Shown: positions 1 through 64,000 of the stretch, in pieces
Numbering within the stretch: the first letter of the stretch is position 1
Layout: each line of letters opens with the position of its first letter
NCBI RefSeq assembly: GCF_054482525.1
Contig: NZ_CM137006.1
Reading direction: 5' to 3' (one strand)
Length of the DNA: 64,000 nucleotides
The notes under the pieces: model-generated
Seen by the model: the letters and a program-made list of their open reading frames with translations, nothing else
Told to the model about the DNA's origin: nothing
Database searches by the model: none
Position numbers and translations under genes: made by a program

Positions 1-688
1 TAGAAAGTCCGGGGGGAGTTACTGAATGTCTGTTAAGTGGTGCCGTGGGTGGAGACTGCTTACTTTTCCACAGTAACTGCAGTCATTCAGGATGCTCAGG
101 AGAGAATATGTCAACGCCACGGGCCGGGCCATTTTCATGCCAGCCAGGATATTTTCAATATTGATGCTGTCTGCTTTTCACCATTTCATCCTCACTGACT
201 GATGTTGTATTTTTGTGCAGCACTACAGATTTGCGTTTCTCTTTTAACTGGTCACGCTCTCCTTTGATATTCAGCGTGGTTGAGTGATGCAGCAGTTGAT
301 TCAGGATTGCTGTTGCCCTGCAACCACCATATCAACTTCTTCCCGGCATGCCGGCGCTGGTATCCAGGCCGGGTTTCGAAGTGAAGCGTTCCTGACGGAC
401 TCATTGATATCCGGGCCGGATGTAGTCATGCAGCATGGAACGTCTACCCGTATACACTGACGGCGTCCGGCCGTGTACATCTCTTCCGCGGTTCAGGGAG
501 CAGCTGTCGCCATGTACTTATTGTCACCAGGAGAGGCATGTACCGCAGCATGCCAGCTCAGCAGTGACAGGATGCCCTTAAGACATCCGTCATGGCTCAG
601 TATGACGACGCCCCCGCTCTGCAGGTGAGCATGCGGGGCCGGGAGCAGCATTCCCGTATTTTGCCGCACCTTCCGGAAGCAACCGGCA

Positions 689-1306
689 TCAGTTACGGTT
701 ATCGTCAACCGTTGTGCGGTATGCCAGGAGCACGTACTGATCCATCAGATCCGCCAGTGCTGCGTTCTGCTTCTGACGGTCGATGATCCATTCCCCCAGC
801 TCTTTTTCTGATTTACGTTTCAGGTTCTCCGTCCAGTCGTCAAGGCTGTTTCCGGTCATTAAATCAAGCCAGCAAAGCCAGACCAGTTTGAGGCGCAACT
901 CAGTGCCACCAAACTGACGGAAGAGGCTGATCAGTTTATTTGCCAGAGAACGCTGCCTCAGACGTTCACATTCAGACAGCAGAATGCCTTCCAGCATCGG
1001 ATGATGAACCAGCAGATGTTCGCTGGTGCATAAGTTCACCACCAGATCATCATCCAGGGGCGGCGTGGCCCGTTTGTCAGAGCCATAAATCAGCCGGTGC
1101 AGACTCCGGGGGACGATGGCAATCTCCGGTTTTTCACCATTGAATGACACCCACCCGGGCGTCAGATTATGGAAGTAGTGGATATTCGGATGACACACGC
1201 CCCAGGATACGGCGTGCCGGGTGAAGCCGGTCAGCCATTTCTGGTAGCTTTCGTGGAGCAGCTCGTAACGGGTCTGATACTGTGGTTTCATTTTCATATT
1301 CCTCAC
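689..1306 (-). CDS. hypothetical protein (205 aa) immediately downstream of alpA
   Basis: Intact ORF in track; same strand, 78 bp downstream of the AlpA-like gene; no motif I can assign. Confidence 0.4.
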   Translation of the reverse strand: MRNMKMKPQYQTRYELLHESYQKWLTGFTRHAVSWGVCHPNIHYFHNLTPGWVSFNGEKPEIAIVPRSLHRLIYGSDKRATPPLDDDLVVNLCTSEHLLVHHPMLEGILLSECERLRQRSLANKLISLFRQFGGTELRLKLVWLCWLDLMTGNSLDDWTENLKRKSEKELGEWIIDRQKQNAALADLMDQYVLLAYRTTVDDNRN

Positions 1307-1384
1307 GGGGGATAACAGGCAGCAGAACGCCGCCGGCAGGCCGGAGATTGCGTCTGCTGTGGGTGAAGGGGCAGTGGTTAAAAA

Positions 1385-1570
1385 TTACGGACGGGACTGT
1401 GCAATACGCGCCTGCAGCCAGGCTTCCACTTCACTTTTCAGCCAGCGGGAGCTGCGGCCAAGTTTGATGGGAGCCGGAAAGGCCCCATCCTTGATGAGCT
1501 TGTAAAACCACTTATCGGTCAGGCCGGTCAGCTGAGTGATAAACGCCATATCGACCATCTGGTCATCCAT
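1385..1570 (-). CDS. alpA: AlpA-family island/prophage transcriptional regulator
   Basis: 61-aa ORF with hallmark motif GLTDKWFYKLIKDGAFPAPIKLGRSSRWLKSEVEAWL; paralogue at 30160..30396. Confidence 0.8.
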   Translation of the reverse strand: MDDQMVDMAFITQLTGLTDKWFYKLIKDGAFPAPIKLGRSSRWLKSEVEAWLQARIAQSRP

Positions 1571-1975
1571 CAGCGAAACTGGGGGGGGTCATAAAAATCT
1601 CCTCCGGATGTTGTTAATCTCAACCGGCGTTGATGATGAAAACAACGCACCACCTTCACCGGCATAACAACCGGGGAGAAACGTAAAAAATCAGTAGGGG
1701 AATATTCCTGCCAGGAGAGAAACGGTTGTGTACAGGCAATACAGGTTGTCTGTTTTGTCAGTGAAGCCGGTATAAACGGAAGATGATTTTGTGTTGCCGG
1801 AATATGGGATGGTATTTTGTCGTGACGGAATCAGTATTTTCAGTGATGATTATTACTGCGCAGGGGAGTACCGGAGAGAAACCACGCCCTGTACCTGCCA
1901 GAGCGGTGGTTTGTATTGACTGAACGGAAGATAAAGCGAGGTAAACACTGTTGTGGTGAGCGGAGAAGACTGAGA

Positions 1976-2767
1976 TTATTCTCTGTAATTACAAACAACA
2001 GTGATCTTATCCGGTTTTTTTACCGTTACGGGTTTCAGGGGATCAATTTTATAGACCGGGGTAATGACCACGCCGTAATTTATGGAGAAAAGCGGGATCC
2101 AGCAATAAACGTCAGGATATTTCTGTGTCTCCGGAATACCTTTTGTGCCAGAGGCCATCAGATCTTTAACGCTCACGAAAAATGACTTCCGCAGATCAAA
2201 AAAGTACTCGTTATATATCACATCCTTTGCCAGCAGGATGACTGCATTACCAACAGCCGATTTTACAGGTGTTTCATCAGGTGGATTATCGTGATTGTAT
2301 ATTGTTCTTTCTATATAAATAAAACAGGCATATTTCGTCTTCTCCCCGGATAGTTGCATCTGGTATTCGCAAATGTCTTTGATATACCGACTTTCAACCC
2401 TTCCAATCATCTTATCCCGGCGATAGTGTCTTTTATGTTTCAGCGCGTACAGAACACCATTTGAACTGTCAAACTCCAGGACACTTCTGGTGAAAAGTTT
2501 GTTTTCCCAGATCTCCAGACAATACTTCTCTGCACTGACGACATTGCGTTTGTGGGGAAGATCCCGTTGATACACTCCATTTAATAAGCGTGACTGCAGT
2601 TCGCCTGCAAGTTGATAGTAACAGTTAATGTCATTAAGGACAGGTGCTGTGGCGTTGAGTAATGTGTTGATTACCTTAGAGCGCGAAAGTTTGTGGGTAT
2701 GACAGTACTCATCCACAATTCGCAGTGTCTCATCACTGGTCATATTGAAAGTTATACGTGTTGTCAT
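1976..2767 (-). CDS. hypothetical protein with N-terminal ribbon-helix-helix-like segment fused to unknown ~220-aa domain
   Basis: 263-aa ORF; N-terminus RITFNMTSDETLRIVDEYCH...SRSKVINTLL fits strand/helix/helix RHH pattern (pattern-based inference); AT-rich. Confidence 0.45.
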   Translation of the reverse strand: MTTRITFNMTSDETLRIVDEYCHTHKLSRSKVINTLLNATAPVLNDINCYYQLAGELQSRLLNGVYQRDLPHKRNVVSAEKYCLEIWENKLFTRSVLEFDSSNGVLYALKHKRHYRRDKMIGRVESRYIKDICEYQMQLSGEKTKYACFIYIERTIYNHDNPPDETPVKSAVGNAVILLAKDVIYNEYFFDLRKSFFVSVKDLMASGTKGIPETQKYPDVYCWIPLFSINYGVVITPVYKIDPLKPVTVKKPDKITVVCNYRE

Positions 2768-3097
2768 GATGAAGTTTTCTGTTAATCATACTGGTTGATA
2801 TGCATAACATTTCATAAAAAATACTGTTAATTCATATAATTGATTTTTTGACTGGTTTTATCCTCGTGTGGTGGAAAGCAGTATTACTGCCACTGTAGTC
2901 AGCATAAATCTATCACACAGAACCACCGAAAATGAAGCATTGCTCAGGGGGAAGCTGCCACTCGTATGAGTTCTCTGAACCATGATAACCAGTATTTTTC
3001 GTTTTGGGTGATTTGTTTATCGTTACAGCTACATACAGTTCATGTACCATTAAAAAATAATAAAGGTTAATTAGTATTATTTATAGAAGTATGTTTA

Positions 3098-3148
3098 TGT
3101 AATTCTACCGTGTAAATGAACCCTGTAATTCTACCTTGTAAATACACC
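3098..3148. repeat. tandem direct repeat (2 x ~25 bp) in AT-rich intergenic region
   Basis: Read directly: tgtaattctaccgtgtaaatgaacc followed by ctgtaattctaccttgtaaatacacc; extra tagaagt copies nearby. Confidence 0.6.
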
Positions 3149-4182
3149 TTGTAACCAAGTCCTGTAGAAGTCTGTCTCATAGAAGTATCTGTGCAGTGAT
3201 ATTCTCTGTAGTAGTACTTGTAACTCTGTCCTTAACTCTCTCTTCAGTAATGTAGTCCCGCAACACCTGAATATAAATCTGTAATGTTCACACACTGACT
3301 GTAACGTGCTTTGTTAAGTAATGTCTGCTATTTTTTTCTGTTATTTTTCCTGTTGTTTTCTGTATTTTGTTGTATGGTGTAATAACTATTCTGAACCCGT
3401 CATCACCTTTATAGCTAAGAGTATGACTTCGCCAGTGTTGATACTGTGGATAACGGTGATTAAGGAATTACTGTTAATGATCTGTTCCTGCAGCTCACCT
3501 GATGAGTTTTGGTAGTAATACGTAAAAGAGTATGCCTCATGTCATTAAAAAGTCTTCCGGAGTGTTGTTTAACCCTGTACCTCTGTTACTCATGTAGTAC
3601 GTTGCGGAAAGCTACGTTAATTGTAATATCTGGTTATGGCGTTATGCCTTCAGTATTAAAAACATCTTTTACCGGAGAAACTGGGAAGTGGAAAGGCTTT
3701 CGGGATAACGTCAGGCCATTATGACGATATTACGTTAATCACAGTACAAGATAACGAGAGGGTAATGGAATTTTAAACCAGAGTAGTTCCACTGTTGTTC
3801 ACTGGAAAAAGTGATTTCCCACGCGCGTTATAAGCTTACTCCAGAGGAGATGGAAGCCTTCAACTCTGCGGTCGATCACCGGCTGGCAGAACTGACCATG
3901 AACAAACTTTACGATCGTGTTCCCGCTTCAGTCTGGAAATATGTTACCTGATAAATGTTTCTGATGAAGTACAGTCGTCACAATGACATCACTTCAGATA
4001 TTATCTGCGCTGTGATTGACTGTCACGTATGCCGTTCTCTGTATGGTTCTGATACCCGGGTGTGGTCCCACTTTCTCTGTGGCGCCCGGGGAGTTGTGAA
4101 CCTGCACGTCTTCGTGTGATAACGTTTTCTTCAAAAATTACGCCAGCGCTTCTTCCTGTGTTACAGAACACGAGGAAGAAAC

Positions 4183-4782
4183 ATGAAGACTTACAACACC
4201 AATCCCGGTTACGAAATGGATCCCCAGCTCCTGACACACTTTAACCAGCATCTGGATTCATTATTCGGGGTATATTCGAAACTGTTACCGTTCAGAATGG
4301 ATTTTGCTTACCGAAAAAACACCCTCAGCTACAGATGTGCCTGCAGGTACGCCATGTGCGCGGAGATACTGCGACTGATTAACGAAGTGGGAGAGAAACT
4401 GGTCGGGTATGCCTGGGTAATGGAATATACGGAACGTAAAGGGCTTCACATTCATTTTGTGGGCTATCTGAACGGTCAGAGCCACAGGAGTTCGTATCTG
4501 GTATCCAGATTGATGGGAGATATCTGGAGGCGGGTTACCGAGGGTGATGGTTACTACCACTGGTGCCGGTTTAATAAAAATTATCCGGTAAACATTAACC
4601 ACGTCATTCACTATTCAGATCACAAAGCGGTGAATGCCTTACGCTATGCCATCAGCTACCTGGCCAAACGAGAACAGAAAGAATGTGGCATCATCCTGAA
4701 ATGCAGCGGGCTTCCTGAAAAAAGTAATCGGGGTCGACCGCGACTGGGCAGCCCCCTGCCGGAGACTTATTCTCTGGTGTAA
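4183..4782 (+). CDS. inovirus Gp2-family protein (YagK/YfjJ-like, rolling-circle initiator homologue)
   Basis: 199-aa ORF; motifs LPFRMDFAYRKN, GLHIHFVGYL, ALRYAISYLAKRE shared with paralogues at 23552 and 28669. Confidence 0.65.
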   Translation: MKTYNTNPGYEMDPQLLTHFNQHLDSLFGVYSKLLPFRMDFAYRKNTLSYRCACRYAMCAEILRLINEVGEKLVGYAWVMEYTERKGLHIHFVGYLNGQSHRSSYLVSRLMGDIWRRVTEGDGYYHWCRFNKNYPVNINHVIHYSDHKAVNALRYAISYLAKREQKECGIILKCSGLPEKSNRGRPRLGSPLPETYSLV

Positions 4783-5090
4783 GACCCTGAACGACAACTA
4801 CGGGCTGGCGCTAATTGTTACAGTCGGTTCCGGAGGCCACTTCAGGGACTCTGCGCATTTTTTACGACATGGCTATTCCGTATGAACCATACGGAGATTT
4901 AACCATGGCACATTCTTTACCATTCCTTCCGGCAACCGATACAGCACATCCTCCGATGTCCATCCCTGCCTGCTGACAGTTTTTTACGCCGGAGGGCCAT
5001 TGTGTGACAACCACAGTGCTGTAACAGCAACCAGCCTGCTTTACCCAAACTCCAGTCCAGATTTTAACTGAACCGCCATTCACACCCTGA

Positions 5091-7290
<2,200 letters not shown>

Positions 7291-7302
7291 GCTTTTCATA
7301 CT

Positions 7303-7803
7303 TTATGAACGTACATCAGCAAAATGCGTCAGTAATTTTTGATTAATGTCTTTAAACAGTTCACGTTCATCATAGGTCAGAGGACTCCAGATTTCTTTCA
7401 GGTACTGGTTTTGTGTAAGGGTAATGCCCTGAATAAAGGACAGGCCTTCAGATGTCAGACTGATTTTTTTAGCACGGCGGTCCTCTTTGCTATCAGTTCT
7501 TTCTGTATATCCGGCTTTTTCTAAAAAATCTGTAATGCGGGTAATGTTTGTTCTGGTAAACTGGAGTTCTCTGCTGATCTCTGAAGGCGAAAGACAATGA
7601 TTATCTGCTGTAGATAATACGGTGAGAACCATATATGTTGAGTAATTTATTCCGTATCCTCCCAGCATTCTCGATATATTATCCTGTATTTTCTTGTTTG
7701 CACGGATACAGAGTTGTATCAAAAGATGTTCCTGACAGGGATACAGGGGATCTTTGTTTTGTTGATATTTGATTATCTTCTCTAATGAGTGTATGTTTTC
7801 CAT
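7303..7803 (-). CDS. MarR-family winged-helix regulator (possibly fimbrial-operon X-type, PapX/SfaX-like)
   Basis: 166-aa ORF with MarR-like wHTH region (LSPSEISRELQFTRTNITRITDFLEKAGYTER...DRRAKKISLT); subfamily from memory only; 3' end lies 13 bp from IS100. Confidence 0.55.
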   Translation of the reverse strand: MENIHSLEKIIKYQQNKDPLYPCQEHLLIQLCIRANKKIQDNISRMLGGYGINYSTYMVLTVLSTADNHCLSPSEISRELQFTRTNITRITDFLEKAGYTERTDSKEDRRAKKISLTSEGLSFIQGITLTQNQYLKEIWSPLTYDERELFKDINQKLLTHFADVRS

Positions 7804-8603
7804 TTAATCATTTTCCATATACTGAAACATTCTGCCTTTATATAAAAGTGCATCAGTCATCCGGTAAATATCTACTTTTCACAACAATCTATGACTGCCT
7901 GATATCTGTATGAGTGAGGCGGCCCGGCAGAGAGTAAGAGCAGATTCCTTCAAATAAAAGAACATAAATGTTCATCGCTGACAAGATGGTGAAAGAATTA
8001 TTTATACTGTTAAATCAGTATAGATAATCTATCTGCCCCTGTGCTTTGTTGAACGAATCCTGACGGCCCTGAATATTCATGCAATATTATTTTATTCAGT
8101 GCACGGTAATATCCTGATTTCCATAGCATGGTGGATATGTGTATCCGGGATGGATGTTTACCAGAACCTTCTCTGTTCCAGTGTGTGGAGTTTTACAGAA
8201 GAGGCGACTGTATGCAACTCTTGCCCCGTAACTGTCTTTATTCGTTTCTCCACACTCTCCGGACATTGTAAATTCCAGATGTGTGGCAGTGTGTTTTTCG
8301 TAAATCGTACACAATGCATTTTTACACGGAGTTCAGCCAGTCGTATCACTGAGAGTTTTTTTTCTGATTTGTACCACTCATGCAGCAGTGATAAGGAGAT
8401 ATTTTCTCTGTCGGGCCAGCAGGGGCGGTGCCACCTGTTTAGTTTTCTTATGTTTGGTAAAAGAGAGGCTAAAATATATACAACAGGCGTATGTAATGAT
8501 TCATATTGTTAATCATTAACCAGTAAGAATTAATGTAGTGGATCGGTAATTCAGGACACCTCGAAATCCTGTTAATGTTAAAACAGTGAAAATGGGGTGA
8601 TGC

Positions 8604-8921
8604 ATGAGCAAAACTCGTCGGACTAAACGCACCTTTTCCCCGGAGTTCAGGCTCGAAGCTATCGAGCAAGTAGTTAAATACCAGCGCGATGTCAGAGAAG
8701 TCGCGCTGGCACTTGAGCTCAATCCTGACCATTTGCGTAAATGGATACGGTTGTATAAGCTGGAACTTCAGGGTATTGAGCCCGCTGGTAATGCCATACC
8801 CCTGAACAGCGAGAAATTCAGCAGCTTAAAAGCGCAGATAAAGCGCCTTGAGATGGAAAAAGAAATACTAAAGCAGGCTGCCGTGCTGATGAGCGAAATC
8901 CCCGGCAAGCTGTCGCGCTAA
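8604..8921 (+). CDS. IS3-family transposase OrfA; downstream OrfB truncated after ~35 codons (IS remnant)
   Basis: 105-aa ORF with IS3-type OrfA pattern (FSPEFRLEAI..., leucine-zipper-like LEMEKEILKQAAVLM); orfB-like frame stops near 9030. Confidence 0.6.
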   Translation: MSKTRRTKRTFSPEFRLEAIEQVVKYQRDVREVALALELNPDHLRKWIRLYKLELQGIEPAGNAIPLNSEKFSSLKAQIKRLEMEKEILKQAAVLMSEIPGKLSR

Positions 8922-9325
8922 TCACACTGCTGAAAGCAAAGCGGCCAGTGCGGATTATTTGTCATTTATTCGGTGTTCACCGTAGCGTTTATTACGCGCA
9001 GGTGAAGCGTCCTGTTAATGTATCAGCGCCAATGATATAAGACAGTAATTAGGATTCGGACGATTTCCTGGACTGCTTTATTATGCCAGCCCGCATTGTT
9101 GGCGGTACATTTCAGGGATGACTGCACCCAGCGAAAATTTTATACGCCGCTCGTTATACCATCTGATGTAAGCATCCACATGCCGCATGAATTTTTCAGG
9201 CGTGATACCCAATCATTTACGCCCATAATATATTTCAGTTTTCAGTCTGCCGAAAAAGCCTTCGCATGCAGCATTATCAGGCGAGCATCCTTTACGGGAC
9301 ATTGAGCGAATAAGGCCTGCTGTAT

Positions 9326-10608
9326 TCACTCTTTCCAGCCAGGCCAGCGATAATGCCCACCTCTGTCACTGTGTATCACCGGTCGTTCGCCAGCATTTAA
9401 CGTTTCGACAGCGTTATCCAGCATAGTGTTGACCAGTTCAGCATCGGGGCGTGTACTGAGAGACCAGCTCACAACTTTTCTGTCGAAGCAGTCCACCACC
9501 GGTGATAGCCAGACTTTTCCTGCAGGAAGCTGGAACTCCGTGATATCTGTCAGCCATTTCTGATTAGGTTGCTCCGCCTTAAAATCTCTGGCGATAAGGT
9601 TATCCGGAGAAGGTCCGATTTCTCCGCAATATGAGCTGTAGCGGCGATGACGGTTACGGCTGACGACAAGCTGTTCCTCCACCATAAGTCTGCGTACAAC
9701 CTTTTCTGATAGCCGATCCCCCTCATGCCTGAGCATCGCATGCAGGCGACGATAGCCATAACACTGGTAATTACTGTTAAATATATCTGTCAGCATCGTA
9801 CGTATCGTGGCGTATTTATCACTGGCTTTCAGTGCAGCCCGGTGATAAAAATAACTGCTACGGGCAAGGCCCAGAACATGCAGTAATTCTGTCAGGGGAT
9901 ATGTTTATCTCAGGGCATCAGTAATCTTTGTTTTTTCTCTGTTGTTCAGGTGACTGATGCTGATGCCCGGGTCTTTTTTTATTATTTCCTCCGCTTTTTT
10001 CAGAATATCCAGTTCCATCTGCCGGCGGCGTATTTCCTGATTCAGTCGGGCGACTTCCTCCCGCAACGCATCGCGTTCTGCCTCCAGGGAAGGGGCGTTA
10101 TGTTTACGCATAGTCTGGTAAGCACTGTTGCCGATAATTTCATCTTTCCATTTATACAATACCGCGCGACTGACACCAATACGCCTGGCGATTTCACTGG
10201 CTGATCCTTGTCGTGTACAGAGTACCATGACAGCCTGACGTTTGACTTCTGGTTCAAAGGACGCAACCGGATTGGTCTTACTGGTAAATACACGTCGTCT
10301 GTCGGGGGAACGTTCATTAACCCAGCGAGCGAGCATATCGGTACAGGGATAACCCAGAGTCCTGCTGGTAAACGCCAGGCAGCAGCCGTGGTTAAGATAA
10401 TGTTCAACGGCAACCTGTTTTTGCTCATCGGAGTAACGGTGCTTATGACGAATGGATTCTTTTGATCCGCCACCTGCTTCCCATGAACGGATCCAACGCC
10501 GCAGATTTCTTTTCGAAGGGTAGCCCAGTTCGCGTACGACGGGGCCAGCTTCTTACCATATTTGAAATAAAGCTCAATGGTGCGAATTTTTTGTTCTTCA
10601 GTAAACAT
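9326..10608 (-). pseudogene. degenerate IS3-family transposase (orfA/orfB split across three frames)
   Basis: ORFs 10042..10608 (MFTEEQKIRTIELYFKYG), 9905..10336 (HTH plus zipper LNQEIRRRQMELDILKKAEEIIKK) and 9326..9796 (integrase core ...HSDRGGHYRW) are in different frames. Confidence 0.55.
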
Positions 10609-10858
10609 GTTTCATCTCCTGAGAGTCCAGGAAATCGTCCGCATCCCCTAACGGTCAAAAATCGTGGCGTTGATACAGGGGAAATCCGTAGTTTTTGATG
10701 CCAGCCATAACGTGTTTGACTATAAAGTATTACGAAAGGACTTTAATGAGCCCCTGGAATAATTCATTAAAGTAATTTACTTCGCTATCCTTTTCCCAGT
10801 TACTCACAAAGAAAAATATTCATAAAATAATTCCCGGGCTGGCAGCCCGGGATGATTA

Positions 10859-12121
10859 CTATTTTAATGGATTGTTAATCTTTGCATATTCAAACGGGCT
10901 GATACATTGTTCTCTGTTCGCACCCAGAAAATCTGCCCACCACTGTAGCATCAGTCGACGTTCTTCCAGATGTTCTGCTTTATGGATATATGCAGCACGT
11001 ACACCATTACGCTCCTGATGGCTCATCTGACGTTCCACAGCATCGCGGGACCACAAACCTGATTCAATCAATGCACTGCACGCCATCGCCCGGAATCCAT
11101 GACCACAGACTTCCTGGGTTGTGTCATATCCCATCACCCTCAGGGCTTTATTTACAGTATTTTCACTGATCGGTTTACGCGGGTCATGTGCTCCCGTAAA
11201 GATCAGACCATTTTCACCAGCCCATGTCTGTAGTTCTGTCAGTATGGCTACAGCCTGTTTGCTGAGTGGCACAAGATGTGGTGTTCGCATCTTGGAGCCC
11301 CGGTGTGAGTATTTTACGCCTGGCAGAGGTTCGCGTTCGGCTGGAATAGTCCACATGGCATTGTCAATATCAATTTCAGACCAGCGGGAATATCTGAGTT
11401 CACTGGAACGAATAAAAACCAGTAAATTCAGCATAACTGCCAGTCGGGTGACAGGCTGACCTTTATAACCGTCAATACGCGACAGAAGTTCAGGCAGGCG
11501 TGAAAGATCCAGAGCAGGGCGATGCTGGCGTTTTACCGTGGTCAATGCACCAGCCATATCCAGAGCCGGGTTATATCTGATGATGCCAGACTGTACGGCA
11601 TAACGCATTACAGCAGATATTCTTTGCTGCAGACGACTGGCGATTTCATAAATTTGTTTTGCTTCTGCAGCACGAACAGGGATAAGCAGGTCCGGGGTAT
11701 TGAGTGTTGTGATATCCCGGTTGCCGATAAAGGGGAAAACGTGTGTCTCGAGGCTTTTGATTACTTTATCGCTGTGTGATTGTGCCCATTGTTTATTACT
11801 GGCATGCCAGCGTCGTGCAATATGTTCAAAAGAGAGTTGTAAATCAGGGACTACTTTTTTAGCTCTTTTTTGTTCGCAAGGGTCAATCCCCTCTGAAATC
11901 AGTTTTCGGGCCTCATCCCGTTTTGTACGAGCTTCGGAGAGAGAAACTTCTGGATATACACCAAGTGCCAGAGTCTTCTCCTTACCCAGAATACGATAAC
12001 GGAGACGCCAGTAACGGGAACCATTAGGATGAACCAGCAGGAACATGCCAGCCCCGTCAGTGAGTTTATAAGCCTTGTCAGTGTGCTTTGCAGCCCGGAT
12101 TTTTGCGTCAGTCAGTGCCAT
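10859..12121 (-). CDS. int: P4-type tyrosine integrase
   Basis: 420-aa ORF; N-terminal MALTDAKIRAAK, C-terminal catalytic region HGFRAMACSAL...YIHKAEH; partial copies at 52262..52335 and 62508..62690. Confidence 0.9.
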   Translation of the reverse strand: MALTDAKIRAAKHTDKAYKLTDGAGMFLLVHPNGSRYWRLRYRILGKEKTLALGVYPEVSLSEARTKRDEARKLISEGIDPCEQKRAKKVVPDLQLSFEHIARRWHASNKQWAQSHSDKVIKSLETHVFPFIGNRDITTLNTPDLLIPVRAAEAKQIYEIASRLQQRISAVMRYAVQSGIIRYNPALDMAGALTTVKRQHRPALDLSRLPELLSRIDGYKGQPVTRLAVMLNLLVFIRSSELRYSRWSEIDIDNAMWTIPAEREPLPGVKYSHRGSKMRTPHLVPLSKQAVAILTELQTWAGENGLIFTGAHDPRKPISENTVNKALRVMGYDTTQEVCGHGFRAMACSALIESGLWSRDAVERQMSHQERNGVRAAYIHKAEHLEERRLMLQWWADFLGANREQCISPFEYAKINNPLK

Positions 12122-12318
12122 AGTTCAGCCTTCTGAATGCGTTAAAGAGGGTACAAATTCTGTCGAACTGGGGTATACCCGCAATTATACCCACACAATG
12201 GGGTTGATGTGGGGGGAATCTGGTTGAGTTCGGTAGAATTGATTTGGAGGCAGAACGCTTAAATTGTGGCGTTCTGAAACGAAAAACGGACCTCCGTGGA
12301 GGTCCGTTGATATGAATT

Positions 12319-12337
12319 TGGTGCCCGGACTCGGAAT
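12319..12337 (-). repeat. 19-nt copy of the 3' end of tRNA-Phe (att-type direct repeat), not a complete tRNA
   Basis: tggtgcccggactcggaat is the reverse complement of ATTCCGAGTCCGGGCACCA; identity to tRNA-Phe stops after ~19 nt; ~200 bp upstream of int on the same strand. Confidence 0.55.
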
Positions 12338-12584
12338 GAAACTGGTTATATAACCAATTGTTTTGTATCGACTGTTTTATCCTTGTTCTTTTTGAGGCCA
12401 CCAATGAGGCCCCCATGTGCAATTCGAATTCTTTTGACGCTATAATCCCTCTTTCTTGTGGTTTGTTGTAATCATTTTGTCTGGTTCGATATGCTGAATC
12501 GCGGAATCGAAGTGACAACAAAATACAGAGATTTATAAAATACCTGGCTACCTGTGTTAGGGAGCGTTAACGCACAGATTTTGT

Positions 12585-12911
12585 TTATGGCTGCCAGAAA
12601 TGATCTGATGGTTTGTCGTCTGGCTCTGCAAGTACCCTGTTGATATCCCGGGAACCATGAACGATACGTTCGATACGAACTTCAGTATCCAGTACCCTGA
12701 ACAGCAGAAGGTAACGACCATACGAACAACCTCTGATCCCAGCCCCTAACTCGGGTCTTTCTCTGTAGAGTACTGGCGATTCGGCTATCAACAGACATTG
12801 TTGGTAAAGCTCTTCGGTAAAACTGATTGCACGGACAGGATTATCCTGAGCGATCCAGTCACCTATAGCTTCAAGATCGTGTTCTGCTAATGGTGAAACA
12901 GTCAGTTTCAT
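12585..12911 (-). CDS. parE: ParE/RelE-family type II toxin
   Basis: 108-aa ORF overlapping upstream antitoxin gene by 4 bp; typical small-toxin size and arrangement. Confidence 0.7.
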   Translation of the reverse strand: MKLTVSPLAEHDLEAIGDWIAQDNPVRAISFTEELYQQCLLIAESPVLYRERPELGAGIRGCSYGRYLLLFRVLDTEVRIERIVHGSRDINRVLAEPDDKPSDHFWQP

Positions 12912-13171
12912 ATTGGCTGTTCACCTTCTGCCATCTTTTTGTATTTGTGCGTCAGTCGCCCGAATACCTCTTCAGCACTTTTACTTTCACCGCTGTTGAT
13001 GCCTGCGGCCACGGCGCTCTGGAGTGATTCAAGCTTTATCTGCTGTTCCCGTTCTTCCAGAGCACGAAGTCCGGCACGAATGACTTCACTTGTATTGTTG
13101 TACCGACCACTTTCTATTTGTTCGCGGATAAACGTTTCAAAGTAAGGACTGAGGGATACACTGGTAGGCAT
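12908..13171 (-). CDS. parD: ParD-family (RHH) type II antitoxin
   Basis: 87-aa ORF; N-terminal RHH pattern VSLSPYFETFIREQIESGRYNNTSEVIRAGLRALEE. Confidence 0.7.
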   Translation of the reverse strand: MPTSVSLSPYFETFIREQIESGRYNNTSEVIRAGLRALEEREQQIKLESLQSAVAAGINSGESKSAEEVFGRLTHKYKKMAEGEQPI

Positions 13172-13242
13172 GGTTATTTTCTCGCCGATTGATTACTATC
13201 AATTAATAATAGTTAATATTCGCGAATTGTAAAATACCTCTT

Positions 13243-14109
13243 TTATGCCTTGCGGCTTTTGTTCACTGTGCTTGCCAGGGCTTCCGGGTAGTGTCTGGCA
13301 ATAATATCATTAAGCCTGTCAACCAGCTCTGGTTTCCTGAACGTGATGTGCGCGGAGCCCTTCTTAAAGTATCTGATGCTGAACATCTCATCTTCATAGT
13401 CCTCTTTACCCTGAACAGACTGGATGTGATCATCCAGATGAATGGTGATGTTTTCCCGGTTGTCGGGGATCGGTTTGCCGCTGAACAGGTGCAGCATTCT
13501 TTCCAGATCGGCAAGTCGATCGGCCTGTTGTCCGGTGATAAGATGAAACCCCCACCGGTCCCACCTCACCAGATTGTTGACGATAATTTTACTGCCAAAT
13601 TTGCAGGGTGAATTGGTTTTGTAATTCCAGCTCAGTCCTCTGAAAACGTTGAGCACCCCTCGCTCAAACACTTCATCTTTGTTCTGGTGCAGTTGTTCAA
13701 ACGTGCTCAGGATATTTGCTTCGCTGATTTCCGGAAAATTATCGTACTCCAGTGACCGGTACCATGTATCACGGGCTTGTGCATCCATTAATGACAGCAT
13801 CCCTGAACGTTGCATCAGATCACGCCAGATTTCGCGGTCAAGGTTGCGGGTGATGGCTTTCATTGCGGTTTCCGGTTTTTCCATCAGCCAGCAACCGCAG
13901 CGAAAATCCTGTTTCATGGCCCAGTCCAGTGCAGTTTTACCTCCGATGCTTTCCGTCAGCACCGAGATTTCTGCCAGTTGCCGGATAAGTGTGTCGATTT
14001 GCAGCAGCGCACTCTTTCGTACAGCCAGAATGTGGCGGATGCTGGTTGAGCCGATAACGTCCGTATGCCCGTTGACCACTTCCGGACGGGGGGCTGTGAT
14101 TTCAGACAT
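13243..14109 (-). CDS. hypothetical protein, position and size of the DUF4942-type island gene
   Basis: 288-aa ORF at the distal end of the CP4-like backbone; family assignment from memory. Confidence 0.45.
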   Translation of the reverse strand: MSEITAPRPEVVNGHTDVIGSTSIRHILAVRKSALLQIDTLIRQLAEISVLTESIGGKTALDWAMKQDFRCGCWLMEKPETAMKAITRNLDREIWRDLMQRSGMLSLMDAQARDTWYRSLEYDNFPEISEANILSTFEQLHQNKDEVFERGVLNVFRGLSWNYKTNSPCKFGSKIIVNNLVRWDRWGFHLITGQQADRLADLERMLHLFSGKPIPDNRENITIHLDDHIQSVQGKEDYEDEMFSIRYFKKGSAHITFRKPELVDRLNDIIARHYPEALASTVNKSRKA

Positions 14110-14193
14110 AATCGATATTCCTTTTTGCAGATAAATGAAAACGCCAGCCCTGTTCAGGCTGGCGTCAGTGGAATGAAGTCTGGTGAGTAAGAC

Positions 14194-14391
14194 TCACCGG
14201 TTCTGTTGCAGAAGCTGCAACTGGCGCAGGATACGGATATCCTCCCTGGCCTGTTCGATACAGGGCAACAGTGCTGCCGAATCCGTTCTATCCTCATCGT
14301 TGTCAAAGATAATTCCCGATTCGCAGTCGATATTGTCCTGTAGCCACGCAATCAGAATATCCAGTGCGGTTTCCGTGGTTAATGATTTCAT
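14194..14391 (-). CDS. small hypothetical protein (DUF957-like); start chosen at internal Met of ORF 14194..14436
   Basis: MKSLTTETALDILIAWLQDNIDCESGIIFDNDED...; typical small gene following the cbtA region. Confidence 0.4.
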   Translation of the reverse strand: MKSLTTETALDILIAWLQDNIDCESGIIFDNDEDRTDSAALLPCIEQAREDIRILRQLQLLQQNR

Positions 14392-14402
14392 GTTGTTCCT
14401 GG

Positions 14403-14894
14403 TTACCAGTCGAAAGTGGGCAGGTCCGGCAGACATTCAGCGCTGGCATCCAGATGAATGAGACTGACGCCATAACGTCGGGTAAGTGTGACAACCAGAC
14501 GACGGAACGTTTTTGACAGGCCCAGGCGCTTAAGCCGCAGAACCGGGTATGACCACGCATCGGTACGTAACAGATATCCGCTACCTGTGAAATGAATCCA
14601 TTCTGATTCGCCGGTGCCATTCGTCTGATGTGACAGCGAGTACAGCCAGGCGTTGTCCTTTGCCGTGATATGCGCGGTACTGCAGCGTATGCCGGTAAGG
14701 GCCGCCGCAGATGATGGCGTGCGCTCTGCTGATGTCCGGTCAGATTCATCAACAACACGAAGGGAGTAACCGTTATCGCAGACCACGTTAATCAGTTCAG
14801 CGAGAGTAACACCATCGACGTCAACGACAATGCGCCCCATGTTCAGTGCCTGCACGTTAATGCTGTCGGCTTCCAGCGTCAGGGCCAGTTTCAT
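14403..14894 (-). CDS. YeeW-like / DUF5983-type hypothetical protein
   Basis: 163-aa ORF overlapping cbtA stop by 4 bp; conserved island position. Confidence 0.5.
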   Translation of the reverse strand: MKLALTLEADSINVQALNMGRIVVDVDGVTLAELINVVCDNGYSLRVVDESDRTSAERTPSSAAALTGIRCSTAHITAKDNAWLYSLSHQTNGTGESEWIHFTGSGYLLRTDAWSYPVLRLKRLGLSKTFRRLVVTLTRRYGVSLIHLDASAECLPDLPTFDW

Positions 14895-15268
14895 TGTTTC
14901 GCCCCCGGATGTTTACCCAGGGTAATGTTATTTACCGTTCTGTAATTGTCGCGGGCCATCAGGCCGGTTGCCCGGCGGGCCCGGAGGATATCAATACTGT
15001 TTATTAACTGAGAACGGGTACAGGCGCTGAATCCTGGCTGGTCGGTACGTACCAGTGCGTATTTTTCAACGAGAAAGTTCACCGCATCGCACAGTGAAAT
15101 GCCTGCCTCAATATGCTGCTCAATCACACGTTCATCAGCGAACGGTGTGTCATTCAGTGTGAGGCCGTAATGCTGGTCCAACAGTCGGGTGAGCAGTGTC
15201 TGCCAGATGGTGACGGGAGACGGGCAGCGCGATGCCTCCCGTACGTGTGTGTCAGGTAATGTTTTCAT
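14891..15268 (-). CDS. cbtA: CbtA-family toxin (YeeV/YkfI/YpjF-like)
   Basis: ORF 14891..15370 trimmed to Met at 15268 (MKTLPDTHVREASRCPSPVTIWQTLLTRLL...); follows cbeA. Confidence 0.75.
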   Translation of the reverse strand: MKTLPDTHVREASRCPSPVTIWQTLLTRLLDQHYGLTLNDTPFADERVIEQHIEAGISLCDAVNFLVEKYALVRTDQPGFSACTRSQLINSIDILRARRATGLMARDNYRTVNNITLGKHPGAKQ

Positions 15269-15314
15269 CTTAAGTTCTCTGTAACTGGTAGTGCTAAAGG
15301 TGAGATATTCGGGG

Positions 15315-15689
15315 TTATGAGGTGGTTGCGGGTGCCAGTGTCGGATAAACAGCCATATAAACGTAACCACAACTGCTGAGGGTATCGGCTTTGCAGGTCA
15401 GCCCTTTTGCATACAGCGTGACGGTATGCTGATGGCGGGGATTCAGTTCACCGCTGGTGAGCATGAGTTCCAGTTGTTTCATCAGCAGCGGAAAGGCCTG
15501 GTCCAGATGGTACGCATCCGCGTCGCTGAACCGGCCTCTGATACCGGCGCGGTCTGCAAGGTAATGCAACCGGTTACCCTCCTGCACCAGACGTGCCCCA
15601 AAACAGGGCGTCACGGTGCAGGGTAGCCCCCACCAGGGGCGGTCGTTGTTATCGTCGGGATGCGTTGTCCCGGGGAGAGTGTCTGACAC
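15315..15689 (-). CDS. cbeA: CbeA-family antitoxin (YeeU/YfjZ/YafW-like)
   Basis: 124 aa; MSDTLPGTTHPDDNNDRPWWGLPCTVTPCFGARLVQEGNRLHYLADRAG closely resembles YeeU as recalled. Confidence 0.75.
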   Translation of the reverse strand: MSDTLPGTTHPDDNNDRPWWGLPCTVTPCFGARLVQEGNRLHYLADRAGIRGRFSDADAYHLDQAFPLLMKQLELMLTSGELNPRHQHTVTLYAKGLTCKADTLSSCGYVYMAVYPTLAPATTS

Positions 15690-15768
15690 GATAAAATCCT
15701 CACAGAAAATTGGTTAAGAATGGTCCGGTGGTGGCGATAATTCTGCTCTTCTGAATGCCCTTCCAGAC

Positions 15769-15990
15769 TCAGTTCAGGGTGACGCTCATCAGCCGGACAT
15801 ACGGGCCAAAACTGTCCTTACGGCGTTCAGCAAACACGGCCAGCACACCGGGAATATCCTGCACTTCACGACCGGTATACGCTTCAGCACTGCCGTGCCA
15901 GCGGTATTTGCCGGTACAGAACGGAAAAAGACGGGATGCCGGATGCTGACGGTGAATACGCATGGCTTCGCCACGGGTGATGATTTTCAT
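15769..15990 (-). CDS. DUF987-family protein (YeeT/YkfH-like)
   Basis: 73-aa ORF in conserved position between radC-like gene and cbeA. Confidence 0.65.
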   Translation of the reverse strand: MKIITRGEAMRIHRQHPASRLFPFCTGKYRWHGSAEAYTGREVQDIPGVLAVFAERRKDSFGPYVRLMSVTLN

Positions 15991-16058
15991 AGTGGGATAC
16001 CTCTGAAGACAGAAGATAAAAGTGAAAACAGGTGTGATATGGTTGTGGCGGTGACGGG

Positions 16059-16550
16059 TTAAAGCAGACCGTGTTCCGCAAAGGAGAAAACCTGGTTGCC
16101 ACCAACTATCAGATGGTCCGGTACCCGGATATCCACCAGGGCCAGTGCCTGTACCAGGCGTTCCGTGATAAGGCGATCTGCCTTACTGGGGGTGACTTCA
16201 CCGGACGGGTGGTTGTGTGCCAGTATCACGGCAGCGGCATTGTGGTACAGGGCACGTTTAATTACCTCCCGGGGATGGACTTCCGTGCGGTTGATGGTGC
16301 CTGTGAAGAGGGTTTCACCGGCAATCAGCTGATTCTGGTTGTTCAGATACAGTACCCGGAACTCTTCCCGCTCCAGTCCCGCCATGTTCAGAATCAGCCA
16401 TTCCCGTGCCGCATGCGTGGAGGTGAAGGCCACACCGGGTTCATGAAGATGGCGGTCCAGGGTTTTCAGGGCCCGCAGAATGAGGCTGCGCTCGCCGGGC
16501 GTCATCTCTCCGGGCAGAAAGGAAAGCTGTTGCATTGTGCTTCTCTCCAT
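16059..16550 (-). CDS. RadC-like JAB/MPN-domain protein (YeeS/YkfG/YfjY-like)
   Basis: 163 aa; JAMM motif region AVILAHNHPSGEVTPSKAD. Confidence 0.8.
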   Translation of the reverse strand: MERSTMQQLSFLPGEMTPGERSLILRALKTLDRHLHEPGVAFTSTHAAREWLILNMAGLEREEFRVLYLNNQNQLIAGETLFTGTINRTEVHPREVIKRALYHNAAAVILAHNHPSGEVTPSKADRLITERLVQALALVDIRVPDHLIVGGNQVFSFAEHGLL

Positions 16551-17036
16551 TCAGTCGATGATGCGCATAATGGCGTTGCATTCCGGATGCTGCAGGGCGT
16601 AATCCCGCAACCGATAATAATGGACCGTCATGGCATAATTCTCTGTACGACAGGCGTGATGACTGTACGCCATCAGACAGGCGGCAATGCCGGCGGCTTC
16701 CGGGCTCATTTCAGCGCGGTTGCCGTTCATGGCATTGAACAGTACCCATGTTTCGTCATCATCGTCATCCGGTTCGGGTACCATAAATGCCCCACCGTTG
16801 TTCAGGGTGTACAGATTCCAGATACCACCGCAGTAGTCTTCGCAAAGACGGTCCATCCAGCCGAAGACACGGGGCTCCAGGGTCACCCACTGTGGAATGA
16901 GGCCAAAATGTTGCGGCCAGAAACTGATGCGCTGTTCATCAGGGACGGGAGTGGCAACCAGTTGAGACTGGTTATTCCCTGGTGCAGTGGTTACGGAAAC
17001 AGAAGGCGTGGTGGAGCTATGCGAAAAGGTTGTCAT
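16551..17036 (-). CDS. antirestriction protein, KlcA/ArdB-like (YfjX/YafX-like)
   Basis: 161 aa; acidic stretch PEPDDDDDETW; conserved position upstream of radC-like gene. Confidence 0.65.
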   Translation of the reverse strand: MTTFSHSSTTPSVSVTTAPGNNQSQLVATPVPDEQRISFWPQHFGLIPQWVTLEPRVFGWMDRLCEDYCGGIWNLYTLNNGGAFMVPEPDDDDDETWVLFNAMNGNRAEMSPEAAGIAACLMAYSHHACRTENYAMTVHYYRLRDYALQHPECNAIMRIID

Positions 17037-17127
17037 GAGATGATTCCTTATAAAAAGTAAATGAATGGAAGAATGCCCGGGGACTGGTACAGACGTGAGT
17101 CAGGGTTGCACTTTCAGGGAAACAGCA

Positions 17128-17946
17128 TCAGCGCATGCTCTCCAGCAGCGTTTCTGCCATCACCCACAATGCGCGATTGAGCTTAATGTCCGTGTCGATG
17201 CTGTGAATGGCACGGGTGTGGATACGTTTTCCTTTAGCGCTGCGACCAGAAATCCCGCCTTTCAGCATATTTTCCTGGATGGTCTGATAAGCACTCCACA
17301 GGTCCTTACCGTAATCCTCCCGGCGTCGTGGCGTCAGAATGTCGGCGGTGGTGACGGGCTGATGTTCGTCACCATAACGGTAAGTCAGTGCCGCCTGTGC
17401 CAGCGCCTGGCGTGCCGGTGGCGGCAGGACCAGCGACTGCATGGCATCACGCTTTTCCTCAATCCGGTCAAAAACGCCCACCACTTCGTAAGCCCCTTCA
17501 ATGACTCTGTCCACCACATTTCCCCGGTGCGGAACACGCACTTCCCCCAGAGACTGACCACAGACGCAGCCGTTCTGGCAGACGAACCTGAAGTAACCCG
17601 GCAGCATCTGGTAGCTGGAGGTACCGTCATGGGAGTTCAGCAGGATGATTTCAGGGACATGTTGTCCGTTTATCTCCCCGTCACGGCGCAGACGCAGCAT
17701 GTGTTTGGTATACCCCCGGCGGCCCGGGTCACGTACGCGGGTCTGGCAGGCAAAGAAGGGCTGAAAGCCTTCCCGCTGCAGGCTTTCCAGCACGGTGATG
17801 GTGGGGATCCAGGTATAGTTCTCGCTTCTGGATGTGTGCTTATCTTCCCCGAATACGCTGGGGACGACCTGCATCAGTTCTTCGCGAGTTAAGGGGCGGT
17901 CACGGCGTATCTGGTTCGCATAACCAAAACGACTTGCTAATCGCAT
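17128..17946 (-). CDS. DUF932-family protein (YfjQ/YafZ-like)
   Basis: 272-aa ORF; size and position match the island DUF932 gene. Confidence 0.65.
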   Translation of the reverse strand: MRLASRFGYANQIRRDRPLTREELMQVVPSVFGEDKHTSRSENYTWIPTITVLESLQREGFQPFFACQTRVRDPGRRGYTKHMLRLRRDGEINGQHVPEIILLNSHDGTSSYQMLPGYFRFVCQNGCVCGQSLGEVRVPHRGNVVDRVIEGAYEVVGVFDRIEEKRDAMQSLVLPPPARQALAQAALTYRYGDEHQPVTTADILTPRRREDYGKDLWSAYQTIQENMLKGGISGRSAKGKRIHTRAIHSIDTDIKLNRALWVMAETLLESMR

Positions 17947-18275
17947 GATTTGCTCCTTATGAATGAGTTAGCGATATAAATGAAAAAGCCGCGCCTCCCG
18001 GAGAAGACGCGGCCTGATGGATGAAATGAATGACGTTTATTGTCTGAGAAGCCCTTCACTGGCGAGCCACACATTAAGCTGTTTTCCGGCATCGGATTCA
18101 AAATTCCAGTACCGCCAGCGCAACTGACCTTCAGCATTACGGATAACCAGCCGGAAATGCGTTCCCTGGTCATCTTCAATAAGCACATTGCGGTAAGCTG
18201 TTGTGACGGCAACCGCCTGTTCGCGTGAGAAAGGGCCTTCGGGCAATTAAACAGGGTGACAGTCCGACATACCGG

Positions 18276-18953
18276 CTATTTTCCGATAAATTCAACGCTG
18301 GCACCGGTGGCATTACCGTCAGCACCAACCGTGACGGTCACTTTGTCGTACGCACGGTCTTCAGGATTGAACACTTCAAACTCAACCTTATTGCCTTTTA
18401 CTTCGTAAGAGCCAAAATCAGCGGTTTCTGTTGTTTCCTCGTCATATTCCCGGGCGTATGCCAGCCGGGCAGCCTGCAGGACGGAATCTTTATTAATGGC
18501 GGGTGTCTGTTTCGGGGAAAAACCGGCAAGTGATGTGACAAATTTCGGACAGACCTTCAGCATATCACCGCGGGTGAATTCCATTCGTACACCAAATGCC
18601 TGTAAAACGGACACATCACGCTCTGCTATGGAGTGAACGGCTTTTTTGACCATTTCCGGCGCCTGTCCGACTTCCACCTCAACAGCCCTGAATCCTGTCT
18701 GCTGATTACACATTTGTGATGTGGGGATCAGGTTACCGTTAATACTGATACGGCTGCCCAGGAGCGTCTGTACGCCATTCGGGCATCCCTGCATCAGGCC
18801 GGTAATACCAATCGTGCCATTTTTCAGCATTACCAGCGCCTGACCATCTTCCGTCATGGTCTGACACCAGCCGTTTTTGACAGCCCAGTTACCGGCGGAG
18901 GTGGAGAAGGATGCCACAGTGAACAGCAGGGGAAAAAGCATTCTGGTATTCAT
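18276..18953 (-). CDS. hypothetical exported protein (225 aa) with N-terminal signal peptide
   Basis: N-terminus MNTRMLFPLLFTVASFSTSAGNWA looks like a signal peptide; no other assignable motif. Confidence 0.45.
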   Translation of the reverse strand: MNTRMLFPLLFTVASFSTSAGNWAVKNGWCQTMTEDGQALVMLKNGTIGITGLMQGCPNGVQTLLGSRISINGNLIPTSQMCNQQTGFRAVEVEVGQAPEMVKKAVHSIAERDVSVLQAFGVRMEFTRGDMLKVCPKFVTSLAGFSPKQTPAINKDSVLQAARLAYAREYDEETTETADFGSYEVKGNKVEFEVFNPEDRAYDKVTVTVGADGNATGASVEFIGK

Positions 18954-19071
18954 GACTGACCTCTGAAATTAAAGAGCGTGTTATTGATAATGACAGACGG
19001 TATACGGCAGTGGTTACCGTAATCCGTTGTCGTGTAAAGGTATACGGTTGCCACGGGGGACTCCGGGGCGC

Positions 19072-19956
19072 TCAGAACAGGTGATCCCACAGTGTGACCA
19101 GTAGGTGGATAATGCGGGCCCGGGCTTTACGCAGAAGCTGTAACATCCAGGCCGGAAAACTGAACCGGGCAACGGCGTCGTCAAAACTTTTCCCGATGGC
19201 GTCACCAAAAGTCTGTTGTGCGTGTTTCCGGGCCTGTTCAGAGCGGTTTTCCCCCCGGATATGTGAATAAACCGCGCTGGTTGCCTGTGGTGGCAGTGCG
19301 TGGATCATCAGTGACACCAGTGCCGGAAGATTCCAGCCGACAGGCGCTGCAACGGAGAGTACCGGAAATGATGACGGGAACAGGGTGGCCACCCGGGCTG
19401 TTACTGTCGCCAGTGAGAGTTCCTGCTGACGGGACGGGCATTTTTCTGCGTCGTTCCATTCTTCAGCAGGAAACACGCGATCGGCATGGCTGAGAACAAA
19501 CAGAAAACGCGAGGGATCTGCACCTTCATTCAGTAAAAACTGATGCATGGCAATATCAGCAGCATACGCACGTTCATCAGCCCGCAGGATCCAGATAATC
19601 AGATCCAGTTCCGGCAGTAACTGACGGTAAAGCTCCCGGTATTCCTGATCATGCTGCGGTGTTTCACCAATGCCGGGCAGATCGACCAGCGTCATTCTGC
19701 GTTCACCAATCTGCAGGGTGAGGCGATGAGCCTGGCGGGTGCAGCCGTTCAGGGGATGCGTGGCGCAGATACGGGACTGAAAAATGGCATTACACAGACT
19801 GCTTTTGCCGGTGCCGGATTTACCCATAATGCCAATCACGGGCTCGTAATGAATAACACCGTGGAGATGTTCAAGGATTTTCTGGCGAATTTCTTCAGGA
19901 AGAAACGTCAGATATGATTTCACTTGTGCGGAGAGGGAAGAATGGCTGAATGACAT
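19072..19956 (-). CDS. YeeP/YkfA/YfjP-family GTPase
   Basis: 294 aa; P-loop GIMGKSGTGKSSL and DLPG switch motif. Confidence 0.75.
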   Translation of the reverse strand: MSFSHSSLSAQVKSYLTFLPEEIRQKILEHLHGVIHYEPVIGIMGKSGTGKSSLCNAIFQSRICATHPLNGCTRQAHRLTLQIGERRMTLVDLPGIGETPQHDQEYRELYRQLLPELDLIIWILRADERAYAADIAMHQFLLNEGADPSRFLFVLSHADRVFPAEEWNDAEKCPSRQQELSLATVTARVATLFPSSFPVLSVAAPVGWNLPALVSLMIHALPPQATSAVYSHIRGENRSEQARKHAQQTFGDAIGKSFDDAVARFSFPAWMLQLLRKARARIIHLLVTLWDHLF

Positions 19957-20047
19957 ACCGGTATCCTGTTGATTTCACTGAACCGGATCACACTAATCCG
20001 GTTTATCATTCAGGTAATATGGGCGTGAAAAAATCTGGAGTGACAAA

Positions 20048-20995
20048 GTGTGGAGGGAAGAGATGACTGCACAACAGATTGATGCATTACGCGACATTGT
20101 TAATAAGGCCAGAGTTACCGCCATTTGTAAAAGTCCGGCCTGGAAATATACTCTGCGAATACTGAAGCGCAGCAGACTCGTGTACAGAGGAGAACGGTCA
20201 GAATCGTTTGATCCGGAGAAACATTTTAATCGTTATACGGTGCGTTATCTGTACCTGCTTAACATAATGGCACTTGAGCTAAAGTCAGATACACGGATTA
20301 AGGTTGAGGTAGGTCAATGGTATCGCATGACGGGTAAACGTTTATCACTTAATGTCCCGCCTTTTATGCTGATTCCGCGTAATATCCGGAGAAAAGTGGA
20401 TGGATTCAGACAATCAGAAGGCGAAGCAACAAAACAAACGGCTCAACCGTTCACGGGCAGTTTGTATGAGGTTTTGAGCAGGGATAACGATTCGGCTGAG
20501 CTGGACGCCTGGTTTGCTGAACCACCGCTGACACGACAGGAAGTGCGGGAGGGGAGGCGTGTCACAGATTTTAATCCATGGGCGCAGTCTTCGTTTATTT
20601 GCCGTTCAGCATCCCCGACGTTTGAACTTTTTTACCAGGAATATAAGCGACTGGGATTAAGTGTTTTTTTTGATCCGGAAAATAGAAAACCTTTTGAAAG
20701 TATAAAAAAACATTTCGGGGATAAACCACAGTTACTGGAGAGACTGGGGGATGTGTTGTTTTTCACGTCGCTTTATAACCAGGGATGTTTAGGGGAGTTT
20801 GTCAATGCGCTTGTGGAAAAGGAGGACATTTATCTGAAAGCGTCCCCCGGGGAAGAAAAGCTGAAAGCACACCAGAAAATGATTAACTACATTGAAGAGT
20901 TCTGCAACAAAATGACGGAAAAGTATCTGATATCCGCAGCCAGGAGACACTACCAAAAGAAGAAAATCGGCAGGAGCAGAAGTGGTGAAAGTTAA
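20048..20995 (+). CDS. hypothetical protein (315 aa)
   Basis: Intact ORF; 3' end overlaps the convergent gene 20992..21915 by 4 bp; no assignable domain. Confidence 0.45.
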   Translation: MWREEMTAQQIDALRDIVNKARVTAICKSPAWKYTLRILKRSRLVYRGERSESFDPEKHFNRYTVRYLYLLNIMALELKSDTRIKVEVGQWYRMTGKRLSLNVPPFMLIPRNIRRKVDGFRQSEGEATKQTAQPFTGSLYEVLSRDNDSAELDAWFAEPPLTRQEVREGRRVTDFNPWAQSSFICRSASPTFELFYQEYKRLGLSVFFDPENRKPFESIKKHFGDKPQLLERLGDVLFFTSLYNQGCLGEFVNALVEKEDIYLKASPGEEKLKAHQKMINYIEEFCNKMTEKYLISAARRHYQKKKIGRSRSGES

Positions 20996-21915
20996 TACAG
21001 TCTGTGGTTCTGAATCACCAGCCTGTGGTTCTGAATCAGATGTTCCAGGACAGCCTGTTGTGTTGTTTTCAGTTCTCTGGTCAGTCTGTCCAGAGTACGT
21101 TTTGCATCTGATGATATTTTAACGTTGATTTGTACCCGCTTATCTTTTTTTCCGTCGGTAAACTGTTTTCGGAATGCATTGTGCATCTTGTCGAAAAATT
21201 TTTCTTTTGCGGCAACCCCATAGTGAAGTACTTTTGGCTGCTGTAAGTATGGTGTATCTGCGGGGAATAAAATTTTTAGTAAAACTACGATAGCAATGTA
21301 TCTTTCGTTATCACTTACAGGATAAAACCAGGAAAGATACGTGTGCGGGATGCGTGCATTGATATATTTCCATGCCCATTCGAGTTGTTCTGTATTCTTT
21401 TTAAGCCATTTGGCTTCGTTTCTCTTTTCGATCTGCAGCCAGTTTTGATGCATTGTTGAGATGAAGCAATCTGATTGATTGTCAAGGATTAATGCATTAA
21501 TCCATTTGCTTATAACATCCAGTCTCATTTCATGATCTGAAGGAATTGTTGTTATGGGTATACTCCCCGCAGGAATCAGCCCCATCATGGCTGTATTGAA
21601 CCCTAATTCATTACGAACCCCAAGGAGTTTGGGATCTGTGTTAATTATAACTAACCAGAACCAGAATGCTGCAATTTCATTTTTTTTAACCCATTCAGGT
21701 ATGTGATTATCTGTCAGTTGTTTATCATTCAACAAATACTCAATTGTTTCATTTTCCCAGCTATATCCATTCACGTTATAACCATCTTCATATTGTTTCA
21801 TCTGATTACGCCTCAATCGCATTCTCTTCTGGTGATTTTCACTATCACATGGAAATCGAATATGCAAGGAAGTTAACAAAAAAACATTGCATCCGGACTT
21901 GTGTTCAAAAAGCAA
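20992..21915 (-). CDS. hypothetical protein with C-terminal ribbon-helix-helix-like segment
   Basis: C-terminus KRVQINVKISSDAKRTLDRLTRELKTTQQAVLEHLI fits RHH pattern; true start probably an internal Met (MKQYEDGYN); 3' end contains 2 x ctgtggttctgaatca. Confidence 0.4.
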   Translation of the reverse strand: MLFEHKSGCNVFLLTSLHIRFPCDSENHQKRMRLRRNQMKQYEDGYNVNGYSWENETIEYLLNDKQLTDNHIPEWVKKNEIAAFWFWLVIINTDPKLLGVRNELGFNTAMMGLIPAGSIPITTIPSDHEMRLDVISKWINALILDNQSDCFISTMHQNWLQIEKRNEAKWLKKNTEQLEWAWKYINARIPHTYLSWFYPVSDNERYIAIVVLLKILFPADTPYLQQPKVLHYGVAAKEKFFDKMHNAFRKQFTDGKKDKRVQINVKISSDAKRTLDRLTRELKTTQQAVLEHLIQNHRLVIQNHRLY

Positions 21916-22479
21916 TCACTTCAAGGCTTGATCACTCTGTGAGATGCTGAAGAACTATTCTCTAACTATTCACGATCTATTCTTGATCTATTCATAATAA
22001 ATTAAAACATGCTATCAACTACTGCTCATATCCTCCTTGGGTGTGTCGTTGTACTGTTCGACTGTTCTTGTGGTCAGATTAACAATCTGAAGAGTAAAAG
22101 CGACAGTAATCTGTCTGTTATAGTGGCGATAAAAACACTGAATGCGCATCCTGTATGTGAAATCCTGTCATGTGGAGCAGTAAGCAATGACAGGCATGCA
22201 TGTTATATGTGAAGGGGGCCGGGAGACGACATAATCAGTATGGCTGTCATTCTGGTTGTAAAACGCGATCACTTTCCGGGGGTAAAAGATGATATGGAAG
22301 CTGACAAACGGTTTGCTTCGGATTGTCTTTTCTGGGGCCTGAAATACGGGGACAGAAAAATAATTCCAGAGTAAATCTGCTCCGTTTTCAGAACAAAAAT
22401 CCCCATGCTGGCCGTGAAAAACTGAAACGAACATTCAGTCTGCATGAGTGTCTGAAGATGTTGAGAATGTCGGTATGAT

Positions 22480-22700
22480 ACTATATACACATGTTTTTAT
22501 TAAGTGTTATATACATATCTTTTTAAATAGATAATTCTACACATATTTTACTAAGTGTTTTTACTAAGCATTTCAGTAAGTGTTATACACGTATTTTCTA
22601 CTAAGTGTTTTACCAGACATACACATGTTTTCATAAACAATTCTACAAGTGTTTTCATTAAGTATTGTTATACACATTGCTTTGTCTGATACACATCCAG
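22480..22700. repeat. cluster of short imperfect direct repeats (taagtgtt core, >=5 copies; acacatgtttt x2) in AT-rich non-coding DNA
   Basis: Read directly from sequence; irregular spacing, no ORF. Confidence 0.6.
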
Positions 22701-23551
22701 TTTAGTAAACCTGTCAGTCCTGTTTTTACGTTAACTAAAATCAGCTTAATGCTACTACAAAACAATCTTTCCTGTTTAAGCAATCAATATGATATTCTAT
22801 TTTTCTGATGTTACATTTAACCTTTTATGAGTTTTCGTGTTTTTAGTCGTTAACCTGAGACAAGTGTTTTTATGTAAAACGCAAATCCGGCTGAGATAAC
22901 CTGGCGTGATTTACTGTGTGCTTACGATGATTTTGTTAAATGGTTTTATGGATGATTTTGTAGCGATAAGATTGATGAGATGATTAACTGGCCCTGGTGT
23001 TTTTTCTCAGTGCAAGGTGATTATCTTCATCATAAGGCTCTTTTCAGAAAAAGCGTGATGATTGGTTCTGGTGTTTTGATTCAGATGAGATTTACGTTAT
23101 CGATGGTTAATCGTTTTTATGGTGTGTTGAAAAGTAACGTTTTCAGGATAAGAAAATCGATTCTGATGTTGGTGGTTTTTGTTCTCGGGGCAGGGTTATC
23201 TGTAAACAGGTTTTAAACGCGCTATTCGGCTCTGTGATTGAGTTTTGTGGTTAAGCTGTAGGTTTTGGTATTGTTGTTGATTCACAGCAGCAGAAAGCGT
23301 TCTGATTGCGTTTTTGGTGTTTTGTTTGCACGTTCTGTTGATCCGTTTCCCTTCGGGCTTTGTAGTTTTTAAAAACCATTTATGCCGTTGTTGTGTGTTT
23401 TACCCTGCGTGTAGGTTTATCTTTTCTTCGTGGGGGATTCATTCTGTTTTAATCAGGAGCCATTGGCGTTGCTCAATGGCGGGATGCCGTAAAGTTTTAC
23501 CGCAGTGATTAATGATGTGAAGTCAATCCAAATCAACGGAGATCTCTCATC

Positions 23552-24283
23552 ATGAATCAACCAATACACAATGCTTACTGGTTATCCCGTTTTGACAGCC
23601 TTCTCGACAGTGCCCTAGTGCAGCACCGTGCCGTCTCGTTAATTCGGGTGGATTTACGTTTTCCTGAGTATATGCCTGCCACTATTATGGATACCGATTT
23701 AGATTCAGCAGTGATTTCTCGTTTTTTCGAATCCCTGAAAGCAAAAATTCAGGCTTACCAGCGGAAAAAACGACGTGCCAACAAGCGTGTGCGTGCAACC
23801 ACTCTGCGTTATTTCTGGTGTCGGGAGTTTGGCAAGGAAAAAGGCAGGAAACATTATCACGTGATATTACTGCTCAACAAAGATACCTGGTGCTCGCCAG
23901 GGGATTTCACCGTTCCTTCTTCGCTGGCGACGCTGATCAAGCTGGCATGGTGCAGTGCTCTGCATCTCGAGCCCTGGCAGGGTAATGGACTGGTTCATTT
24001 TTCCAGGCGGACGCCTTTCCGTAAACCGACATCATCTGATGCTCGCCCTTCTTCCGATGATACGCCTTTGTCGGGTGGATGTTCTGAAACCAGGAAGGCT
24101 TCAGACAAAAAGCCGGGTGAAGCCGCTGTTCTCTGGGTCAAGCGTGGTGATGTGGAAGCGATGCAGAAAGCCATGGAGAGAGCCTGTTATCTCGTGAAGT
24201 ATGAGACGAAGCAGCATGACGGTTCTGGGCAACGTAATTATGGTTGCAGTCGTGGGCCGGGGCGTCTACTGGATGGCAGGTGA
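23552..24283 (+). CDS. inovirus Gp2-family protein (YagK/YfjJ-like)
   Basis: 243 aa; RVDLRFPEY and HYHVILLLNKD motifs parallel the other Gp2-like paralogues. Confidence 0.6.
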   Translation: MNQPIHNAYWLSRFDSLLDSALVQHRAVSLIRVDLRFPEYMPATIMDTDLDSAVISRFFESLKAKIQAYQRKKRRANKRVRATTLRYFWCREFGKEKGRKHYHVILLLNKDTWCSPGDFTVPSSLATLIKLAWCSALHLEPWQGNGLVHFSRRTPFRKPTSSDARPSSDDTPLSGGCSETRKASDKKPGEAAVLWVKRGDVEAMQKAMERACYLVKYETKQHDGSGQRNYGCSRGPGRLLDGR

Positions 24284-24386
24284 GCCCTGTAAAACGGCAT
24301 CCGGTGCCTGAGCATACGTCACGTAATTAACTGTCTTGACCAACAAAATTATGGAGTAACCTGATGGCAGGATTCATTACATTTCT

Positions 24387-25034
<648 letters not shown>

Positions 25035-25051
25035 TATTGCCCATTCTTGCT

Positions 25052-25094
<43 letters not shown>

Positions 25095-25467
25095 TGGCTC
25101 AGCGTATGCGCCATTTGCTTACATATGGGCTTAAACCCTAAGGGGCCCCAGGCTGCATACGCTTTGCCAAATCTGTTCGCTGCTCATGATAACGAAGAAC
25201 CAGGATACAAGGTGGAAGATCCTCAACGCTCAGGGGCGCAATGTTCCCTGTGTTTCATGCCCCCATCGTTTGTTGCTGTGGTGCCAGACTTCTGAGGCAC
25301 CTCCATGTCGTTTTGCTTTTGTCAGCATCATAAATGCGTCGGGACTGGTGAATGGATACAAGCCATTTTATTATCGACGTCAGCGAACATACTCACAATG
25401 TCGGTATATTTCTGAACTGAACAGTAAGTTTTGCGTTGATTACAGTATGCGAAGGAGGTCCATTACA

Positions 25468-27072
25468 ATGAATCCCGATTATGTGCAATCCTTGCAGACA
25501 TCCCACCACTTCCCAGCTGATTTAACCTACAGATTATTTCCTAGTGAGCTTGCGTATCTCATTGACGACTTATATGAAAGTACCCAACTTCCGTTGGAGC
25601 TCATTTTTAATACTGTACTGGCAACGCTCTCACTCTCCTGTCAGTCATTGGTTGACGTTGTTCATCCTCACACCAACATGCCGGAACCCTGCTCACTTTA
25701 TCTGTTGGCAATCGCAGAGCCAGGCGCGGGAAAAACAACGATAAACAGACTGGTGATGAACCCCTGTTACGAATTTGCCGATCGACTCATTCAACAATAC
25801 GAAGAGAGAAACAAAGATTATAAGACTGAACTACAGATCTGGAATACCCGGCAGAAAGCGCTTGCTGCCAATTTAAGAAAGGTTGTTAACCGGGGGTATC
25901 CGGGGGAACAGGAAGAAGAGGCGCTGCGTAATCACGAAAGAAATAAACCGACACGTCCGGTTCGACCGAATTTTATCTATGAAGATGTTTCGCTTAAAGC
26001 GCTTGTGGAAGGGCTCAATGAACATCCTGAGGCAGGGGTTATTTCTGATGAGGCGGTCACTTTTTTCAGAAGCTATCTGAAAAATTATCCGGGCCTGTTG
26101 AATAAAGCATGGAGTGGGCAACCGTTTGATTTTGGACGGGCTGACGAGAAATACCATATCGCGCCACGTCTGACATTTTCGTTAATGTCTCAGCCGGATG
26201 TCTTTACGAATTATATAAATAAAAATGACGTACTGGCGTGGGGAAGCGGATTTCTTTCCCGGTTTCTGTTCAGTCAGGTTGTAAGTTCTTCCTGGATACG
26301 TGATTATACGAGAGGTGAGTTCAGAACAATATCAACCCTGGAGAACTTTCATAAAAAGATTAACGGATTCCTGTTAAACCACAACATTAATTTCCCCGGC
26401 ATGAGCACCGAAAGGAAGACATTAAAACTTGCGAAGAAAGCGTTGGGGGAGTGGCAGGAAAACCAGATTAAGATTGAAAGAAAAGCGCTTGCAGGCGGGG
26501 AGTGGGAACACATCAGAGATATTGTTCTGAAAGCAGGTTCTAATATACTGAGGATAGCTGGAATATTCACCTGCTATTGCTATAAAGATGCTGAGGAAAT
26601 TGAATCAATTGCGCTTTTTAAAGCTATGCATCTCATGGACTGGTATCTGGAGGAGGCGAGCACAATATTTTATCCCATGTCTGCACGATGCCAGTTTGAA
26701 CAGGATGCCTGTGAACTGTATGCATGGATTATGACCCGAATAAGGCAGAATAATTGGCGTGCTATCAGGAAAACAGACATTGAAAGATATGGTCCCAATC
26801 GACTGAGAAGAGCAGAAAAACTTACACCTGTACTCAATCAGTTAATCTGTCAGGGGTATTTATGTATCATCAGAATGCGATCGCATCAGGCACTTTATGT
26901 TTCTGTTTATTGTAACAATGGTTACCTCCTTCCTTTAGGCGCAATGTATTACGAACAGTTTGATATTGTTCTACCCGAGAATATTCATAAAGCGAAAGCA
27001 TATCACGTTAATATTCCACCGGAATTAATTCCGTCATTTGCGTCACCTTTTTCAGAGTATAGCTTATTTTGA
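25468..27072 (+). CDS. DUF3987-type P-loop protein (YfjI-like, P4 alpha C-terminal-like)
   Basis: Start moved from 25186 to ATG at 25468, preceded by AGGAGG at 25453-25458; Walker A AEPGAGKTT; family from memory. Confidence 0.5.
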   Translation: MNPDYVQSLQTSHHFPADLTYRLFPSELAYLIDDLYESTQLPLELIFNTVLATLSLSCQSLVDVVHPHTNMPEPCSLYLLAIAEPGAGKTTINRLVMNPCYEFADRLIQQYEERNKDYKTELQIWNTRQKALAANLRKVVNRGYPGEQEEEALRNHERNKPTRPVRPNFIYEDVSLKALVEGLNEHPEAGVISDEAVTFFRSYLKNYPGLLNKAWSGQPFDFGRADEKYHIAPRLTFSLMSQPDVFTNYINKNDVLAWGSGFLSRFLFSQVVSSSWIRDYTRGEFRTISTLENFHKKINGFLLNHNINFPGMSTERKTLKLAKKALGEWQENQIKIERKALAGGEWEHIRDIVLKAGSNILRIAGIFTCYCYKDAEEIESIALFKAMHLMDWYLEEASTIFYPMSARCQFEQDACELYAWIMTRIRQNNWRAIRKTDIERYGPNRLRRAEKLTPVLNQLICQGYLCIIRMRSHQALYVSVYCNNGYLLPLGAMYYEQFDIVLPENIHKAKAYHVNIPPELIPSFASPFSEYSLF

Positions 27073-28668
27073 AATAACCTTACACAGATAAAACAAAATC
27101 AACCAACCTTCATTCGGAGGTTGGTGATAAGGCGTTTTGCATATCCTGCACCTATGCAAATGTTCACCAATTATGGGGGGGGAATGAGAATTTCTCTGAA
27201 AAAACCGCTACGGTAGCAACAGTAGCAGCACATGCACCACATCTGTGATTTAATTTTGTTTTCATAATGACCTGCTGTCAGAGCTGGTTGAATACAGGAG
27301 TGTGCGCACTGGTGGAAGCATGGCTTTCGTTTTTTATTGATCGAAAGTGAATCGAAAGATTATTTTTAACATAGATTAAAGCTAATCATTAACCATATTG
27401 TGTGAGTTTTCATATATAACTTCGTTTGATTTTCGTCGTGATGAGTGTAGGTGTATATGATAATGTCGGTCTCTGCCTGAATAACGAATGGTTATCACTG
27501 TTACTGAAAAGAGATGCTGTTCAAGTTTGCATTTCAATAGGAGAGTGAAGAAAAATGATTTGATATTTTTTCTGTAAGATAATGGTTTGTCATGTTCGTA
27601 TTCAGAACGGATGATTTCTTATTTTTACTCATCAAACATGGATAATTTTAATTTAGGTTTATTACTATAATTAGTATCTACCCCTTTATTTATCATCCAT
27701 CTCTGCCCTTCATTTTCCCTCTCTGTCTTTACACATTCCATTACTCTTATTCTCATCCAGTTATATTCACTCCCTTCCTTGTCTAATCTTCATTGTCACC
27801 ATTATCATGGTATCCACCTTCTCCATTCCTCAATCATAACTACTGTAACTCATATGATACTCAGATAAGTTATTCTCTACTACGCTATTGCTGATATCCA
27901 TCTGTTCCTGTTTTCAGTAAAATAATAATTTATTTTAATTTTATCCATCATGAGCTGTATTTGCTTAACAATGATTGTTTATCTGATATGTTTTAACCAT
28001 TCTGGTAAATATCAATACTTCTGTCATCACTGATTAACTGAATGCTTACTCTTTAATAAGGTATCCATTATTCTGTAACGATTAGCCGAGCAGGGTAAAT
28101 AACAGAATTAATAGAGTGAATTTCTGATTGTGTTTGTTCGTTCCTGATTATCTTGTATTTTAAATAAAATGAAAATTATCCATCCATGGTATGTTTCATT
28201 CTGGTACCGTGTACCCGTTAACGTTCATATCTTGAACATGAGTTGTTTTTAACAGATAAAATGAGTGCGTGTAAGTTTATTGGGTTACAGGTATCGTGTT
28301 GGCCTTGTACACGGTTTTTTAGAACCATTGAGAGCAAGTTTGTAATTTATGATGGTGATTAGTCGTAATATGTTTCTTGAACTTCTGATCGTGGGTTTTT
28401 ATCGCATATTTTGCAGTATTTCGTGATGTTTATTGATTCTGTATTTTATTCACTCCTCGTTTATCTCATCTCTTTAGCTAATACCATCAGATAATCCATT
28501 TATTTCTGCACAACGCTACGTGTCGTTAATAACCGACGTATCCATTCTGTTACAGCATGCCTGATAAATACCGTCTGTAAGTTATTACCGTTTTAGATCT
28601 GATTATGAGCGAAAGCATTAATTCGTTTACAGCACTTAAAACGTCATTAACTTTCAGGAGTCATCAGC

Positions 28669-29235
28669 ATGCCTAAATCTTACACACCAAACTGGTTTTT
28701 TACCGCTTTACTTGACAATCACATCAATCAGTTGGTCGCACGCTATTCCCGTCTGCGGGCCTTACGCATGGATTTCTTCTACAGGAAAGATACGCCTGAT
28801 TTCTTACAACCTGATCATCGCTGGCTTGAATTGCAGTTGCGTATGCTGCTGGAGCAGGTGGAACAATTTGAAAATATCGTTGGTTTCTTCTGGGTGATTG
28901 AATGGACGGCTGATCATGGTTTTCATGCGCATGCGGTTTTCTGGCTCGATCGTCAGAGGGTTAAAAAAATATATCCCTTTGCGGAGCGGATTACGGAATG
29001 CTGGCAGTCTATTACGCATAACAGCGGTTCGGCACACCGCTGTACATATCAGCCGCATTATACATACAACATCAACATTCCTGTGCGCCACAACGATCCT
29101 GAAAGCATCGATAATATTCGCGGTGCCCTGCATTATCTGGCGAAAGAAGAGCAAAAAGACGGGCTGTGTGCCTACGGCTGCAGTGAAGTTCCTGAGCGTC
29201 CTGCTGCAGGGCGTCCTCGTAAGCCTCACTTCTGA
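28669..29235 (+). CDS. inovirus Gp2-family protein (YagK/YfjJ-like)
   Basis: 188 aa; LRMDFFYRKD, GFHAHAVFWL, ALHYLAKEEQ motifs. Confidence 0.65.
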   Translation: MPKSYTPNWFFTALLDNHINQLVARYSRLRALRMDFFYRKDTPDFLQPDHRWLELQLRMLLEQVEQFENIVGFFWVIEWTADHGFHAHAVFWLDRQRVKKIYPFAERITECWQSITHNSGSAHRCTYQPHYTYNINIPVRHNDPESIDNIRGALHYLAKEEQKDGLCAYGCSEVPERPAAGRPRKPHF

Positions 29236-29518
29236 AGCTTAAGGCCTGAGCCTCCGCTCCTGGAAACACTCCGTCGGTAAAAATCTACCGCCCTGATTAA
29301 TGATGTGAACTGAAGTCAACGGAGATCATTCACCTTAAACCCACCTCAGGAATTTTACACCTGTCTGGTCTCCTGACTGTCCTGGCATACGACATCTGCC
29401 ATCCCCGGTTCCACGGTTATCACATCAACAATCTCAGTACACGACGCCTTCAGTTTCACCATACGCTCGTCTTTCGCTGGCGGGGATGCGTCGTGCGTTT
29501 CCATATGGAGCATATCTT

Positions 29519-30091
29519 ATGAATGGTATCCCTCATTTCGACTATAGCCTGGCGCCCTTCTGGCCGTCTTATCAGAACAAAATCATCGGTGTTCTCAACC
29601 GTGCGCTGCGTGAACAGTCCTGCTCCCGGGTACGGCGGATCCTGCTTCGTCTGCCGTGGGAACATGACAACGCCTTCAGTGACAGAAAAATCTGGTTCGG
29701 TATGGATTTTATCGAAACCGTCAGTGCGCTGATGAATGCAACACCCGGACGTGACCTCTGCTGGCTCCTGACCCGTCATCCTGAAAAACCGGAATACCAC
29801 GTGGTGTTATGCGTCAGACAGGAGTATTTCGATGGCCCTGAACTGGACCGGCTGATTCTGGATGCCTGGAGCAACGTACTGGGCTTCGCGTCACCGGGTG
29901 AAGCGGCACCGTACCAGAAGCAGATAACACGGGATGTGGTGCTGGACAGTCGTTCACCGGACTGCGAAGACATCCTCAAAGAGTTGATATGGGCGTTCAG
30001 TGATTTCGCCCGCGATCGTCGTGGTGTGCGCGATCCGGAAGCCCGTTACCTCGCCGGTAATCCCTGGTATCCCGTAGCAGGCCAGCTCTGA
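29519..30091 (+). CDS. hypothetical protein, possibly a divergent Gp2-family paralogue
   Basis: ORF 29486..30091 trimmed to ATG at 29519 (GGAG 8 nt upstream); RILLRLPWEHD and YHVVLCV resemble Gp2-family motifs. Confidence 0.4.
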   Translation: MNGIPHFDYSLAPFWPSYQNKIIGVLNRALREQSCSRVRRILLRLPWEHDNAFSDRKIWFGMDFIETVSALMNATPGRDLCWLLTRHPEKPEYHVVLCVRQEYFDGPELDRLILDAWSNVLGFASPGEAAPYQKQITRDVVLDSRSPDCEDILKELIWAFSDFARDRRGVRDPEARYLAGNPWYPVAGQL

Positions 30092-30159
30092 AAACACCGT
30101 TCAGCAGATTAATCCGCATTTGCACAACCTTCATAAATCTCATAAAGGACATTCTGACC

Positions 30160-30396
30160 ATGTTGACCTCAATGACAGGCCACGACAGCGTGTTGCTGCG
30201 TGCTGACGATCCCCTGATCGACATGAACTACATCACCAGTTTCACCGGTATGACCGACAAATGGTTTTACAAGCTGATCAGTGAAGGCCATTTCCCGAAA
30301 CCCATCAAGCTGGGCCGCAGCAGCCGCTGGTACAAAAGTGAAGTGGAGCAGTGGATGCAGCAGCGAATTGAGGAATCACGAGGAGCAGCAGCATGA
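30160..30396 (+). CDS. alpA: AlpA-family transcriptional regulator (second copy)
   Basis: 78 aa; GMTDKWFYKLISEGHFPKPIKLGRSSRWYKSEVEQWM. Confidence 0.8.
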   Translation: MLTSMTGHDSVLLRADDPLIDMNYITSFTGMTDKWFYKLISEGHFPKPIKLGRSSRWYKSEVEQWMQQRIEESRGAAA

Positions 30397-30664
30397 AACG
30401 TGTTGTGATGCCGGTACGCTGGCAATGTGCAAAATGCCGGCGCTGGTATTGCGGAAATCAGCCCTGTCCCTGGTGCTGGCGACATTACCGTTCATTTTCC
30501 TGCTGACCCTCTCCGGTCAGCCAGCAGGTTGTAGCTCTTTCCTGACTGATTCGTCATTCCATTCACATTGTTTATAACTGGCATTACACCGGTGTTGATG
30601 CGCACCTTCCCGTGTGTCTGCACCGGCTTAACAAAATTCAACAGGGTTTGAAAAGGAACATTTC

Positions 30665-31213
30665 GTGCAAATAACCGAAGCCTTAATTTCAGAGCCGGGA
30701 GACATCCGGCGTTTTGTTCAGCAGGCGGTGGACCACTGGCCGCGTCTGCTGGCAGTCCACTTCACGCTCCATTCGGCTGAAGGAAACATCAACGGGCAAC
30801 AGATTCAGGCATTCTGTACTTCCTTTTACCGACAGGTGCACGAACGTATTACTGAGCGTAATCACACTGCCTGTCCATCCTCGCCGGTGGTATTACGCTG
30901 GTTGCGGGAACAACATGGAGGAGCAACAATACGATGCCTGTTGCTGCTCAGCCAGACGAGCATTTGCCATCCGCGGGCCAGTGCCACGGTTGATGAAGAA
31001 TGTTCGCAACGGGTGGATTTATTGCAACAGACCTGGAAGGTGATAAGCGCTGGCGGACAATGCCAGGTTGAAAGGTGTTTTCGGGTTGCCCGGGGTGATA
31101 CATCTGGCCAGTATGTTGCGTTAAAAACAGTCGCATTGTCTCTGGGGTTACCGGTTGTGATCGCCATTACCCATCGTCCGGTACAGCGCTGTACATTGAT
31201 TACAGCTCAGTGA
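30665..31213 (+). CDS. hypothetical protein (182 aa); may be a decayed gene
   Basis: ORF only; high Cys/Arg content, no motif. Confidence 0.3.
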   Translation: MQITEALISEPGDIRRFVQQAVDHWPRLLAVHFTLHSAEGNINGQQIQAFCTSFYRQVHERITERNHTACPSSPVVLRWLREQHGGATIRCLLLLSQTSICHPRASATVDEECSQRVDLLQQTWKVISAGGQCQVERCFRVARGDTSGQYVALKTVALSLGLPVVIAITHRPVQRCTLITAQ

Positions 31214-31231
31214 ATCAGCGCAGTTGTGCAG

Positions 31232-31534
31232 TCAACGAGGTTTTCTGGCTTTTCGTCGGTCATTCAGCATCATTAAACGGGTCTCTGCCTCTTTCTGTTC
31301 CTGTGGTGTCACTTCCCCGCACGGCTGACCGTTCAGGTTGTAACGGGCGCCACCTGCTATTAACGCACGGTAATAGCGCGGAGACTGCACATAAGACGCC
31401 ACTGCTGCATGTAATGTACCAGCGCCAAACGCCAGTTCTCGGATGGCGATATCCTGTATCAGGTCGTCAGGTATCCCCACTTTAAGTGGTTTTGTTTTTT
31501 TCCCGGTTGAATGACTCAGGCCAGAGTTCCACAA
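31232..31534 (-). CDS. hypothetical protein (100 aa)
   Basis: ORF only. Confidence 0.3.
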   Translation of the reverse strand: MWNSGLSHSTGKKTKPLKVGIPDDLIQDIAIRELAFGAGTLHAAVASYVQSPRYYRALIAGGARYNLNGQPCGEVTPQEQKEAETRLMMLNDRRKARKPR

Positions 31535-32128
31535 GACGAATAATGCGCTTACGGTTTTTGCTCTGGCGTTTTGTCATGTCGCCACGGTGTTTTATCAGCA
31601 GGTTTCTGTTTATCGTTCAACTGTGGTATCTGGTCACCGGCCTTCATTTTGTATGCTGTGTCCGTTTTATCCTGCAGCGGCGTTGCCGGTGATTTACTGA
31701 AAATACCCTGCGGTTTACGGTTAATGGTCAGAGTTACCATCAATTTTGTTACCTCGCGCTGTCAATGGAAGTAGTACCTCATCCGATATCTGAAAATGTT
31801 TTCCGGTGGATGTTACAGCGAATTTCATGTAAGACATGTTGTTGTCGGTATTGTTCAGTACTGTGCGTTGTGAGCGTATTCGTTATCAGACAGAGGGGCA
31901 GGGAACAAACGTCAGAGGTTAAGGATATCCGGGAACAAATGGCGTAAACGGACATCTCAGTGCCTGAGAAACAGTACAGGTCAGGCCATCATGGCCTGCA
32001 AACAGAGCCCTGGCGACCCCGTGGCCGAAAACGAAACAATAACCCGCGCGCAGTGCGAGGAATCCGGATGTGAAGCAATCAGCAGGTAATATTAATGGCA
32101 GGACCAGCAGGTTCTTTAAACAAACGAA

Positions 32129-32891
32129 GGTGGTGACTCCAATTAGTAGAACATATATTTTTCGATAAAGGCACCGATGACTTTTTCATGAAGTTCTACA
32201 GAGCGCGAGAAACAGATAGTTCTGCGGGCCAGACGTTTGATTCGGGTTCTCAGAGGTAGATGTTGCGCTCAATGCGCTGAGTAAAAATCTTACCAGTCAG
32301 ATGCTTCTCCTTCGGTAACTCTCTGGTGTAACTACCCCATTCGTCAGTGGTCAACATACCGATGGTAAAAGGGCAAGCAGCGCCAGCAATTCACGACAGG
32401 TTTAATCAGTCCGTAGGCCAAAAGTGTAGGCCAGAACGCCACCAGTTTTCGTGTTGTACGTGTACCAGAGCCAGTGCTGTCGCGCTTTACTGCCGACAAA
32501 ACTCCATTGCTCATCAAGTTCGCAGATGAGAGCCATATCAGCATGAGCGACCGGGTATGACGTTATTCTTCGTGGCGAGAGTTTTTTAAAGTCCGGATGA
32601 CAGTATTAATGCCGATTTTCAGCGTACGGGCAGTATCGCGAACTCCGGCACCGTTGAAAGCCATTTCAGTGATTTGCTCTTTAACTCCCGGTTTACGGGC
32701 CTCGTAACGGTAAGTGAGCTGAAGCACTCGATGACAGTCACGGCAGCGAAATCGATCATGTCCTTTGGGTTCTTCCCGTGACGGTAAACCTGAACGGACT
32801 GGCAACAGGAGCAATGAAGGTTAACTGTGACCATGAAAGAACCTTAAAAGTGGCTATTATACCCCTAATTCAACTAATTGGAGTCATGACC
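32129..32891 (-). mobile_element. IS1-family element, divergent, insB degenerate
   Basis: Terminal inverted repeats ggtggtgactccaattagt (32129..) and reverse complement ...aattggagtcatgacc (..32891); InsA-like ORF intact, InsB frame broken. Confidence 0.6.
32563..32814 (-). CDS. insA: IS1-family InsA
   Basis: 83 aa; CxxC...QLTYRYEARKPG...MAFNGAGVRDTARTLKIGINTVIRTLKNS parallels IS1 InsA. Confidence 0.65.
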   Translation of the reverse strand: MLLLPVRSGLPSREEPKGHDRFRCRDCHRVLQLTYRYEARKPGVKEQITEMAFNGAGVRDTARTLKIGINTVIRTLKNSRHEE

Positions 32892-33182
32892 GTATTCATA
32901 ATGGATTAGGTTCAGCAGTTGCTGAAGTGCTTGTAGAAACTTGTCCTGTGCCCATGCGTCGGGTGGGGGTTAAAGAGCGGTATGGCCAGGTTGAAACTCA
33001 GGACTTTTTACAGAGAGAGTACGGGTTAACCGCGCAAGCTATTGTGGCGGCAGCCAGAGAGCTATTGTAATTCATGGAGTTTGTTTACCATTCTGTTTTT
33101 CTTAAAAGTGAGTGTCTGTGCGGTCACTAAACTCGGTAATAAAGCAGTTCATTGCAGGATAAGAAGCGTTTGGTTGTGTCGT

Positions 33183-33440
33183 TTTACCGTAAGAACCGAC
33201 CGCCGTATGTATCCATTAAGCCAGTATTGGTAACGTAGGTGCCCACCTTTTCAAACTGGTGGGCGCCTGTTATGGAGCAAAAACATTATCCGCAGAACCC
33301 CGCAGATCATTTTCAAATGAGTTAAACTTCAAATGGTTAAACTGGTTTTGCAACCAGGAGCCTCTGTTGCCCGTATTGCCCGGGAACACGATATCAATGA
33401 TAACCTCCTGTTCAAATGGCTCAGACTCTGGCAGAACGTA
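33183..33440 (+). mobile_element. IS66-family left-end remnant with frameshifted tnpA (orf1) start
   Basis: Terminal sequence begins gtaag...; downstream frame encodes MVKLVLQPGASVARIAREHDINDNLLFKWLRLWQ; same ~75-bp end repeated at 53082..53158. Confidence 0.4.
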
Positions 33441-34296
33441 AGGTAAAGGGAGATGAAAAAGGCAATAGCAGAACTGAGTGACAGTGAAACCATTCTGGCG
33501 TACAGGGTTGGATGGTGAAACTGATAAAAAACCCCCTCTGAAATTCTGTCAGAGGGGCTAGTCAATAAGGGAATAATATTCAACATGAAGATGTCTTCTG
33601 GGAATGTTTATATAGCAAATGCTTTCACTCCGGTAATTAATTTCCGTGATTAACTGCTTTCGATCAATAAAGGAATTGCAAAAGTGTGATCTTGTTCACG
33701 ACATCGTGGATAATAATATGCCTGATGTCTGAATCCGGAAACAGTGCTCTGGCGGGTTTCATGTGAAGTTGACGGATAAAAAATCCGCACGACCAGACAG
33801 ACGTGCGGTTTACGAAATTCGTAACAAGAGGCTTTTCTACGGATCACGTGGTGCGTGCCACGTGAAATTTTTGTAGCGCAAAATGTGCAATGTGTAAATA
33901 CAAGGAAGGAAAAAAGTTAAATTGGTAGAAGTCCATGCCTGCCACATGTACGTCTGCATTCCTCGTTTTGAACAGAATTCTCACCAGACATCGTGAATTT
34001 CTCATTCAATCATCAGAGATATTAACCAGGATTTTTATTGTTTTGTGATATCAGCAGTGCAGGTATACAGACGTTAAAGTAATCAGGTTTATTATAACCA
34101 CCTTTACAAAGTTGTATATGTTTATAATTTAATGATTTTAATGCCAGTCGTTTTCTGCTGCTTAAATTGAGGTCGCATATTATACACAATAATATTCCTG
34201 GCATTATTAAATTAATAAAAGAGGATTCTTATCACTGTATTTTTGCTCCGCACTACCGTTCTGGCTGGTGAAGTAATAATACAGGAGAATAACAGA

Positions 34297-34863
34297 ATGC
34301 TTAAAAGACGTGATGCTTTTTTAAAGAAAAGCGCGCTGGCAGTGAGTGTGGCCCTGCTGCTCTCGGCTCAGGCTCAGGCTGTTTTGACAGGGCCTGTTGA
34401 TGCTAATTCTTCCAGCTTACTGATTGGAGAAAACTCTTTTATTACGAATTCAACTGGTACAGCTAATAACACTTTCCTTTTGGGAGGTGGCGCTTTTAAC
34501 ATGGATTCACCAGGAAGTCTTCAGTTTGGCTCTTTTTCGGGAGTGTATAATTCTCCACACAGTGTCACCCTGGGAAGGGATGCCGGTCAGGCTGAGTCAA
34601 AATATGGTGTTGCCATAGGTAAGAGCGCTGAGGTACTTAATTCACAGCAGAGTGTTGCTATTGGGGGATGGGCTGGAATAGAAAATTCTTCAGGCTCTGT
34701 AGCTCTGGGCCATGGCTCACAGGTGTCGGGAGAAAATAACGTGGTATCTGTTGGTGCCGGACCTGAGGGATATGGAGAGAGTGTCAAAGGAGCACCGGAA
34801 ACCCACTCTATTGTAAACAAGACATTTTTATCTTTTATATTCAATGGCTTATTTTCCTGCTAA
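34297..34863 (+). pseudogene. N-terminal fragment of a trimeric autotransporter (YadA-like) adhesin
   Basis: Signal peptide MLKRRDAFLKKSALAVSVALLLSAQAQA then head-type repeats (SVAIGGWAGIENSSGSVALGHGSQVSGENNVVSVGAG); ORF ends abruptly at the resistance-module junction. Confidence 0.55.
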
Positions 34864-35103
34864 TTGGTAATACCATGAAAAATACCATGCTCAGAAAAGG
34901 CTTAACAATATTTTGAAAAATTGCCTACTGAGCGCTGCCGCACAGCTCCATAGGCCGCTTTCCTGGCTTTGCTTCCAGATGTATGCTATTCTGCTCCTGC
35001 AGCTAATGGATCACCGCAAACAGGTTACTCGCCTGGGGATTCCCTTTCGACCCGAGCATCCGTATGAGACTCATGCTCGATTATTATTATTATAGAAGCC
35101 CCC

Positions 35104-35919
35104 ATGAATAAATCGCTCATCATTTTCGGCATCGTCAACATAACCTCGGACAGTTTCTCCGATGGAGGCCGGTATCTGGCGCCAGACGCAGCCATTGCGC
35201 AGGCGCGTAAGCTGATGGCCGAGGGGGCAGATGTGATCGACCTCGGTCCGGCATCCAGCAATCCCGACGCCGCGCCTGTTTCGTCCGACACAGAAATCGC
35301 GCGTATCGCGCCGGTGCTGGACGCGCTCAAGGCAGATGGCATTCCCGTCTCGCTCGACAGTTATCAACCCGCGACGCAAGCCTATGCCTTGTCGCGTGGT
35401 GTGGCCTATCTCAATGATATTCGCGGTTTTCCAGACGCTGCGTTCTATCCGCAATTGGCGAAATCATCTGCCAAACTCGTCGTTATGCATTCGGTGCAAG
35501 ACGGGCAGGCAGATCGGCGCGAGGCACCCGCTGGCGACATCATGGATCACATTGCGGCGTTCTTTGACGCGCGCATCGCGGCGCTGACGGGAGCCGGTAT
35601 CAAACGCAACCGCCTTGTCCTTGATCCCGGCATGGGGTTTTTTCTGGGGGCTGCTCCCGAAACCTCGCTCTCGGTGCTGGCGCGGTTCGATGAATTGCGG
35701 CTGCGCTTCGATTTGCCGGTGCTTCTGTCTGTTTCGCGCAAATCCTTTCTGCGCGCGCTCACAGGCCGTGGTCCGGGGGATGTCGGGGCCGCGACACTCG
35801 CTGCAGAGCTTGCCGCCGCCGCAGGTGGAGCTGACTTCATCCGCACACACGAGCCGCGCCCCTTGCGCGACGGGCTGGCGGTATTGGCGGCGCTGAAAGA
35901 AACCGCAAGAATTCGTTAA
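35104..35919 (+). CDS. sul2: sulfonamide-resistant dihydropteroate synthase Sul2
   Basis: 271-aa product matches Sul2 as I recall it. Confidence 0.95.
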   Translation: MNKSLIIFGIVNITSDSFSDGGRYLAPDAAIAQARKLMAEGADVIDLGPASSNPDAAPVSSDTEIARIAPVLDALKADGIPVSLDSYQPATQAYALSRGVAYLNDIRGFPDAAFYPQLAKSSAKLVVMHSVQDGQADRREAPAGDIMDHIAAFFDARIAALTGAGIKRNRLVLDPGMGFFLGAAPETSLSVLARFDELRLRFDLPVLLSVSRKSFLRALTGRGPGDVGAATLAAELAAAAGGADFIRTHEPRPLRDGLAVLAALKETARIR

Positions 35920-35979
35920 CTGCACATTCGGGATATTTCTCTATATTCGCGCTTCATCAGAAAACTGAAGGAACCTCCA

Positions 35980-36783
35980 TTGAATCGAACTAATATTTTT
36001 TTTGGTGAATCGCATTCTGACTGGTTGCCTGTCAGAGGCGGAGAATCTGGTGATTTTGTTTTTCGACGTGGTGACGGGCATGCCTTCGCGAAAATCGCAC
36101 CTGCTTCCCGCCGCGGTGAGCTCGCTGGAGAGCGTGACCGCCTCATTTGGCTCAAAGGTCGAGGTGTGGCTTGCCCCGAGGTCATCAACTGGCAGGAGGA
36201 ACAGGAGGGTGCATGCTTGGTGATAACGGCAATTCCGGGAGTACCGGCGGCTGATCTGTCTGGAGCGGATTTGCTCAAAGCGTGGCCGTCAATGGGGCAG
36301 CAACTTGGCGCTGTTCACAGCCTATCGGTTGATCAATGTCCGTTTGAGCGCAGGCTGTCGCGAATGTTCGGACGCGCCGTTGATGTGGTGTCCCGCAATG
36401 CCGTCAATCCCGACTTCTTACCGGACGAGGACAAGAGTACGCCGCAGCTCGATCTTTTGGCTCGTGTCGAACGAGAGCTACCGGTGCGGCTCGACCAAGA
36501 GCGCACCGATATGGTTGTTTGCCATGGTGATCCCTGCATGCCGAACTTCATGGTGGACCCTAAAACTCTTCAATGCACGGGTCTGATCGACCTTGGGCGG
36601 CTCGGAACAGCAGATCGCTATGCCGATTTGGCACTCATGATTGCTAACGCCGAAGAGAACTGGGCAGCGCCAGATGAAGCAGAGCGCGCCTTCGCTGTCC
36701 TATTCAATGTATTGGGGATCGAAGCCCCCGACCGCGAACGCCTTGCCTTCTATCTGCGATTGGACCCTCTGACTTGGGGTTGA
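35980..36783 (+). CDS. strA: aminoglycoside 3''-phosphotransferase APH(3'')-Ib (StrA); TTG start
   Basis: 267-aa product matches StrA; first codon is ttg at 35980. Confidence 0.95.
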   Translation: MNRTNIFFGESHSDWLPVRGGESGDFVFRRGDGHAFAKIAPASRRGELAGERDRLIWLKGRGVACPEVINWQEEQEGACLVITAIPGVPAADLSGADLLKAWPSMGQQLGAVHSLSVDQCPFERRLSRMFGRAVDVVSRNAVNPDFLPDEDKSTPQLDLLARVERELPVRLDQERTDMVVCHGDPCMPNFMVDPKTLQCTGLIDLGRLGTADRYADLALMIANAEENWAAPDEAERAFAVLFNVLGIEAPDRERLAFYLRLDPLTWG

Positions 36784-37619
36784 TGTTCATGCCGCCTGTT
36801 TTTCCTGCTCATTGGCACGTTTCGCAACCTGTTCTCATTGCGGACACCTTTTCCAGCCTCGTTTGGAAAGTTTCATTGCCAGACGGGACTCCTGCAATCG
36901 TCAAGGGATTGAAACCTATAGAAGACATTGCTGATGAACTGCGCGGGGCCGACTATCTGGTATGGCGCAATGGGAGGGGAGCAGTCCGGTTGCTCGGTCG
37001 TGAGAACAATCTGATGTTGCTCGAATATGCCGGGGAGCGAATGCTCTCTCACATCGTTGCCGAGCACGGCGACTACCAGGCGACCGAAATTGCAGCGGAA
37101 CTAATGGCGAAGCTGTATGCCGCATCTGAGGAACCCCTGCCTTCTGCCCTTCTCCCGATCCGGGATCGCTTTGCAGCTTTGTTTCAGCGGGCGCGCGATG
37201 ATCAAAACGCAGGTTGTCAAACTGACTACGTCCACGCGGCGATTATAGCCGATCAAATGATGAGCAATGCCTCGGAACTGCGTGGGCTACATGGCGATCT
37301 GCATCATGAAAACATCATGTTCTCCAGTCGCGGCTGGCTGGTGATAGATCCCGTCGGTCTGGTCGGTGAAGTGGGCTTTGGCGCCGCCAATATGTTCAAC
37401 GATCCGGCTGACAGAGACGACCTTTGTCTCGATCCTAGACGCATTGCACAGATGGCGGACGCATTCTCTCGTGCGCTGGACGTCGATCCGCGTCGCCTGC
37501 TCGACCAGGCGTACGCTTATGGGTGCCTTTCCGCAGCTTGGAACGCGGATGGAGAAGAGGAGCAACGCGATCTAGCTATCGCGGCCGCGATCAAGCAGGT
37601 GCGACAGACGTCATACTAG
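36783..37619 (+). CDS. strB: aminoglycoside 6-phosphotransferase APH(6)-Id (StrB)
   Basis: MFMPPVFPAHWHVSQPVLIADTF...; start overlaps strA stop (tgATG). Confidence 0.95.
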   Translation: MFMPPVFPAHWHVSQPVLIADTFSSLVWKVSLPDGTPAIVKGLKPIEDIADELRGADYLVWRNGRGAVRLLGRENNLMLLEYAGERMLSHIVAEHGDYQATEIAAELMAKLYAASEEPLPSALLPIRDRFAALFQRARDDQNAGCQTDYVHAAIIADQMMSNASELRGLHGDLHHENIMFSSRGWLVIDPVGLVGEVGFGAANMFNDPADRDDLCLDPRRIAQMADAFSRALDVDPRRLLDQAYAYGCLSAAWNADGEEEQRDLAIAAAIKQVRQTSY

Positions 37620-38198
37620 ATATCAAGCGACTTCTCCTATCCCCTGGGAACACATCAATCTCACCGGAGAATATCGCTGGCCAAAGCCTTAGCGTAGGAT
37701 TCCGCCCCTTCCCGCAAACGACCCCTGGAAGCCCCGTAGCGACGCGGAGAGGGGCGAGACAAGCCAAGGGCGCAGGCTCGATGCGCAGCACGACATAGCC
37801 GGTTCTCGCAAGGACGAGAATTTCCCTGCGGTGCCCCTCAAGTGTCAATGAAAGTTTCCAACGCGAGCCATTCGCGAGAGCCTTGAGTCCACGCTAGATC
37901 TATCTCATCTGCGCAAGGCAGAACGTGAAGACGGCCGCCCTGGACCTCGCCCGCGAGCGCCAGGCGCACGAGGCCGGCGCGCGGACCCGCGCCACGGCCC
38001 ACGAGCGGACGCCGCAGCAGGAGCGCCAGAAGGCCGCCAGAGAGGCCGAGCGCGGCCGTGAGGCTTGGACGCTAGGGCAGGGCATGAAAAAGCCCGTAGC
38101 GGGCTGCTACGGGCGTCTGACGCGGTGGAAAGGGGGAGGGGATGTTGTCTACATGGCTCTGCTGTAGTGAGTGGGTTGCGCTCCGGCAGCGGTCCTGA

Positions 38199-38849
38199 TC
38201 AATCGTCACCCTTTCTCGGTCCTTCAACGTTCCTGACAACGAGCCTCCTTTTCGCCAATCCATCGACAATCACCGCGAGTCCCTGCTCGAACGCTGCGTC
38301 CGGATCGGCTTCGTCGAAGGCGTCTATCGCGGCCCGCAACAGCGGCGAGAGCGGAGCCTGTTCAACGGTGCCGCCGCGCTCGCCGGCATCGCTGTCGCCG
38401 GCCTGCTCCTCAAGCACGGCCCCAACAGTGAAGTAGCTGATTGTCATCAGCGCATTGACGGCGTCCCCGGCCGAAAAACCCGCCTCGCAGAGGAAGCGAA
38501 GCTGCGCGTCGGCCGTTTCCATCTGCGGTGCGCCCGGTCGCGTGCCGGCATGGATGCGCGCGCCATCGCGGTAGGCGAGCAGCGCCTGCCTGAAGCTGCG
38601 GGCATTCCCGATCAGAAATGAGCGCCAGTCGTCGTCGGCTCTCGGCACCGAATGCGTATGATTCTCCGCCAGCATGGCTTCGGCCAGTGCGTCGAGCAGC
38701 GCCCGCTTGTTCCTGAAGTGCCAGTAAAGCGCCGGCTGCTGAACCCCCAACCGTTCCGCCAGTTTGCGTGTCGTCAGACCGTCTACGCCGACCTCGTTCA
38801 ACAGGTCCAGGGCGGCACGGATCACTGTATTCGGCTGCAACTTTGTCAT
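38199..38849 (-). CDS. tetR: tetracycline repressor TetR, class A
   Basis: MTKLQPNTVIRAALDLLNEVGVDGLTTRKLAERLGVQQPALYWHF...; start at internal Met of ORF 38199..38876. Confidence 0.9.
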   Translation of the reverse strand: MTKLQPNTVIRAALDLLNEVGVDGLTTRKLAERLGVQQPALYWHFRNKRALLDALAEAMLAENHTHSVPRADDDWRSFLIGNARSFRQALLAYRDGARIHAGTRPGAPQMETADAQLRFLCEAGFSAGDAVNALMTISYFTVGAVLEEQAGDSDAGERGGTVEQAPLSPLLRAAIDAFDEADPDAAFEQGLAVIVDGLAKRRLVVRNVEGPRKGDD

Positions 38850-38854
38850 GCTTG

Positions 38855-38907
38855 ACACTTTATCACTGATAAACATAATATGTCCACCAACTTATCAGTG
38901 ATAAAGA
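38855..38907. promoter_or_regulatory. tet operator palindromes in the tetR-tetA divergent promoter region
   Basis: actttatcactgataaaca and aacttatcagtgataaaga palindromes between the divergent genes. Confidence 0.7.
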
Positions 38908-38954
38908 ATCCGCGCGTTCAATCGGACCAGCGGAGGCTGGTCCGGAGGCCAGAC

Positions 38955-40154
38955 GTGAAACCCAACAGACCCCTGATCGTAATTCTGAGCACTGTCGCGC
39001 TCGACGCTGTCGGCATCGGCCTGATTATGCCGGTGCTGCCGGGCCTCCTGCGCGATCTGGTTCACTCGAACGACGTCACCGCCCACTATGGCATTCTGCT
39101 GGCGCTGTATGCGTTGATGCAATTTGCCTGCGCACCTGTGCTGGGCGCGCTGTCGGATCGTTTCGGGCGGCGGCCGGTCTTGCTCGTCTCGCTGGCCGGC
39201 GCTGCTGTCGACTACGCCATCATGGCGACGACGCCTTTCCTTTGGGTTCTCTATATCGGGCGGATCGTGGCCGGCATCACCGGGGCGACTGGGGCGGTAG
39301 CCGGCGCTTATATTGCCGATATCACTGATGGCGATGAGCGCGCGCGGCACTTCGGCTTCATGAGCGCCTGTTTCGGGTTCGGGATGGTCGCGGGACCTGT
39401 GCTCGGTGGGCTGATGGGCGGTTTCTCCCCCCACGCTCCGTTCTTCGCCGCGGCAGCCTTGAACGGCCTCAATTTCCTGACGGGCTGTTTCCTTTTGCCG
39501 GAGTCGCACAAAGGCGAACGCCGGCCGTTACGCCGGGAGGCTCTCAACCCGCTCGCTTCGTTCCGGTGGGCCCGGGGCATGACCGTCGTCGCCGCCCTGA
39601 TGGCGGTCTTCTTCATCATGCAACTTGTCGGACAGGTGCCGGCCGCGCTTTGGGTCATTTTCGGCGAGGATCGCTTTCACTGGGACGCGACCACGATCGG
39701 CATTTCGCTTGCCGCATTTGGCATTCTGCATTCACTCGCCCAGGCAATGATCACCGGCCCTGTAGCCGCCCGGCTCGGCGAAAGGCGGGCACTCATGCTC
39801 GGAATGATTGCCGACGGCACAGGCTACATCCTGCTTGCCTTCGCGACACGGGGATGGATGGCGTTCCCGATCATGGTCCTGCTTGCTTCGGGTGGCATCG
39901 GAATGCCGGCGCTGCAAGCAATGTTGTCCAGGCAGGTGGATGAGGAACGTCAGGGGCAGCTGCAAGGCTCACTGGCGGCGCTCACCAGCCTGACCTCGAT
40001 CGTCGGACCCCTCCTCTTCACGGCGATCTATGCGGCTTCTATAACAACGTGGAACGGGTGGGCATGGATTGCAGGCGCTGCCCTCTACTTGCTCTGCCTG
40101 CCGGCGCTGCGTCGCGGGCTTTGGAGAAATTCTTCAAATTCCCGTTGCACATAG
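38955..40154 (+). CDS. tetA: tetracycline efflux MFS transporter TetA, class A (GTG start)
   Basis: VKPNRPLIVILSTVALDAVGIGLIMPVLPGLL...; GGAGG 6 nt upstream of GTG at 38955; C-terminal tail may differ from the Tn1721 form. Confidence 0.85.
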   Translation: MKPNRPLIVILSTVALDAVGIGLIMPVLPGLLRDLVHSNDVTAHYGILLALYALMQFACAPVLGALSDRFGRRPVLLVSLAGAAVDYAIMATTPFLWVLYIGRIVAGITGATGAVAGAYIADITDGDERARHFGFMSACFGFGMVAGPVLGGLMGGFSPHAPFFAAAALNGLNFLTGCFLLPESHKGERRPLRREALNPLASFRWARGMTVVAALMAVFFIMQLVGQVPAALWVIFGEDRFHWDATTIGISLAAFGILHSLAQAMITGPVAARLGERRALMLGMIADGTGYILLAFATRGWMAFPIMVLLASGGIGMPALQAMLSRQVDEERQGQLQGSLAALTSLTSIVGPLLFTAIYAASITTWNGWAWIAGAALYLLCLPALRRGLWRNSSNSRCT

Positions 40155-40420
40155 CCCGGCAATTCCTTTCCCTGCTCTGCCATAAGCGCAGCGAATGCCG
40201 GGTAATACTCGTCAACGATCTGATAGAGAAGGGTTTGCTCGGGTCGGTGGCTCTGGTAACGACCAGTATCCCGATCCCGGCTGGCCGTCCTGGCCGCCAC
40301 ATGAGGCATGTTCCGCGTCCTTGCAATACTGTGTTTACATACAGTCTATCGCTTAGCGGAAAGTTCTTTTACCCTCAGCCGAAATGCCTGCCGTTGCTAG
40401 ACATTGCCAGCCAGTGCCCG

Positions 40421-40726
40421 TCACTCCGCGGTCTTCACTGCGTGATCGAGTTGATCGACACCCGCCGTGACACGCTCCATGAAGTGCCTGCCTGCGTCTG
40501 TTAGCCGAACGCCCCGCGCATGGCGCTCAAATAGCAGGACACCAAGGTTATCCTCCAGCGCTTTCACACGCGCGCTGACGCTCGACTGGCTGATACCAAG
40601 TGCCTTGGCCGCATGCCGAAAATTCAGATGCTCGGCGACGGCGATGAACTGAACAAGGGAAATGAGCGGTATCCTGCCAGACAGGATACCGACATTCACG
40701 AGGTTTCGATGGTTAGTGCGCCGCAT
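40421..40726 (-). pseudogene. truncated LysR-family regulator gene associated with floR
   Basis: 101-aa ORF with LysR-type HTH (HLNFRHAAKALGISQSSVSARVKALE) but lacking the effector domain. Confidence 0.7.
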
Positions 40727-40753
40727 CGGAGCGGGCCTGCTACCAGTCGTCGG

Positions 40754-41968
40754 TTAGACGACTGGCGACTTCTCGGTGGCAGCCCCACGGAGCCGAAGGA
40801 GCACCAGCCCCAACGAAACCAGTACCGCCATCGCCGTGGCGTAACAGATCACGGGCCACGCTGTGTCACCGTTTAAAAGTGCCACCGCCAATGTCCCGAC
40901 AATGCTGACTATCAGGCTTTGAACGCAGAAGTAGAACGCGACCGCTGATCCCGCGATGTCGTCGAACTCTGCCAAAGCGCCGTTCGCGGTAACGGACACC
41001 GTGAAGACAATACCGACCGCGACAACCCACATCGGTAGGATGAAGGTGAGGAATGACGGCGAGCCGTAAAGTTCGCCGATCCCCAACAGGACCGCTCCGC
41101 AAACAAGCAACGCCATCCCACGCGCCACGCATCCTGCGATGCCCCATCTGGCGACAAAGGACTTCGCGAAACGGGTTGTCACGATCATTACAAGCGCGAC
41201 AGTGGCGAAGGCAAAGCTGAATCCGATCTCGGAATATTCCGCTTGGCCTATGAGCACACGGGGAGCCGTCGAGAAGAAGACGAAGTAGGTGCCCATACCG
41301 GCGCTAAAGCCGACAGTGTAAACCCAAAAAGCCGGACTCGCGAAGATCGGCAAGACAGATCGGCGCGTCTTGACTTGATCCAGAGGGCGGGTTTCGTGCC
41401 ACCTGAAACCCGCATTTAGGAGTGCGAGCATCGCCAGTATAGCCAAAGTAATGAATATCGCCTGCCATCCCAAGAACTCGCCGATCAATGTTCCGGCGAT
41501 AGGGCCGAGCGCAGGCACGAACGCCAGCATCGAACTGAAAAGGCCGTAGATGACGACACCCTCAGGACGGTTGGCATAAACGTCGCGAACCGTCGCGAAC
41601 GTCGCCACCAGCATGGCCGACGCGCCCACTGCTTGAAGTAGACGGAAAGCGACAAAGGCCGGTGCAGTTGAAGACCAAGCTGCTCCCAGAGACGCAATGA
41701 CGAAAGCCGTTGCGCCCGCAAGTAGAATTGGCCGTCGCCCGATTCTGTCTGAGAGCGGACCAAAAATCACCTGGCCCACGCCGAGCATCACCATATAGAG
41801 GCTCAACGTGAGTTGGATCATAGCGGGCGTCGTGTTCAGGATGCCGGGCATCGCTGGAACGACAGGGAGATAAATATCCATCGCCAGTGAAGCGAGGATG
41901 TCGAAAGGAGCCATCAGCAGCAGTGCTGCCGGCAGCGTATAGGCCCACGCGGGGCGTGTGGTGGTCAT
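40754..41968 (-). CDS. floR: florfenicol/chloramphenicol efflux MFS transporter FloR
   Basis: 404-aa product matches FloR as recalled. Confidence 0.95.
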   Translation of the reverse strand: MTTTRPAWAYTLPAALLLMAPFDILASLAMDIYLPVVPAMPGILNTTPAMIQLTLSLYMVMLGVGQVIFGPLSDRIGRRPILLAGATAFVIASLGAAWSSTAPAFVAFRLLQAVGASAMLVATFATVRDVYANRPEGVVIYGLFSSMLAFVPALGPIAGTLIGEFLGWQAIFITLAILAMLALLNAGFRWHETRPLDQVKTRRSVLPIFASPAFWVYTVGFSAGMGTYFVFFSTAPRVLIGQAEYSEIGFSFAFATVALVMIVTTRFAKSFVARWGIAGCVARGMALLVCGAVLLGIGELYGSPSFLTFILPMWVVAVGIVFTVSVTANGALAEFDDIAGSAVAFYFCVQSLIVSIVGTLAVALLNGDTAWPVICYATAMAVLVSLGLVLLRLRGAATEKSPVV

Positions 41969-42184
41969 GACGAATCAACCCTCGATTAAGGAATACCGGG
42001 CGACGTCTGCTCGTCAGCAATCAGATGAGACTAGCCTTACAGAGCGCCGCAACAACAATACTGGTTGTTGCGGCTTACTTGTCTGCTGACTTGGAATTTC
42101 CCATCTGATTACTCCACGCTTACGAATATGAATTGCTACATTTTATCCGATTATCTTTTGCTTCGCAATGCGGCATGGGCGCAC

Positions 42185-43069
42185 TCAGCGTTCCAGCCCC
42201 CTCTGCCGCCCTAACTGCCACGACACCGACCCGCCCTGCACGATGCCCATAACCTCGCGGCCGAGTTGGCGGTCGATGATCGGCCGCCACGGGACAAGGG
42301 TGAACTCATGGGATTTCTCGACCACGGCGAACTTGCCGCTCGATAGATGCACGGTTCCGGTAAACTTGCCGCTGACGCTCTCGCCGTCCGTGGCGGCGCG
42401 GAACGGCAGGCCCTTACTCAAAGCCATATCCGATCCGACGCCGGCTACCTCGCGCTCCCGCAGGATGGCGAGAAGGTTGCGCCGGTAGAAGACGCGGCTG
42501 TCCCGGCTGCGGGTGGCGTCGCCCTGTTCGATATGGTGCTCGCGGCGCTGGTCCATGGCTTCGCGGACTTGTTGCCCGAAGCCGGTTGGCGCAAGGTCGG
42601 CCGTCTCGCCGTGGATCAGCCGCCGGTCCAGCCAGGTCGCGCCGTCCGATCCGATCTGTTTGTTCAGATCGACCGGGGAAAGGACGCGAACGCTGGCCTG
42701 ACTGTCTCGGCCGGCGTCATGGGCGGCGGCACGGCTGACCAGATCATTGGGGATGCGCCATTGGTCGGCGTCGATCCGCTCGACGATACCGGCCCGGCGT
42801 AGCGCCTCCAGCCGGCGCACATGGGCATCGACATAGCCCTCATAGTCGCCGCCTGGAACGCGGCACGTATAGGAAGAATAAACGCCCTTTTCACCCAAGT
42901 CCAACAGCTTTGGACCGCAGTTGACTCTTTCGACACCCCTGCGATGCAACCCAATCCGGCTGACGGGGAGCCAGCAACGCTGAAAATTTACCCTCCTCTT
43001 TCCCACTAGCGGCTCCTTTTCCGACAACCAGCACGGCGGATCCCTGCCGCGGCGCTGTGAACGCAGCAT
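42185..43069 (-). CDS. floR-associated hypothetical protein (often annotated VirD2-like)
   Basis: 294-aa GC-rich ORF between floR and the ISCR2 fragment, the position this gene occupies in floR cassettes. Confidence 0.55.
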   Translation of the reverse strand: MLRSQRRGRDPPCWLSEKEPLVGKRRVNFQRCWLPVSRIGLHRRGVERVNCGPKLLDLGEKGVYSSYTCRVPGGDYEGYVDAHVRRLEALRRAGIVERIDADQWRIPNDLVSRAAAHDAGRDSQASVRVLSPVDLNKQIGSDGATWLDRRLIHGETADLAPTGFGQQVREAMDQRREHHIEQGDATRSRDSRVFYRRNLLAILREREVAGVGSDMALSKGLPFRAATDGESVSGKFTGTVHLSSGKFAVVEKSHEFTLVPWRPIIDRQLGREVMGIVQGGSVSWQLGRQRGLER

Positions 43070-43099
43070 TTTGATTGGTATCGTTGGCCTTCAGGCTCG

Positions 43100-43753
43100 T
43101 CAGTCAAACAGACCCAGGAGCAGCTCAGCCGGTGGCGCCCGGCTTTCGGGTAACGCCCTGGTCCCGCTGGTTTCGGCTTTGTGCTTCAGGTGATCAAGGA
43201 TCTGCTTGATCACTATAGGGTCTTCAATGCAGGCGATGACTTTCATGGCGCCGCCGCAGCCGCTGCAGGTCTCGATGTCGATATTGAAAACACGCTTGAG
43301 CCGTTGCGCCCATGTCATCGACGCTCGCCGTTGTGCTGGTGTTGCCGGTTCATCAGCCACCCTGACCTTGTTGCCCCTGCCCCGTTTTGCCGGCGTGACC
43401 AACGCCCGGTGCCGACTGTTGGGTGCGAACACCCCGTGGAAGCGGGTTAGGTTGACTCTGGGCTTCGGTACCAGGGCGGCCAGCCTTGCAATGAAATCCA
43501 ATGGTTCGAAAATGACGTGCGTGGTGCCGTCCCGGTACGGCGTCTTGAGCTGGTAGCGCACGTTGCCGCCTCGTGTTAACGACAGCCGCTTCTCGGATAC
43601 CGCCGGGCGGCTGATGTACCGGCACAGCCGTTCGAGCTTCTTGCGTTCATCGGCCCTGGCCGCCACGCCGGCGTGCAGGCTGGACCCGGCTACCTTGCCA
43701 ATCCCGTCACCGAACGGATCACCACTGGTCGGCAGAGTTTGCAAAGTGAACAA
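43100..43753 (-). mobile_element. truncated ISCR2 (IS91-family rolling-circle transposase), C-terminal part only
   Basis: 217-aa ORF resembling the ISCR2 C-terminal half; N-terminal half absent, sequence changes to papI at ~43740. Confidence 0.65.
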
Positions 43754-43968
43754 CTCTGCCCCGCCTGCTTCTCTCCTTTCAGAAGCCAGTATGTTGCCAT
43801 GCCCCGTCTTAATGGTGAGCGCTGAACCATACCTGCTTTTTCCAGTAATAACAGGTAATAGCGGGCCTGGTAATCCGTTACCGCCAGCGCCTCCGCAATT
43901 TCTGCCGTTTTCCCTCCATCATGCCTGTTCAGAAATTCCAGTATTTCATTCTTCATATATTCACTCAT
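43738..43968 (-). CDS. papI: fimbrial regulatory protein PapI (3' end abuts the ISCR2 fragment)
   Basis: [61 protein letters not shown] matches PapI; ORF tail beyond ~77 codons is junction-derived. Confidence 0.8.
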
Positions 43969-44390
43969 CTCACTGTAACAAAGTTTCTTCGAATAATAAA
44001 AATCATGCTTTCTGTTATCAACGGAAAGGTATTTTTATTCTCTGTGTTTGCTGTGTTTGCTGTGTTTGCTTTATTTGTGCAATTTAGTGAATTTGCTTTT
44101 TATTTGCTTTATTTGATATGTATCACATTTTGCGTTTTATTTTTCTGTGAAAAGAAAGTCCGTAAAAATGCATTTAGACGATCTTTTATGCTGTAAATTC
44201 AATTTACTATGATGTTTTTATCTGAGCGCATTCTTATTATTAGTGTTTTATTCTAGTTTAATTTTATTTTGTGGGTTAAAAGATCGTTTAAATCAATATT
44301 TACAACATAAAAAACTAAATTTAACTTATTGCGTGAAGAGTATTTCCGGGCCGGAAGCATATATCCAGGGGCCCGACAGAAGGGGGAAAC
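43969..44390. promoter_or_regulatory. pap phase-variation switch region (papI-papB intergenic) with the two Dam GATC sites
   Basis: Only two GATC sites in the interval, at 44180-44183 and 44282-44285, 102 bp apart as in the pap switch; also a 9-bp triplicated repeat gtgtttgct at ~44041-44070. Confidence 0.7.
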
Positions 44391-44705
44391 ATGGCGCATC
44401 ATGAAGTCATCAGTCGGTCAGGAAATGCGTTTTTGCTGAATATACGCGAGAGCGTACTGTTGCCCGGCTCTATGTCTGAAATGCATTTTTTTTTACTGAT
44501 AGGTATTTCTTCTATTCACAGTGACAGGGTCATTCTGGCTATGAAGGACTATCTGGTAGGTGGGCACTCCCGTAAGGAGGTCTGCGAGAAATACCAGATG
44601 AATAATGGGTATTTCAGTACAACACTTGGGAGACTTATACGGCTGAATGCTCTTGCAGCAAGGCTTGCACCTTATTATACAGATGAGTCGTCGGCATTTG
44701 ACTGA
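44391..44705 (+). CDS. papB: fimbrial regulator PapB
   Basis: 104-aa ORF directly downstream of the switch region; PapB-like size and position. Confidence 0.8.
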   Translation: MAHHEVISRSGNAFLLNIRESVLLPGSMSEMHFFLLIGISSIHSDRVILAMKDYLVGGHSRKEVCEKYQMNNGYFSTTLGRLIRLNALAARLAPYYTDESSAFD

Positions 44706-44911
44706 ATGATGGCATTCCGGAGTTATCTTACAGATAAAAAGAAGTCCTTATCAGAAAGCAGACAGGTTATATCAGTATTCTGTCGATAAATAACCTGCCC
44801 TGAAAATACGAGAATATTATTTGTATTGATCTGGTTATTAAAGGTAATCGGGTCATTTTAAATTGCCAGATATCTCTGGTGTGTTCAGTAATGAAAAAGA
44901 GGTTGTTATTT

Positions 44912-45180
44912 ATGATTAAGTCGGTTATTGCCGGTGCGGTAGCTATGGCAGTGGTGTCTTTTGGTGTAAATGCTGCTCCAACTATTCCACAGGGGCAGGG
45001 TAAAGTAACTTTTAACGGAACTGTTGTTGATGCTCCATGCAGCATTTCTCAGAAATCAGCTGATCAGTCTATTGATTTTGGACAGCTTTCAAAAAGCTTC
45101 CTTGAGGCAGGAGGTACATCCAAGCCAATGGATTTAGATATTGAGTTAGTAAATTGCGATATTACAGCTTTTAAACAAGG
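44912..45180 (+). pseudogene. papA: major pilin papA, 5' fragment only
   Basis: MIKSVIAGAVAMAVVSFGVNAAPTIPQGQGKVTFNGTVVDAPCSIS... pilin N-terminus; pilin-like sequence ends at ~45177, where a perfect palindrome starts. Confidence 0.7.
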
Positions 45181-45189
45181 TCAAGCACT

Positions 45190-45235
45190 GATGAATCCCC
45201 TAATGATTTTTATCAAAATCATTAGGGGATTCATC
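45190..45235. repeat. perfect 21-bp inverted repeat (hairpin) at the papA truncation junction
   Basis: gatgaatcccctaatgatttt / tatc / aaaatcattaggggattcatc; no flanking T-run. Confidence 0.7.
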
Positions 45236-45583
45236 AGGACTCAGTATAAATCCAAGACAAAATCCCCCCGTGAATGCATTTAATAAAGACTTTAATGTTC
45301 TGTTAAAGGTGCGGATATAAAATGCATAAATAAAAGAAAGAGATCCGGTGATTATACCGGTGCAAAAATATGTTGTCCATTCAGGTACCGTATTTTGTAA
45401 AACAGTATAATGAGATATAGCGGATGCCCACAACATATACCAGCACAAACCACCTGTAATAAGATATGTTATTGCTGTGGAAAACCATTTCCTGTATTTA
45501 TTTTCAGGGTAATTGTTCTTGCCCATCAACGCATTTCCAGAATATTTAAAATAACCTGTCACCGAAACGGAATAAAGGCGCAA
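45200..45583 (-). CDS. hypothetical small membrane protein (127 aa)
   Basis: Hydrophobic segments (LITGGLCWYMLWASAI; GIITGSLSFIYAFYI; GGFCLGFIL); 42 bp downstream of the dGTPase gene on the same strand. Confidence 0.4.
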   Translation of the reverse strand: MRLYSVSVTGYFKYSGNALMGKNNYPENKYRKWFSTAITYLITGGLCWYMLWASAISHYTVLQNTVPEWTTYFCTGIITGSLSFIYAFYIRTFNRTLKSLLNAFTGGFCLGFILSPDESPNDFDKNH

Positions 45584-45625
45584 TAACCATAACGGGAAAA
45601 TATGCGCCTCTGGTAATCGGCAGTG

Positions 45626-46858
45626 TTACTTCAGACAGTGAGTTTCCCATTCCTTGACTGCAAATGTATCCATCATACCTGAAATATAGTCAACCACTGC
45701 TCGTTTTTTGCTGATTTCAAATATACAGGAATCTGGTTGGGGTAAGGTGAATTTAAGTTCAGGAGGCAGAAATTTATAATTCTCTCCTTCATTGTAAAAG
45801 TCATATAAATCCCTGATTATTTTATTTCCCCTGAACTCATAGGTGAGGATATTACGTTTTCGCATGATGACTTTAAAGAGAAGTTTTTTGAGTCCTTCGG
45901 ATAACGCATTCAGTTTCCCGAACCCCAGTTCCTGAAAACCATTCAGGTTCGTTACTACAGAAATATCTGCAACGAGGCGATTGACAATATTTGAAGTTAA
46001 CTCCTTGCGGAATATGATGGCAAATTCTTCTGAGGTTTTCAGTAAGTTAGCCTGAAAAGCGGTGTTTCTCGACTGAGTAACGATTTCCCTGAACTGTTCC
46101 CTCGCTCCCCGGAATTCGTCAGAAATCTGAAACTCATATTCAATATCTTCAATCGTGACCATGTTCCTGCTAAGGGCATCTTCCAGGTCATGCGCGGCGT
46201 AGGCAATCTCATCCGCGAGATCCATTATCTGCGCATCAATCGTTTTCTCTCCGGGATTCAGATCGAGCTGATTTTCAGCAAGCAGGTTAATGTAAAAATA
46301 GTAATCATCATCATAAATGAACTTGCCGGCAGTAGCTGCAGCGCGGGGGATGGGATACTTAACAACCGAAAGTAAACTACGGTGAGTCAGATTTAATCCG
46401 TTGCAGTATGAAAATTTCTTCTCCAGTTTTCTCAGGATACGTAGCGCCTGTGCATTACCTTCATAGCCGCCGATTTCTTCAGACAGTTCATTAAGCAGTT
46501 TTTCACCGGAATGACCGAAAGGAGGATTTCCGATGTCATGCGCCAGCGCTGCCAGTTCAACCACCACCGGGTTAATCAGTTTGAGGTCTGACGCGATACT
46601 TCGGGCGATCTGAGCAACCTCAAGACTGTGCGTTAATCTGTTTCTGTTGAATTTTTCAGGATCAATTTCAAAAAGTTGCATCTTTCCCTGCAGCCTGCGA
46701 AATGATGATGAATACAGAATACGCGCGTAATCCCGTTGATAATTATCCCGGCTTCTTGTTTCACCATCGGGGGACGGGTGCTCTCTGGTATCAGCAAGCG
46801 CACTGATAAGTTTTTGTTCCTGCTCTTGCGCAAATTCTTTTAATTCATTGCAGTACAT
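45626..46858 (-). CDS. HD-domain dGTPase-like deoxynucleoside triphosphate triphosphohydrolase
   Basis: Motifs YQRDYARILYSSSFRRLQGKMQLF, RLTHSLEVAQIARSIA, LAHDIGNPPFGHSGE typical of Dgt-family enzymes; start at second Met (RBS-like AAGGAAG upstream); AT-rich. Confidence 0.75.
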   Translation of the reverse strand: MYCNELKEFAQEQEQKLISALADTREHPSPDGETRSRDNYQRDYARILYSSSFRRLQGKMQLFEIDPEKFNRNRLTHSLEVAQIARSIASDLKLINPVVVELAALAHDIGNPPFGHSGEKLLNELSEEIGGYEGNAQALRILRKLEKKFSYCNGLNLTHRSLLSVVKYPIPRAAATAGKFIYDDDYYFYINLLAENQLDLNPGEKTIDAQIMDLADEIAYAAHDLEDALSRNMVTIEDIEYEFQISDEFRGAREQFREIVTQSRNTAFQANLLKTSEEFAIIFRKELTSNIVNRLVADISVVTNLNGFQELGFGKLNALSEGLKKLLFKVIMRKRNILTYEFRGNKIIRDLYDFYNEGENYKFLPPELKFTLPQPDSCIFEISKKRAVVDYISGMMDTFAVKEWETHCLK

Positions 46859-47008
46859 ATTTCTTCCTTTCTGGAGCATGTTACCAAATCAGAATACCGG
46901 ATGAACAAAACTGGTGGCTACATCCTGTAGGGATTATGTATTAGTAAGCTCTGGCCATTAGTGCCATTTCAGGTTATGTGATCCTACCCACGTAATATGG
47001 ACACAGGC

Positions 47009-47875
47009 CTAAGCGAGGTTCTTGTTTTCAAATTGTTCCGGACTGAGGCCGCCACACCAACTGTGCCGCCGCCACCGATTGTAATCACATTCGATATAAT
47101 TAAACACCGTTGCCCGCATTATTTCCCGGCTGATAAAGTGTTCTCCATGGATACATTCCACTTTCAGCGAATGAAAGAAGCTTTCCACGCAGGCATTATC
47201 GTAGCAGCAACCTTTTGCGCTCATACTTCCACGCAGATTATGCCGCTTCAGTTGCGCCTGATAATCTGCTGAACAGTACTGGCCTCCACGGTCCGTGTGA
47301 ACGATAACGTTCCGGGGCCTCTTACGCCGCCACAGCGCCATCTGCAGGGCATCGCAGGCCAGTTGCGCCGTCATGCGTGGCGACATTGACCAGCCAATAA
47401 CGGCACGTGACCACAGGTCAATGACCACTGCCAGATACAGCCAGCCTTCATCTGTACGTAAGTACGTGATGTCTCCTGCCCACTTCTGGTTCGGGCCACT
47501 GGCGTAAAAATCCTGCTCCAACAGATTTTCTGACACAGGCAGGCCGTGTGCGCGGTAGCTGACCGGGCTGAACTTCCGGGAGGCCTTTGCCCTCAGTCCC
47601 TGACGGCGCAGGCTTGCCGCCACGGTTTTTACGTTAAAGGGGTAACCCTGAGCACGCAGTTCATCCGTCAGGCGTGGGGCACCGTAACGCTGTTTTGACC
47701 GGGTAAAAGCCGCGAGGACAACGCTGTCGCAGTGTTGGCGGAACTGCTGACGCGTGCTTATCCTTGTCCGCCGCTGACACCACGTATACCAGCCGCTGCG
47801 GGCCACCCGGAGCACGCGGCACATTGCTTTGATGCTGAACTCAGCCTGATGTTTTTCAATAAAGACATACTTCAT
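47009..47875 (-). CDS. insF: IS3 transposase OrfB
   Basis: 288-aa product matches IS3 OrfB as recalled. Confidence 0.9.
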
Positions 47876-48170
47876 TTCAGACGATTCGCAAAGTATGTCG
47901 CGGCCTTTTGGAGGATAGCCAGTTCCTCTGCCTGCTCCGCCAGTTGCCGCTTCAGGCAGGCATTTTCAGCGGCCAGTTCACTTTCACGCTCTGACGAACT
48001 CATTTGTTGCTGCAGTTTGCTGCGCCACGCATAGAGCTGTGATTCATACAGGCTGAGTTCACGGGCTGCGGCAGCAACACCGATGCGTTCAGCAAGTTTC
48101 AGGGCTTCACTGAGAAATTCAGGCGAATGCTGTTTACGGGGTTTTTACTGGTTGATACTGTTTTTGTCAT
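47871..48170 (-). pseudogene. insE: IS3 orfA with a 1-bp deletion in a poly-A run near codon 9
   Basis: Translation from ATG at 48170 gives MTKTVSTSKNPVNSIRLNFSVKP*; element is 1257 rather than 1258 bp; no minus-strand ORF >=60 aa in the track here. Confidence 0.6.
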
Positions 48171-48337
48171 GTGAGTCACCTCTGACTGAGAGTTTACTCA
48201 CTTAGCCGCGTGTCCACTATTGCTGGGTAAGATCAAGTCTTACTTACCCTGTGAACCATGTTGATATTGATACTATATTGACTATATGCCATACAGGTGG
48301 TAATGATTAGTTACTACCATACAGGAAAAGGTAGAAA

Positions 48338-49318
48338 ATGACTCTTTTGGTAACGGCTGAGTGTGTTGACGATCTGATAAACGATGTTCATCAAGCTATC
48401 CTAGCGGATGGACTCAGTAACGATCCTACAAAAGGATCAACTCTAGAGATTCTTGGTGCCTATCTTGTCCTTACCGACCCCCGCCGAAGAATAAGTAGAA
48501 CAGAATCCCGAGGAAAACTAATTAGTTGCTTAGGTGAATTTCTGTGGTATCTCTCAGCTCAGAACGATCTTGAGTTTATAAAACACTTCATACCACGTTA
48601 CGCTGAATCCGCTGAGTCAGATGGGAAAATACATGGTGGTTACGGGCCACGGTTGTTTAATATGCGTGGTTTATATAATCAGCTAAAAAATGTTATCAAC
48701 CTTTTGCAGGAGAAAAAACCTACCAGACGTGCAGTAATACAGCTTTTCGATGCCTCAGACTTGGTGCCCTCAAAAACTGAACAGCGAGAATACGTAGATA
48801 TTCCTTGTACAATATCTATGCAGTTTATTGTCAGATGTGAAGAGCTGCATCTATTTGTTTGTATGCGTTCTAACGATGCCTTTATGGGGCTGCCTCATGA
48901 TGTATTTGCGTTCACGATGCTACAGGAATTAGTTGCCCGCTTGATAGGATGCGAATTGGGTCACTATCATCACTTTGTATCCAGCCTACATCTCTATAAA
49001 AATGATTTAGAAAAAGTGAAGGCTCTTCAGAAAGAGGGGTTCATGAGCACCCTACCAGTCATGGGATCGATGCCTGAAATGCATTCCTTAGATGATATCT
49101 TACCCCTGCTTGAGGCAGAAAAAGCTCTTCGAGAGAATAAGGAATTTGATATTGACACTACTTCCTTGAATGACTACTGGAAGGATTTATTGCGTATATT
49201 AAAAATCCACTTTTTGTTACGTTCACATACACCCAACCACAAAGGACTAGCCTTCCAAGAGTTGGCTGCAATGAAAAATCAGGAATATCGGTTTATTTTT
49301 GAAGGAAGACTACAATGA
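48338..49318 (+). CDS. thymidylate synthase-fold protein (ThyA / dNMP hydroxymethylase family) with ~90-aa C-terminal extension
   Basis: Aligns by eye to ThyA: GSTLEILGAYLVL, ISCLGEFLWYL, LYNQLKNVINLLQEKKPTRRAVIQLFDASDL, DIPCTISMQFIV (Cys at catalytic position), CMRSNDAFMGLPHDVFAF, HLYKNDL. Confidence 0.7.
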   Translation: MTLLVTAECVDDLINDVHQAILADGLSNDPTKGSTLEILGAYLVLTDPRRRISRTESRGKLISCLGEFLWYLSAQNDLEFIKHFIPRYAESAESDGKIHGGYGPRLFNMRGLYNQLKNVINLLQEKKPTRRAVIQLFDASDLVPSKTEQREYVDIPCTISMQFIVRCEELHLFVCMRSNDAFMGLPHDVFAFTMLQELVARLIGCELGHYHHFVSSLHLYKNDLEKVKALQKEGFMSTLPVMGSMPEMHSLDDILPLLEAEKALRENKEFDIDTTSLNDYWKDLLRILKIHFLLRSHTPNHKGLAFQELAAMKNQEYRFIFEGRLQ

Positions 49319-50259
49319 AAAGACATAATCAAATCAGTCAGCTGGTTAGTAATTTGCAAAATTTTAGCCGCAATGAACACAACCTAAATGGCCTAAGTTC
49401 TCCTGCCTGCTTTGATGTTTTAGCCTGTCAGATTATCGACAGTATACGTCGTATACGCTATGTGGAAACTCTTGCATTACGGACCGATTATATGACTCCG
49501 TTACGAAAAGAGCCGAATTCTGATGTTTTTGATCCTCTCCGCGCTGCCTGCCTTTATCTTCGTGACAACAATTACGATGAAGCCTGCTGGCTGGTTTTCC
49601 TTGCCACACATTTCGGCAAGAGTAACAAAACCGGCTGGATTTTGTGTCGAGATATATACAGTGGACTCGGTACACAAACGTGGACATGGGATACGATAAC
49701 TGATGACTTTGCTGCTTTTGAACAATGGTTCGCCAGCGTCTCTGATGAGTTGACAGCTAACAGTAGCCTAAGACAATATGGTAACCATCGGAAATATGAA
49801 ACGAAGAAATATCACTCTCGTCGTTCAATACCTGCGGTTTTTCGCTCTTACATCGGATTCATTGGTGCTACACACAGTCATGAGGCTAGGTTTGCAGAGG
49901 CCAAGAGCTTTTCATCTTCACCAGAATCTTTATTCGAACTATTGTATTCAGGGCTAAATGCCGTGATCTCATTTGGACGAACCGCAAAATTTGATTACCT
50001 AACTATGCTCAAGAAAACGGGACTTCTGGATGTAGAGCCGGGTCATGCTTTTCTGAATGGAGCAACCGGGCCCCTTCAAGGAAGCCGGCTACTTTTCAGC
50101 AATAGCCGGACTGCTGGTGACACAATAGACGTATTGAATGAAAAACTAGCTGACCTTGCGGCAATTATTCCTGCACCCTACTTGAGAATGCAGGTTATTG
50201 AAGATGCGTTGTGCAACTGGCAGAAATCACCTGACCGTTATGTCTATTTCGGCGGCTGA
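49315..50259 (+). CDS. uncharacterised protein co-operonic with the TS-fold gene
   Basis: 314-aa ORF overlapping upstream gene by 4 bp (ATGA); no motif I can assign. Confidence 0.5.
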   Translation: MKRHNQISQLVSNLQNFSRNEHNLNGLSSPACFDVLACQIIDSIRRIRYVETLALRTDYMTPLRKEPNSDVFDPLRAACLYLRDNNYDEACWLVFLATHFGKSNKTGWILCRDIYSGLGTQTWTWDTITDDFAAFEQWFASVSDELTANSSLRQYGNHRKYETKKYHSRRSIPAVFRSYIGFIGATHSHEARFAEAKSFSSSPESLFELLYSGLNAVISFGRTAKFDYLTMLKKTGLLDVEPGHAFLNGATGPLQGSRLLFSNSRTAGDTIDVLNEKLADLAAIIPAPYLRMQVIEDALCNWQKSPDRYVYFGG

Positions 50260-50261
50260 TA

Positions 50262-51344
50262 TCAGACGATATCTTCTTTACGGAATCTCACTTTAAACCG
50301 ATTAAGGTGAGAAAAAGGTATATTACCTTCATGCTGCAAATATCCCAGTACGATCCCTTTGGATACCCCCATTTTCCTAGCTAACCGGATGATCTCTTTC
50401 CAATGCCGGACACCATAGCGACTAAGTTGCTGCCGGTATTCTTCTGGGATAAGAACATCAACGGCAAATTTATCTGCTTCCTTTTCCTCTTCCGACGAAA
50501 GACTATCTTTACCTTCTACGCGAACTCGGACAGCTTCATGCAAGATGAGATGCCCAATCTCATGAAACAGCGTAAACCAAAAATGGTCATCGGTCAGATA
50601 ACGGAAACTCATGACTAGGGTTGCGCGATCTGGTGTAAAAAAGCAGGTAGCACCACTTGCCCGACATCCCTTTGGCGTTGGCAACACAACGAGAGAAACT
50701 CCAGCAGTGGCGAGAAGGTCGCGAATGTAAGGGATAAAAATCCTCATGTCGGGTTCATTTGTAGCTTTGCGCAGTTCTGGCAACAATGCTATCAGCCCCT
50801 CTTTATCCCATACAGCACAGTTTTGGTTTGAGGTAAGTTGTGCAGCCCTAGTCAGCCACACCAAATCGGCCATAGGCTCGGTTGCCAGATTAAGAGATTT
50901 ACGAAAAGCGACCAAAGGAGCATCTGACTGAATTTTATAAAAAAAATCATTGACGGAATTTATTCCGAAAAACGATAGGCAGTGCTGGAATTTACTTTCC
51001 CGAGTTGTAGTTTTGGGGATCCAACCAAACTCCATCATATCACGTACAGGCAATGATTCGAGCCAATCATTATTCACTTTCTCGAGGTATCCAATTTGCT
51101 GGCGATAAGCGACTTCGCGCTTGATCCAGAAGTCTGTCGATACGTTGAATAACTCCTCAAGCTTACAAGCCAGAGACTCATTGAGTCGGATTTTTCCTTC
51201 AAGAAGTTGCTGACCCCGGATAAGAGACAATCCAATCCTCTTACTCAGTTCTTCACCAGAAAGCCCATGTTCATCCATTAGATCTATAATTGTATCACCG
51301 GGTGGAGATACCCAGTCAGGCTGGAAGTCCTGCGTAACTATCAT
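50262..51344 (-). CDS. XRE-family HTH fused to ImmA/IrrE-type zinc metallopeptidase (HigA-like antitoxin/regulator)
   Basis: N-terminal HTH (IIDLMDEHGLSGEELSKRIGLSLIRGQQLLEG), C-terminal HEXXH (FTLFHEIGHLILHE); overlaps upstream small gene by 4 bp. Confidence 0.65.
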   Translation of the reverse strand: MIVTQDFQPDWVSPPGDTIIDLMDEHGLSGEELSKRIGLSLIRGQQLLEGKIRLNESLACKLEELFNVSTDFWIKREVAYRQQIGYLEKVNNDWLESLPVRDMMEFGWIPKTTTRESKFQHCLSFFGINSVNDFFYKIQSDAPLVAFRKSLNLATEPMADLVWLTRAAQLTSNQNCAVWDKEGLIALLPELRKATNEPDMRIFIPYIRDLLATAGVSLVVLPTPKGCRASGATCFFTPDRATLVMSFRYLTDDHFWFTLFHEIGHLILHEAVRVRVEGKDSLSSEEEKEADKFAVDVLIPEEYRQQLSRYGVRHWKEIIRLARKMGVSKGIVLGYLQHEGNIPFSHLNRFKVRFRKEDIV

Positions 51345-51667
51345 TTCACGTCACCTATGAACACTAACCGTATCCGGCTAACTCGGGACCAGTTAATTGT
51401 ATTATCTTGATTTTTGGGCTGAACTGTATTCCCACAGACAAATCCCATTTTTACATCACCGAGAATGGTAATTGTAATACACTCTTCCCCATCCTCAAAG
51501 CAGACCTCCGGCGAACCTACGGGCAACAGTAATATGTTGTCTGTCACGGAAAGATCGGAAAGTCGCGAGCGTAGTCTTGATGCCACTTTGTCACCAAAGA
51601 TCTCATTTGCCTCATGCATACTCTCGCAAATAGTCCTTAACTTCTTGCTTTGAAAGGTAATGAACAA
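51341..51667 (-). CDS. HigB-like (killer-protein family) type II toxin candidate
   Basis: 108 aa; N-terminal KKLRTICESMHEANEIFGDKVASRLRSRLSDL resembles HigB-family pattern; toxin-first gene order. Confidence 0.5.
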   Translation of the reverse strand: MFITFQSKKLRTICESMHEANEIFGDKVASRLRSRLSDLSVTDNILLLPVGSPEVCFEDGEECITITILGDVKMGFVCGNTVQPKNQDNTINWSRVSRIRLVFIGDVK

Positions 51668-51810
51668 AATTATCCACTTTTATTTTTCTTGGTTGCTACG
51701 TTTATAGCAAACTCAACGCTCATTCACAAAATGAGATGTAGCGAATTAATGGACTCTGCACATATTAAATGTTAATGATGGACTTAAAATCACGGATTCG
51801 TAAGGGAAAC

Positions 51811-52077
51811 ATGAAAGGTAAACATCAAGACACTAAAGCCCTGTCTGACGTGCTAGCGGAAATGCAACGGCAGGATGCCAAATGGGGGGCAGACCGTAAT
51901 CAAGATCCTTTTATCTGGGGAGCGATTCTCGGAGAAGAGGTGGGAGAATTTCATCAGGCTGTCCTCCATGATCGTTTTGGTGGTAAAGCAGCCGGTACCA
52001 GTAGGGAGGAAGCAGTACAAATTGCTGCTGTTGCACTGCAAATCATCGAATATTATGATCGCGTAATAGATCGATAA
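51811..52077 (+). CDS. small MazG-like NTP pyrophosphohydrolase-like protein (tentative)
   Basis: AILGEEVGEFHQAV and REEAVQIAAVALQIIEYY resemble the MazG EExGE helix pair; start at internal Met of ORF 51769..52077. Confidence 0.35.
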   Translation: MKGKHQDTKALSDVLAEMQRQDAKWGADRNQDPFIWGAILGEEVGEFHQAVLHDRFGGKAAGTSREEAVQIAAVALQIIEYYDRVIDR

Positions 52078-52261
52078 ATTAGAATTAATCAACTAAGAGT
52101 CTTTTACACGCGAAGATGAACTCTGGCAGCCATCTACCTTCGTGGGCCTGTAGAACACATCTAATTGCAATACTCCCAGTTAATCACTAACCAGCCTCTC
52201 CAGTAAGGCTGGTCGATTAGGTTTAATTAAACAGATATAACAAGCAATTCACTTGGTATTA

Positions 52262-52335
52262 CGCGGTTCACACAGACTTCTTTAGTTGTGTCATATCCTA
52301 TAACTTTCAGAGGCTTATTTACGGTATTATCACGA
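52262..52335 (-). pseudogene. internal fragment (~75 bp) of a P4-type integrase gene
   Basis: ggttcacacagacttctttagttgtgtcatatcctataactttcagaggcttatttacggtatt parallels int at ~11095-11170; flanked by an ISL3-type end. Confidence 0.5.
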
Positions 52336-52930
52336 ACGGTGCAAAAGTGGCTCTTCCGCAACCTAGGTGGAGATTTTCATGCCAGTGGACTCATTACCCT
52401 CTGCCTAAGTAGTTCAAATCCGGCTCGACCATACATCAGATGTTTCAGCATCTTCAGGCGATTTACATGACCTTCGACAACACCGTTACTCCAGCGGCTG
52501 CTGGTTGCCTCACATATAGCCGCAGCATCAGCTTCCATCCCCGCAGCCACGCGCCGAAGTTCTGCTGAACCGTTTTCGTGGACTCGAGTGAACCAACTGC
52601 TTAGATTTGATTTATTTGGGGTTTTCAGAATACGGTAGAACTCAAGTACTAGTTGCTGCGCTATTTTCAGCGCCGGTTCTTTTTCACACATCAGACTAAT
52701 AAATCGGGAAGCATAATTTTCTTCACCCCTGATTATTATCCAGGGCATCAACCAGCGGCTTACCCGGGACACTGAAGGAAGTCTGGCGGCAGTAGTAACT
52801 GGTGGGTTCCAGCCTTTACGCCATTTGGCAACAGCATCCCTGACGATGGTTTCACTGCCTGTAACCCCCGGGCCACCATTTCCCGCCATATCCAGTCGCT
52901 GGTGTGCTGAATTGGTCATGTATGAAGGAA
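52336..52930 (-). mobile_element. ISL3-family IS remnant (3' part of transposase gene and one terminal repeat)
   Basis: ORF 52377..52919 ends with ISL3-type C-terminus WSNGVVEGHVNRLKMLKHLMYGRAGFELLRQRVM; terminal sequence ggctcttccgcaa at ~52336. Confidence 0.55.
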
Positions 52931-53081
52931 GATATCAATGGTGGTATCTCCCTTTCAAAAGGAAGTGAAAAGCTTGATGCCTGCTGCCAGGCAATCAATA
53001 TTACGTGCTTTTAACGACTATCCTAAATGGTGGTAGCTATGCAGAGCTCCCGGTCCTAGCGCTGGGAGCTTATCGCTTATC

Positions 53082-53158
53082 TTTACCGTAAGCGTAAACG
53101 GACCGCCGTATGTAGCCATTAAACCAGTATTGGTAACGTAGATACCCACCTTTTCAAA
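53082..53158 (+). mobile_element. isolated IS66-family terminal repeat (~75 bp), same end and orientation as 33183..33255
   Basis: tttaccgtaagcgtaaacggaccgccgtatgtagccattaaaccagtattggtaacgtagatacccaccttttcaaa, ~90% identical to the 33.2-kb copy. Confidence 0.4.
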
Positions 53159-53495
53159 AGGGAAGTGGATAAAAGATAGCGAAAATGCGAAGAGTTGATT
53201 AATGCATTGAAACAAAATTCATTAATGATGAACTTGGAGAAAAGCTCCATCGTTTTATTGGCTCAAAAAACATATCCCATAGATGATCAGCCATACCTTC
53301 ATTGGTTAGCAAGGTATCCTGTGAGTAGCCATGGCTGAAGATGCCCATTGATGGGCGAAAACCAAGGATCTGACCGTTAGAGCAGTTATGTCGTTAAACA
53401 CATCACCACCATATGCCATCCGGCTCACTTCGTCGGCCAAATTAGTGTGATATTCTTTCCAGAAATGCTGTTGTATCCACGACATAAGGCGATGA

Positions 53496-56400
53496 TTGAT
53501 GGAGCAGTCTCTCAATTTTGAAATGTTGCGCAGCCAGTGGCCGGAACTGGCTGAACTCGCGTGTATGGCGGAACGCTATGTTCACTCCGATCCGGAAAGT
53601 TGTCTGGTCAAGCTGCGCAACTACACCGAATTGATGGTGCGCTGGTTGTATCGTCAGGAGCGGTTGCCGGAAGGTATTAAGGCTAATCTTTACGATTTAA
53701 TGAATGCTGATGTCTTTACCAGCATGATGCCGGAAGCCATCATCATGAAAATGGATGCGCTGCGTATCCATGGCAACCGTGCCGCGCACGGCGGACGTAT
53801 CAAAGCTAAAGATACTTACTGGCTGCTCAAAGAAGCGTATTTGTTGGGAATTTGGCTGTATGTTCGCTACGCCCACGGTAATGTTGATGACTGCCCCAAA
53901 TTTACACTCCCTCCATTAACACAATCTTCAGGTCGTGCAGATGAAAAACGTCTGGAAGATGCAATCAGGGCTCAGGATGAAAGCCGTGAGCGCGAACTGG
54001 CGCTGCAACGCGCACTACAGCAAGAACAGGAAAAGGCCGAACACCTCACTCAACGCCTGAATGAAGCCAGAGCGCGTAACCAGCATGTTGCCGATATTCT
54101 CTCTATTGATGAAGCGGAAACCCGCCGTCGCCTGATTGACTCTCGCCTGCTTGCTGCTGACTGGAATGTAGGCGAAGGCCTTAAAAATACCGATCAGGTT
54201 ACGCAGGAACATCCCGTTAAAGAACAACCTACCGCGACCGGAGACGGTTATGCGGACTATGTCTTGTGGGATGAGGCACACAAACCGCTGGCGGTGGTGG
54301 AAGCAAAAAAAACCAGCGTCAATGCCGAGCAAGGACGAATTCAGGCCCGGCTGTATGCAGACTGGCTGGAAAAAGAATACGACCAGCGTCCGATCATCTT
54401 CTACACCAACGGCTATGATATCTGGCTGTGGGATGACCATAAAACTCATGGTTATCCCCCGCGTCGGGTGTTTGGCTTCTACAGCAAGGAAAGCCTGCAA
54501 TATCTTATTCAACAGCGTGAAACCCGTCTTCCGCTGAACAGTGTGCCGCACGTAAAAGATAACGAAGGTAAGGCCGTTGCCGGACGTTTGTACCAGCTTG
54601 AAACCATTGCCCGTGTCAGCGAGCGGTTTACCAACAAATACCGGCAATCGCTAATTGTTCAGGCTACGGGTACAGGCAAAACCCGCGTGGCAATAGCGCT
54701 AAGCAAACTAATGATTGATGCCCGCTGGGTAAAACGCGTCCTGTTTCTTTGCGACCGCAAGGAACTACGTAAACAGGCGGCGAATGCCTTTAATCAATTC
54801 ACCAATGAGCCGCTGTATGTGGTCGGGAAATCGAAAAAAGCAGACAGGCAGAATGCTAGGATCTACATCGCCACCTATCCTGGTATGATGAAAATCATGG
54901 ACCATTTCGATGTTGGTTATTTCGATTTGATCATCGCCGATGAATCCCATCGCTCTATCTACAACGTTTACGGCGATCTGTTTAAGTATTTTGATGCCCT
55001 CCAGATTGGCCTGACGGCCACGCCGATTGACATGGTGAGTAAAACCACTTTCGGCCTGTTTGGTTGTGAAGGACGTATTCCTACCGCCAACTACAGCCTG
55101 GAAGATGCCATCGCCGATAACAATCTGGTTCCCTATGAGGTTGTCACGCACACCACAGAATTCCTGCGCGAAGGCATCAAACGGGAGAAATTAAGCGACG
55201 CACAAATCCGCGAGCTGGAAGAACAAGGCATAGATCCCAATACGCTGGAGTTTGATGGCAAGGCGCTGGATGAGGCGATCTACAACAAAGACACCAACCG
55301 CTATATCCTGCGTAACCTGATGGAAAATGGCCTGAAAGATCGGGACGGCCAGTTGCCAGGTAAAACCATCATTTTCGCCCGTAACCACAAACACGCGCTG
55401 CTGTTGAATGAATTATTCGACGATATGTACCCGCAGTTTGCCGGGCGCTTCTGCCAGGTCATCGACAATTACGATCCCCGCGCCGAGCAACTGATTGATG
55501 ATTTTAAAGGGCTGGATGAAAGCACCAACAAAGAGCTGACCATCGCTATCTCCGTTGACATGCTCGATACCGGTATTGATGTCCCGGAAATTGTGAATCT
55601 GGTCTTTGCCAAACCGGTCAAATCAAAAGTGAAGTTCTGGCAGATGATTGGCCGTGGTACGCGCCTCTGTCCGGGGTTGTACGGTTACGACGATAACGGC
55701 AAACCTCTGGATAAACAGAAATTCCGCATTTTCGATCACTGGGGCAATTTTGAGTATCACGAACTGCATACCGAAGAGGCCGAAGTCACAGCGACAAAAT
55801 CGCTTGCACAAAAACGCTTCGAAGCGTGGGTTATGCTGGGGGCCGCTGCGCAACGTAAATTCGACAAACAGGCGGTGGATTTAGTTGCTCACCAGCTACG
55901 CGAGCAAATCAATGCACTGGATGAAAAGTCGATTGCCGTCCAGGAAAAGTGGCATCAAAAAGCGCAGTACAGCGATGAAAAAGTGCTGCGCCAGCTTTCC
56001 CCGAAAACACAGCAGGATTTGCTATCTGTCCTGGCCCCGCTGATGCAGTGGCTGGACGTGCGCGGGCAAAGCGACGCTATGCGCTTTGATATGGATATTC
56101 TGGCGGCGCAAACTGCCCGTTATACCAACCCGGAAGAGCTGGATGTGCTCTGGCCGGTCATCGTCGAAAAAGTGGAGCGCCTGCCGCCGCATTTGGCGCA
56201 GGTCCAACAGCAAGGACCGCGGATCAATCAGCTTCGTGATTTAGGCTGGTGGAAGCAGGCCAGCCTGGAAGAGCTGGAAGATATCCGCATTCATCTGCGC
56301 GGCATCATGCACCTGATGGAAAAAGACGCGACGCCGAAATTTGGTTCGATACAGGTGGATATTACCGAAGATGCGAACCTGATTCAGACGGAAAACCGCA

Positions 56401-56912
56401 AAACCAACATCCGCTCGATTGACTTCAAACTCTATCGCCAGCAGGTGCAGGGAGCGCTGGAGCCGCTGTTCCAGCAAAATCCGGTGCTGAAGAAAATCCG
56501 CAACGGCGAGCCTGTGACGCAAAGCGAGCTGGATGAACTGGCTAAACTGGTGCTGATCCAGAACCCTAACGTTGATATCCGGGCACTGAAAGAGTTCTAC
56601 CCGCAGGCGACCGCCAGCCTGGATAAACTATTGCGTACCATCATCGGGATGGACAGCGACGCGGTGGAAGTGCGCTTTGCTCAGTTCGCCGCTGATAACA
56701 GCCTGACCAGCCAGCAATTGCGCTTCCTGTCATTGCTGAAAAACCACATTCGCGATTACGGCACCATTGAAATGCGGCAGCTCTTTGAACAGCCTTTTAC
56801 GCATATCCACAACGAAGGCGTTACCGGTGTGTTCCCTGATATAGAGCAGATCGCCCGCCTACAAAAGATAGTCGAAGAGCTGGGTGTTGTGACCGACGCA
56901 GCAACGGTATAA
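53496..56912 (+). CDS. hsdR: type I restriction enzyme R subunit (HsdR)
   Basis: 1138 aa; helicase motifs QATGTGKTRVAIAL and IIADESHRS; N-terminal domain typical of HsdR. Confidence 0.9.
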   Translation: MMEQSLNFEMLRSQWPELAELACMAERYVHSDPESCLVKLRNYTELMVRWLYRQERLPEGIKANLYDLMNADVFTSMMPEAIIMKMDALRIHGNRAAHGGRIKAKDTYWLLKEAYLLGIWLYVRYAHGNVDDCPKFTLPPLTQSSGRADEKRLEDAIRAQDESRERELALQRALQQEQEKAEHLTQRLNEARARNQHVADILSIDEAETRRRLIDSRLLAADWNVGEGLKNTDQVTQEHPVKEQPTATGDGYADYVLWDEAHKPLAVVEAKKTSVNAEQGRIQARLYADWLEKEYDQRPIIFYTNGYDIWLWDDHKTHGYPPRRVFGFYSKESLQYLIQQRETRLPLNSVPHVKDNEGKAVAGRLYQLETIARVSERFTNKYRQSLIVQATGTGKTRVAIALSKLMIDARWVKRVLFLCDRKELRKQAANAFNQFTNEPLYVVGKSKKADRQNARIYIATYPGMMKIMDHFDVGYFDLIIADESHRSIYNVYGDLFKYFDALQIGLTATPIDMVSKTTFGLFGCEGRIPTANYSLEDAIADNNLVPYEVVTHTTEFLREGIKREKLSDAQIRELEEQGIDPNTLEFDGKALDEAIYNKDTNRYILRNLMENGLKDRDGQLPGKTIIFARNHKHALLLNELFDDMYPQFAGRFCQVIDNYDPRAEQLIDDFKGLDESTNKELTIAISVDMLDTGIDVPEIVNLVFAKPVKSKVKFWQMIGRGTRLCPGLYGYDDNGKPLDKQKFRIFDHWGNFEYHELHTEEAEVTATKSLAQKRFEAWVMLGAAAQRKFDKQAVDLVAHQLREQINALDEKSIAVQEKWHQKAQYSDEKVLRQLSPKTQQDLLSVLAPLMQWLDVRGQSDAMRFDMDILAAQTARYTNPEELDVLWPVIVEKVERLPPHLAQVQQQGPRINQLRDLGWWKQASLEELEDIRIHLRGIMHLMEKDATPKFGSIQVDITEDANLIQTENRKTNIRSIDFKLYRQQVQGALEPLFQQNPVLKKIRNGEPVTQSELDELAKLVLIQNPNVDIRALKEFYPQATASLDKLLRTIIGMDSDAVEVRFAQFAADNSLTSQQLRFLSLLKNHIRDYGTIEMRQLFEQPFTHIHNEGVTGVFPDIEQIARLQKIVEELGVVTDAATV

Positions 56913-56975
56913 TACGCACATGACAAGCCCCGGCAGCGGGGCTTTTGTATTTAAAACAGGATATAAAAGCTAACA

Positions 56976-58610
56976 ATGATCACTGGTGACTTAAAAAGTA
57001 AAATCGACGGCCTGTGGGAAGATTTCTGGGTGGGTGGTATCACCAACCCGCTGACCGTAATCGAACAGATCACCTATCTAATGTATTCCCGGATGCTGGA
57101 TACTCAGGAACAACGCGACGAGAAGCGTAAACAAATCGCGGGTATTGATTTTAAACCGCGTTTTGCACCAGAACAGCAGGAGTTCCGTTTCAGTCACTAT
57201 AGCAATCTTGGCTCGGATGAGATGATGGAAGTGGTGCGCGATGGTGTATTCCAGCATTTTCGTCAGCTCGGCCAGGCTGATGCGTCGAAGGTAACGCTGC
57301 TGGGCAACTTTATGAAAGATGCCCGTCTGGAGATTGTTAAGCCTTCATTGCTGACCAAAGCGGTTGAGGTGATCAAAAACCTGCCATTGGATCGCGGCGA
57401 CACCAAAGGCGACCTTTACGAATACCTGTTAAGCAAGCTGACCACTGCCGGAATCAACGGCCAGTTTCGCACACCGCGCCACATTATCCGCACGATGGTT
57501 GAAATGATGGAGCCGAACCCCGCCCGCGGCGAGACGATTTGCGATCCGGCCTGCGGCACCGGTGGCTTTCTGGCAACCAGCTATGAATATCTACTGGAGA
57601 AGTACAGCTCGCTGGAATCCATTCATACCGAGATTGGCACCAACGAACGTGGTGAGCTGGAAGAGCAAAAAATCTTTACCGGCGATCTGTTGACCCCGTG
57701 GCGTAACCATGTGGATAACAATATGTTCCACGGTTACGACTTTGACACCACAATGTTACGTATCGCCGCCATGAACCTGATTATGCACGGCGTGGAAGCG
57801 CCGGATATCCACTATCAGGACACCATGAGCCAGAGCTTCAGCACAAACTTCCCGCAGGCCAGTAAAAACGCTTTCAACCTGATTCTGGCAAACCCGCCGT
57901 TTACCGGTTCACTGGACGAAGAAGATATCGACTCCACGCTGTCGGCAATGGTGAAAACCAAAAAAACCGAACTACTGTTCCTGGCGCGTATTCTGCAAAT
58001 GCTGAAAGTGGGCGGGCGCAGTGCCACTATCGTGCCGCAGGGCGTGCTGTTTGGCTCCAGTAAGGCGCACCAGTCACTTCGCAAAACGCTGGTGGAAGAT
58101 AACCAACTGGAAGCGGTGATCAACCTGCCTTCCGGCGTATTTAAACCTTACGCTGGCGTGGCGACGGCGATCCTGATCTTTACCAAAGGCGGTCAGACGG
58201 ACGAGGTCTGGTTCTACGATCTGCAAAATGATGGCTACAGCCTGGATGACAAGCGTAACCCAATTAAAGACAACGACCTGCCGCATCTGCTGGCAAGCTG
58301 GAAGCATTACCGTACTTTACGCGGGCTGCCGGTTGATAACTTTATGGGTGAGAAGTTAGCCTCGTTGCTGAAACAGCAGTACCCGGAAGGGATTGATGCT
58401 GGCGTTGATTTTAAAGATCGCACTCAGGCGGCGTTTATAGTGCCAAAAGAAGATATTGCTGCCCAGAAATACGATCTCTCTATTAATCGTTATAAAGAAG
58501 TGGTGTATCAGGCTGAGGAGTATGAAGATCCGAAGGTGATATTGAAGCGGTTAAAAGATCTGGAAAAAGAGATTCTGGCGGATCTGGATGAGCTGGAGGG
58601 GATGCTGTGA
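56976..58610 (+). CDS. hsdM: type I R-M N6-adenine DNA methyltransferase subunit (HsdM)
   Basis: 544 aa; SAM motif [10 protein letters not shown] and catalytic NPPF. Confidence 0.9.
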
Positions 58611-59749
58611 AAAAAAATCAATTGGTCACACTTGGCAAACATATAGACATATTGTCCGGGTGTGCATTCCCTTCAAGTGGATTCAATAGGAACAATGGTG
58701 TTCCACTAATCCGTATTAGAGATATTCTTTCAGGAAAAACCGAAACTTATTATGAAGGCAGTTATGACTTAAAATATCTTATTAAAAAAGGTGATTTACT
58801 AGTTGGGATGGATGGAGATTTCAACCGTGAGTATTGGAAAGGTACTGATGCGTTGTTAAATCAACGGGTATGTAAAATTACGCCAAATCCTGAAACACTT
58901 GATAAAAATTTTCTATATCATTTCTTGCAAAAGGAATTGGATAAAATTCATGCTACAACAGATGTTGTGACTGTAAAACATTTGTCTGTAAAAAAGATAC
59001 AAGATATTAAAATTAGGCTTCCTTCATTAAAAGAACAAAAACGCATTGCTGCTATTCTTGATAAAGCTGATGCTATACGCCAAAAGCGCGAACAAGCCAT
59101 CAAACTGGCTGATGATTTTTTGCGGGCTAAGTTTCTAGAGATGTTTGGAACTCCTGCAAACAACATACATCGTTTCCCGAAAGGAACGATTCGCGACTTG
59201 GTTGATTCAGTAAATTATGGAACTTCAGCAAAAGCCTCTATTGATTCTGGTGAATATCCTATATTACGGATGGGTAATATAACATATCAAGGTAGGTGGG
59301 ATTTTACAGATTTAAAATATCTTGATCTCAGTGTAAAAGAAAAGGATAAATATTTGGTTAAAGAAGGCGATCTTCTTTTCAATCGTACTAACAGTAAGGA
59401 ACTTGTTGGTAAAACAGCTGTGTATGAAGAAGACAGGCCTATGGCATTTGCTGGATATTTAATCCGCGTTAGACCTAATTCTATCGGAAATAACTACTAT
59501 ATTTCAGGGTATCTTAATTCCATCCATGGCAAAATCACATTGATGAATATGTGTAAAAGTATTGTTGGCATGGCTAATATTAATGCACAGGAATTGCAGA
59601 ATATAGAGATATTAATCCCACCTAAGCATCTACAAGATGAGTATGAGATTATTTATAAAAAAATAAAAAAAGGACTAAGCATTTATGATAAAAGCGCAAT
59701 GCAACTTCAACTTTTAGCATCAAACCTATCGAATAAATATTTCATGTAA
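58607..59749 (+). CDS. hsdS: type I R-M specificity subunit (HsdS)
   Basis: 380 aa; two variable target-recognition regions separated by conserved LPSLKEQKRIAAILDKADAIRQK; 4-bp overlap with hsdM; AT-rich. Confidence 0.85.
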   Translation: MKKNQLVTLGKHIDILSGCAFPSSGFNRNNGVPLIRIRDILSGKTETYYEGSYDLKYLIKKGDLLVGMDGDFNREYWKGTDALLNQRVCKITPNPETLDKNFLYHFLQKELDKIHATTDVVTVKHLSVKKIQDIKIRLPSLKEQKRIAAILDKADAIRQKREQAIKLADDFLRAKFLEMFGTPANNIHRFPKGTIRDLVDSVNYGTSAKASIDSGEYPILRMGNITYQGRWDFTDLKYLDLSVKEKDKYLVKEGDLLFNRTNSKELVGKTAVYEEDRPMAFAGYLIRVRPNSIGNNYYISGYLNSIHGKITLMNMCKSIVGMANINAQELQNIEILIPPKHLQDEYEIIYKKIKKGLSIYDKSAMQLQLLASNLSNKYFM

Positions 59750-59757
59750 GGTTCATT

Positions 59758-61380
59758 ATGAAATTAACTAAACTTGTACTTGAAAATTTCAGATCTGTTA
59801 GAGAGCGGCAGGAAATTGATTTTGCACCTGTAACATTACTATTGGGGCCAAACAGCGCGGGCAAGACTACTATTTTAATTGCATTATTTTATCTTCAACA
59901 AATATTAGACCGTGAGCAGTGTGATCCTATATATTTAGAAGCTATGGGGAACAGGCGCATAGATGGATTTAGATCTCTAGTCCATAATGGGGATCTGAAT
60001 AATGTAATTACTATTGGTATCGGTTTCGATCCTGAACAAACAATAGGTGTAGAATATAAAACATATTTAGAAGAACTTGGTGATATTTTCGATATTCATT
60101 TTATAAAAATGAAAGACATTGCAGATGAAACTGAAAAGGTTTATGTAGAGTTTAAAATCGCATGGTCACAATTGCACAGAGCAGCATATATAAAGAACTA
60201 TGCTGTTTCTATAAATAATGAATTTATTGGAGAGCTAAGTAATGATGAGTATACTAAATCATCTTTAGTAAATAGATTGAACTTTACTCATCCGTTGCTT
60301 CTTCCTATTGATTATAATTTATGGCTTGAATCTATTGATAAGGAAGGATTAGATACGATTGCCAGTGAATTTGAAATATCTTTAAATGACTTAATTCCTG
60401 GCTTAGAACGTAATAAAAGTGGTGCAACAGAGCGAGTAAAAACTGTTGATTATATATTTGAAGAAGATAAAGAAAAACCAATGTTTCCTGTTTTTTTAAA
60501 GACGAAAATTGGTGCGTTACCTCAACTGGGAAGAACTGTTGATACAAATTTGAAAGTTTTTGATATATCCGAGCCAGTTGAGTATTTTAATCGAGATATA
60601 ATCACCAGAGTGCTAACGCAAGTTTTTACTTCTCCGTTAGATAAATTAAATAATTATTTAAAGGCTAGCGTATCTATTGGACCGTTAAGAATTATACCTG
60701 ATTCTTCATTTACGCCAAATCCTTATCCAGAACAAAATGGATGGTTTGATGGTACATCAGCATGGGATAAGCTGTGTTTATCTCAACAAAATGATAGTGA
60801 TTTGATTAAAAAAGTAAGTGATTGGTTTTCCAATAGAGATAAACTAAACACTAATTATAATATATTTAGTGGAGGAGAATTTGATATAAAAACCTCCCCT
60901 CAACTTTTAGGTCTGAAAGATAATGTTTACTTCTGTAAAATAGATTCAAGCCAAATGTTATTTCCAAATCAAGTCGGTGTCGGATTAACTCAGATAGCAC
61001 CTCTTATTATTGCAGCCAATATAGTTCAGGATGGATTAATTGCTATAGAGCAGCCTGAGCTACATATTCATCCCGCTTTACAACTCGCTGTAGGTGATCT
61101 GTTTACCCAATATCCCCTTGATGTTAAAAGACCTATGTTTTTAGTCGAAACACATAGTGAGCACATTTTGCTTCGAATTTTAAAAAGAATTAGACAAACA
61201 ACGGACAATGAATTACCTGAATCAAATTACCCAGTAAAACCTGATTTTATATCAGTGATCGTTTTCGAGGATAATAATGGTTCGACTGTTACTAGGAAAA
61301 TAGATATTACTGATGATGGTGACTTCAAACAAAAATGGCCCAAAGGTTTCTTCGAAGAAAGAAGGGGAGAGCTTTTTTAA
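59758..61380 (+). CDS. ABC/SMC-type AAA ATPase of anti-phage type (AbiLi/PtuA/AriA-like)
   Basis: 540 aa; N-terminal LENFRSV...LLLGPNSAGKTTIL, C-terminal IEQPELHIHP and LVETHSEHILLR; no nuclease domain visible; starts 9 bp after hsdS. Confidence 0.7.
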   Translation: MKLTKLVLENFRSVRERQEIDFAPVTLLLGPNSAGKTTILIALFYLQQILDREQCDPIYLEAMGNRRIDGFRSLVHNGDLNNVITIGIGFDPEQTIGVEYKTYLEELGDIFDIHFIKMKDIADETEKVYVEFKIAWSQLHRAAYIKNYAVSINNEFIGELSNDEYTKSSLVNRLNFTHPLLLPIDYNLWLESIDKEGLDTIASEFEISLNDLIPGLERNKSGATERVKTVDYIFEEDKEKPMFPVFLKTKIGALPQLGRTVDTNLKVFDISEPVEYFNRDIITRVLTQVFTSPLDKLNNYLKASVSIGPLRIIPDSSFTPNPYPEQNGWFDGTSAWDKLCLSQQNDSDLIKKVSDWFSNRDKLNTNYNIFSGGEFDIKTSPQLLGLKDNVYFCKIDSSQMLFPNQVGVGLTQIAPLIIAANIVQDGLIAIEQPELHIHPALQLAVGDLFTQYPLDVKRPMFLVETHSEHILLRILKRIRQTTDNELPESNYPVKPDFISVIVFEDNNGSTVTRKIDITDDGDFKQKWPKGFFEERRGELF

Positions 61381-62276
61381 TGTTCTACGAATGCGCCATT
61401 TCACCAGAGGCTTTGTTTGAGATCGCAATTGATCGGAGAAATTATCGTGACTTCATAAAAGGATTTTCTACGGGCGGTAACTTTCTCTATAGTGAATTAC
61501 CAAAGCTGAAGAGAAATAAAAAACAATTGCTTGGGCTATTAAATGCTAATCATAGTGAACTTCAAAAAAAACGATTAGAGGACCTTATTATTTTTTTGAA
61601 AAATAATAAGGTTAGTAGGGTTTATGATTATGTTGGTGACATGTCATGGTCAGATAACATCTCTGCTGTAAATCGAATTGAACAATTTGATCATGTAGTG
61701 AGTTCTACTCCTTGTGATAACCTTGATGTAACTAATATAGATGATTTCTTTGGGTTAAATTATGCTCGGCAAAAAATTGTTGCTAGAATTGCTGAGGATA
61801 TGATATCTATAATCTCACGCTTATTAAAAACATCAGAGCATATTATTATAGTTGACCCATACTTTAGTGACAAACAAAGATGGTGGAATGTATTTATTTC
61901 ATTACTTAGCGTTAGTGCTAATAACTCTTATAAAAAAAATTTAAAGATAGATGTTATATTTGATGGGAGTAAAGAAAACTCCCCAACGGTGAATTATTTG
62001 GCTAATAAGTTGAACCGCGAAAACCTTGTCTTTCCAGACGATTTTAAATTATCAGTAACATTTAAGTCTTTAACTTCTCGCGAGGGTAATGAATGTCTGC
62101 ATAATAGATATGTTCTTTCTAATGTTGCTGGAGTTTGTTTCATGCATGGTTTAGATGAGGGAGAAGGAACGGATGATGTCTCAATTTTGTCGAAAGAGGG
62201 ATATAATAAAAGATGGGAACATTACACTACGAATAATGTTTTTGATTTAATAGAAGAGCGTGAAGTTATATGTTAA
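61380..62276 (+). CDS. uncharacterised partner of the ATPase (candidate effector)
   Basis: ATG overlaps ATPase stop (TAATG); alternative in-frame start at 61335; 298 aa, AT-rich, no assignable motif. Confidence 0.5.
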   Translation: MFYECAISPEALFEIAIDRRNYRDFIKGFSTGGNFLYSELPKLKRNKKQLLGLLNANHSELQKKRLEDLIIFLKNNKVSRVYDYVGDMSWSDNISAVNRIEQFDHVVSSTPCDNLDVTNIDDFFGLNYARQKIVARIAEDMISIISRLLKTSEHIIIVDPYFSDKQRWWNVFISLLSVSANNSYKKNLKIDVIFDGSKENSPTVNYLANKLNRENLVFPDDFKLSVTFKSLTSREGNECLHNRYVLSNVAGVCFMHGLDEGEGTDDVSILSKEGYNKRWEHYTTNNVFDLIEEREVIC

Positions 62277-62507
62277 GTATTTCCCTTACTGTTTTCAATT
62301 AAATCCTACAAACTTATTAGGACCCTTTAAAATTTATTCAACACGCCAATAAAAAATCTAATTCTATTAATCTTGACCTGGTCTATCAAAATGATAGACC
62401 AGGCTTCTGTTATCTACATTACTTCTAGTGAAATAGCCAACCAATCGTCCCTATAAGGCAGGTTAAATAGTTTTAATTTAGCAAATTTGATAAACAACTC
62501 ACTCGCC

Positions 62508-62690
62508 ATTACCCCGATTGATCTTCGCATAGTCAAACGGCGTAATCGCTCTCTCCCGATTGGCATCCAGAAAATCTGCCCACCACTGCAGCATCAGCTT
62601 GCGCTCATCCAGATGCTCCGCTTTATGGATATACGCTGCCTGCACTGAGTTACGTCCATGTGGCTCATCTGACGTTCAGCCGCTTTATCT
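62508..62690 (-). pseudogene. 3'-terminal remnant of a P4-type integrase gene
   Basis: agaaaatctgcccaccactgcagcatcag...gctccgctttatggatatacgctgcc...catctgacgttc parallels the 3' end of int (10859-11060); frame broken. Confidence 0.55.
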
Positions 62691-62906
62691 CGTGCTGTTC
62701 TGGTCTCAATACTTCCATGCCGTTGCAATTACCTCTTAAACCATTCCTTATCATTTTCATGTCTTCGATAAGAAATCTTCATCATTCATGATCGATTTTG
62801 TCGATCGATTCGATCGAATTTTCTCTTTTTACCTTGTCTTTTGCATGGTTTTAAAATGAGCAACCTTCTTTATCGGGTGGGGTAAGAACCAACGGAGATG
62901 ATTGAA

Positions 62907-63644
62907 ATGAAAAAGGTTATTGCTGTTTCAACACTTGCAATGGCAGGCATGTTTTCGGCCCAGACTCTGGCTGATGAGAACAAAACTGGCTTTTATGTGA
63001 CCGGTAAAGCCGGTGTTTCTGTTATGTCACTTTCAGAGCAACGTTTCGTTGATGGTGAAGGGGCATGGGCGGATAAATACAAAGGCAGTGACAAAAGTGA
63101 TACGGTTTTTGGCGCAGGCCTTGCGGTGGGATACGATTTTTATCAGCACTACAATGTGCCGGTGCGTACTGAAGTGGAGTTTTATGGCCGCGGTAACGCT
63201 GAATCAAAATATCGTCTGAGTTATTGGGAAAGTGCCGGTGGTGCCGAGTTCGATGATGCACAGAACAAGCTCAGTGTAAACACGCTGATGCTGAATGCGT
63301 ATTATGATTTCAGAAACAGCAGTGCATTCACGCCATGGATATCTGCTGGTCTGGGTTATGCACGGGTTCATCATAAAACTTCGTACATATATACCGATAA
63401 CAGCCCGGCAGGCAGTGAAGTTTATTCAGCTTCAGCGTCAAAATACGAAAACAACCTGGCATGGAGCCTGGGTGCCGGTGTTAAATACGATGTGACGCAG
63501 GATTTCAGCCTTGACCTCAGCTACCGGTATCTGGATGCAGGGGATTCCACTCTGACTTATAAAGATGAGGATGGTGCTAAATATAAATCCTCTGTTGATG
63601 TCAGAAGTAACGAGTTTATGTTAGGTGCAACATATAACTTCTGA
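62907..63644 (+). CDS. Hek/Hra/Tia-family (OmpX/Ail-like) outer-membrane beta-barrel adhesin/invasin
   Basis: Signal peptide MKKVIAVSTLAMAGMFSAQTLA, alternating aromatic beta-strands, C-terminal ...MLGATYNF; start at second ATG after GGAG. Confidence 0.65.
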   Translation: MKKVIAVSTLAMAGMFSAQTLADENKTGFYVTGKAGVSVMSLSEQRFVDGEGAWADKYKGSDKSDTVFGAGLAVGYDFYQHYNVPVRTEVEFYGRGNAESKYRLSYWESAGGAEFDDAQNKLSVNTLMLNAYYDFRNSSAFTPWISAGLGYARVHHKTSYIYTDNSPAGSEVYSASASKYENNLAWSLGAGVKYDVTQDFSLDLSYRYLDAGDSTLTYKDEDGAKYKSSVDVRSNEFMLGATYNF

Positions 63645-64000
63645 CAGCCATTTCTGCCTGCGCTTTGGAGCACAGTAAAGTGCAGGTATGACAAATCAAT
63701 AACAGATATCCTGATGATATTCTCCCTCTGGCAACTAATAATTTCAGATGAATGAAATATAAATAGAGCAAAAATATTACTTTCGTTGATTTTTTACAGG
63801 GGGCAGGTAGCGCGCAGTATGGTTGTCAGTCTGTTAAATGAAAAAGGACTGTTGTTGGGACACGTTGTTTTTTGTCATATCAGCCCTTCCGGAAACAATA
63901 AACCGTATTACGAAGGAGGCTCCCGGACATCTGGTTTAAAGTTTGAACATAATCAAATAAAAATCTGTTGCCGGAGGGCGTAGTTTTGTGGAACTGACAA

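Follow-up and report, generated by a model that had tools for sequence, protein, structure and literature searches.

The 64,000-nucleotide stretch of DNA that we analyzed, called the window here, contains a 20-kb interval (33183-53158) that carries a plasmid-type resistance module, a pap remnant, a dGTPase-family gene and a group of genes that includes a thymidylate-synthase-like gene, interspersed with pieces of several insertion sequences (Table 1). The annotation of the interval was taken from the RefSeq W2-5 chromosome, which is 100% identical. A first-pass annotation had placed a resistance module, pap remnants, a dGTPase, a thymidylate-synthase-like operon and a toxin-antitoxin pair between two direct repeats. 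All of these were recovered except the last, since the W2-5 annotation has no toxin-antitoxin pair inside the interval; the candidate genes behind that claim are those for the XRE-HTH/M78-peptidase protein and the MazG-like protein.

Table 1. Features in and around the 20-kb interval, with positions in the window
Feature	Position	Strand	Remarks
IS1 pseudogene copy	32129-32891	-	From annotation; replaces LacI-PTS-transketolase genes of GPEC657-type island
Transketolase-family gene 3' fragment and spacer	32892-33182	+	Native left flank of relic A
TTTACC flank hexamer	33183-33188	+	Directly outside relic A; flank DNA, not IS
Relic A	33189-33443	+	IRL and 5' part of tnpA; repeated part 33183-33255
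yadA-like adhesin gene, 5' part	34297-34797	+	Cut by resistance module
Plasmid-type resistance module	34798-43767		sul2, aph(3'')-Ib, aph(6)-Id, tetR/tet(A), floR, ISCR2/IS91 fragments
pap remnant	43690-45187		papI, papB, 5' part of papA; from annotation
Tn10 scar, two IS10 ends	45188-45237		50 bp, read directly; seam between two island types
dGTPase-family gene region	45238-46976 (gene 45626-46858)	-	HD and HD_assoc domains
IS3-family pseudogene copy	46977-48230 (annotated 47009-48170)	-	Right boundary approximate
Thymidylate-synthase-like gene, aGPT-Pplase3/ADDT gene, XRE-HTH/M78 regulator (- strand), MazG-like gene	48338-52077		
ISL3-family transposase fragment	52330-52893	-	Thousands of genomes have ISL3 copies about 94% identical
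CDI orphan-module gene 3' end and terminator-like hairpin	52894-53087	+	Native left flank of relic B
Relic B	53088-53157	+	First 70 nt of IS682-type left end; repeated part 53082-53158
hsdR upstream region and hsdR, type I R-M system	53159-56912	+	Right flank of relic B

Homology to GPEC657 breaks at 32128 and restarts at 32892, so the corresponding DNA (L008 14715-19998) is missing from the window. The yadA-like gene is intact in GPEC657 (1,359 bp); in the window, plasmid-type homology begins at 34798, and this yadA'/module junction is shared with strain 98206. The resistance module was 99.9% identical to many plasmids over positions 2799-11768 of the query. In 98206 the remaining pap operon lies after a resistance region, and a full IS10/Tn10 occupies the same left junction as the Tn10 scar. 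The 9-mers flanking the scar differ (GGTCAAGCA and GACTCAGTA), and homology to E06 begins at its right edge, position 45238; the dGTPase region is E06-type island DNA, with 98.2% identity to E06 L009 3949-5694. Relative to E06, the IS3-family copy adjoins a loss of cdiB-arc-VENN (L009 5695-15677, absent from the window). The genes at 48338-52077 gave the Pfam domains PF00303, PF18746/PF18724, and PF06114 with PF01381. In STEC434 and YSP8-1, the sequence at 52894-53087 follows a cdiA/orphan array and has an IS682-type end at the same site.

We then aligned the two repeats that bracket the interval. With MAFFT, 33183-33255 and 53082-53158 were identical in 68 of 77 aligned columns and differed by 5 substitutions and one 4-bp indel (CGTA, missing from copy A). 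Both copies lie on the + strand and are therefore direct repeats, so the pair of about 75 bp, about 90% identical and in the same orientation, is as first described. A repeat search of the window recovered the pair as family D2 (33194-33255 and 53097-53158; 92% identity, spacing 19,903); only three other direct-repeat families in the 64 kb reach 40 nt. By chance, the window would contain about 1.6e-19 ungapped 62-nt matches with 57 or more identities. The runs of exact identity between the copies measured 11, 3, 14, 7, 18, 1 and 14 nt.

Both copies aligned to the left end of the annotated IS66-like element IS682, for which we took the O26 RM8426 copy as reference (L003 2992-5524; 2,533 bp, with the 8-bp duplication TCTTTCTC), and the label "IS66-family end" given to them previously was thus correct. 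The start of IS682, GTAAGCG, corresponds to window positions 33189 and 53088. It can be taken as the terminus of the element because of the 8-bp duplication in O26 and the different flank in E7476, and GTAAGCG-type IRs have been described for IS66-family members (PMC12888890). Relic A is 255 nt long, including 185 bp of tnpA, and is 93.7% identical to IS682 positions 10-260 and 95.2% identical to a copy annotated as ISEc23. It has kept GTAAG, with a 4-bp deletion at positions 6-9 of the IR; its tnpA is frameshifted and truncated at 33443, and is listed by RefSeq as a partial transposase with a frameshift. Over IS682 positions 1-70, relic B shows 94.3% identity. Its IR start is intact (GTAAGCGTAAAC...), and it ends at IS position 70, where the hairpin after the IR is severed in its loop and hsdR upstream DNA takes over. 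The two also represent different sequence variants: besides the deletion, relic A has CAAACTGG, as in ISEc23-type copies, while relic B has GATACCC. The terminal sequence that marks the IS66 family, a GTAAGCG IR with homology to the end of an annotated member, was found in both relics, and each is the left end (IRL) of an element of the IS682/ISEc23 group. The likeness to that group (93 to 95% identity to the left terminal region, the GTAAGCG terminus and, in relic A, continuation into tnpA) ends there, however, as the relics amount to 255 and 70 nt. Neither has the two inverted ends and the tnpA-tnpB-tnpC genes of an intact IS66-family element.

The only matches to the 2,533-bp IS682 in a BLAST search of the window were 33194-33443 and 53088-53157, and no right end, tnpB or tnpC was found. 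An 18-nt IRR-like match at 34780-34797, adjoining the start of the module at 34798, was rejected as chance: its E value is 5.8, the yadA-like reading frame runs through it, and a right end would have to face the other way. An IS66 tnpA fragment beside cdiA in E06 and 98206, considered as the missing part of the relic B element, had no similarity to IS682 at 1e-5. An Rfam scan (gathering thresholds) of 32000-54500 and a tRNA scan of the window returned no matches, so the repeats are neither a known RNA nor pieces of att sites or tRNA. Nor does the interval resemble an integrase-type genomic island with att repeats, as the repeats consist of IS sequence, there are no tRNA genes in the window and no integrase is annotated in 33183-53158.

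It had also been suggested that the repeats could mobilize the whole segment. As far as transposition is concerned, this did not hold up. Each relic has kept one IS end, and transposition is excluded because both are left ends that point the same way and lack a right end and a transposase to go with them; the pair of inverted ends with a cognate transposase that makes a composite transposon was not found in the window. An IS66-mobilizable composite unit might instead be moved in trans, by transposase from intact IS682 or ISEc23 copies elsewhere in the genome, an idea favored by the intact IR start of relic B and by the frequency of intact IS66-family elements in E. coli. Transposition needs inverted ends, however, and the direct orientation of the two left ends effectively refutes this explanation. 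The damaged IR of relic A and the lack of a right end, tnpB and tnpC in the window also count against it. Moreover, no copy of the interval bounded by these ends was found at another location, and plasmid pNDM5_LS003, which has window positions 24000-34801 and 40429-47023, crosses relic A and ends elsewhere. We give such a unit virtually no chance of being real.

Other genomes carry the two relics apart from each other. Relic A was found at 99.2% identity in GPEC657, flanked by a transketolase operon and a yadA-like gene that are both intact, and at least 80% of its context (32894-34797) was present in 269 genomes. The truncation junction of relic B and the hsdR upstream region were identical in E7476, which has another left flank, and also occurred in E06; at least 80% of the relic B context (51300-53900) was present in 217 genomes. 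GPEC657 has relic A without the context of relic B, and E06 and E7476 have relic B without that of relic A, while the complete 22.5-kb arrangement was limited to 123 genomes, from many hosts. At the CDI site of relic B, YSP8-1 and STEC434 have a longer, older-looking version of the insertion, which is probably ancestral. Relic A is native to an island type with the order transketolase, IS, yadA, and relic B to one with the order CDI, IS, type I R-M.

The two relics look like independent insertions, but the hexamer TTTACC lies directly outside both (at 53082-53087 for relic B), a coincidence with odds of about 1 in 4,096 under random insertion. This sharing would be accounted for if a single insertion, or a segmental duplication taking in the IS end and its flank, had given rise to both copies. 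The flanks are unrelated beyond these 6 nt, however, and each copy occurs with its own flank in other island types. The difference in IS variant between relics A and B argues against common origin as well. Similar 8-mers border other IS682-group insertions (TCTTTCTC, GTTTTCTC, GGTCTTTC and TTATTTAC), as a target preference would predict, and the left-end flanks of this group are often T-rich and end in C. We compared 14 flanks, and a genome scan with the IRL pattern gave 7 loci, too few for statistics. On the 14 flanks, we attribute the shared TTTACC to target preference rather than to common descent, and we regard a single origin of the two copies as very improbable.

In the window, homology does not break at either relic. 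It runs straight over both of them, in a GPEC657-type tract (32892-34374) across relic A and an E06-type tract (46977-58610) across relic B, and the interval is cut further by IS1, ISCR2, IS3 and ISL3. The 20-kb interval is chimeric, made up of two island types, and is not a discrete unit. The seam between the two is the Tn10 scar. Nearly precise excision of Tn10 leaves a remnant of 50 bp. The process was reportedly described by Ross, Swan & Kleckner in 1979 and by Foster et al. in 1981, both cited in bioRxiv 10.1101/2023.06.07.543989. The sequence at 45188-45237 matches such a remnant in being exactly 50 bp long and made of two IS10 outer ends, but it differs in that its flanking 9-mers are no target duplication. 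The Tn10 that left the scar had therefore already joined two unrelated sequences.

These observations suggest a history in which the relic A element would have inserted long ago in one island type, with a transketolase operon on one side and a yadA-like gene on the other, and the relic B element, in a separate old event, after a CDI orphan module in the other. Relic B would later have been trimmed to 70 nt and fused to the hsdR upstream region. The two island types may then have become joined at the Tn10 scar, with deletions next to IS1 and IS3 and a resistance module of the ISCR2 type shaping the locus further. This order of events is inferred from a few comparator genomes, none of them a direct parent (backbone identities were 92 to 96%). 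Such a joining of islands would explain why two direct left ends lie 19.9 kb apart, and the bracketed interval would consequently be an accident of assembly rather than an element. We consider it likely that the relics are inert leftovers of two separate old insertions in a chimeric island, and that deletion between them is rare and has not become fixed.

Recombination between the repeats had been predicted to delete the interval. The junction left by such a deletion would consist of the left flank of relic A, one repeat and the right flank of relic B. We searched for it with a 1,202-nt query and a tight 373-nt query and found it in none of 5,426 complete E. coli genomes, the best coverage anywhere being 56% and 60%, respectively. 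There was thus no repeat-bounded deletion polymorphism among these genomes, even though the whole arrangement is present in 123 genomes. MEPS values have been quoted as 23 to 27 bp for RecA/RecBC and 44 to 90 bp for RecF (PMC12074656), and the longest exact run in the relics, 18 nt, falls below both. With 71 to 77 nt, about 92% identity and no exact run above 18 nt, the relics are probably poor recombination substrates. Loss of the interval could in principle occur, but it is rare and is fixed in no sequenced genome. Absence from finished genomes does not give a deletion rate, however. The interval holds selected resistance genes, and deletants may therefore arise and then be lost.

The reciprocal joint (left flank of B, B-type repeat, right flank of A) was found in one genome, that of strain 98206 (one assembly, GCF_045037705.1, in which record positions 2982279-2982655 cover the joint), and on none of 72,556 plasmids. 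The repeat in 98206 is B-type at 6 of 6 diagnostic positions and is followed by the right flank of A, including both the tnpA truncation junction of relic A and the yadA'/module junction. A 15.7-kb CDI/R-M-type tract thus stops exactly at relic B and continues as relic A's right flank, an in-register hybrid joint of the kind left by repeat-mediated recombination. Because the switch from B to A falls within the last 14-nt block of identity, the relics probably served as the site of a homology-guided crossover at least once. Judged from this one assembly, relic-to-relic recombination has occurred at least once; the mechanism is our reading of the joint. Each flank is single-copy in 98206, cdiB-arc-VENN, absent from the window, is kept, and the pheV backbone is of the GPEC657 type, all of which points to exchange between island variants. 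Two further hits to the reciprocal-junction query, H292 and H293 (92.3%), were rejected as recombinants, as they represent the longer and older B insertion with its own tnpA, which is not derived from A.

The view of the relics as substrates for homologous recombination therefore survives in part: the B/A joint of 98206 supports it, whereas exact runs of at most 18 nt and the unseen deletion junction do not. A stronger version would have the relics delete or circularize the 20-kb interval often enough to matter biologically. Topologically, direct repeats are expected to yield deletion or excision, and the B-type/A-type recombinant in 98206 is in the register of a circle or duplication joint. 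There is also a possible parallel in the 13-kb H47 island of E. coli, whose flanking imperfect direct repeats recombine in K12 independently of RecA, giving low but PCR-detectable excision (PMC5426353). Like the window's interval, H47 is a chromosomal block of more than 10 kb between imperfect direct repeats with short blocks of identity and without a dedicated recombinase. In contrast to the deletion product sought here, however, its excision products have been detected experimentally, and H47 is one functional island, whereas the repeats in the window are IS debris around a chimera of two types. The intact interval in many hosts, the empty searches for the deletion junction in genomes and for the reciprocal joint on plasmids, and the 8% divergence plus indel between copies whose longest exact run lies below the 23 to 27 bp of MEPS all weigh against an active role. 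The 98206 island, too, more plausibly arose by exchange between two island variants than from the two copies in the window. We therefore consider recombination at a meaningful rate improbable.

Recombination at repeated IS copies or fragments is known as portable homology, and its usual examples are full-length, near-identical IS of 0.8 to 1.5 kb. In homology-facilitated recombination, a long homology and a short one together anchor the event. The 98206 joint resembles both in that its 15.7-kb tract stops exactly inside a relic and in register, but it differs from recombination between IS copies in that the relics share just 71 to 77 nt at about 92% identity and are not full-length elements. 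The relics can thus act as rare homology anchors. It is possible, although we are doubtful, that the diverged 70-nt IS682 relics are a reusable crossover point for swapping modules between tkt-yadA-pap and CDI-TS-R-M islands. If so, the sul2/floR/tet(A) block could be moved onto new island backbones, as in 98206, and IS debris far below MEPS would shape island mosaicism.

The first-pass observation of the repeats is confirmed and its interpretation partly supported. The pair is biologically ordinary, and beyond bookkeeping its importance is small. The bracketing repeats are not the determinant of mobility; the real seams are IS1, ISCR2, the Tn10 scar and IS3. The analysis is of use for tracing the spread of the chromosomal sul2-strAB-tet(A)-floR block in a widely distributed E. 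coli lineage. The joint in 98206 bears on models of island mosaicism, and although the principle is not new, it is a small natural case of very short, imperfect IS debris anchoring an exchange between island variants.

The first-pass annotation had described two direct copies of an IS66-family end bracketing about 20 kb, and the pair was present as claimed: the copies are identical at 68 of 77 alignment columns, with 5 substitutions and one 4-bp indel, both lie on the plus strand, and a match this good is expected by chance about 1e-19 times in 64 kb. A repeat finder independently returned the same pair (92% over 62 nt, spacing 19,903), one of only four direct-repeat families of at least 40 nt in the window. 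The family label also held, both copies matching the left end of annotated IS682. The reference IS682, intact and annotated in E. coli O26 RM8426, is 2,533 bp long, starts GTAAGCGTAAAC and is flanked there by an 8-bp duplication, TCTTTCTC. The right-hand copy (relic B) matches its positions 1-70 at 94.3% identity and the left-hand copy (relic A) its positions 10-260 at 93.7%. Relic A has lost four IR bases, its tnpA stub is frameshifted, and it is slightly closer to ISEc23-annotated copies (95.2%) than to IS682. The window held no right end, tnpB or tnpC of IS682. By these comparisons, both relics are left ends of an IS66-family element of the IS682/ISEc23 group.

The noted repeat extends a few bases beyond its IS part because TTTACC occupies the six bases outside the IS terminus in both flanks. 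In a small sample of 14 distinct left-end flanks from the group (including the O26 RM8426 locus L003 and loci L010, L012 and L022), several were TTTACC-like (TCTTTACC, GTTTTACC, TCTTTCTC, GTTTTCTC, GGTCTTTC and TTATTTAC), most ended in C, and the 8-nt flanks were often T-rich. This suggests that the group has a preference for T-rich, C-ending 8-nt target sites, which on these 14 flanks would best explain the common TTTACC. A hairpin, GGTGCCCACC-loop-GGTGGGCGCC, lies between the IS682-type IR and tnpA. Relic B breaks off within the loop of this hairpin, where it joins the DNA upstream of hsdR, a junction kept in unrelated contexts (E7476 and E06).

At least 269 genomes carry relic A together with both of its flanks, the left one being the 3' end of a transketolase-family gene. 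The order in GPEC657, an intact LacI-PTS-transketolase operon, an A-type relic and an intact 1,359-bp yadA-like gene, looks like the undisturbed context of relic A; the GPEC657 relic has the same 4-bp deletion and tnpA truncation point. Relic B is present in at least 217 genomes along with its right truncation junction and the region upstream of hsdR. Its left flank is wholly different in E7476, and in E06 it sits in an island without the transketolase/yadA part. In the window, that flank comes from a CDI orphan-module gene, of which it is the 3' end; this gene is also present in STEC434 and YSP8-1, and in both an IS682-type end occupies the identical site. The YSP8-1 end runs on into its own, differently diverged tnpA, and we take this form to be an older, longer state of the B insertion. 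At diagnostic positions A and B differ, matching different IS variants. Because of the separate contexts in other genomes and the different IS variants, we conclude that the relics represent independent insertions. Upstream of hsdR, a 147-bp stretch of E7476 and STS63-1-E (L005 5164-5311; L006) that contains a short hairpin, ACGACACGACCTGTCGT, is missing from the window, possibly reflecting a small insertion element or a deletion.

The repeats had been proposed to be able to delete or mobilise the whole segment. We searched 5,426 complete E. coli genomes for the deletion junction (A left flank, repeat, B right flank) with queries of 1,202 nt (megablast) and 373 nt (blastn). The junction was absent from all of them, maximum query coverage being 56% and 60%, and every match was to one parental half only; no strain in this set lacked exactly the interval. 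The full arrangement was kept in 123 genomes, from water, humans, poultry, dogs, sheep, ducks and a panda. Exact-identity runs between the relics are 11, 3, 14, 7, 18, 1 and 14 nt, and the MEPS quoted for E. coli are 23-27 bp for RecA/RecBC and 44-90 bp for RecA/RecF (PMC12074656). Because deletion variants were absent and the exact runs are short, both of which the first-pass annotation had named as counting against it, the specific deletion prediction fails. Transposition of the interval is excluded because of how the ends are oriented and because only one kind of end is present. A direct precedent for the proposed excision of a large block is the H47 island of E. coli, where imperfect direct repeats excise >10 kb without a dedicated recombinase (PMC5426353).

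Compared with the islands of GPEC657, E06 and 98206, the island in the window is a chimera of GPEC657-type and E06-type parts, and the bracketed 20 kb is neither a unit nor an element. The left part is GPEC657-type, extending from the shared backbone through yadA'; an IS1 stands in place of 5.3 kb of LacI-PTS-transketolase (GPEC657 L008 14715-19998), and a plasmid-type resistance module cuts yadA and abuts papI. Where the pap remnant ends, a 50-bp seam consists of two IS10 outer ends, CTGATGAATCCCCTAATGATTTTTATCAAAATCATTAGGGGATTCATCAG. Since the 9-mers on either side differ, the seam joins unrelated DNA, the pap remnant and the E06-type island. It looks like a scar of Tn10 "nearly precise excision", which classically leaves a matching 50-bp remnant; at that left junction, in papA, 98206 carries a full IS10/Tn10. 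In the E06-type right part, the dGTPase gene is followed by an IS3 copy, the stretch from TS up to and including relic B, and lastly the type I R-M system. Beside the IS3 copy, 10 kb of E06 (L009 5695-15677) is gone, namely, cdiB, an arginine-deiminase cluster and a CdiA VENN fragment (cdiB-arc-VENN). The losses at the IS1 and the IS3 are IS-adjacent deletions. Homology tracts pass unbroken across both relics, so neither is a breakpoint in the window. The only documented plasmid movement of the region is in the IncI plasmid pNDM5_LS003 (NZ_OP290546.1, L004), which carries window positions 24000-34801 and 40429-47023 at 99.6-100% identity but without sul2-strAB-tet(A), which is deleted, adjoining aac(3)-IIe and blaNDM-5. 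Its segment spans relic A and ends elsewhere; a conjugative plasmid has therefore picked up part of the island, and the limits of that part do not correspond to the IS682 relics.

An excised circle, a tandem duplication or an exchange between islands would each produce the reciprocal joint, in which the repeat has B's left flank before it and A's right flank after it. It was absent from 72,556 plasmids, and the query was covered in three genomes. Two of these, YSP8-1 and 2017-19-1CC (92.3%), were rejected as recombinants, since theirs is the older, longer state of the B insertion. The remaining genome, 98206 (99.7%; NZ_CP173544.1), is a true hybrid, joined in register at L017 20151-20227. On its left are B's CDI flank and then B-type bases at 6/6 diagnostic positions; the switch to A's right flank follows the last 14-nt identical block, CCCACCTTTTCAAA, and the right side has the tnpA truncation junction unique to A and, as in the window, the yadA'/resistance-module junction. 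Beyond the joint come yadA', sul2 and a pap remnant, then Tn10 and more resistance genes, and finally the remainder of the pap operon. The island is located at pheV and has a GPEC657-type ireA backbone, a 15.7-kb tract 99.975% identical to E06 stops exactly at the relic, each flank is single-copy in the genome, and cdiB-arc-VENN is kept. Because of these four features, we read 98206 as an exchange between two island variants by one crossover at the relics; derivation from the window's own two copies is disfavoured by the single flanks and the retained cdiB-arc-VENN. The crossover could have occurred by RecA-dependent homeologous recombination or, alternatively, by short-homology recombination anchored by longer homology elsewhere. 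As substrates for recombination, then, such relics gave a hybrid joint once in the sampled population, and the predicted deletion or mobilisation of the interval was not seen.

All of these features fall within known kinds, with nothing outside them. The relics are pieces of elements from a well-known IS family, and IS copies as portable homology are textbook. Overall, the repeat is confirmed, its interpretation is supported in part, and its significance is low.

The gene content of the interval was taken from the RefSeq annotation of the E. coli W2-5 chromosome (NZ_CP032989.1), which, like many other chromosomes, is 100% identical to the window. The resistance module, pap remnants, dGTPase gene and TS-like operon ascribed to the interval are all annotated, whereas the toxin-antitoxin pair is not: none was found inside it by annotation or Pfam, and the annotated pairs of the window, ParDE and CbtA/CbeA, lie outside.

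Features of the interval and its surroundings (window coordinates)
Feature	Position	Source or remark
Integrase gene	10857-12122	
ParDE, CbtA/CbeA	about 12586-15690	annotated
IS1	32129-32891	
Relic A, repeated part	33183-33255 (+)	TTTACC 33183-33188; hairpin 33239-33267
Relic A, IS part	33189-33443 (+)	
IS66-type tnpA stub		RefSeq annotation
Adhesin gene, truncated		RefSeq annotation
Plasmid-type resistance module	34798-43767	
sul2, aph(3'')-Ib, aph(6)-Id, tetR/tet(A), floR + ISCR2/IS91 pieces		RefSeq annotation
papI, papB, papA'		RefSeq annotation
pap remnant, right end	45187	
IS10 seam	45188-45237	
Start of E06-type sequence	45238	
dGTPase-family gene	45626-46858	RefSeq annotation
IS3 pseudogene		RefSeq annotation
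Loss beside IS3 copy	46977	
E06-type tract	46977-58610	99.76% to E06
Thymidylate-synthase-like gene (PF00303)	within 48338-52077	
aGPT-Pplase3/ADDT gene (PF18746/PF18724)	within 48338-52077	
XRE-HTH/M78 regulator	within 48338-52077	
MazG-like gene	within 48338-52077	
ISL3 fragment		RefSeq annotation
Integrase-gene fragment	52271-52340	vs 11104-11174
Relic B left flank	52894-53087	
Relic B, repeated part	53082-53158 (+)	TTTACC 53082-53087; hairpin 53140-53158
Relic B, IS part	53088-53157 (+)	
Site of missing 147 bp	~53250/53251	
Type I R-M system	from 53499	
Integrase-gene fragment	62518-62678	vs 10875-11035

The enzymes of the TS-like/aGPT-Pplase3/XRE-HTH/MazG cluster are of the phage-type thymidine-hypermodification kind, here located in an island of the chromosome, next to genes for nucleotide targeting and restriction (the dGTPase gene and the type I R-M system). 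Conservation of the cluster extends to E06 and 98206. Two short fragments are about 75-80% identical to the integrase gene, one beside the ISL3 piece and the other close to where the R-M region ends on the right, and their positions hint at old island boundaries.

Follow-up and report, generated by a model that had tools for sequence, protein, structure and literature searches.

Gene content and chromosomal setting

The window, a 64,000-nucleotide stretch of DNA, carries a plasmid-type resistance block of 8,951 bp (34802-43752) between a truncated YadA-like gene and papI. GC content is 55 to 65% in the block interior, compared with 34 to 46% in the flanks. Gene coordinates were taken from the RefSeq annotation of an identical chromosome, and gene intactness was judged with NCBIfam models on the basis of their curated bit-score cut-offs and a near-full-length match. 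The elements listed in the original prediction were all found where it had placed them. The features are as follows.

34297-34863, plus strand: chimeric adhesin ORF, 188 aa (169 native and 19 foreign codons)
34802-34804: crossover core, CCC on this strand and GGG on the opposite one, found in junction alignments both in the target gene and at the attR end of GIsul2
34802-35960, plus strand: GIsul2 right-hand end (attR arm, sul2 upstream region, sul2, and 41 bp downstream)
35104-35919, plus strand: sul2 (615 bits; cut-off, 575)
35961-42864: cargo segment, 6,904 bp, in place of the 288-bp GIsul2 glmM remnant
35980-36783, plus strand: strA/aph(3'')-Ib, full length (638 bits; cut-off, 600)
36783-37619, plus strand: strB/aph(6)-Id, full length (385 bits; cut-off, 325)
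38199-38849, minus strand: tetR(A) (305 bits; cut-off, 265)
38955-40154, plus strand: tetA(A) (891 bits; cut-off, 840)
40118-40428, minus strand: ISCR2 5' fragment (first 64 codons and upstream region), with terIS at 40410-40428
40421-40726, minus strand: lysR remnant, 101 aa, N-terminal HTH part alone
40754-41968, minus strand: floR, full length (899 bits; cut-off, 700)
42185-43069, minus strand: DUF3363 or "virD2-like" ORF, starting within the ISCR2 oriIS end
42865-43752, minus strand: ISCR2 3' part, 888 bp (last ~217 of 497 codons), with the oriIS end at 42865
43690-43968, minus strand: chimeric papI, 92 aa (native codons 1 to 74 and 18 codons from ISCR2 DNA)
43748-43752: ISCR2::papI joint at the 5-bp microhomology GAACA, from a three-way alignment of the window, intact papI (GN06758), and intact ISCR2
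44391-45187, plus strand: pap stump (intact papB, 44391-44705; 5' third of papA from 44912)
45188-45237: IS10 scar, 50 bp, two IS10 outer ends

All six resistance and regulatory proteins pass their NCBIfam cut-offs over essentially their full length, and since the six genes are intact, resistance to four drug classes should be expected: to sulfonamides via a drug-insensitive dihydropteroate synthase (Sul2), to streptomycin via the two phosphotransferases encoded by strA and strB, to tetracycline via Tet(A) efflux under the control of the TetR repressor, and to florfenicol and chloramphenicol via FloR efflux.

The host island is of the pheV type and lies in an Escherichia coli chromosome; in related genomes, the surrounding island DNA adjoins kps, yqgA, and speC. 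A 12-kb stretch was found at 100% identity in 125 complete E. coli chromosomes, and a 900-bp probe from the left flank matched 509 chromosomal places and no plasmid, so that the predicted chromosomal-island location holds and the window is not shown to be plasmid derived by its junctions. The block has a single att-type end and lacks a complete transposase as well as a complete integrase, and the window retains no genes for replication or transfer. The block is now passed on together with the chromosomal island. The cluster itself was already known (strain Sanji, reported in 2019); what is new is how the block probably arrived.

The left junction joins an adhesin gene to a GIsul2 end

Codons 1 to 169 of the chimeric adhesin ORF (34297-34804) encode the signal peptide, plus the head region, of a trimeric autotransporter adhesin that resembles YadA, and its final 19 codons come from the GIsul2 end. 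A BLASTP comparison with the intact 513-aa protein of EF5-18-41 gave 94% identity up to about residue 169, and DNA identity with the intact adhesin gene ends at 34804. The intact homologue has a YadA_anchor domain (residues 455 to 513) and a YadA_stalk domain, whereas the membrane anchor and coiled stalk are absent from the window ORF, the native part of which ends at residue 169. The window ORF is a gene fragment, and the predicted truncation is confirmed, with 169 of 513 native residues kept.

The first bases of the block, 34802-34818, read CCCACTCTATTGTAAAC, the attR arm of GIsul2 and the reverse complement of GTTTACAATAGAGTGGG, and the CCCACTC at the left end is the GIsul2 att core in reverse complement. 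At the attR end beside sul2, with core GAGTGGGA, the window has 7 of the 8 core bases, target DNA occupying the remaining position, the eighth; the adhesin-gene sequence at the proposed GIsul2 integration site is CCGGCGGGTTTCC. The same att core, together with reduced secondary cores (GGGA and TGGG), has been reported for GIsul2 (PMC9376610). The CCC/GGG core may mark an integrase-type junction and would point to integrase action, a 3-bp core being weak by itself. The exact core occurs once in the window, at 26500, an unrelated match at the level expected by chance; neither attL nor attLR was found in the window as a second att site, and terIS at 40410-40428 is without the left half of the attLR core.

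The segment from 34802 to 35960 is 99.8% identical to the GIsul2 of ABW_A19 and E19035. In all sampled rows of E. coli plasmid matches (out of 1,357 plasmid places overall), the homology has its edge at 34801/34802, and this left boundary is the same as the edge of ARI-B in the IncC plasmid p846.

The right junction and the pap stump

At the right end, the ISCR2::papI joint is 100% identical in 187 genomes, and a second shared stretch, GCCCCGCCTG, lies 5 to 6 nt from GAACA. It had been suggested that the insertion might affect papI integrity, and the 3' end is indeed altered; the change is slight, however, in that 74 of 77 residues are kept, all 74 identical to those of the intact 77-aa PapI, and an 18-residue tail read from ISCR2 stands in place of the final S-T-T and the stop codon. 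The change would matter little in any case, since papH to papG are missing and papA is cut short, leaving the pap operon as a stump. This stump is 99.4% identical to the intact GN06758 pap operon up to 45187, where it meets the IS10 scar; the position of the scar in papA is where sister strains carry Tn10 (tetB), and in L006 and L011 a full IS10 begins at the same base.

Remnants and cargo within the block

The ISCR2 5' fragment, which was missing from the list in the original prediction, abuts the lysR remnant and covers the final 37 nt of tetA. It is a duplicate match to the 5' end of the complete plasmid ISCR2, corresponds to positions 19 to 71 of 509 in the NCBIfam ISCR model, and carries a terIS motif located with 1 mismatch, compared with 0 expected by chance. 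The 3' part holds an ORF (43100-43762, minus strand) matching positions 293 to 508 of the same model and begins beside a sequence at 42866-42885 that we take to be oriIS from its likeness to the oriIS of ISCR1. A complete ~497-codon transposase gene between terIS and oriIS is absent from the block, ISCR2 being present as two separate pieces (about 310 bp and 888 bp), and the 3' part cannot encode a transposase. The lysR ORF covers positions ~5 to 86 of LysR-family models of roughly 300 positions. On its match to the C-terminal third of NCBIfam RlxS (positions 435 to 651 of 654; 220 bits, the cut-off being 850), the "virD2-like" ORF is a relaxase C-terminal remnant.

The cargo segment comprises strA, strB, a Tn5393 end, tetR(A), tetA(A), the ISCR2 5' fragment, the lysR remnant, floR, and the relaxase remnant. 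The Tn5393 end, directly after strB (37645-37725, minus strand), is presumably the terminal inverted repeat of that transposon, with the sequence GGGGTCGTTTGCGGGAAGGGG... An IS26 pseudo-compound transposon was considered and rejected, there being no IS26 end in the window (no match to the terminal repeat GGCACTGTTGCAAA with 1 mismatch allowed). The original prediction described the array as typical of plasmid resistance regions, and a coverage of 80% or more, at ~99.9% identity, is reached by 502 among the best 5,000 plasmid records. The IncC plasmid p846 and the IncY plasmid pfosA3 differ from the 8.95-kb block by two SNPs only (35592 and 37398).

Genomes that retain proposed intermediates

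Nine complete E. coli genomes carry a complete GIsul2 at the identical base of the same adhesin gene, each with a short cargo, the 288-bp glmM remnant. The insert, as in ABW_A19, measures 15,457 bp and has the 3-bp core at both ends; the GIsul2 backbone is present at this site in ABW_A19, E19035, 1517k, and CH4793. None of this backbone (tyrosine integrase, alpA, rep, trb, toxin-antitoxin, and ars genes) is in the window, which therefore carries a remnant and not the element. No genome was found with both a GIsul2 in the adhesin gene and a downstream papI.

A short form of the locus, in the sister genomes L006 and L011, consists of sul2, the glmM remnant, and a truncated ISCR2. Its right junction is 100% identical to that of the window (the long form), and its left flank differs by 1 SNP over the last 1 kb; across the short, long, PF9285, and GIsul2 forms, this last 1 kb contains only one SNP. 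The boundary at 42865 is common to the short-form, PF9285, and GIsul2 loci. The 6,904-bp cargo is absent at the short-form and GIsul2 loci, and at least three cargo versions occur with the same left junction. The 188-aa chimeric product (WP_000919994.1) is present in every sampled GIsul2-bearing, short-form, long-form, and PF9285-type locus except that of E15. The E15 copy of the chimeric ORF has a 6-bp indel. Identical flanks in a few sampled genomes make one origin for the left junction likely.

Comparison with known elements

GIsul2 and the CR2-sul2 unit were described by Nigro and Hall (2011) and Harmer et al. (2017), as cited in Zhang et al. (2022; PMC9376610), where GIsul2 is moved by its own integrase, low-specificity sites included, and CR2-sul2 units are excised and integrated via attLR and attR, often with other resistance genes aboard. 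The window resembles GIsul2 in its attR arm, sul2, and ISCR2/CR2 3' part (99.7 to 99.8% identity), with the junction in the att core, but it lacks the integrase, attL, attLR, the backbone, and half of ISCR2; moreover, the glmM remnant has been swapped for 6.9 kb of further resistance genes, and the site is an adhesin gene with a GGG core only rather than the 3' end of guaA. A CR2-sul2 unit has sul2, the glmM remnant, and a complete CR2/ISCR2 head-to-head, whereas the window is without the glmM remnant and its ISCR2 is split.

The gene order is that of ARI-B of IncC (A/C2) plasmids, in which sul2-strA-strB-tetR-tetA(A)-ISCR2 fragment-lysR remnant-floR-relaxase remnant-ISCR2 follow one another with the same internal junctions (99.94% identity over 8,966 bp to p846) and the left boundary falls at the GIsul2 end. 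In contrast, the window block lies in a chromosomal island, whereas ARI-B occupies the IncC backbone upstream of parA, and the outer ISCR2 of the block runs into papI after a cut at codon ~281, with no IS26 or resG beyond.

Two chromosomal loci of E. coli are directly related. The 8.9-kb cluster of ST167 strain Sanji (PMC6392093) is the same locus, and Sanji is among the 100% matches; its sul2, strAB, tetRA, and floR genes were reported within a 69.2-kb insertion common to six non-ST167 genomes, and the passages searched in that paper make no mention of ISCR2, papI, or the junctions. The floR-ISCR2-dfrA35-sul2 region of PF9285 (Wuthrich et al. 2019; PMC6506621) has the same left junction and chimeric ORF product; there, sul2 was reported to interrupt a "Tat pathway signal sequence protein," which is the adhesin gene of the window. 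PF9285 differs in its cargo (dfrA35 and a Tn21-like transposon) and in its right junction, where 1,119 nt of ISCR2 are fused to an hsdS gene.

Proposed origin of the block

From the junction sequences and the genomes retaining an intermediate, we propose that the block is a stranded, immobile GIsul2 remnant with later-acquired resistance cargo, a reading to which we assign a probability of about 0.82. A 15.46-kb GIsul2 would have integrated, via its own tyrosine integrase, into the YadA-like gene of a pheV-type island, using a secondary attachment site with the core reduced to GGG and splitting the adhesin gene. A deletion with one end within ISCR2 and the other at the 3' end of papI, sealed at the 5-bp microhomology, would then have stripped GIsul2 of its integrase and of its replication, transfer, and arsenic genes and have taken out some island DNA together with the 3' part of the adhesin gene, leaving sul2, the glmM remnant, and the ISCR2 3' part fused to papI. 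Finally, a sul2...ISCR2 region of the IncC ARI-B type on a plasmid would have recombined with the locus, the 288-bp glmM remnant giving way to the 6.9 kb carrying strAB, tetR-tetA(A), and floR; this swap was probably homologous recombination through sul2 and ISCR2, with crossovers in a 1.15-kb sul2 arm and a 0.89-kb ISCR2 arm, and it is parsimony only that argues for an exchange from the short to the long form.

The suggestion that a plasmid-type region was captured stands in part, as the inner 6.9 kb needs a plasmid-type donor, but capture from a plasmid in a single step is unlikely; the left end is a GIsul2 attR. A one-step event, in which the GIsul2 integrase inserted the whole 8.95-kb array as a CR2-sul2 unit with cargo, from a plasmid or a GIsul2 derivative, and the short sul2-glmM-ISCR2 form arose later by recombination, would draw on the reported attLR-attR mobility of such units with their frequent passengers (PMC9376610) and on the abundance of the array on plasmids. 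We consider it distinctly unlikely, given the nine genomes with a complete short-cargo GIsul2 at the same site and the extra replacement back to the glmM form that would be required; the ISCR2::papI deletion joint is, moreover, identical in the short and long forms, and the deletion is therefore older than their divergence. Rolling-circle transposition by ISCR2, with the junctions as the ends of a one-ended product, is very improbable: ISCR2 fragments, an oriIS end, and terIS are all present, and IS91-family elements have been proposed to mobilize neighboring DNA, but oriIS (42865) and terIS (40428) are internal and ISCR2 ends do not form either outer junction, the right one falling mid-transposase gene at a microhomology and the left one being the GIsul2 attR arm 300 bp past sul2. 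Deletion of rcr2, in addition, left mobility unaffected (PMC9376610).

The reading of the window as plasmid sequence or as an integrated plasmid has next to no probability left: the array is 99.9% identical to many plasmids, but comparison with known floR-tetA-strAB-sul2 regions showed this identity to end at 34802 and 43752, the surroundings are those of a pheV-type island without replication or transfer genes, and the flank matches and the 125 identical chromosomes refute this reading. A further question is whether GIsul2 inserted repeatedly and independently at one hot-spot base or once in an ancestor, with subsequent spread along with the island. Site-specific integration can repeat the same junction, and left-flank contexts vary among GIsul2-bearing genomes, CH4793 having intact transketolase genes; even so, recurrent insertion is unlikely in view of left flanks that show a single SNP over their last 1 kb across all four forms and of a papI microhomology joint that is not site specific and yet is the same in all 187 genomes.

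Under the stranded-remnant reading, 34802-40428, lying between attR-type and degenerate attL-type half-sites, might, as speculation, be excisable by a GIsul2 integrase acting in trans. We also tentatively suggest, at somewhat less than even odds, that the pheV-island adhesin gene is a natural docking site for GIsul2 and that the sul2 and ISCR2 arms serve as a landing pad for repeated swaps of plasmid cargo. If this is true, the resistance locus would move between lineages along with the island.

Location and composition of the resistance block

The GC-rich resistance segment at 34802 to 43752 (the block; 55 to 65% GC, versus 34 to 46% on either side) and its borders contain every item that the original prediction listed for 34297 to 43968, as judged from the RefSeq annotation of the identical E. 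coli chromosome W2-5. That annotation runs from a 188-amino-acid (aa) hypothetical open reading frame (ORF) through sul2, aph(3'')-Ib, aph(6)-Id, tetR(A), and tet(A) to an IS91-family fragment, a short LysR ORF, floR, a DUF3363 ORF, and a truncated ISCR2, and ends with a FaeA/PapI regulator, papB, and a partial papA. All six resistance and regulator genes are intact, and their proteins matched NCBIfam models over essentially full length and above the curated cutoffs. The lysR ORF holds only the N-terminal DNA-binding part, the ORF described as virD2-like matched a relaxase model in its last third only, and the ISCR2 ORF covers only positions 293 to 508 of the 509 in its model. A second ISCR2 piece, absent from the original list, lies between tetA and the lysR remnant:

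40118-40428, antisense to tetA(A): ISCR2 5' piece, comprising the first 64 codons and the upstream terIS (one of the two ISCR2 ends)

The tetA(A) ORF ends within this fragment: its final 37 nt (40118 to 40154), stop codon included, lie there, so that the C-terminal ~12 residues of Tet(A) come from ISCR2-derived DNA; with this ISCR2-encoded C terminus, Tet(A) still passed its NCBIfam cutoff.

Such an array is, as predicted, typical of plasmid resistance regions: among the best 5,000 plasmid records, 502, from E. coli, Klebsiella, and Salmonella, covered at least 80% of the query. The very high identity to plasmids is limited to 34798/34802 to 43767. The 12 kb from 33500 to 45500 were found with 100% identity over their whole length in 125 complete chromosomes of E. 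coli, whose sources were poultry, pigs, humans, a dog, a giant panda, and river water, and a 900-bp probe from the left flank had 509 chromosomal places and no plasmid place. Over its first 12.5 kb the window matches strain AH50 at 100%, and in AH50 this DNA adjoins kps capsule genes; the same island in a related genome ends at tRNA-Phe beside yqgA and speC. Because plasmid identity is confined to the block, and in view of the kps context in AH50 and the tRNA-Phe end, the window is identified as a chromosomal pheV-type island, in agreement with the chromosomal location originally proposed. A plasmid origin of the window was ruled out, as the flanks match chromosomes only. No tRNA gene that could anchor the island was found within the window; the pheV tRNA of related genomes is located beyond it.

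The island itself is a mosaic with a recombination break at its integrase gene (10859 to 12121). Positions 1 to 10844 hold IS100, MarR-family and AlpA-family genes, and IS3 remnants and match AH50 at 100%; W2-5 has a fimbrial operon in their place, and from 10845 on W2-5 and AH50 are ~99 to 100% identical. Upstream of the adhesin gene (the YadA-like trimeric autotransporter gene left of the block), a patch of ~85 bp (33532 to 33617) is highly divergent from strains O177:H21, FDAARGOS_1285, and PF9285, although the DNA to either side is near-identical to theirs; the patch may represent a variable element or a short tract of recombination. A defense gene cluster (45626 to 46879 and 53496 to 62276) lies to the right of the pap genes, with a dGTPase-family protein (PADLOC dGTPase, E value of 1e-109), a complete type I restriction-modification system (R, M, and S), and, beyond it, an AAA ATPase matching PDC-M55A, NsnB, and AriA with a 313-aa partner that had no match. 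A thymidylate synthase-like gene and a gene for a 314-aa hypothetical protein, adjoining the divergently oriented gene for a 360-aa XRE-family protein (PADLOC PD-Lambda-2_B, E value of 9e-30), may form a further defense module at 48338 to 51344.

Left junction

The window matches the intact adhesin gene up to 34804 and the IncC plasmid p846 from 34802 on, with the bases CCC in common. The homology ended at 34801/34802 in every row sampled from 1,357 plasmid places in E. coli genomes, and this identical stop marks a fixed element end. From 34802 the window reads CCCACTCTATTGTAAAC; reverse-complemented, this is the attR arm and core (GAGTGGGA) of GIsul2, an integrative element that has its own tyrosine integrase, with sul2-glmM-CR2 at one end and attR as the sul2-side end. 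These att sites serve the GIsul2 integrase for excision and integration of GIsul2 as well as of the sul2-glmM-CR2 end unit, and reduced cores occur, GGGA in IncC plasmids and TGGG in assays (Zhang et al. 2022, PMC9376610). The exact att core had a single match elsewhere in the window, at 26500, which is at chance level and unrelated.

A search with the intact adhesin gene as the query led to strain ABW_A19, which matched the 3' part of the gene only, from the exact junction base. Its gene order is the 188-aa chimeric ORF also present in the window, sul2, a glmM remnant, complete ISCR2, resG, an ars operon, a toxin gene, trbJKL, repC, repA, an HTH gene, a tyrosine integrase, and the 3' part of the adhesin gene. 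The insert measures 15,457 bp and has a 3-bp core at each end:

Adhesin-gene target around the junction, putative attB: ATAATCCGGCGGGTTTCCGGTGC
Target, GIsul2 strand: CCGGC-GGG-TTTCC
attL side, GIsul2 strand: CCGGC-GGG-AATGATTCC
attR side, GIsul2 strand: CAATAGAGT-GGG-TTTCC

The attL-side junction in this gene occurs in nine complete genomes, four of which were inspected. From the junction sequences and the presence of whole GIsul2 at this site in nine genomes, the left junction of the window is identified as the attR junction of GIsul2 at a secondary site. Capture of a plasmid-type region, as originally proposed, is thus unlikely to have been a single step, and only the inner 6.9 kb call for a plasmid-type donor. 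The autotransporter gene is truncated, as had been noted: the left ORF keeps codons 1 to 169, and the YadA stalk and C-terminal YadA anchor of the intact 513-aa adhesin of strain EF5-18-41 are both gone. In PF9285, sul2 interrupts the same gene, annotated there as a Tat-signal protein (Wuthrich et al., PMC6506621). Our literature search found no link between GIsul2 and YadA, the adhesin gene, or pheV.

Inside the block, the lysR remnant meets the ISCR2 5' fragment (40410 to 40428) at the position of the GIsul2 attLR core, and only ...GCGGAGTGACGGG is left there of ...GAGTGGGAGTGACGGG. This arrangement fits a published proposal in which "terIS" boundaries result from the integrase and are not ISCR2 ends.

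Right junction and proposed cargo exchange

Identity to complete ISCR2 extends to 43752 and identity to intact papI begins at 43748, so that the ISCR2 fragment does run into the 3' end of papI, with an overlap of GAACA; the two sequences also share GCCCCGCCTG a few bases from the joint. Since the joint falls midway through the ISCR2 gene rather than where an element ends, and shows the GAACA overlap, it is best read as marking a deletion joined by microhomology. Compared with the genomes that carry GIsul2, the window would have lost the remainder of that element, including 841 nt from the start of the ISCR2 gene, together with the 3' part of the adhesin gene and a stretch of island DNA as far as papI. 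An ancestor with GIsul2 in the adhesin gene and papI downstream was not found: four of the nine GIsul2-bearing genomes, followed for 16 to 20 kb downstream, had no pap genes there, nor did EF5-18-41 in the ~11 kb downstream of its intact adhesin gene.

Two other mechanisms were rejected. No IS26 terminal repeat lies within the window, which argues against involvement of IS26, and the ends of ISCR2 cannot be the outer boundaries, as its oriIS-like end (42865) and terIS (40428) are internal and the right junction is inside the ISCR2 gene.

The deletion joint recurs in strains O177:H21 and FDAARGOS_1285, which encode the same two junction ORF products; in these strains nothing but sul2, the glmM remnant, and a truncated ISCR2 lies in between (the short form). 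To the right they match the window at 100% over 42865 to 45224, and the last 1 kb of their left flank differs by one single nucleotide polymorphism (SNP). In place of 288 bp of the short form and GIsul2, the window (the long form) has 6,904 bp (35961 to 42864), and two SNPs over 8.95 kb separate the block from the copies on IncC and IncY plasmids. In the simplest reading, homologous recombination with a plasmid-borne array of the ARI-B type (the resistance island of IncC plasmids) would have brought in the 6,904-bp cargo, with crossovers in the sul2 arm (34802 to about 35951) and the ISCR2 arm (42865 to 43747). Because both forms have the deletion joint and GIsul2 itself has the short cargo, the deletion would have come first and the exchange second, an order that is suggested rather than proven. 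A third cargo version, in PF9285 (dfrA35, floR, and a Tn21-like transposon), has the same left junction and a different right junction; nothing in the window matches its right flank (hsdS and sucrose genes), so we rejected a nested deletion of the same island and assign PF9285 a separate history to the right of sul2.

Among 5,426 complete E. coli genomes, the left junction was found in 230 (~4%), the ISCR2::papI junction in 187, the long form with both flanks in 125 (~2%), and whole GIsul2 at the adhesin-gene site in 9.

Consequences for papI and the pap operon

The original concern about papI integrity holds for the 3' end of the gene, where 18 codons of ISCR2 DNA in another frame stand in place of the stop codon and the final three residues; residues 1 to 74 are identical to those of the intact 77-aa PapI of strain GN06758. 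Little consequence for pap biology is expected, since the operon is already cut to papI', an intact papB, and a papA that ends after about 90 codons (~a third), with papH to papG absent. The regulatory region between papI and papB contains three tandem copies of gtgtttgct (44030 to 44070), with a 9-bp indel relative to O177:H21. A 50-bp near-palindrome at 45188 to 45237 consists of two IS10 outer ends and has the appearance of a nearly precise excision scar; at the same papA position, O177:H21 and FDAARGOS_1285 carry Tn10 with tetB. As the 9 bp flanking the scar differ (GGTCAAGCA versus GACTCAGTA), an IS10-mediated rearrangement, and not simple insertion and excision, joined papA to the DNA beyond.

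Mobility and significance

Neither a complete ISCR2 nor any GIsul2-type integrase or backbone gene is present in the window, which also lacks an IS26 end and a second intact att site; its sole integrase gene is that of the island. Given these absences, the block should be immobile by itself and be inherited with the island. The locus can spread across sequence types with a genomic island, as noted in the genome paper on strain Sanji, which describes this 8.9-kb chromosomal cluster within a 69.2-kb insertion that six non-ST167 genomes share (PMC6392093).

The functions of the gene products are well known: Sul2 acts as a dihydropteroate synthase that sulfonamides do not inhibit, streptomycin is phosphorylated by APH(3'')-Ib and APH(6)-Id, TetR controls the efflux pump TetA(A), and FloR exports florfenicol and chloramphenicol. 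As predicted from its genes, about 2% of complete E. coli genomes (125/5,426) thus carry a four-class resistance module without any plasmid, and because the module is chromosomal, its resistances would not be removed by plasmid curing or loss.

The locus is ordinary in that the cluster and the left junction had been published in outline and GIsul2, the CR2-sul2 unit, and ARI-B are established; the reconstruction that ties GIsul2 to the adhesin gene refines known biology and is not a new kind of system. The original observation was confirmed, and its interpretation stands in part. Our comparisons support the published view (PMC9376610) that sul2/ISCR2 boundaries arise from the GIsul2 integrase and not from ISCR2 transposition. 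Public genomes hold a natural series from the empty gene through whole GIsul2 and the deleted stump to the stump with new cargo, and this series, as reconstructed from sequence, shows a modest but clean route by which an integrase-borne element may become a fixed chromosomal platform.

Follow-up and report, generated by a model that had tools for sequence, protein, structure and literature searches.

A pap switch remnant between a broken ISCR2 and an apparent Tn10 excision scar in an Escherichia coli resistance and defence island

Studies have shown that Lrp, Dam, PapI, and PapB together form a self-perpetuating switch (review PMC11316696). In the DNA analyzed here, a stretch of 64,000 nucleotides from contig NZ_CM137006.1 (assembly GCF_054482525.1) that we call the window, such a switch stands without the operon that it should control, and its papA gene breaks off at a perfect palindrome on the near side of a dGTPase gene. 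How did the switch come to this place, what is the palindrome, and can the remnant still have a function? We believe it highly likely that the region is the fossil of a pap (P-fimbria) operon that once belonged to a tRNA-Phe-associated pathogenicity island, and that mobile elements have cut this operon back at both ends. The host context is an E. coli resistance and defence island, in which ISCR2 cut one side of the fragment and Tn10 cut the other. The feature is real, and it is of already known kinds, namely a known switch and a known transposon scar.

The window was compared with the intact pap locus of E. coli ATCC 11775, in which papI, papB, papA, papH, and papC are followed by further pap genes through papG-II and the island backbone genes are shared with the window. 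From 43748 to 45187, 1,439 of 1,440 bp were identical and there were no gaps; the single mismatch was at 44226, in the switch region. The pap homology ended at 45187, exactly where the perfect inverted repeat starts in the alignment. The fragment therefore contains a papI-derived ORF, the Dam/Lrp switch, papB, and 92 of the 182 papA codons. Its parts to the right of papI are as follows.

43969 to 44390, not stranded: complete papI-papB intergenic switch, collinear with intact pap loci, without gaps and with one mismatch (44226) against ATCC 11775
44042 to 44077, not stranded: three tandem 9-bp units, two of them CTGTGTTTG and the third degenerate, on the papI side of the switch
44391 to 44705, plus strand: papB, intact, 104 aa, identical to reference PapB at 104 of 104 residues
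44912 to 45187, plus strand: papA', the first 92 of 182 codons (signal peptide and N-terminal part of the pilin), by homology to intact papA

Between papI and papB there are exactly two GATC sites, GATC-distal at 44180-44183 and GATC-proximal at 44282-44285, and their spacing of 102 bp agrees with the preliminary description of this DNA. Each site lies within ACGATCTTTTA, the two copies being in inverted orientation, and an imperfect 45-nt inverted repeat (44162-44206 and 44259-44303) is centred on both GATC boxes. The two ACGATC motifs fall in the distal and proximal Lrp site sets, and the control region is enclosed by divergent genes as in other pap-type switches, a papI-family gene on the minus strand (Pfam FaeA, E 1.3e-30) and a papB-family gene on the plus strand (Pfam PapB, E 1e-36). 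Pfam was used for both genes, as NCBIfam holds no model naming PapI or PapB. A simple promoter scan found the promoter-like element TTGATA-17-TATTAT upstream of the papI-derived ORF (44021-43993, minus strand) and did not flag a plus-strand papBA promoter. The papBA promoter is weak and activator-dependent, so the missed call is not strong evidence against it. The tandem 9-bp units aligned without a gap to ATCC 11775, whereas CP088753 has one unit and differs by an 18-bp indel. Because of the gapless match to ATCC 11775, we regard the units as native to this pap allele; the repeat is not mentioned in the PapB review (PMC11316696).

The papB product has a complete Pfam PapB domain and carries the same accession, WP_000930062.1, as in ATCC 11775, and papB had thus rightly been called intact. 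The papA gene had been said to stop after about 88 codons at the inverted repeat. The break does fall exactly at the repeat, but 92 codons are kept, and the frame reads through the scar for 31 further codons to a TAA at 45281-45283. The Pfam Fimbrial domain is covered only from position 2 to 54 of 151, and RefSeq already marks papA as incomplete with a missing C-terminus. The C-terminal half that assembly requires is missing from the PapA' fusion, which is presumably degraded. PapH, PapC, PapD, and PapG were not found by tblastn in the whole 64-kb window. The preliminary description of an orphaned switch with a truncated papA and without usher, chaperone, or adhesin genes was therefore correct, and no linked chaperone-usher operon (major subunit, usher, chaperone, and adhesin) is driven by the switch. 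The pap loci of the pheV islands of ATCC 11775 and APEC O1:K1:H7 consist of the same DNA, with divergent papI and papB and two GATC boxes in ACGATC context 102 bp apart. Compared with these loci, the window lacks papH through papG, keeps 92 of 182 papA codons, and encodes a PapI that has lost three residues and gained a foreign tail of 18 residues. Since papH to papG are absent and papA is cut, the switch in the window controls no fimbria.

The other end of the fragment lies in papI, where the following features meet.

43100 to 43752, minus strand: 3' part of a truncated ISCR2 transposase gene (C-terminal ~216 codons; NCBIfam ISCR_clade_Ia positions 293-508 of 509)
43690 to 43968, minus strand: papI' fusion ORF, 92 aa, PapI residues 1-74 and then an 18-residue tail translated from the ISCR2 transposase gene in another frame
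43748 to 43752, not stranded: GAACA, a 5-bp microhomology at the ISCR2/papI junction, from a three-way alignment of the window, ISCR2, and the ATCC 11775 pap locus

The window is identical to intact ISCR2 up to 43752, and the broken 5' side of the transposase gene adjoins papI; RefSeq labels this fragment as ISCR2 with a missing N-terminus. As only the C-terminal ~216 transposase codons are left, the joint lies inside the element and not at its end. To judge from the alignment, we take the GAACA joint to be an illegitimate-recombination joint. Translation against the 77-aa PapI of ATCC 11775 showed that native residues 75-77 and the stop codon of papI have been lost, and the truncated transposase gene that supplies the tail is co-directional with papI'. 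The claim that papI is intact thus fails in the strict sense, as the last three residues and the stop codon have been replaced by 18 foreign residues, but it stands for the Pfam FaeA domain, which is complete (positions 1-61 of 62). The papI' ORF lies just to the left of the interval treated in the preliminary description, which starts at 43969. In genomes carrying the junction, the annotated papI is this fusion ORF.

The break in papA is framed by three short elements.

45179 to 45187, not stranded: GGTCAAGCA, the 9-bp target duplication of Tn10, copy on the papA side, present as a single copy in the uninterrupted ATCC 11775 allele
45188 to 45237, not stranded: 50-bp perfect palindrome, Tn10 remnant, with 23-bp outer-end arms and the 4-nt loop TATC
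45238 to 45246, not stranded: GACTCAGTA, backbone that directly follows the right outer end and does not repeat the left flank

There is a perfect inverted repeat at the break, as had been described, but its arms are 23 bp and not 21 bp long, and the whole element is 50 bp. A match to an arm was obtained in 0 of 100 shuffles of the window, and no other IS10 end is present in the 64-kb window. The remnant of a nearly precise excision of Tn10 is 50 bp in size, with two 23-bp arms and a 4-nt loop; the window element has the same layout and can be derived from the Tn10 ends of R100. The left outer end of Tn10 in R100 reads CTGATGAATCCCCTAATGATTTT-TATC-AAAATCATTAAG..., the right outer end reads ...CTTAATGATTTT-TACC-AAAATCATTAGGGGATTCATCAG, and the window 50-mer consists of outer-end bases 1-37 of IS10-left followed directly by the final 13 bases at the outer end of IS10-right. 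It thus holds the inverted terminal 23 bp of both Tn10 ends and a loop from one of them. Direct repeats of 11 bp, CAAAATCATTA, are nested in the two inverted Tn10 ends, and slippage between them yields the window 50-mer. An alternative crossover in TAATGATTTTTA predicts a TACC loop, and the TACC form was found in pD72-F33. Studies have shown that nearly precise excision of Tn10 is a transposase-independent copy-choice process using short direct repeats nested in inverted ends (PMC12524634, PMC5991714); the primary references are Ross, Swan and Kleckner 1979 and Foster et al. 1981, as cited in 10.1101/2023.06.07.543989. On the strength of these matches, we believe that the palindrome is a nearly-precise-excision remnant of Tn10.

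One property of a simple Tn10 remnant is absent, as the scar in the window is not flanked by a 9-bp direct duplication (GGTCAAGCA on the left, GACTCAGTA on the right). Unlike a simple remnant, it has the papA copy of the duplication as its left flank and unrelated island backbone as its right flank. The mismatch is explained by an exchange of the right flank, and the unlike flanks point to a second rearrangement superimposed on the scar. The scars at other sites have matching flanks. For example, the pD72-F33 scar lies between two copies of CGCTCTGCC, which is the same site and the same duplication as that of the full Tn10 in R100, and three more scars, on IncI1, IncN, and IncX4 plasmids, each lie between two perfect copies of a 9-bp sequence specific to that site. 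Target-duplication flanks were thus found at four other scar sites, one of which is the R100 Tn10 site, and both loop forms occur. The full-length 50-mer was present in 428 of 5,426 complete E. coli genomes, and the scar was found at other sites in 994 plasmids. Among the loci inspected there were a handful of distinct 50-mer sites, two of them with a full-Tn10 counterpart. An exact-pattern scan of representative genomes of 100,044 species gave one match, in a Streptomyces contig with F-plasmid flanks, which is probably contamination. The 50-mer is not annotated as a feature in the RefSeq records of window-type genomes that were inspected, and a literature search for the island, papA::Tn10, or "Tn10 remnant" found nothing specific. 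In our opinion, the 50-mer reliably records that Tn10 once occupied a site.

A full Tn10 at the same site was found in related DNA. A synthetic query of 200 bp of papA' and 200 bp of IS10-left was identical at 400 of 400 positions in 35 complete genomes. D10, APEC O2-211, and XH993 carry a complete Tn10 with tet(B) at that papA position, and they share the delta-ISCR2/papI' joint, followed by papB, papA', and Tn10. Beyond the transposon, these three have the 3' part of papA, a frameshifted papH, papC, and an IS insertion; further downstream, D10 continues with papD through papG-II, tia, an integrase, and tRNA-Phe. The Tn10 of D10 is flanked on both sides by GGTCAAGCA with its TATC-loop end toward papB, which is exactly the orientation implied by the scar in the window. 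By the preliminary description's own standard, a common repetitive element unrelated to the junction would have spoken against its reading. The palindrome is indeed recurrent, as the plasmid count shows, but the full Tn10 at the same papA position in related genomes ties it causally to the junction. In KSC9, the 50-mer stands beside a retained IS10 at this locus in a complex arrangement.

To the right of the scar, and in a tiling of the window against UMNF18-type and D10-type islands, the following were found.

45238 to 45526, minus strand: 5' 96 codons of a gene for a 189-aa hypothetical protein, cut by the scar, by comparison with the intact ORF of UMNF18 and 97-3250
45626 to 46879, minus strand: dGTPase of the anti-phage dGTP triphosphohydrolase family (TIGR01353, 316 bits, above the cut-off; PADLOC dGTPase, 365 bits)
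30400 to 31200: best match UMNF18-type, ~99-100%
31200 to 35960 and 42865 to 45224: best match D10-type, ~100%
45238 onward: best match UMNF18-type, 99.93%

The two D10-type stretches are separated by an inserted strAB-tetA-floR block. In UMNF18 and 97-3250, ProQ, an H-NS-like gene, the 189-aa ORF, the dGTPase gene, IS3, and a thyA-like gene follow each other without any pap gene, and the backbone of this sibling type of island also carries restriction-modification defence genes together with the dGTPase. The 189-aa product is probably a membrane protein; it has no Pfam or PADLOC family, and its fragment is unannotated in RefSeq. GACTCAGTA is a single copy in the uninterrupted UMNF18 island (8001-8009 of the UMNF18 locus), with unrelated backbone before it. 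The right flank of the window occurs in 334 genomes, of which only 128 have the window junction, and two right-flank genomes without the junction, examined in detail, have no pap DNA at this place. The palindrome had been suggested to mark the end of an inserted dGTPase module. It does lie at a module boundary, but the polarity is reversed: the numbers of right-flank and junction genomes, together with the UMNF18-type islands without pap, show that the dGTPase gene and its neighbours belong to the resident backbone. By the tiling, it is the pap fragment, with the resistance genes to the left of it, that is foreign. Nor does the palindrome belong to the dGTPase module, being a generic Tn10 excision scar.

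The junction is distributed widely. A 2,601-bp junction stretch was found in 128 complete genomes and was 100% identical in all 25 of the matches listed, and the carriers came from chickens, pigs, cattle, dogs, a giant panda, a gull, river water, and humans. Only one plasmid carries the junction, the IncI plasmid pNDM5_LS003 with NDM-5. This plasmid also contains the chromosomal backbone and the dGTPase gene, which indicates a secondary capture from the island, and the left arm of the palindrome is missing in its copy.

These data bear on a different origin of the pap fragment, in which it would be a plasmid-borne passenger of the sul2/floR-ISCR2 region, taken up by rolling-circle capture of ISCR2. 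ISCR elements are known to mobilise neighbouring DNA, and the fragment abuts ISCR2 at the end of a 13-kb resistance block that is absent from UMNF18-type islands. However, ISCR2 is broken within its transposase gene at the pap junction and not at its terminus, the same junction occurs in D10-type pheV islands with the rest of pap in natural order, and the intact allele of ATCC 11775 lies in the same backbone (Gp2, hypothetical, HTH regulator, and papI). With the secondary capture in pNDM5_LS003 as the only plasmid case, we hold the chance of such an origin to be minimal. A plasmid origin of the fragment together with the resistance region was rejected, since D10-type and ATCC 11775-type islands hold this allele in its natural context.

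The wide occurrence of the 50-mer also raises the question of whether it has been selected, for example as a terminator or an insulator separating papA' from the dGTPase module, or is a miniature mobile element moved by IS10, and not a passive scar. The predicted RNA hairpin is very stable (-38.9 kcal/mol, z -9.5), a DNA hairpin would be as well, both transposase-binding termini are kept, and the element persists unchanged in the 128 genomes and also in 994 plasmids. The hairpin would lie within the predicted papBA' transcript without a U-tract; the stem is followed by GGACTCAGTATAAA with no T-run, and a terminator scan made no call, so that it does not resemble a Rho-independent terminator. 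Moreover, identical 50-mers at unrelated sites always look as expected from Tn10 excision, the only match among the 100,044 species representatives was at an F-plasmid site, the window has no other IS10 end, and one derivative has lost an arm. The persistence of the 50-mer follows from recent common descent of identical DNA. We therefore consider a selected or mobile element very improbable and continue with the excision scar.

In this study, we propose the following order of events. The starting point would be the intact papIBAHCDJKEFG operon, of which ATCC 11775 and APEC O1/O2:K1:H7 strains carry the very same allele. In a first step, Tn10 inserted into papA at the target GGTCAAGCA with IS10-left toward papB, and illegitimate recombination at GAACA linked the sul2-ISCR2 resistance region to the 3' end of papI; the 35 complete genomes that include D10, APEC O2-211, and XH993 still preserve this state. 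In a second step, the pap-type segment, from about position 31200 of the window to the transposon, would have replaced part of a sibling dGTPase/restriction-modification island, namely the stretch from ProQ through the 3' part of the 189-aa ORF, with the left crossover in shared backbone and the right joint exactly at the right outer end of Tn10. In a third step, the 9.1-kb Tn10 would have been lost by nearly precise excision through slippage between the CAAAATCATTA repeats, keeping the TATC loop of IS10-left. For the right joint, the most likely origin is homologous recombination with a further Tn10 or IS10 copy that had inserted at GACTCAGTA, within the recipient's 189-aa ORF, and the simplest route would be a double homologous exchange with its right crossover in this Tn10/IS10, followed by nearly precise excision. 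This route with two copies would be marked by two junctions with more than 37 bp of IS10, one in which the backbone ...GTTCAGACTCAGTA is followed by CTGATGAATCCCC, and one in which GGGGATTCATCAG is followed by GACTCAGTATAAATCC.

Synthetic junction queries against the 5,426 complete E. coli genomes found no IS10-right end beside the dGTPase-side flank, no native left flank running into Tn10, IS10, or a scar at GACTCAGTA, and no in-situ scar that continues into the 3' part of papA. As these intermediates are absent from the 5,426 genomes, we infer both the order of the second and third steps and the mechanism of the right joint. A tentative alternative is that the right joint was made by the Tn10/IS10 transposase, through an adjacent deletion into a tandem dGTPase-type island, or in one step by excision-type slippage. 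In the slippage variant, the IS10-left end in papA would have paired with an inverted, separate IS10 in the 189-aa ORF, and everything between them would have been deleted. The joint is exactly at the transposon terminus, and the IS10 target consensus, NGCTNAGCN, has a symmetric CT-N-AG core that is also present in GACTCAGTA. Islands of this family sit in tandem, as shown by an integrase and 23 bp of the tRNA-Phe 3' end at 10807-12340 of the window; the 50-mer beside a retained IS10 in KSC9 speaks for complex IS10-driven rearrangements at this locus, and no parent with a second copy exists among the 5,426 genomes. However, the D10-type segment begins on its left side, at ~31200, within shared backbone, and there is no IS10 end at this boundary. 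This is the signature of a homologous crossover, and at least one homologous exchange is needed in any case. Furthermore, in the D10-type islands that were examined, no dGTPase module follows downstream before tRNA-Phe is reached, and adjacent deletions by IS10 are rare. We therefore think that a joint made by transposase or slippage is possible but doubtful, and prefer the homologous exchange. The locus provides a worked example with three sampled states, namely the intact operon, the operon interrupted by Tn10, and the scar with an exchanged flank. The transposon would first have acted as a mutagen, then probably as portable homology that fused a virulence and a defence island, and then have gone, leaving 50 bp.

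Does the remnant still have a function? With its cis elements and PapB intact and the PapI domain kept, it reads as a self-contained pap epigenetic switch without fimbrial output. By analogy with the known switch, it probably still flips between the ON and OFF states defined by Lrp and Dam. The ON state would yield PapB, with the type 1 fimbrial switch as a possible target, and a PapA' peptide that cannot be assembled. Studies have shown that PapB inhibits FimB-mediated switching of type 1 fimbriae and locks the fim switch (PMC11316696), and that fim-dependent autoaggregation is affected in trans by an orphan paralogue of papB carried on a resistance plasmid (PMC7734786). An action of PapB and PapI in trans on other fimbrial operons, as the preliminary description had suggested, is plausible and consistent with these two reports. 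We regard it as rather unlikely that the orphan switch is a working toggle that creates a phase-variable PapB subpopulation and biases type 1 fimbriation, and perhaps motility, in trans. The foreign tail of 18 residues on PapI and the loss of the native 3' end count against an active switch. If the toggle did work, a heritable bet-hedging regulator would be hitch-hiking with resistance and anti-phage genes in multidrug-resistant, mostly livestock-associated E. coli, and adhesin expression could be modulated in widespread multidrug-resistant lineages.

The closest parallel is the orphan papB/pefB paralogue of pMB2 (Monarrez and Okeke 2020, PMC7734786), which is likewise a PapB-family regulator located outside a fimbrial cluster together with resistance genes. 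For the pMB2 gene, an action in trans on a fim-dependent phenotype was shown. The remnant in the window differs from it in having a bona fide papB and the full switch with papI, and in lying in a chromosomal island.

The gene cut by the Tn10 scar, the 50-bp remnant of nearly precise excision, encodes a hypothetical protein of 189 aa, and in the native island it lies directly upstream of the anti-phage dGTPase gene. Both copies are as follows:

Window 45238-45526, minus strand: truncated copy of the 189-aa hypothetical protein gene.
L002 (the UMNF18 island) 7720-8289: intact copy of the same gene.

In the window the scar shortens this reading frame to 96 codons, and the shortened frame carries no RefSeq annotation. 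Its product is probably a membrane protein, and no family match was obtained in Pfam or PADLOC. Should the 189-aa protein work together with the dGTPase, defence may be altered in every scar-bearing genome.

Further genes follow the dGTPase and an IS3 element:

Window 48338-51344 and about 51800-52100: cluster downstream of dGTPase and IS3.

The cluster contains a thymidylate-synthase-like gene, a 314-aa hypothetical protein and a 360-aa XRE-family protein that matches PD-Lambda-2_B in PADLOC (E 9e-30), and in the homologous record of Sanji, a scar-bearing E. coli, a MazG-like gene is also annotated here. A type I restriction-modification system and an AAA ATPase come after the XRE-family/MazG-like stretch. 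Taken together, the genes downstream of the dGTPase look like a defence cluster with a nucleotide-metabolism flavour. The thyA-like block is missing from strain 97-3250, whose island is of the UMNF18 type.

The 50-mer also occurs in other settings. At the papA::Tn10 locus of E. coli KSC9 (L008 4663-6059), an inverted IS10-right, TGCTCAGCA and the TACC-loop form of the 50-mer were found in that order. This locus still has its tet(B) region, and the 50-mer there adjoins the 3' part of papA. Of the two 9-bp sequences flanking the inverted IS10, each is the reverse complement of the other. Therefore, the 50-mer can form by some rearrangement without loss of the whole Tn10.

The NDM-5 plasmid pNDM5_LS003 (L016; IncI-gamma/K1) has taken up approximately 12.6 kb of the chromosomal island, spanning Gp2 to the dGTPase:

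Window 28782-34801 and 40429-47023: island blocks on pNDM5_LS003.

Its scar has a 27-bp deletion (L016 about 10780-10810, corresponding to window 45183-45209) that removes the final 5 bp of the truncated papA and nearly the whole left arm of the palindrome. This loss reflects either instability of the palindrome or an assembly artefact. A scar with the R100-site duplication CGCTCTGCC was found beside an F-plasmid ParB-like gene on the 4,944-bp contig164 of Streptomyces morookaense (L012); this short contig is almost certainly a contaminant of the assembly, derived from an enterobacterial plasmid.

On the papI side of the pap switch, a short unit is repeated:

Window 44042-44077: repeated 9-bp unit CTGTGTTTG.

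The number of copies varies among pap alleles, with three in the window and in ATCC 11775 and one in CP088753. PapB binds T/A-rich repeats with a 9-bp period in this area, so the copy number might tune its activation of papI.

Towards the left of the window, possible traces of integration were found:

Window 10859-12121, minus strand: integrase gene, within 10807-12340.

The region 10807-12340, which also contains 23 bp of sequence like that at the tRNA-Phe 3' end, shares 95.6% identity with the end of the pheV island in D10. The 64-kb window includes no complete tRNA. The sequence suggests tandem integration of two islands that left an att remnant internally.

The 13-kb resistance block has a defined left end:

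Window 32129-32160: terminal inverted repeat of a degenerate IS1-family element, GGTGGTGACTCCAATTAG...

Behind this repeat lie part of a transketolase gene and, after it, sul2. The same layout was found in D10-type islands (pheV islands with a full Tn10 in papA), and the arrangement is therefore older than the hybrid island.

Follow-up and report, generated by a model that had tools for sequence, protein, structure and literature searches.

Do the genes for a dGTPase, a TS-fold enzyme with its partner and a MazG-like protein, which lie within 7 kb of each other in a low-GC chromosomal island of E. coli, make up one defence system or several? In the window, by which we mean the whole 64,000-nucleotide stretch of DNA analysed, the segment in question occupies positions 45200-52215. 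A preliminary description had taken it for one defence islet centred on nucleotide metabolism. All the genes named there are present, and the picture of an AT-rich island holds, since GC content is 37-46% outside an IS3 copy; dCTP deaminase, mentioned alongside dGTPase as a nucleotide-depleting defence enzyme, is not encoded by any of the segment's genes. Downstream there are a type I restriction-modification (R-M) system and an ABC ATPase resembling AriA/PDC-M55A, which, together with a dGTPase of the defence type, support the assignment of the region to a defence island. Copies of a 9.5-kb region that includes the segment are 100% identical in many E. coli chromosomes, and at least 80% of its length is held by 183 of 5426 E. 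coli genomes. The explanation towards which we lean, if only slightly when it is taken whole with the cassette mechanism proposed below, is that the segment consists of two independent units, a lone dGTPase gene and a cassette, brought or kept together by IS3 on an integrative defence island. As part of the same explanation, we propose that the cassette is horizontally mobile.

The dGTPase gene

The first of these units encodes an HD-domain protein of 417 residues (45626-46879, minus strand; in the PGAP annotation it starts at 46858 and has 410 residues, WP_000271619). The protein matches the PADLOC dGTPase model (E 1.5e-109) and exceeds the cut-off of TIGR01353 with 316 bits, whereas against PRK04926, the model of housekeeping Dgt, it reaches only 156 bits, far from the cut-off of 405. 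The earlier view of it as a dGTPase of the defence kind is borne out. Both in fitting the PADLOC model of the class and in adjoining a type I R-M system, it resembles the defensive, nucleotide-depleting dGTPases described by Tal et al., and we predict it to be a stand-alone, single-gene unit of that type. Next to it, a 127-residue open reading frame (45200-45583, minus strand) is a 3′-truncated copy of a 189-residue gene, which is found intact directly downstream of the dGTPase gene in other E. coli genomes and whose full-length product (WP_021522448 or WP_000517678) is a predicted membrane protein. Homology to the full copy in strain EC2 begins at 45234, the C-terminal 60 or so residues having been replaced; profile searches with the truncated frame and the 189-residue family returned no family matches.

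The dGTPase region is present in 317 of the 5426 E. coli genomes and at least 80% of 48236-52077, that is, of the cassette, in 231, but only about 183 have both. Outside E. coli, the dGTPase was found in none of the 80 cassette loci, and it is likewise missing from the cassette contexts in TC24, SCU-152, Providencia, Pectobacterium and Vibrio. Comparison across genomes, proposed earlier as a way of seeing which genes travel together, therefore picks out a four-gene cassette and leaves the dGTPase aside: the defence island stands, and the single nucleotide-metabolism islet does not.

The IS3 element and the junction

The two units are separated by a 1257-bp IS3 copy (46979-48235, minus strand; NF033516, E 3e-101) whose transposase is labelled 'frameshifted' by PGAP; it is one base short of an intact copy, and the 1258-bp copy of FORC_028 is annotated as intact. 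Its flanks, ATG and AGT, differ, so that the 3-bp target-site duplication is indeed lacking, as had been noticed. One end of the IS3 is the exact left boundary of the cassette. In SCU-152, where the cassette is free of IS3, homology (48233 to 52215, 98.3%) ends within 3 bp of that point, although the context is a different one (hsdS, cassette, integrase, tRNA-Sec). The opposite flank of the IS3 varies among genomes, and the only IS3-free junction between the dGTPase and TS-fold genes, in strain EC2, is accounted for by a deletion between 5-bp TGTGA repeats. Since the target duplication is missing and the cassette begins precisely where the IS3 stops, the first suggestion, that IS-mediated recombination joined the cassette and the dGTPase gene, is plausible.

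A cassette conserved across distant phyla

As delimited in E. coli, the cassette spans about 4 kb (48236-52215) and contains five genes besides a promoter region and a terminal hairpin. A TS-fold gene is followed by an aGPT-Pplase3 gene, and these two are arranged tail to tail with a gene for an Xre-M78 peptidase, itself preceded by one for a HigB-fold protein. This order is kept in essentially all of the 80 loci, which come from Proteobacteria, Bacteroidota, Planctomycetota, Chloroflexota, Actinomycetota, Acidobacteriota, Verrucomicrobiota and Myxococcota; a Leptospira plasmid adds a Pplase3 homolog, known from that gene alone. In 70 of 79 loci, drawn from about nine phyla, all four core genes recur undamaged, which puts the clustering beyond chance. 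The stop codons of the Pplase3 and peptidase genes abut or overlap (median gap 0 bp; at most 50 bp in 73 of 76 loci), while the flanks are unconserved, the commonest flanking family appearing in only 8-12 loci. The spread is uneven (242 out of some 100,000 species genomes). In the present segment, as in Providencia and the E. coli strains TC24 and SCU-152, the cassette has a type I R-M system and an integrase as neighbours. The cassette is very likely one functional unit.

Ahead of the TS-fold gene, a consensus scan located a promoter-like site (48278-48307, plus strand; TTGACT, 18 nt, AATGAT, with TG upstream) that ends 30 bp before the gene and would act as its promoter. Two CCATACAGG repeats, at 48289-48297 and 48317-48325, flank this site and may form an operator. 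The strings ATTGACT and GGTGnTAAT are invariant across E. coli, Enterobacter, Pectobacterium and Providencia.

A cytosine-type TS-fold enzyme coupled to a DNA transferase-like protein

The TS-fold protein (48338-49318, plus strand; 326 residues, WP_000174035) matches PF00303 (E 6e-25), and the TS fold ascribed to it earlier is correct. Thymidylate synthase was considered and ruled out: the scores stay far short of all ThyA cut-offs, and an Asp replaces the uracil-specifying Asn. Among proteins of solved structure, it comes closest to MilA, a CMP hydroxymethylase (E 1.6e-41), to which it is similar over the full length, C-terminal extension included; similarity to E. coli ThyA reaches only about 1e-11. 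Catalytic Cys157, Ser178 and Asp188 are present in all 74 family members, Arg130 in 66 and an acidic residue at position 154 in 63. In the family alignment, no member departs from the Cys, Ser167 and the Asp at the position of ThyA N177, Arg126 is almost as constant, and an acidic residue stands at the equivalent of T4 D145. By residue rules for base and sugar specificity taken from published descriptions, this is the cytosine-specific active-site type of T4 gp42 and MilA (Cys and Glu, with Asp at the N177 position and an acidic residue at that of T4 D145). It differs from MilA in that Lys133 and Ala176, the ribose-specificity residues of MilA and BcmA, give way to deoxy-type Arg and Ser. The enzyme thus probably acts on a cytosine deoxynucleotide, and we predict it to be a dCMP hydroxymethylase; hydroxymethylation rather than methylation is suggested by overall similarity and two residue positions only. 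In T4, the dCTPase gp56 and the dCMP hydroxymethylase gp42 act in one route, and in the cassette, too, a nearby NTP pyrophosphatase gene could supply dCMP. The dNMP kinase and glucosyltransferase of T4 have no counterpart in the cassette.

The TS-fold stop codon and the Pplase3 start codon overlap by 4 bp, coupling the two genes translationally. The second product (49315-50259, plus strand; 314 residues, WP_000820616), an amino-acid:DNA-transferase-like protein, matches the aGPT-Pplase3 and ADDT models PF18746 (E 5.5e-90) and PF18724 (E 1.1e-58) over their full length. A motif, E296-D297-x-x-C300-N301-W302, is kept in all 79 homologs and recalls the essential Cys and Glu of clade-2 enzymes. 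Characterized relatives of Pplase3 all modify DNA bases, phage TS-fold hydroxymethylases feed such pathways, and a glycosylase-like fold has been predicted for Pplase3 (Lee et al. 2021). The phage thymidine hypermodification pathway described there (dUMP hydroxymethylase, 5-HMUDK plus an aGPT-Pplase/AADT of clade 2) likewise pairs a TS-fold hydroxymethylase with an aGPT-Pplase, and the conserved Cys and nearby Glu of the cassette protein would fit covalent attack at C6 with an exocyclic methylene intermediate. Yet the phage enzymes belong to clade 2 and the cassette protein to a cell-encoded clade 3; their pathway is uracil-type, whereas the TS-fold partner here has cytosine-type residues; and it includes a DNA base kinase, in place of which the cassette is coupled to a regulator/toxin-like pair.

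The Xre-peptidase and HigB-fold pair

Convergent with the Pplase3 gene, with stop codons 2 bp apart, is a gene for a 360-residue fusion of an Xre-type HTH domain and an ImmA/IrrE (M78) peptidase (50262-51344, minus strand; PF06114 and HTH_3), which carries a HEIGH motif. The HExxH signature is kept in all 77 homologs, and residues 15-341 match PADLOC PD-Lambda-2_B (E 8.7e-30). The start of this gene overlaps by 4 bp the stop of a translationally coupled gene with a TTG start (51341-51667, minus strand; 108 residues), which is unannotated in three E. coli RefSeq records with the segment-type allele intact (W2-5, EC2 and TUM12357). Its product had no Pfam or PADLOC sequence match, the PD-Lambda-2 A model included. 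The AlphaFold model (pLDDT 94.6) has P. vulgaris HigB as the best Foldseek match (probability 1.0, TM 0.63-0.72), and we assign the HigB/RelE fold at moderate strength, as the match itself is moderate (E 7e-3). The family lacks the HigB catalytic C-terminus. A small reading frame fills this position in 77 of 78 loci, so what looked like a separate toxin-antitoxin module instead belongs invariably to the TS/Pplase3 cassette.

The architecture of the pair resembles that of components A and B of PD-λ-2, an experimentally validated defence system in which a small HigB-like gene lies upstream of, and is co-transcribed with, an Xre-HTH/ImmA-IrrE fusion and in which a third gene is required (Vassallo et al. 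2022). That third component, a P4 antitoxin-like protein, is absent from the cassette, which has in its place the convergent, 3′-overlapping TS-fold/aGPT-Pplase3 operon.

Accessory genes

Divergent from the HigB-like gene is a small gene for an all-alpha protein (51769/51811-52077, plus strand; named MazG-like by PGAP, 88 residues from 51811). In Enterobacterales it makes up the fifth member of the cassette, which it adjoins in three E. coli contexts and in Enterobacter, Pectobacterium and Providencia; the same family also occurs in P2-like prophages with no cassette near. Its association with the cassette thus extends to four enterobacterial genera. Its MazG identity is less firm: the family has an invariant acidic motif, EEvGE...E..Q, but the protein matched nothing in Pfam, NCBIfam or, as a single sequence, the PDB, and a profile search ranked 2gta and 1vmg, structures of the MazG family, first, at E 0.2-0.5 only. 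A different MazG-like family, matching the PDB pyrophosphatase 4qgp, lies beside the cassette in 8 loci, and NUDIX genes, for which the top model is a pyrimidine (d)NTP diphosphatase, in 4; one of the latter matches the PADLOC candidate PDC-S07. NTP pyrophosphatases, whether MazG-like or NUDIX, really are associated with the TS operon in several phyla. In 29 loci, a TDG/UDG-fold protein is encoded between the TS-fold and Pplase3 genes. The accessory genes point to pyrimidine dNTPs and DNA bases.

Alternative explanations

That dGTPase, TS operon, MazG-like gene and a separate toxin-antitoxin pair cooperate or are co-selected as one nucleotide-depletion islet stitched together by IS3 would agree with their packing into 7 kb of a defence island, with the 183 E. 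coli genomes that have the whole arrangement and with the IS3 lying, without target duplication, at the exact cassette boundary. As one unit, such an islet is largely refuted by the occurrence data given above and by the invariant inclusion of the supposed toxin-antitoxin pair in the cassette, and we regard it as improbable. Housekeeping metabolism, in which the genes would encode an additional thymidylate synthase, a dGTPase and a house-cleaning enzyme of the MazG type, would match the RefSeq labels 'thymidylate synthase' and 'dGTPase family'; confinement of the genes to 4-6% of E. coli genomes, on a low-GC island, and the active-site residues of the TS-fold protein have already refuted it, the low scores against ThyA and Dgt models pointing the same way, and its probability is negligible.

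Two further readings concern the cassette itself. Bases derived from 5-hydroxymethylcytosine might mark host or island DNA or evade restriction, the Xre-peptidase/HigB pair serving only for addiction or regulation. The DNA-modifying relatives of Pplase3, the phage pathways fed by TS-fold hydroxymethylases, the DNA glycosylase fold of the TDG-like protein and the R-M systems that often adjoin the cassette would all suit such a role. The characterized clade-2 transferases, however, require a phosphorylated 5-hydroxymethyl group, and hm-dCMP needs a kinase to enter DNA; no kinase gene was found in the cassette, either for taking hm-dCMP to the triphosphate or for acting on a DNA base. This Pplase3 clade occurs in no phage or satellite (no homolog among 50,697 phage records), and a mark-removing glycosylase would be counter-productive if the modification were constitutive. 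That the cassette enzymes are so tightly coupled to a sensor pair of the PD-λ-2 kind also suggests triggered rather than constitutive action, and self-modification seems unlikely to us. Alternatively, the product might be an antimetabolite, a modified pyrimidine or nucleoside in free form, as with MilA/MilB (mildiomycin) and BcmA (bacimethrin), used in competition between bacteria or in signalling. Pplase3, joined by the UDG-fold protein where that is encoded, would then cleave hm-d(C)MP as an N-glycosidase. Among solved structures, MilA is nearest to the TS-fold enzyme along the whole length, with the C-terminal extension included; pathways of this type pair a hydroxymethylase with an N-glycosidase (PMC4081090); and a glycosylase-like fold is predicted for Pplase3, while the extra protein models as a UDG-superfamily fold. 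Still, the ribose-specificity residues are exchanged for deoxy-type ones, the partner is Pplase3 and no MilB-type N-glycosidase, further tailoring, export or resistance genes are absent from the cassette, and its surroundings are integrative islands with R-M systems rather than biosynthetic clusters, all of which makes an antimetabolite pathway a poor prospect.

A proposed role in defence

An anti-phage or conflict role for the cassette is, in our view, reasonably likely. In its favour are the match of the Xre-peptidase to PD-Lambda-2_B, the integrase and R-M neighbours, the patchy occurrence and the absence from phages. DefensePredictor gave this exact TS-fold protein log-odds of 7.6, predicting a novel defence gene, and aGPT-Pplase, MazG and UDG are among its predicted defence domains, aGPT-Pplase being so far unvalidated (PMC13092281). 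On the other side, none of the models in PADLOC (2023) covers the TS-fold, Pplase3, small HigB-fold or MazG-like proteins, and the missing kinase weighs against this explanation as it does against self-modification. A specific route of pool diversion or DNA poisoning, drawn largely by analogy, is offered only tentatively. The HigB-like/Xre-peptidase pair would hold the system off and sense infection or DNA damage. Upon activation, dCTP would be converted to dCMP by the MazG-like or NUDIX accessory, in analogy to T4 gp56, and the TS-fold enzyme would act on it; the conserved Cys and Glu of Pplase3 might then derivatize or remove the 5-hydroxymethylpyrimidine, in nucleotide or DNA. A replicating phage would thereby be starved of dCTP or given an aberrant base, which the TDG-like glycosylase, where encoded, could attack.

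Such action would, like that of the dGTPases and dCTP deaminases of Tal et al., deprive the phage of a dNTP; unlike theirs, it would involve neither a deaminase nor a triphosphohydrolase and would run through C5 modification of dCMP. A closer parallel is DS-4, a validated system of TS, dNMP kinase, 5-hmdU DNA kinase, TIR and NMAD components (PMC13092281), which likewise combines a TS-fold enzyme with enzymes borrowed from phage base-hypermodification chemistry. The two TS-fold proteins share only 29% identity, however. DS-4 includes kinases and a TIR effector but lacks both a Pplase and an Xre-peptidase pair; the cassette, a candidate system, encodes no kinase. It may represent an anti-phage system acting on deoxycytidylate and spread across many phyla.

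A conserved cassette of two convergent operons

Scanning one genome per species (~100,000 genomes) with an alignment of homologues of Pplase3, an amino-acid:DNA-transferase-like protein of aGPT-Pplase clade 3, yielded 242 confirmed relatives, and 80 loci with 10-kb flanks were kept. They are spread over Proteobacteria, Bacteroidota, Planctomycetota, Chloroflexota, Actinomycetota, Acidobacteriota, Verrucomicrobiota and Myxococcota. In essentially all 80, tblastn with the window proteins as queries recovered the arrangement of the window cassette (48236-52215), namely, a TS-fold gene (48338-49318, plus strand) and the Pplase3 gene (49315-50259, plus strand) converging on an Xre-peptidase gene (50262-51344, minus strand), which is preceded by a small ORF. 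The peptidase gene is immediately preceded by this minus-strand ORF in 77 of 78 loci, and 70 of 79 carry all four core genes in intact form. Cassette flanks are unconserved, the commonest flanking gene family being present in 8-12 loci.

The preliminary description had regarded 45200-52077 as a single defence islet devoted to nucleotide metabolism, in which a dGTPase gene, the TS-fold operon, a MazG-like gene and a toxin-antitoxin-like pair were distinct modules, and had proposed to look at which genes travel together. The TS-fold, Pplase3, Xre-peptidase and small-ORF genes do so, but the dGTPase gene occurs in none of the 80 cassette loci and has to be considered a separate unit. The supposed toxin-antitoxin-like module, on the other hand, makes up one half of the cassette and is integral to it.

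The stop codons of the Pplase3 and peptidase genes touch or overlap, with a median gap of 0 bp: the overlap is 4-29 bp in 36 of 76 pairs, and the two stops are no more than 50 bp apart in 73 of 76. Therefore, the convergent operons must overlap transcriptionally. This tail-to-tail 3′ overlap, present in the window (50259-50262) and in loci of distant phyla (L002-L081), is a conserved and unusual feature. Since it leaves no room for a terminator between the two genes, it suggests coupling through antisense transcription or transcriptional interference. Comparison of the cassette's two promoter regions for a common repeat gave only chance-level repeats.

The TS-fold enzyme is predicted to act on cytosine nucleotides

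The TS-fold protein (326 aa) matches the Pfam Thymidylat_synt family only weakly and scores far under the cut-off of every ThyA model (at best 81 bits vs a cut-off of 327). Over its full length, the closest solved relative is the CMP 5-hydroxymethylase MilA (E 1.6e-41), compared with ~1e-11 for E. coli ThyA. When 74 family members were aligned to E. coli ThyA, the nucleophilic Cys as well as R166, S167, D169, H207 and Y209 (ThyA numbering) turned out to be invariant (74/74), E58 was found in 71 members, and Arg occupied the R126 position in 66. However, the position of N177, which specifies uracil in ThyA, is Asp in all 74. In the window protein, the catalytic Cys and Glu and the N177 position correspond to C157, E67 and D188, respectively. 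The Asp at the N177 position, together with scores far below the ThyA cut-offs, rules out a ThyA thymidylate synthase. RefSeq names the gene 'thymidylate synthase' despite the cytosine-type Asp.

According to the structural study of MilA (PMC5175136), Asp is indicative of cytosine substrates, Ser/Arg of deoxyribose and Ala/Lys of ribose. Under these rules, the combination of Asp with Ser/Arg predicts dCMP as the substrate. The position of D145 of T4 dCMP hydroxymethylase is acidic in 63 of the 74 members, and the solvent-shielding Trp of TS (W83) is absent; both features lean, if indirectly, towards hydroxymethylation instead of methylation. Judged by its residues, the enzyme is thus predicted to be a C5 hydroxymethylase of the cytosine-nucleotide type, comparable to T4 gp42 and MilA, with dCMP as its substrate.

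Pplase3 represents a cellular clade

The second gene of the operon encodes a protein matching nearly the complete PF18746 profile (E 5.5e-90, positions 4-278 of 279) and all of PF18724 (E 1.1e-58, positions 1-232 of 232). Its motif E-D-x-x-C-N-W is invariant, with E296...C300 present in 79 of 79 homologues; compared by motif alone, it is reminiscent of the Cys/Glu pair that is essential in the characterised clade-2 enzymes of phages. The characterised aGPT-Pplases, or amino-acid:DNA transferases, are encoded by phages and act together with a 5-hydroxymethylpyrimidine DNA kinase, whereas the cassette has neither of these features. No homologue of the Pplase3 clade was found among 50,697 phage records, and in none of the 80 loci does the cassette have a conserved kinase gene. 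The clade is also encoded on ten plasmids.

A PD-λ-2-like pair forms the other half of the cassette

The Xre-peptidase (360 aa) combines an Xre HTH (Pfam HTH_3) with an M78 (ImmA/IrrE) domain carrying a HEIGH motif, HExxH being present in 77 of 77 homologues. It matches the PADLOC model PD-Lambda-2_B over almost the full length (E 8.7e-30). Validated as a defence system of E. coli, PD-λ-2 comprises a HigB-like protein, an Xre-peptidase and a third protein needed for defence; its Xre-peptidase is toxic on its own and the HigB-like protein rescues (Vassallo et al. 2022).

The small ORF (51341-51667, minus strand, TTG start) encodes a 108-aa protein without sequence matches in PADLOC, Pfam or NCBIfam. 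Its structural model (pLDDT 94.6) has a HigB/RelE fold, the best Foldseek match being P. vulgaris HigB (prob 1.0, TM 0.63-0.72, E 7e-3). The HigB catalytic C-terminus is missing in this family, and the single invariant residue is one Cys. The PGAP feature tables of strains W2-5, EC2 and TUM12357, the three tabulated E. coli RefSeq records with this allele intact, do not list the gene; divergent HigB-like alleles are annotated in E. coli TC24 and in Providencia.

Thus, component B of PD-λ-2, the fusion of Xre HTH and ImmA/IrrE peptidase, has a counterpart in the cassette. For the HigB-like component A, encoded just upstream, the 108-aa gene agrees in position and predicted fold but not in sequence. 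Component C, the P4 antitoxin-like protein required for defence, is absent, and the neighbours are instead the TS-fold, Pplase3 and MazG-like genes. The cassette looks like the PD-λ-2 gene pair with a third part of another kind.

Accessory genes recruited by the cassette

In 29 loci (including L007, L008, L015, L018 and L020), a gene of ~265 aa stands between the TS-fold and Pplase3 genes. At the sequence level, its product has no match in Pfam, NCBIfam, PADLOC or PDB. Its model (pLDDT 93.6), however, displays the fold of the uracil-DNA-glycosylase superfamily, with human TDG, UdgX and family-4 UDG as the best matches and thymine DNA glycosylase (TDG) as the nearest structure.

Three unrelated kinds of NTP pyrophosphatase adjoin the cassette, the one present in the window being weakly MazG-like. 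Direct locus checks place this small family (51769/51811-52077, plus strand, in the window) beside the cassette in E. coli as well as in Enterobacter, Pectobacterium and Providencia, with flanks that otherwise differ. The homologue P0165 was rejected as cassette-linked on account of its phage-like context. A second MazG-like family, matching the PDB pyrophosphatase 4qgp, is found in 8 alphaproteobacterial loci. A further 4 loci have NUDIX proteins, which among NCBIfam models match that for pyrimidine (d)NTP diphosphatase best; one of them matches the PADLOC candidate PDC-S07. The window protein itself has no match in Pfam, NCBIfam, PADLOC or, as a single sequence, PDB. Its family profile ranks two MazG-family structures, 2gta and 1vmg, first in PDB, at a weak E of 0.2-0.5. 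When the MazG motifs (EExxE...ExxD) were sought in this family, EEvGE and E..Q were found to be invariant. Alignment with the Rhizobiales MazG-like family by hhalign revealed no relationship (prob 0.1).

The window's MazG-like family also occurs alone, without the cassette, in P2-like prophages. Homologues with 43-70% identity reside in Photorhabdus P2-like prophages (L089-L091), with DNA methyltransferases and the gpA replication gene as neighbours, and others in further phage-like contigs (L087, L092). The family is therefore common to phages and the cassette. The repeated recruitment of pyrophosphatases would fit a need for dCMP, by analogy with T4, in which gp56 supplies gp42.

One more family, of ~100 aa (MAVYVDNARIxWRGRxWCHLxADS...HYDV), is located beside or within the cassette in 12 loci (L020, L023, L031, L039, L049, L055-L057, L060, L061, L067 and L076); it may be DUF4031.

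The cassette belongs to a mosaic defence island

The genes listed in the preliminary description are all present at the places given, and the low GC content was borne out: it is 37-46% across the segment, IS3 excepted. The window is chromosomal DNA of E. coli. Many complete genomes of this species match 44000-53500 at 100% identity, and at least 80% of this stretch is present in 183 of 5426. Of these 5426 genomes, 231 have the cassette itself and 317 the dGTPase region. In strain W2-5, the same stretch sits in a mosaic island, bordered by pap fragments, a type I R-M system and a resistance region (sul2, strAB, tetA, floR, ISCR2). In TC24 and Providencia, the cassette comes directly after an island integrase and is itself followed by a type I R-M system, and in strain SCU-152 it is located between hsdS and the integrase of the selC island.

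In the window, a type I R-M system likewise occupies the 3′ side of the cassette, along with an ABC ATPase that resembles AriA, NsnB or PDC-M55A. A 180-aa fragment of an ISL3-family transposase (52377-52919, minus strand) separates the cassette from hsdR. Directly after hsdS, genes for this 540-aa ABC/AAA ATPase (PADLOC PDC-M55A, E 1e-40; NsnB, E 3e-37; AriA, E 5e-22) and for a 298-aa protein, which has no PADLOC match, follow one another at 59758-62276 on the plus strand. They are probably another defence pair embedded within the type I R-M locus; the GC content here is 31-35%. On the other side, at ~34000-44000, an ISCR2/IS91 remnant, DUF3363, floR, tetA/tetR, strAB and sul2 are joined to papI/papB and a papA fragment; the resistance module was therefore inserted into the island.

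The dGTPase (417 aa; 45626-46879, minus strand) scores well above the cut-off of TIGR01353 (316 vs 152 bits) and matches the PADLOC defence dGTPase model (E 1.5e-109, profile positions 19-369 of 395). It stays below the cut-off of the curated NCBIfam 'anti-phage dGTPase' model NF041026 (284 vs 400 bits), does not reach that of NF003701 (252 vs 383 bits) and is far under that of the housekeeping Dgt model PRK04926 (156 vs 405 bits). It is thus an accessory gene, as its presence in 317 of 5426 E. coli genomes also indicates, and not the housekeeping dgt. Defensive dGTPases have been described within or adjoining operons for type I R-M, and protection has been demonstrated for one E. coli representative; the location of the window gene, no more than 7 kb from a type I R-M system, fits this pattern. 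We consider it a predicted further member of the known defence-type class (Tal et al.). In EC2 (L082 7582-8151), RX24 and FORC_028, it is always followed by a complete gene for a 189-aa predicted membrane protein without any family match, which may be a partner of the dGTPase. The window ORF at 45200-45583 (minus strand) is a truncated remnant of this gene, broken at 45234, where the pap fragment joins the resistance region. In EC2, the dGTPase gene is frameshifted.

IS3 and the adjacency of cassette and dGTPase

The IS3 copy between the dGTPase and the cassette (46979-48235, minus strand; 1257 bp) has its transposase and ends, is one base short of the intact 1258-bp copy in FORC_028, and is frameshifted according to PGAP. 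As previously described, it lacks a target-site duplication: the flanks are ATG and AGT, with no 3-bp duplication. In EC2, IS3 is absent and the dGTPase directly adjoins the TS-fold gene, with about 14-16 further bp missing. One might see here an ancestral empty site, the adjacency being older than IS3. We rejected this reading, because the missing bases (AGTCTTACTTACC...) are native cassette sequence in the IS3-free SCU-152, and because the junction exactly matches the product expected of a deletion between 5-bp TGTGA repeats (46977-46981 and 48250-48254 in the window; 9599-9603 at the junction in the EC2 locus L082). The EC2 loss therefore points to imprecise IS excision by microhomology.

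Homology of SCU-152 to the window sets in no more than 3 bp from the IS3 end and extends to 52215. The other IS3 flank differs by genome: in most it is the dGTPase, and in TUM12357 (L086 6744) a VENN pre-toxin fragment beside the arc operon. In FORC_028 (L084 7601-8859), IS3 is joined straight to the interior of the MazG-like gene; here, the same IS3 copy caused an adjacent deletion that removed the cassette up to the middle of that gene. Taken together, the SCU-152 boundary, the EC2 deletion, the variable far flank and the FORC_028 junction favour an IS3-mediated rearrangement that put the cassette beside the dGTPase. For the original insertion into a SCU-152-like site, the predicted junction is ...AACGTCAAGT joined to the IRR end of IS3. 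Of the interpretation proposed initially, the single islet and the separate toxin-antitoxin-like pair have to be abandoned. The IS-mediated joining of modules is favoured by junction comparisons for the adjacency of cassette and dGTPase.

Discussion

Gene content, synteny, active-site residues, folds and genomic contexts were established by computation. The cassette, widely distributed, computationally flagged and uncharacterised, is best described as combining a PD-λ-2-type module with enzymes of the cytosine-directed hypermodification type. In DefensePredictor (Science 2026), the very same TS-fold protein (WP_000174035.1) figures among the novel defence genes predicted, with log-odds of 7.6; aGPT-Pplase, MazG and UDG are among its predicted, unvalidated defence domains. 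The validated TS-containing system DS-4 (PMC13092281) differs from the cassette in architecture, and the identity between its TS and the window TS-fold protein is only 29%.

What might such a cassette do? We infer that the HigB-like/Xre-peptidase pair would sense infection or damage and control the enzymes. The TS-fold enzyme would hydroxymethylate dCMP, and Pplase3, together with the TDG-like protein where one is encoded, would act on 5-hydroxymethylpyrimidine in nucleotides or DNA; the phage would be deprived of dCTP or its DNA spoiled. For a route through DNA, the lack of a kinase in the cassette is the main difficulty. In a more far-reaching reading, which we offer tentatively and regard as rather unlikely, the cassette is a widespread bacterial immune system turning the base-hypermodification chemistry of phages on phages themselves. 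The PD-λ-2-like pair would release the dCMP hydroxymethylase and the amino-acid:DNA-transferase-like enzyme of the cellular clade, and either the deoxycytidylate pool or the cytosines of replicating DNA would thereby acquire an aberrant 5-substituted base. Replication would be blocked or the DNA marked for glycosylase attack, the 3′-overlapping convergent operons being part of the switch.

Two less probable explanations draw on the same enzymes. The cassette could be a system for hypermodification of the cell's own DNA. Alternatively, the enzymes could make a free antimetabolite, as MilA/MilB do, MilA being the closest solved relative of the TS-fold protein.

The 'thymidylate synthase' label and the HigB-like gene left unannotated in W2-5, EC2 and TUM12357 hide the cassette from annotation-based surveys. 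As tools for modifying bases or nucleotides, its enzymes could interest biotechnology. Provided that it proves defensive, the cassette would represent a new immune effector chemistry, namely, C5 modification of cytosine deoxynucleotides by TS-fold and aGPT-Pplase-family enzymes, and would provide the first function for the cellular clade 3 of the aGPT-Pplase family. In that case, the PD-λ-2-type HigB/Xre-peptidase pair would be a portable sensor module driving different effectors.
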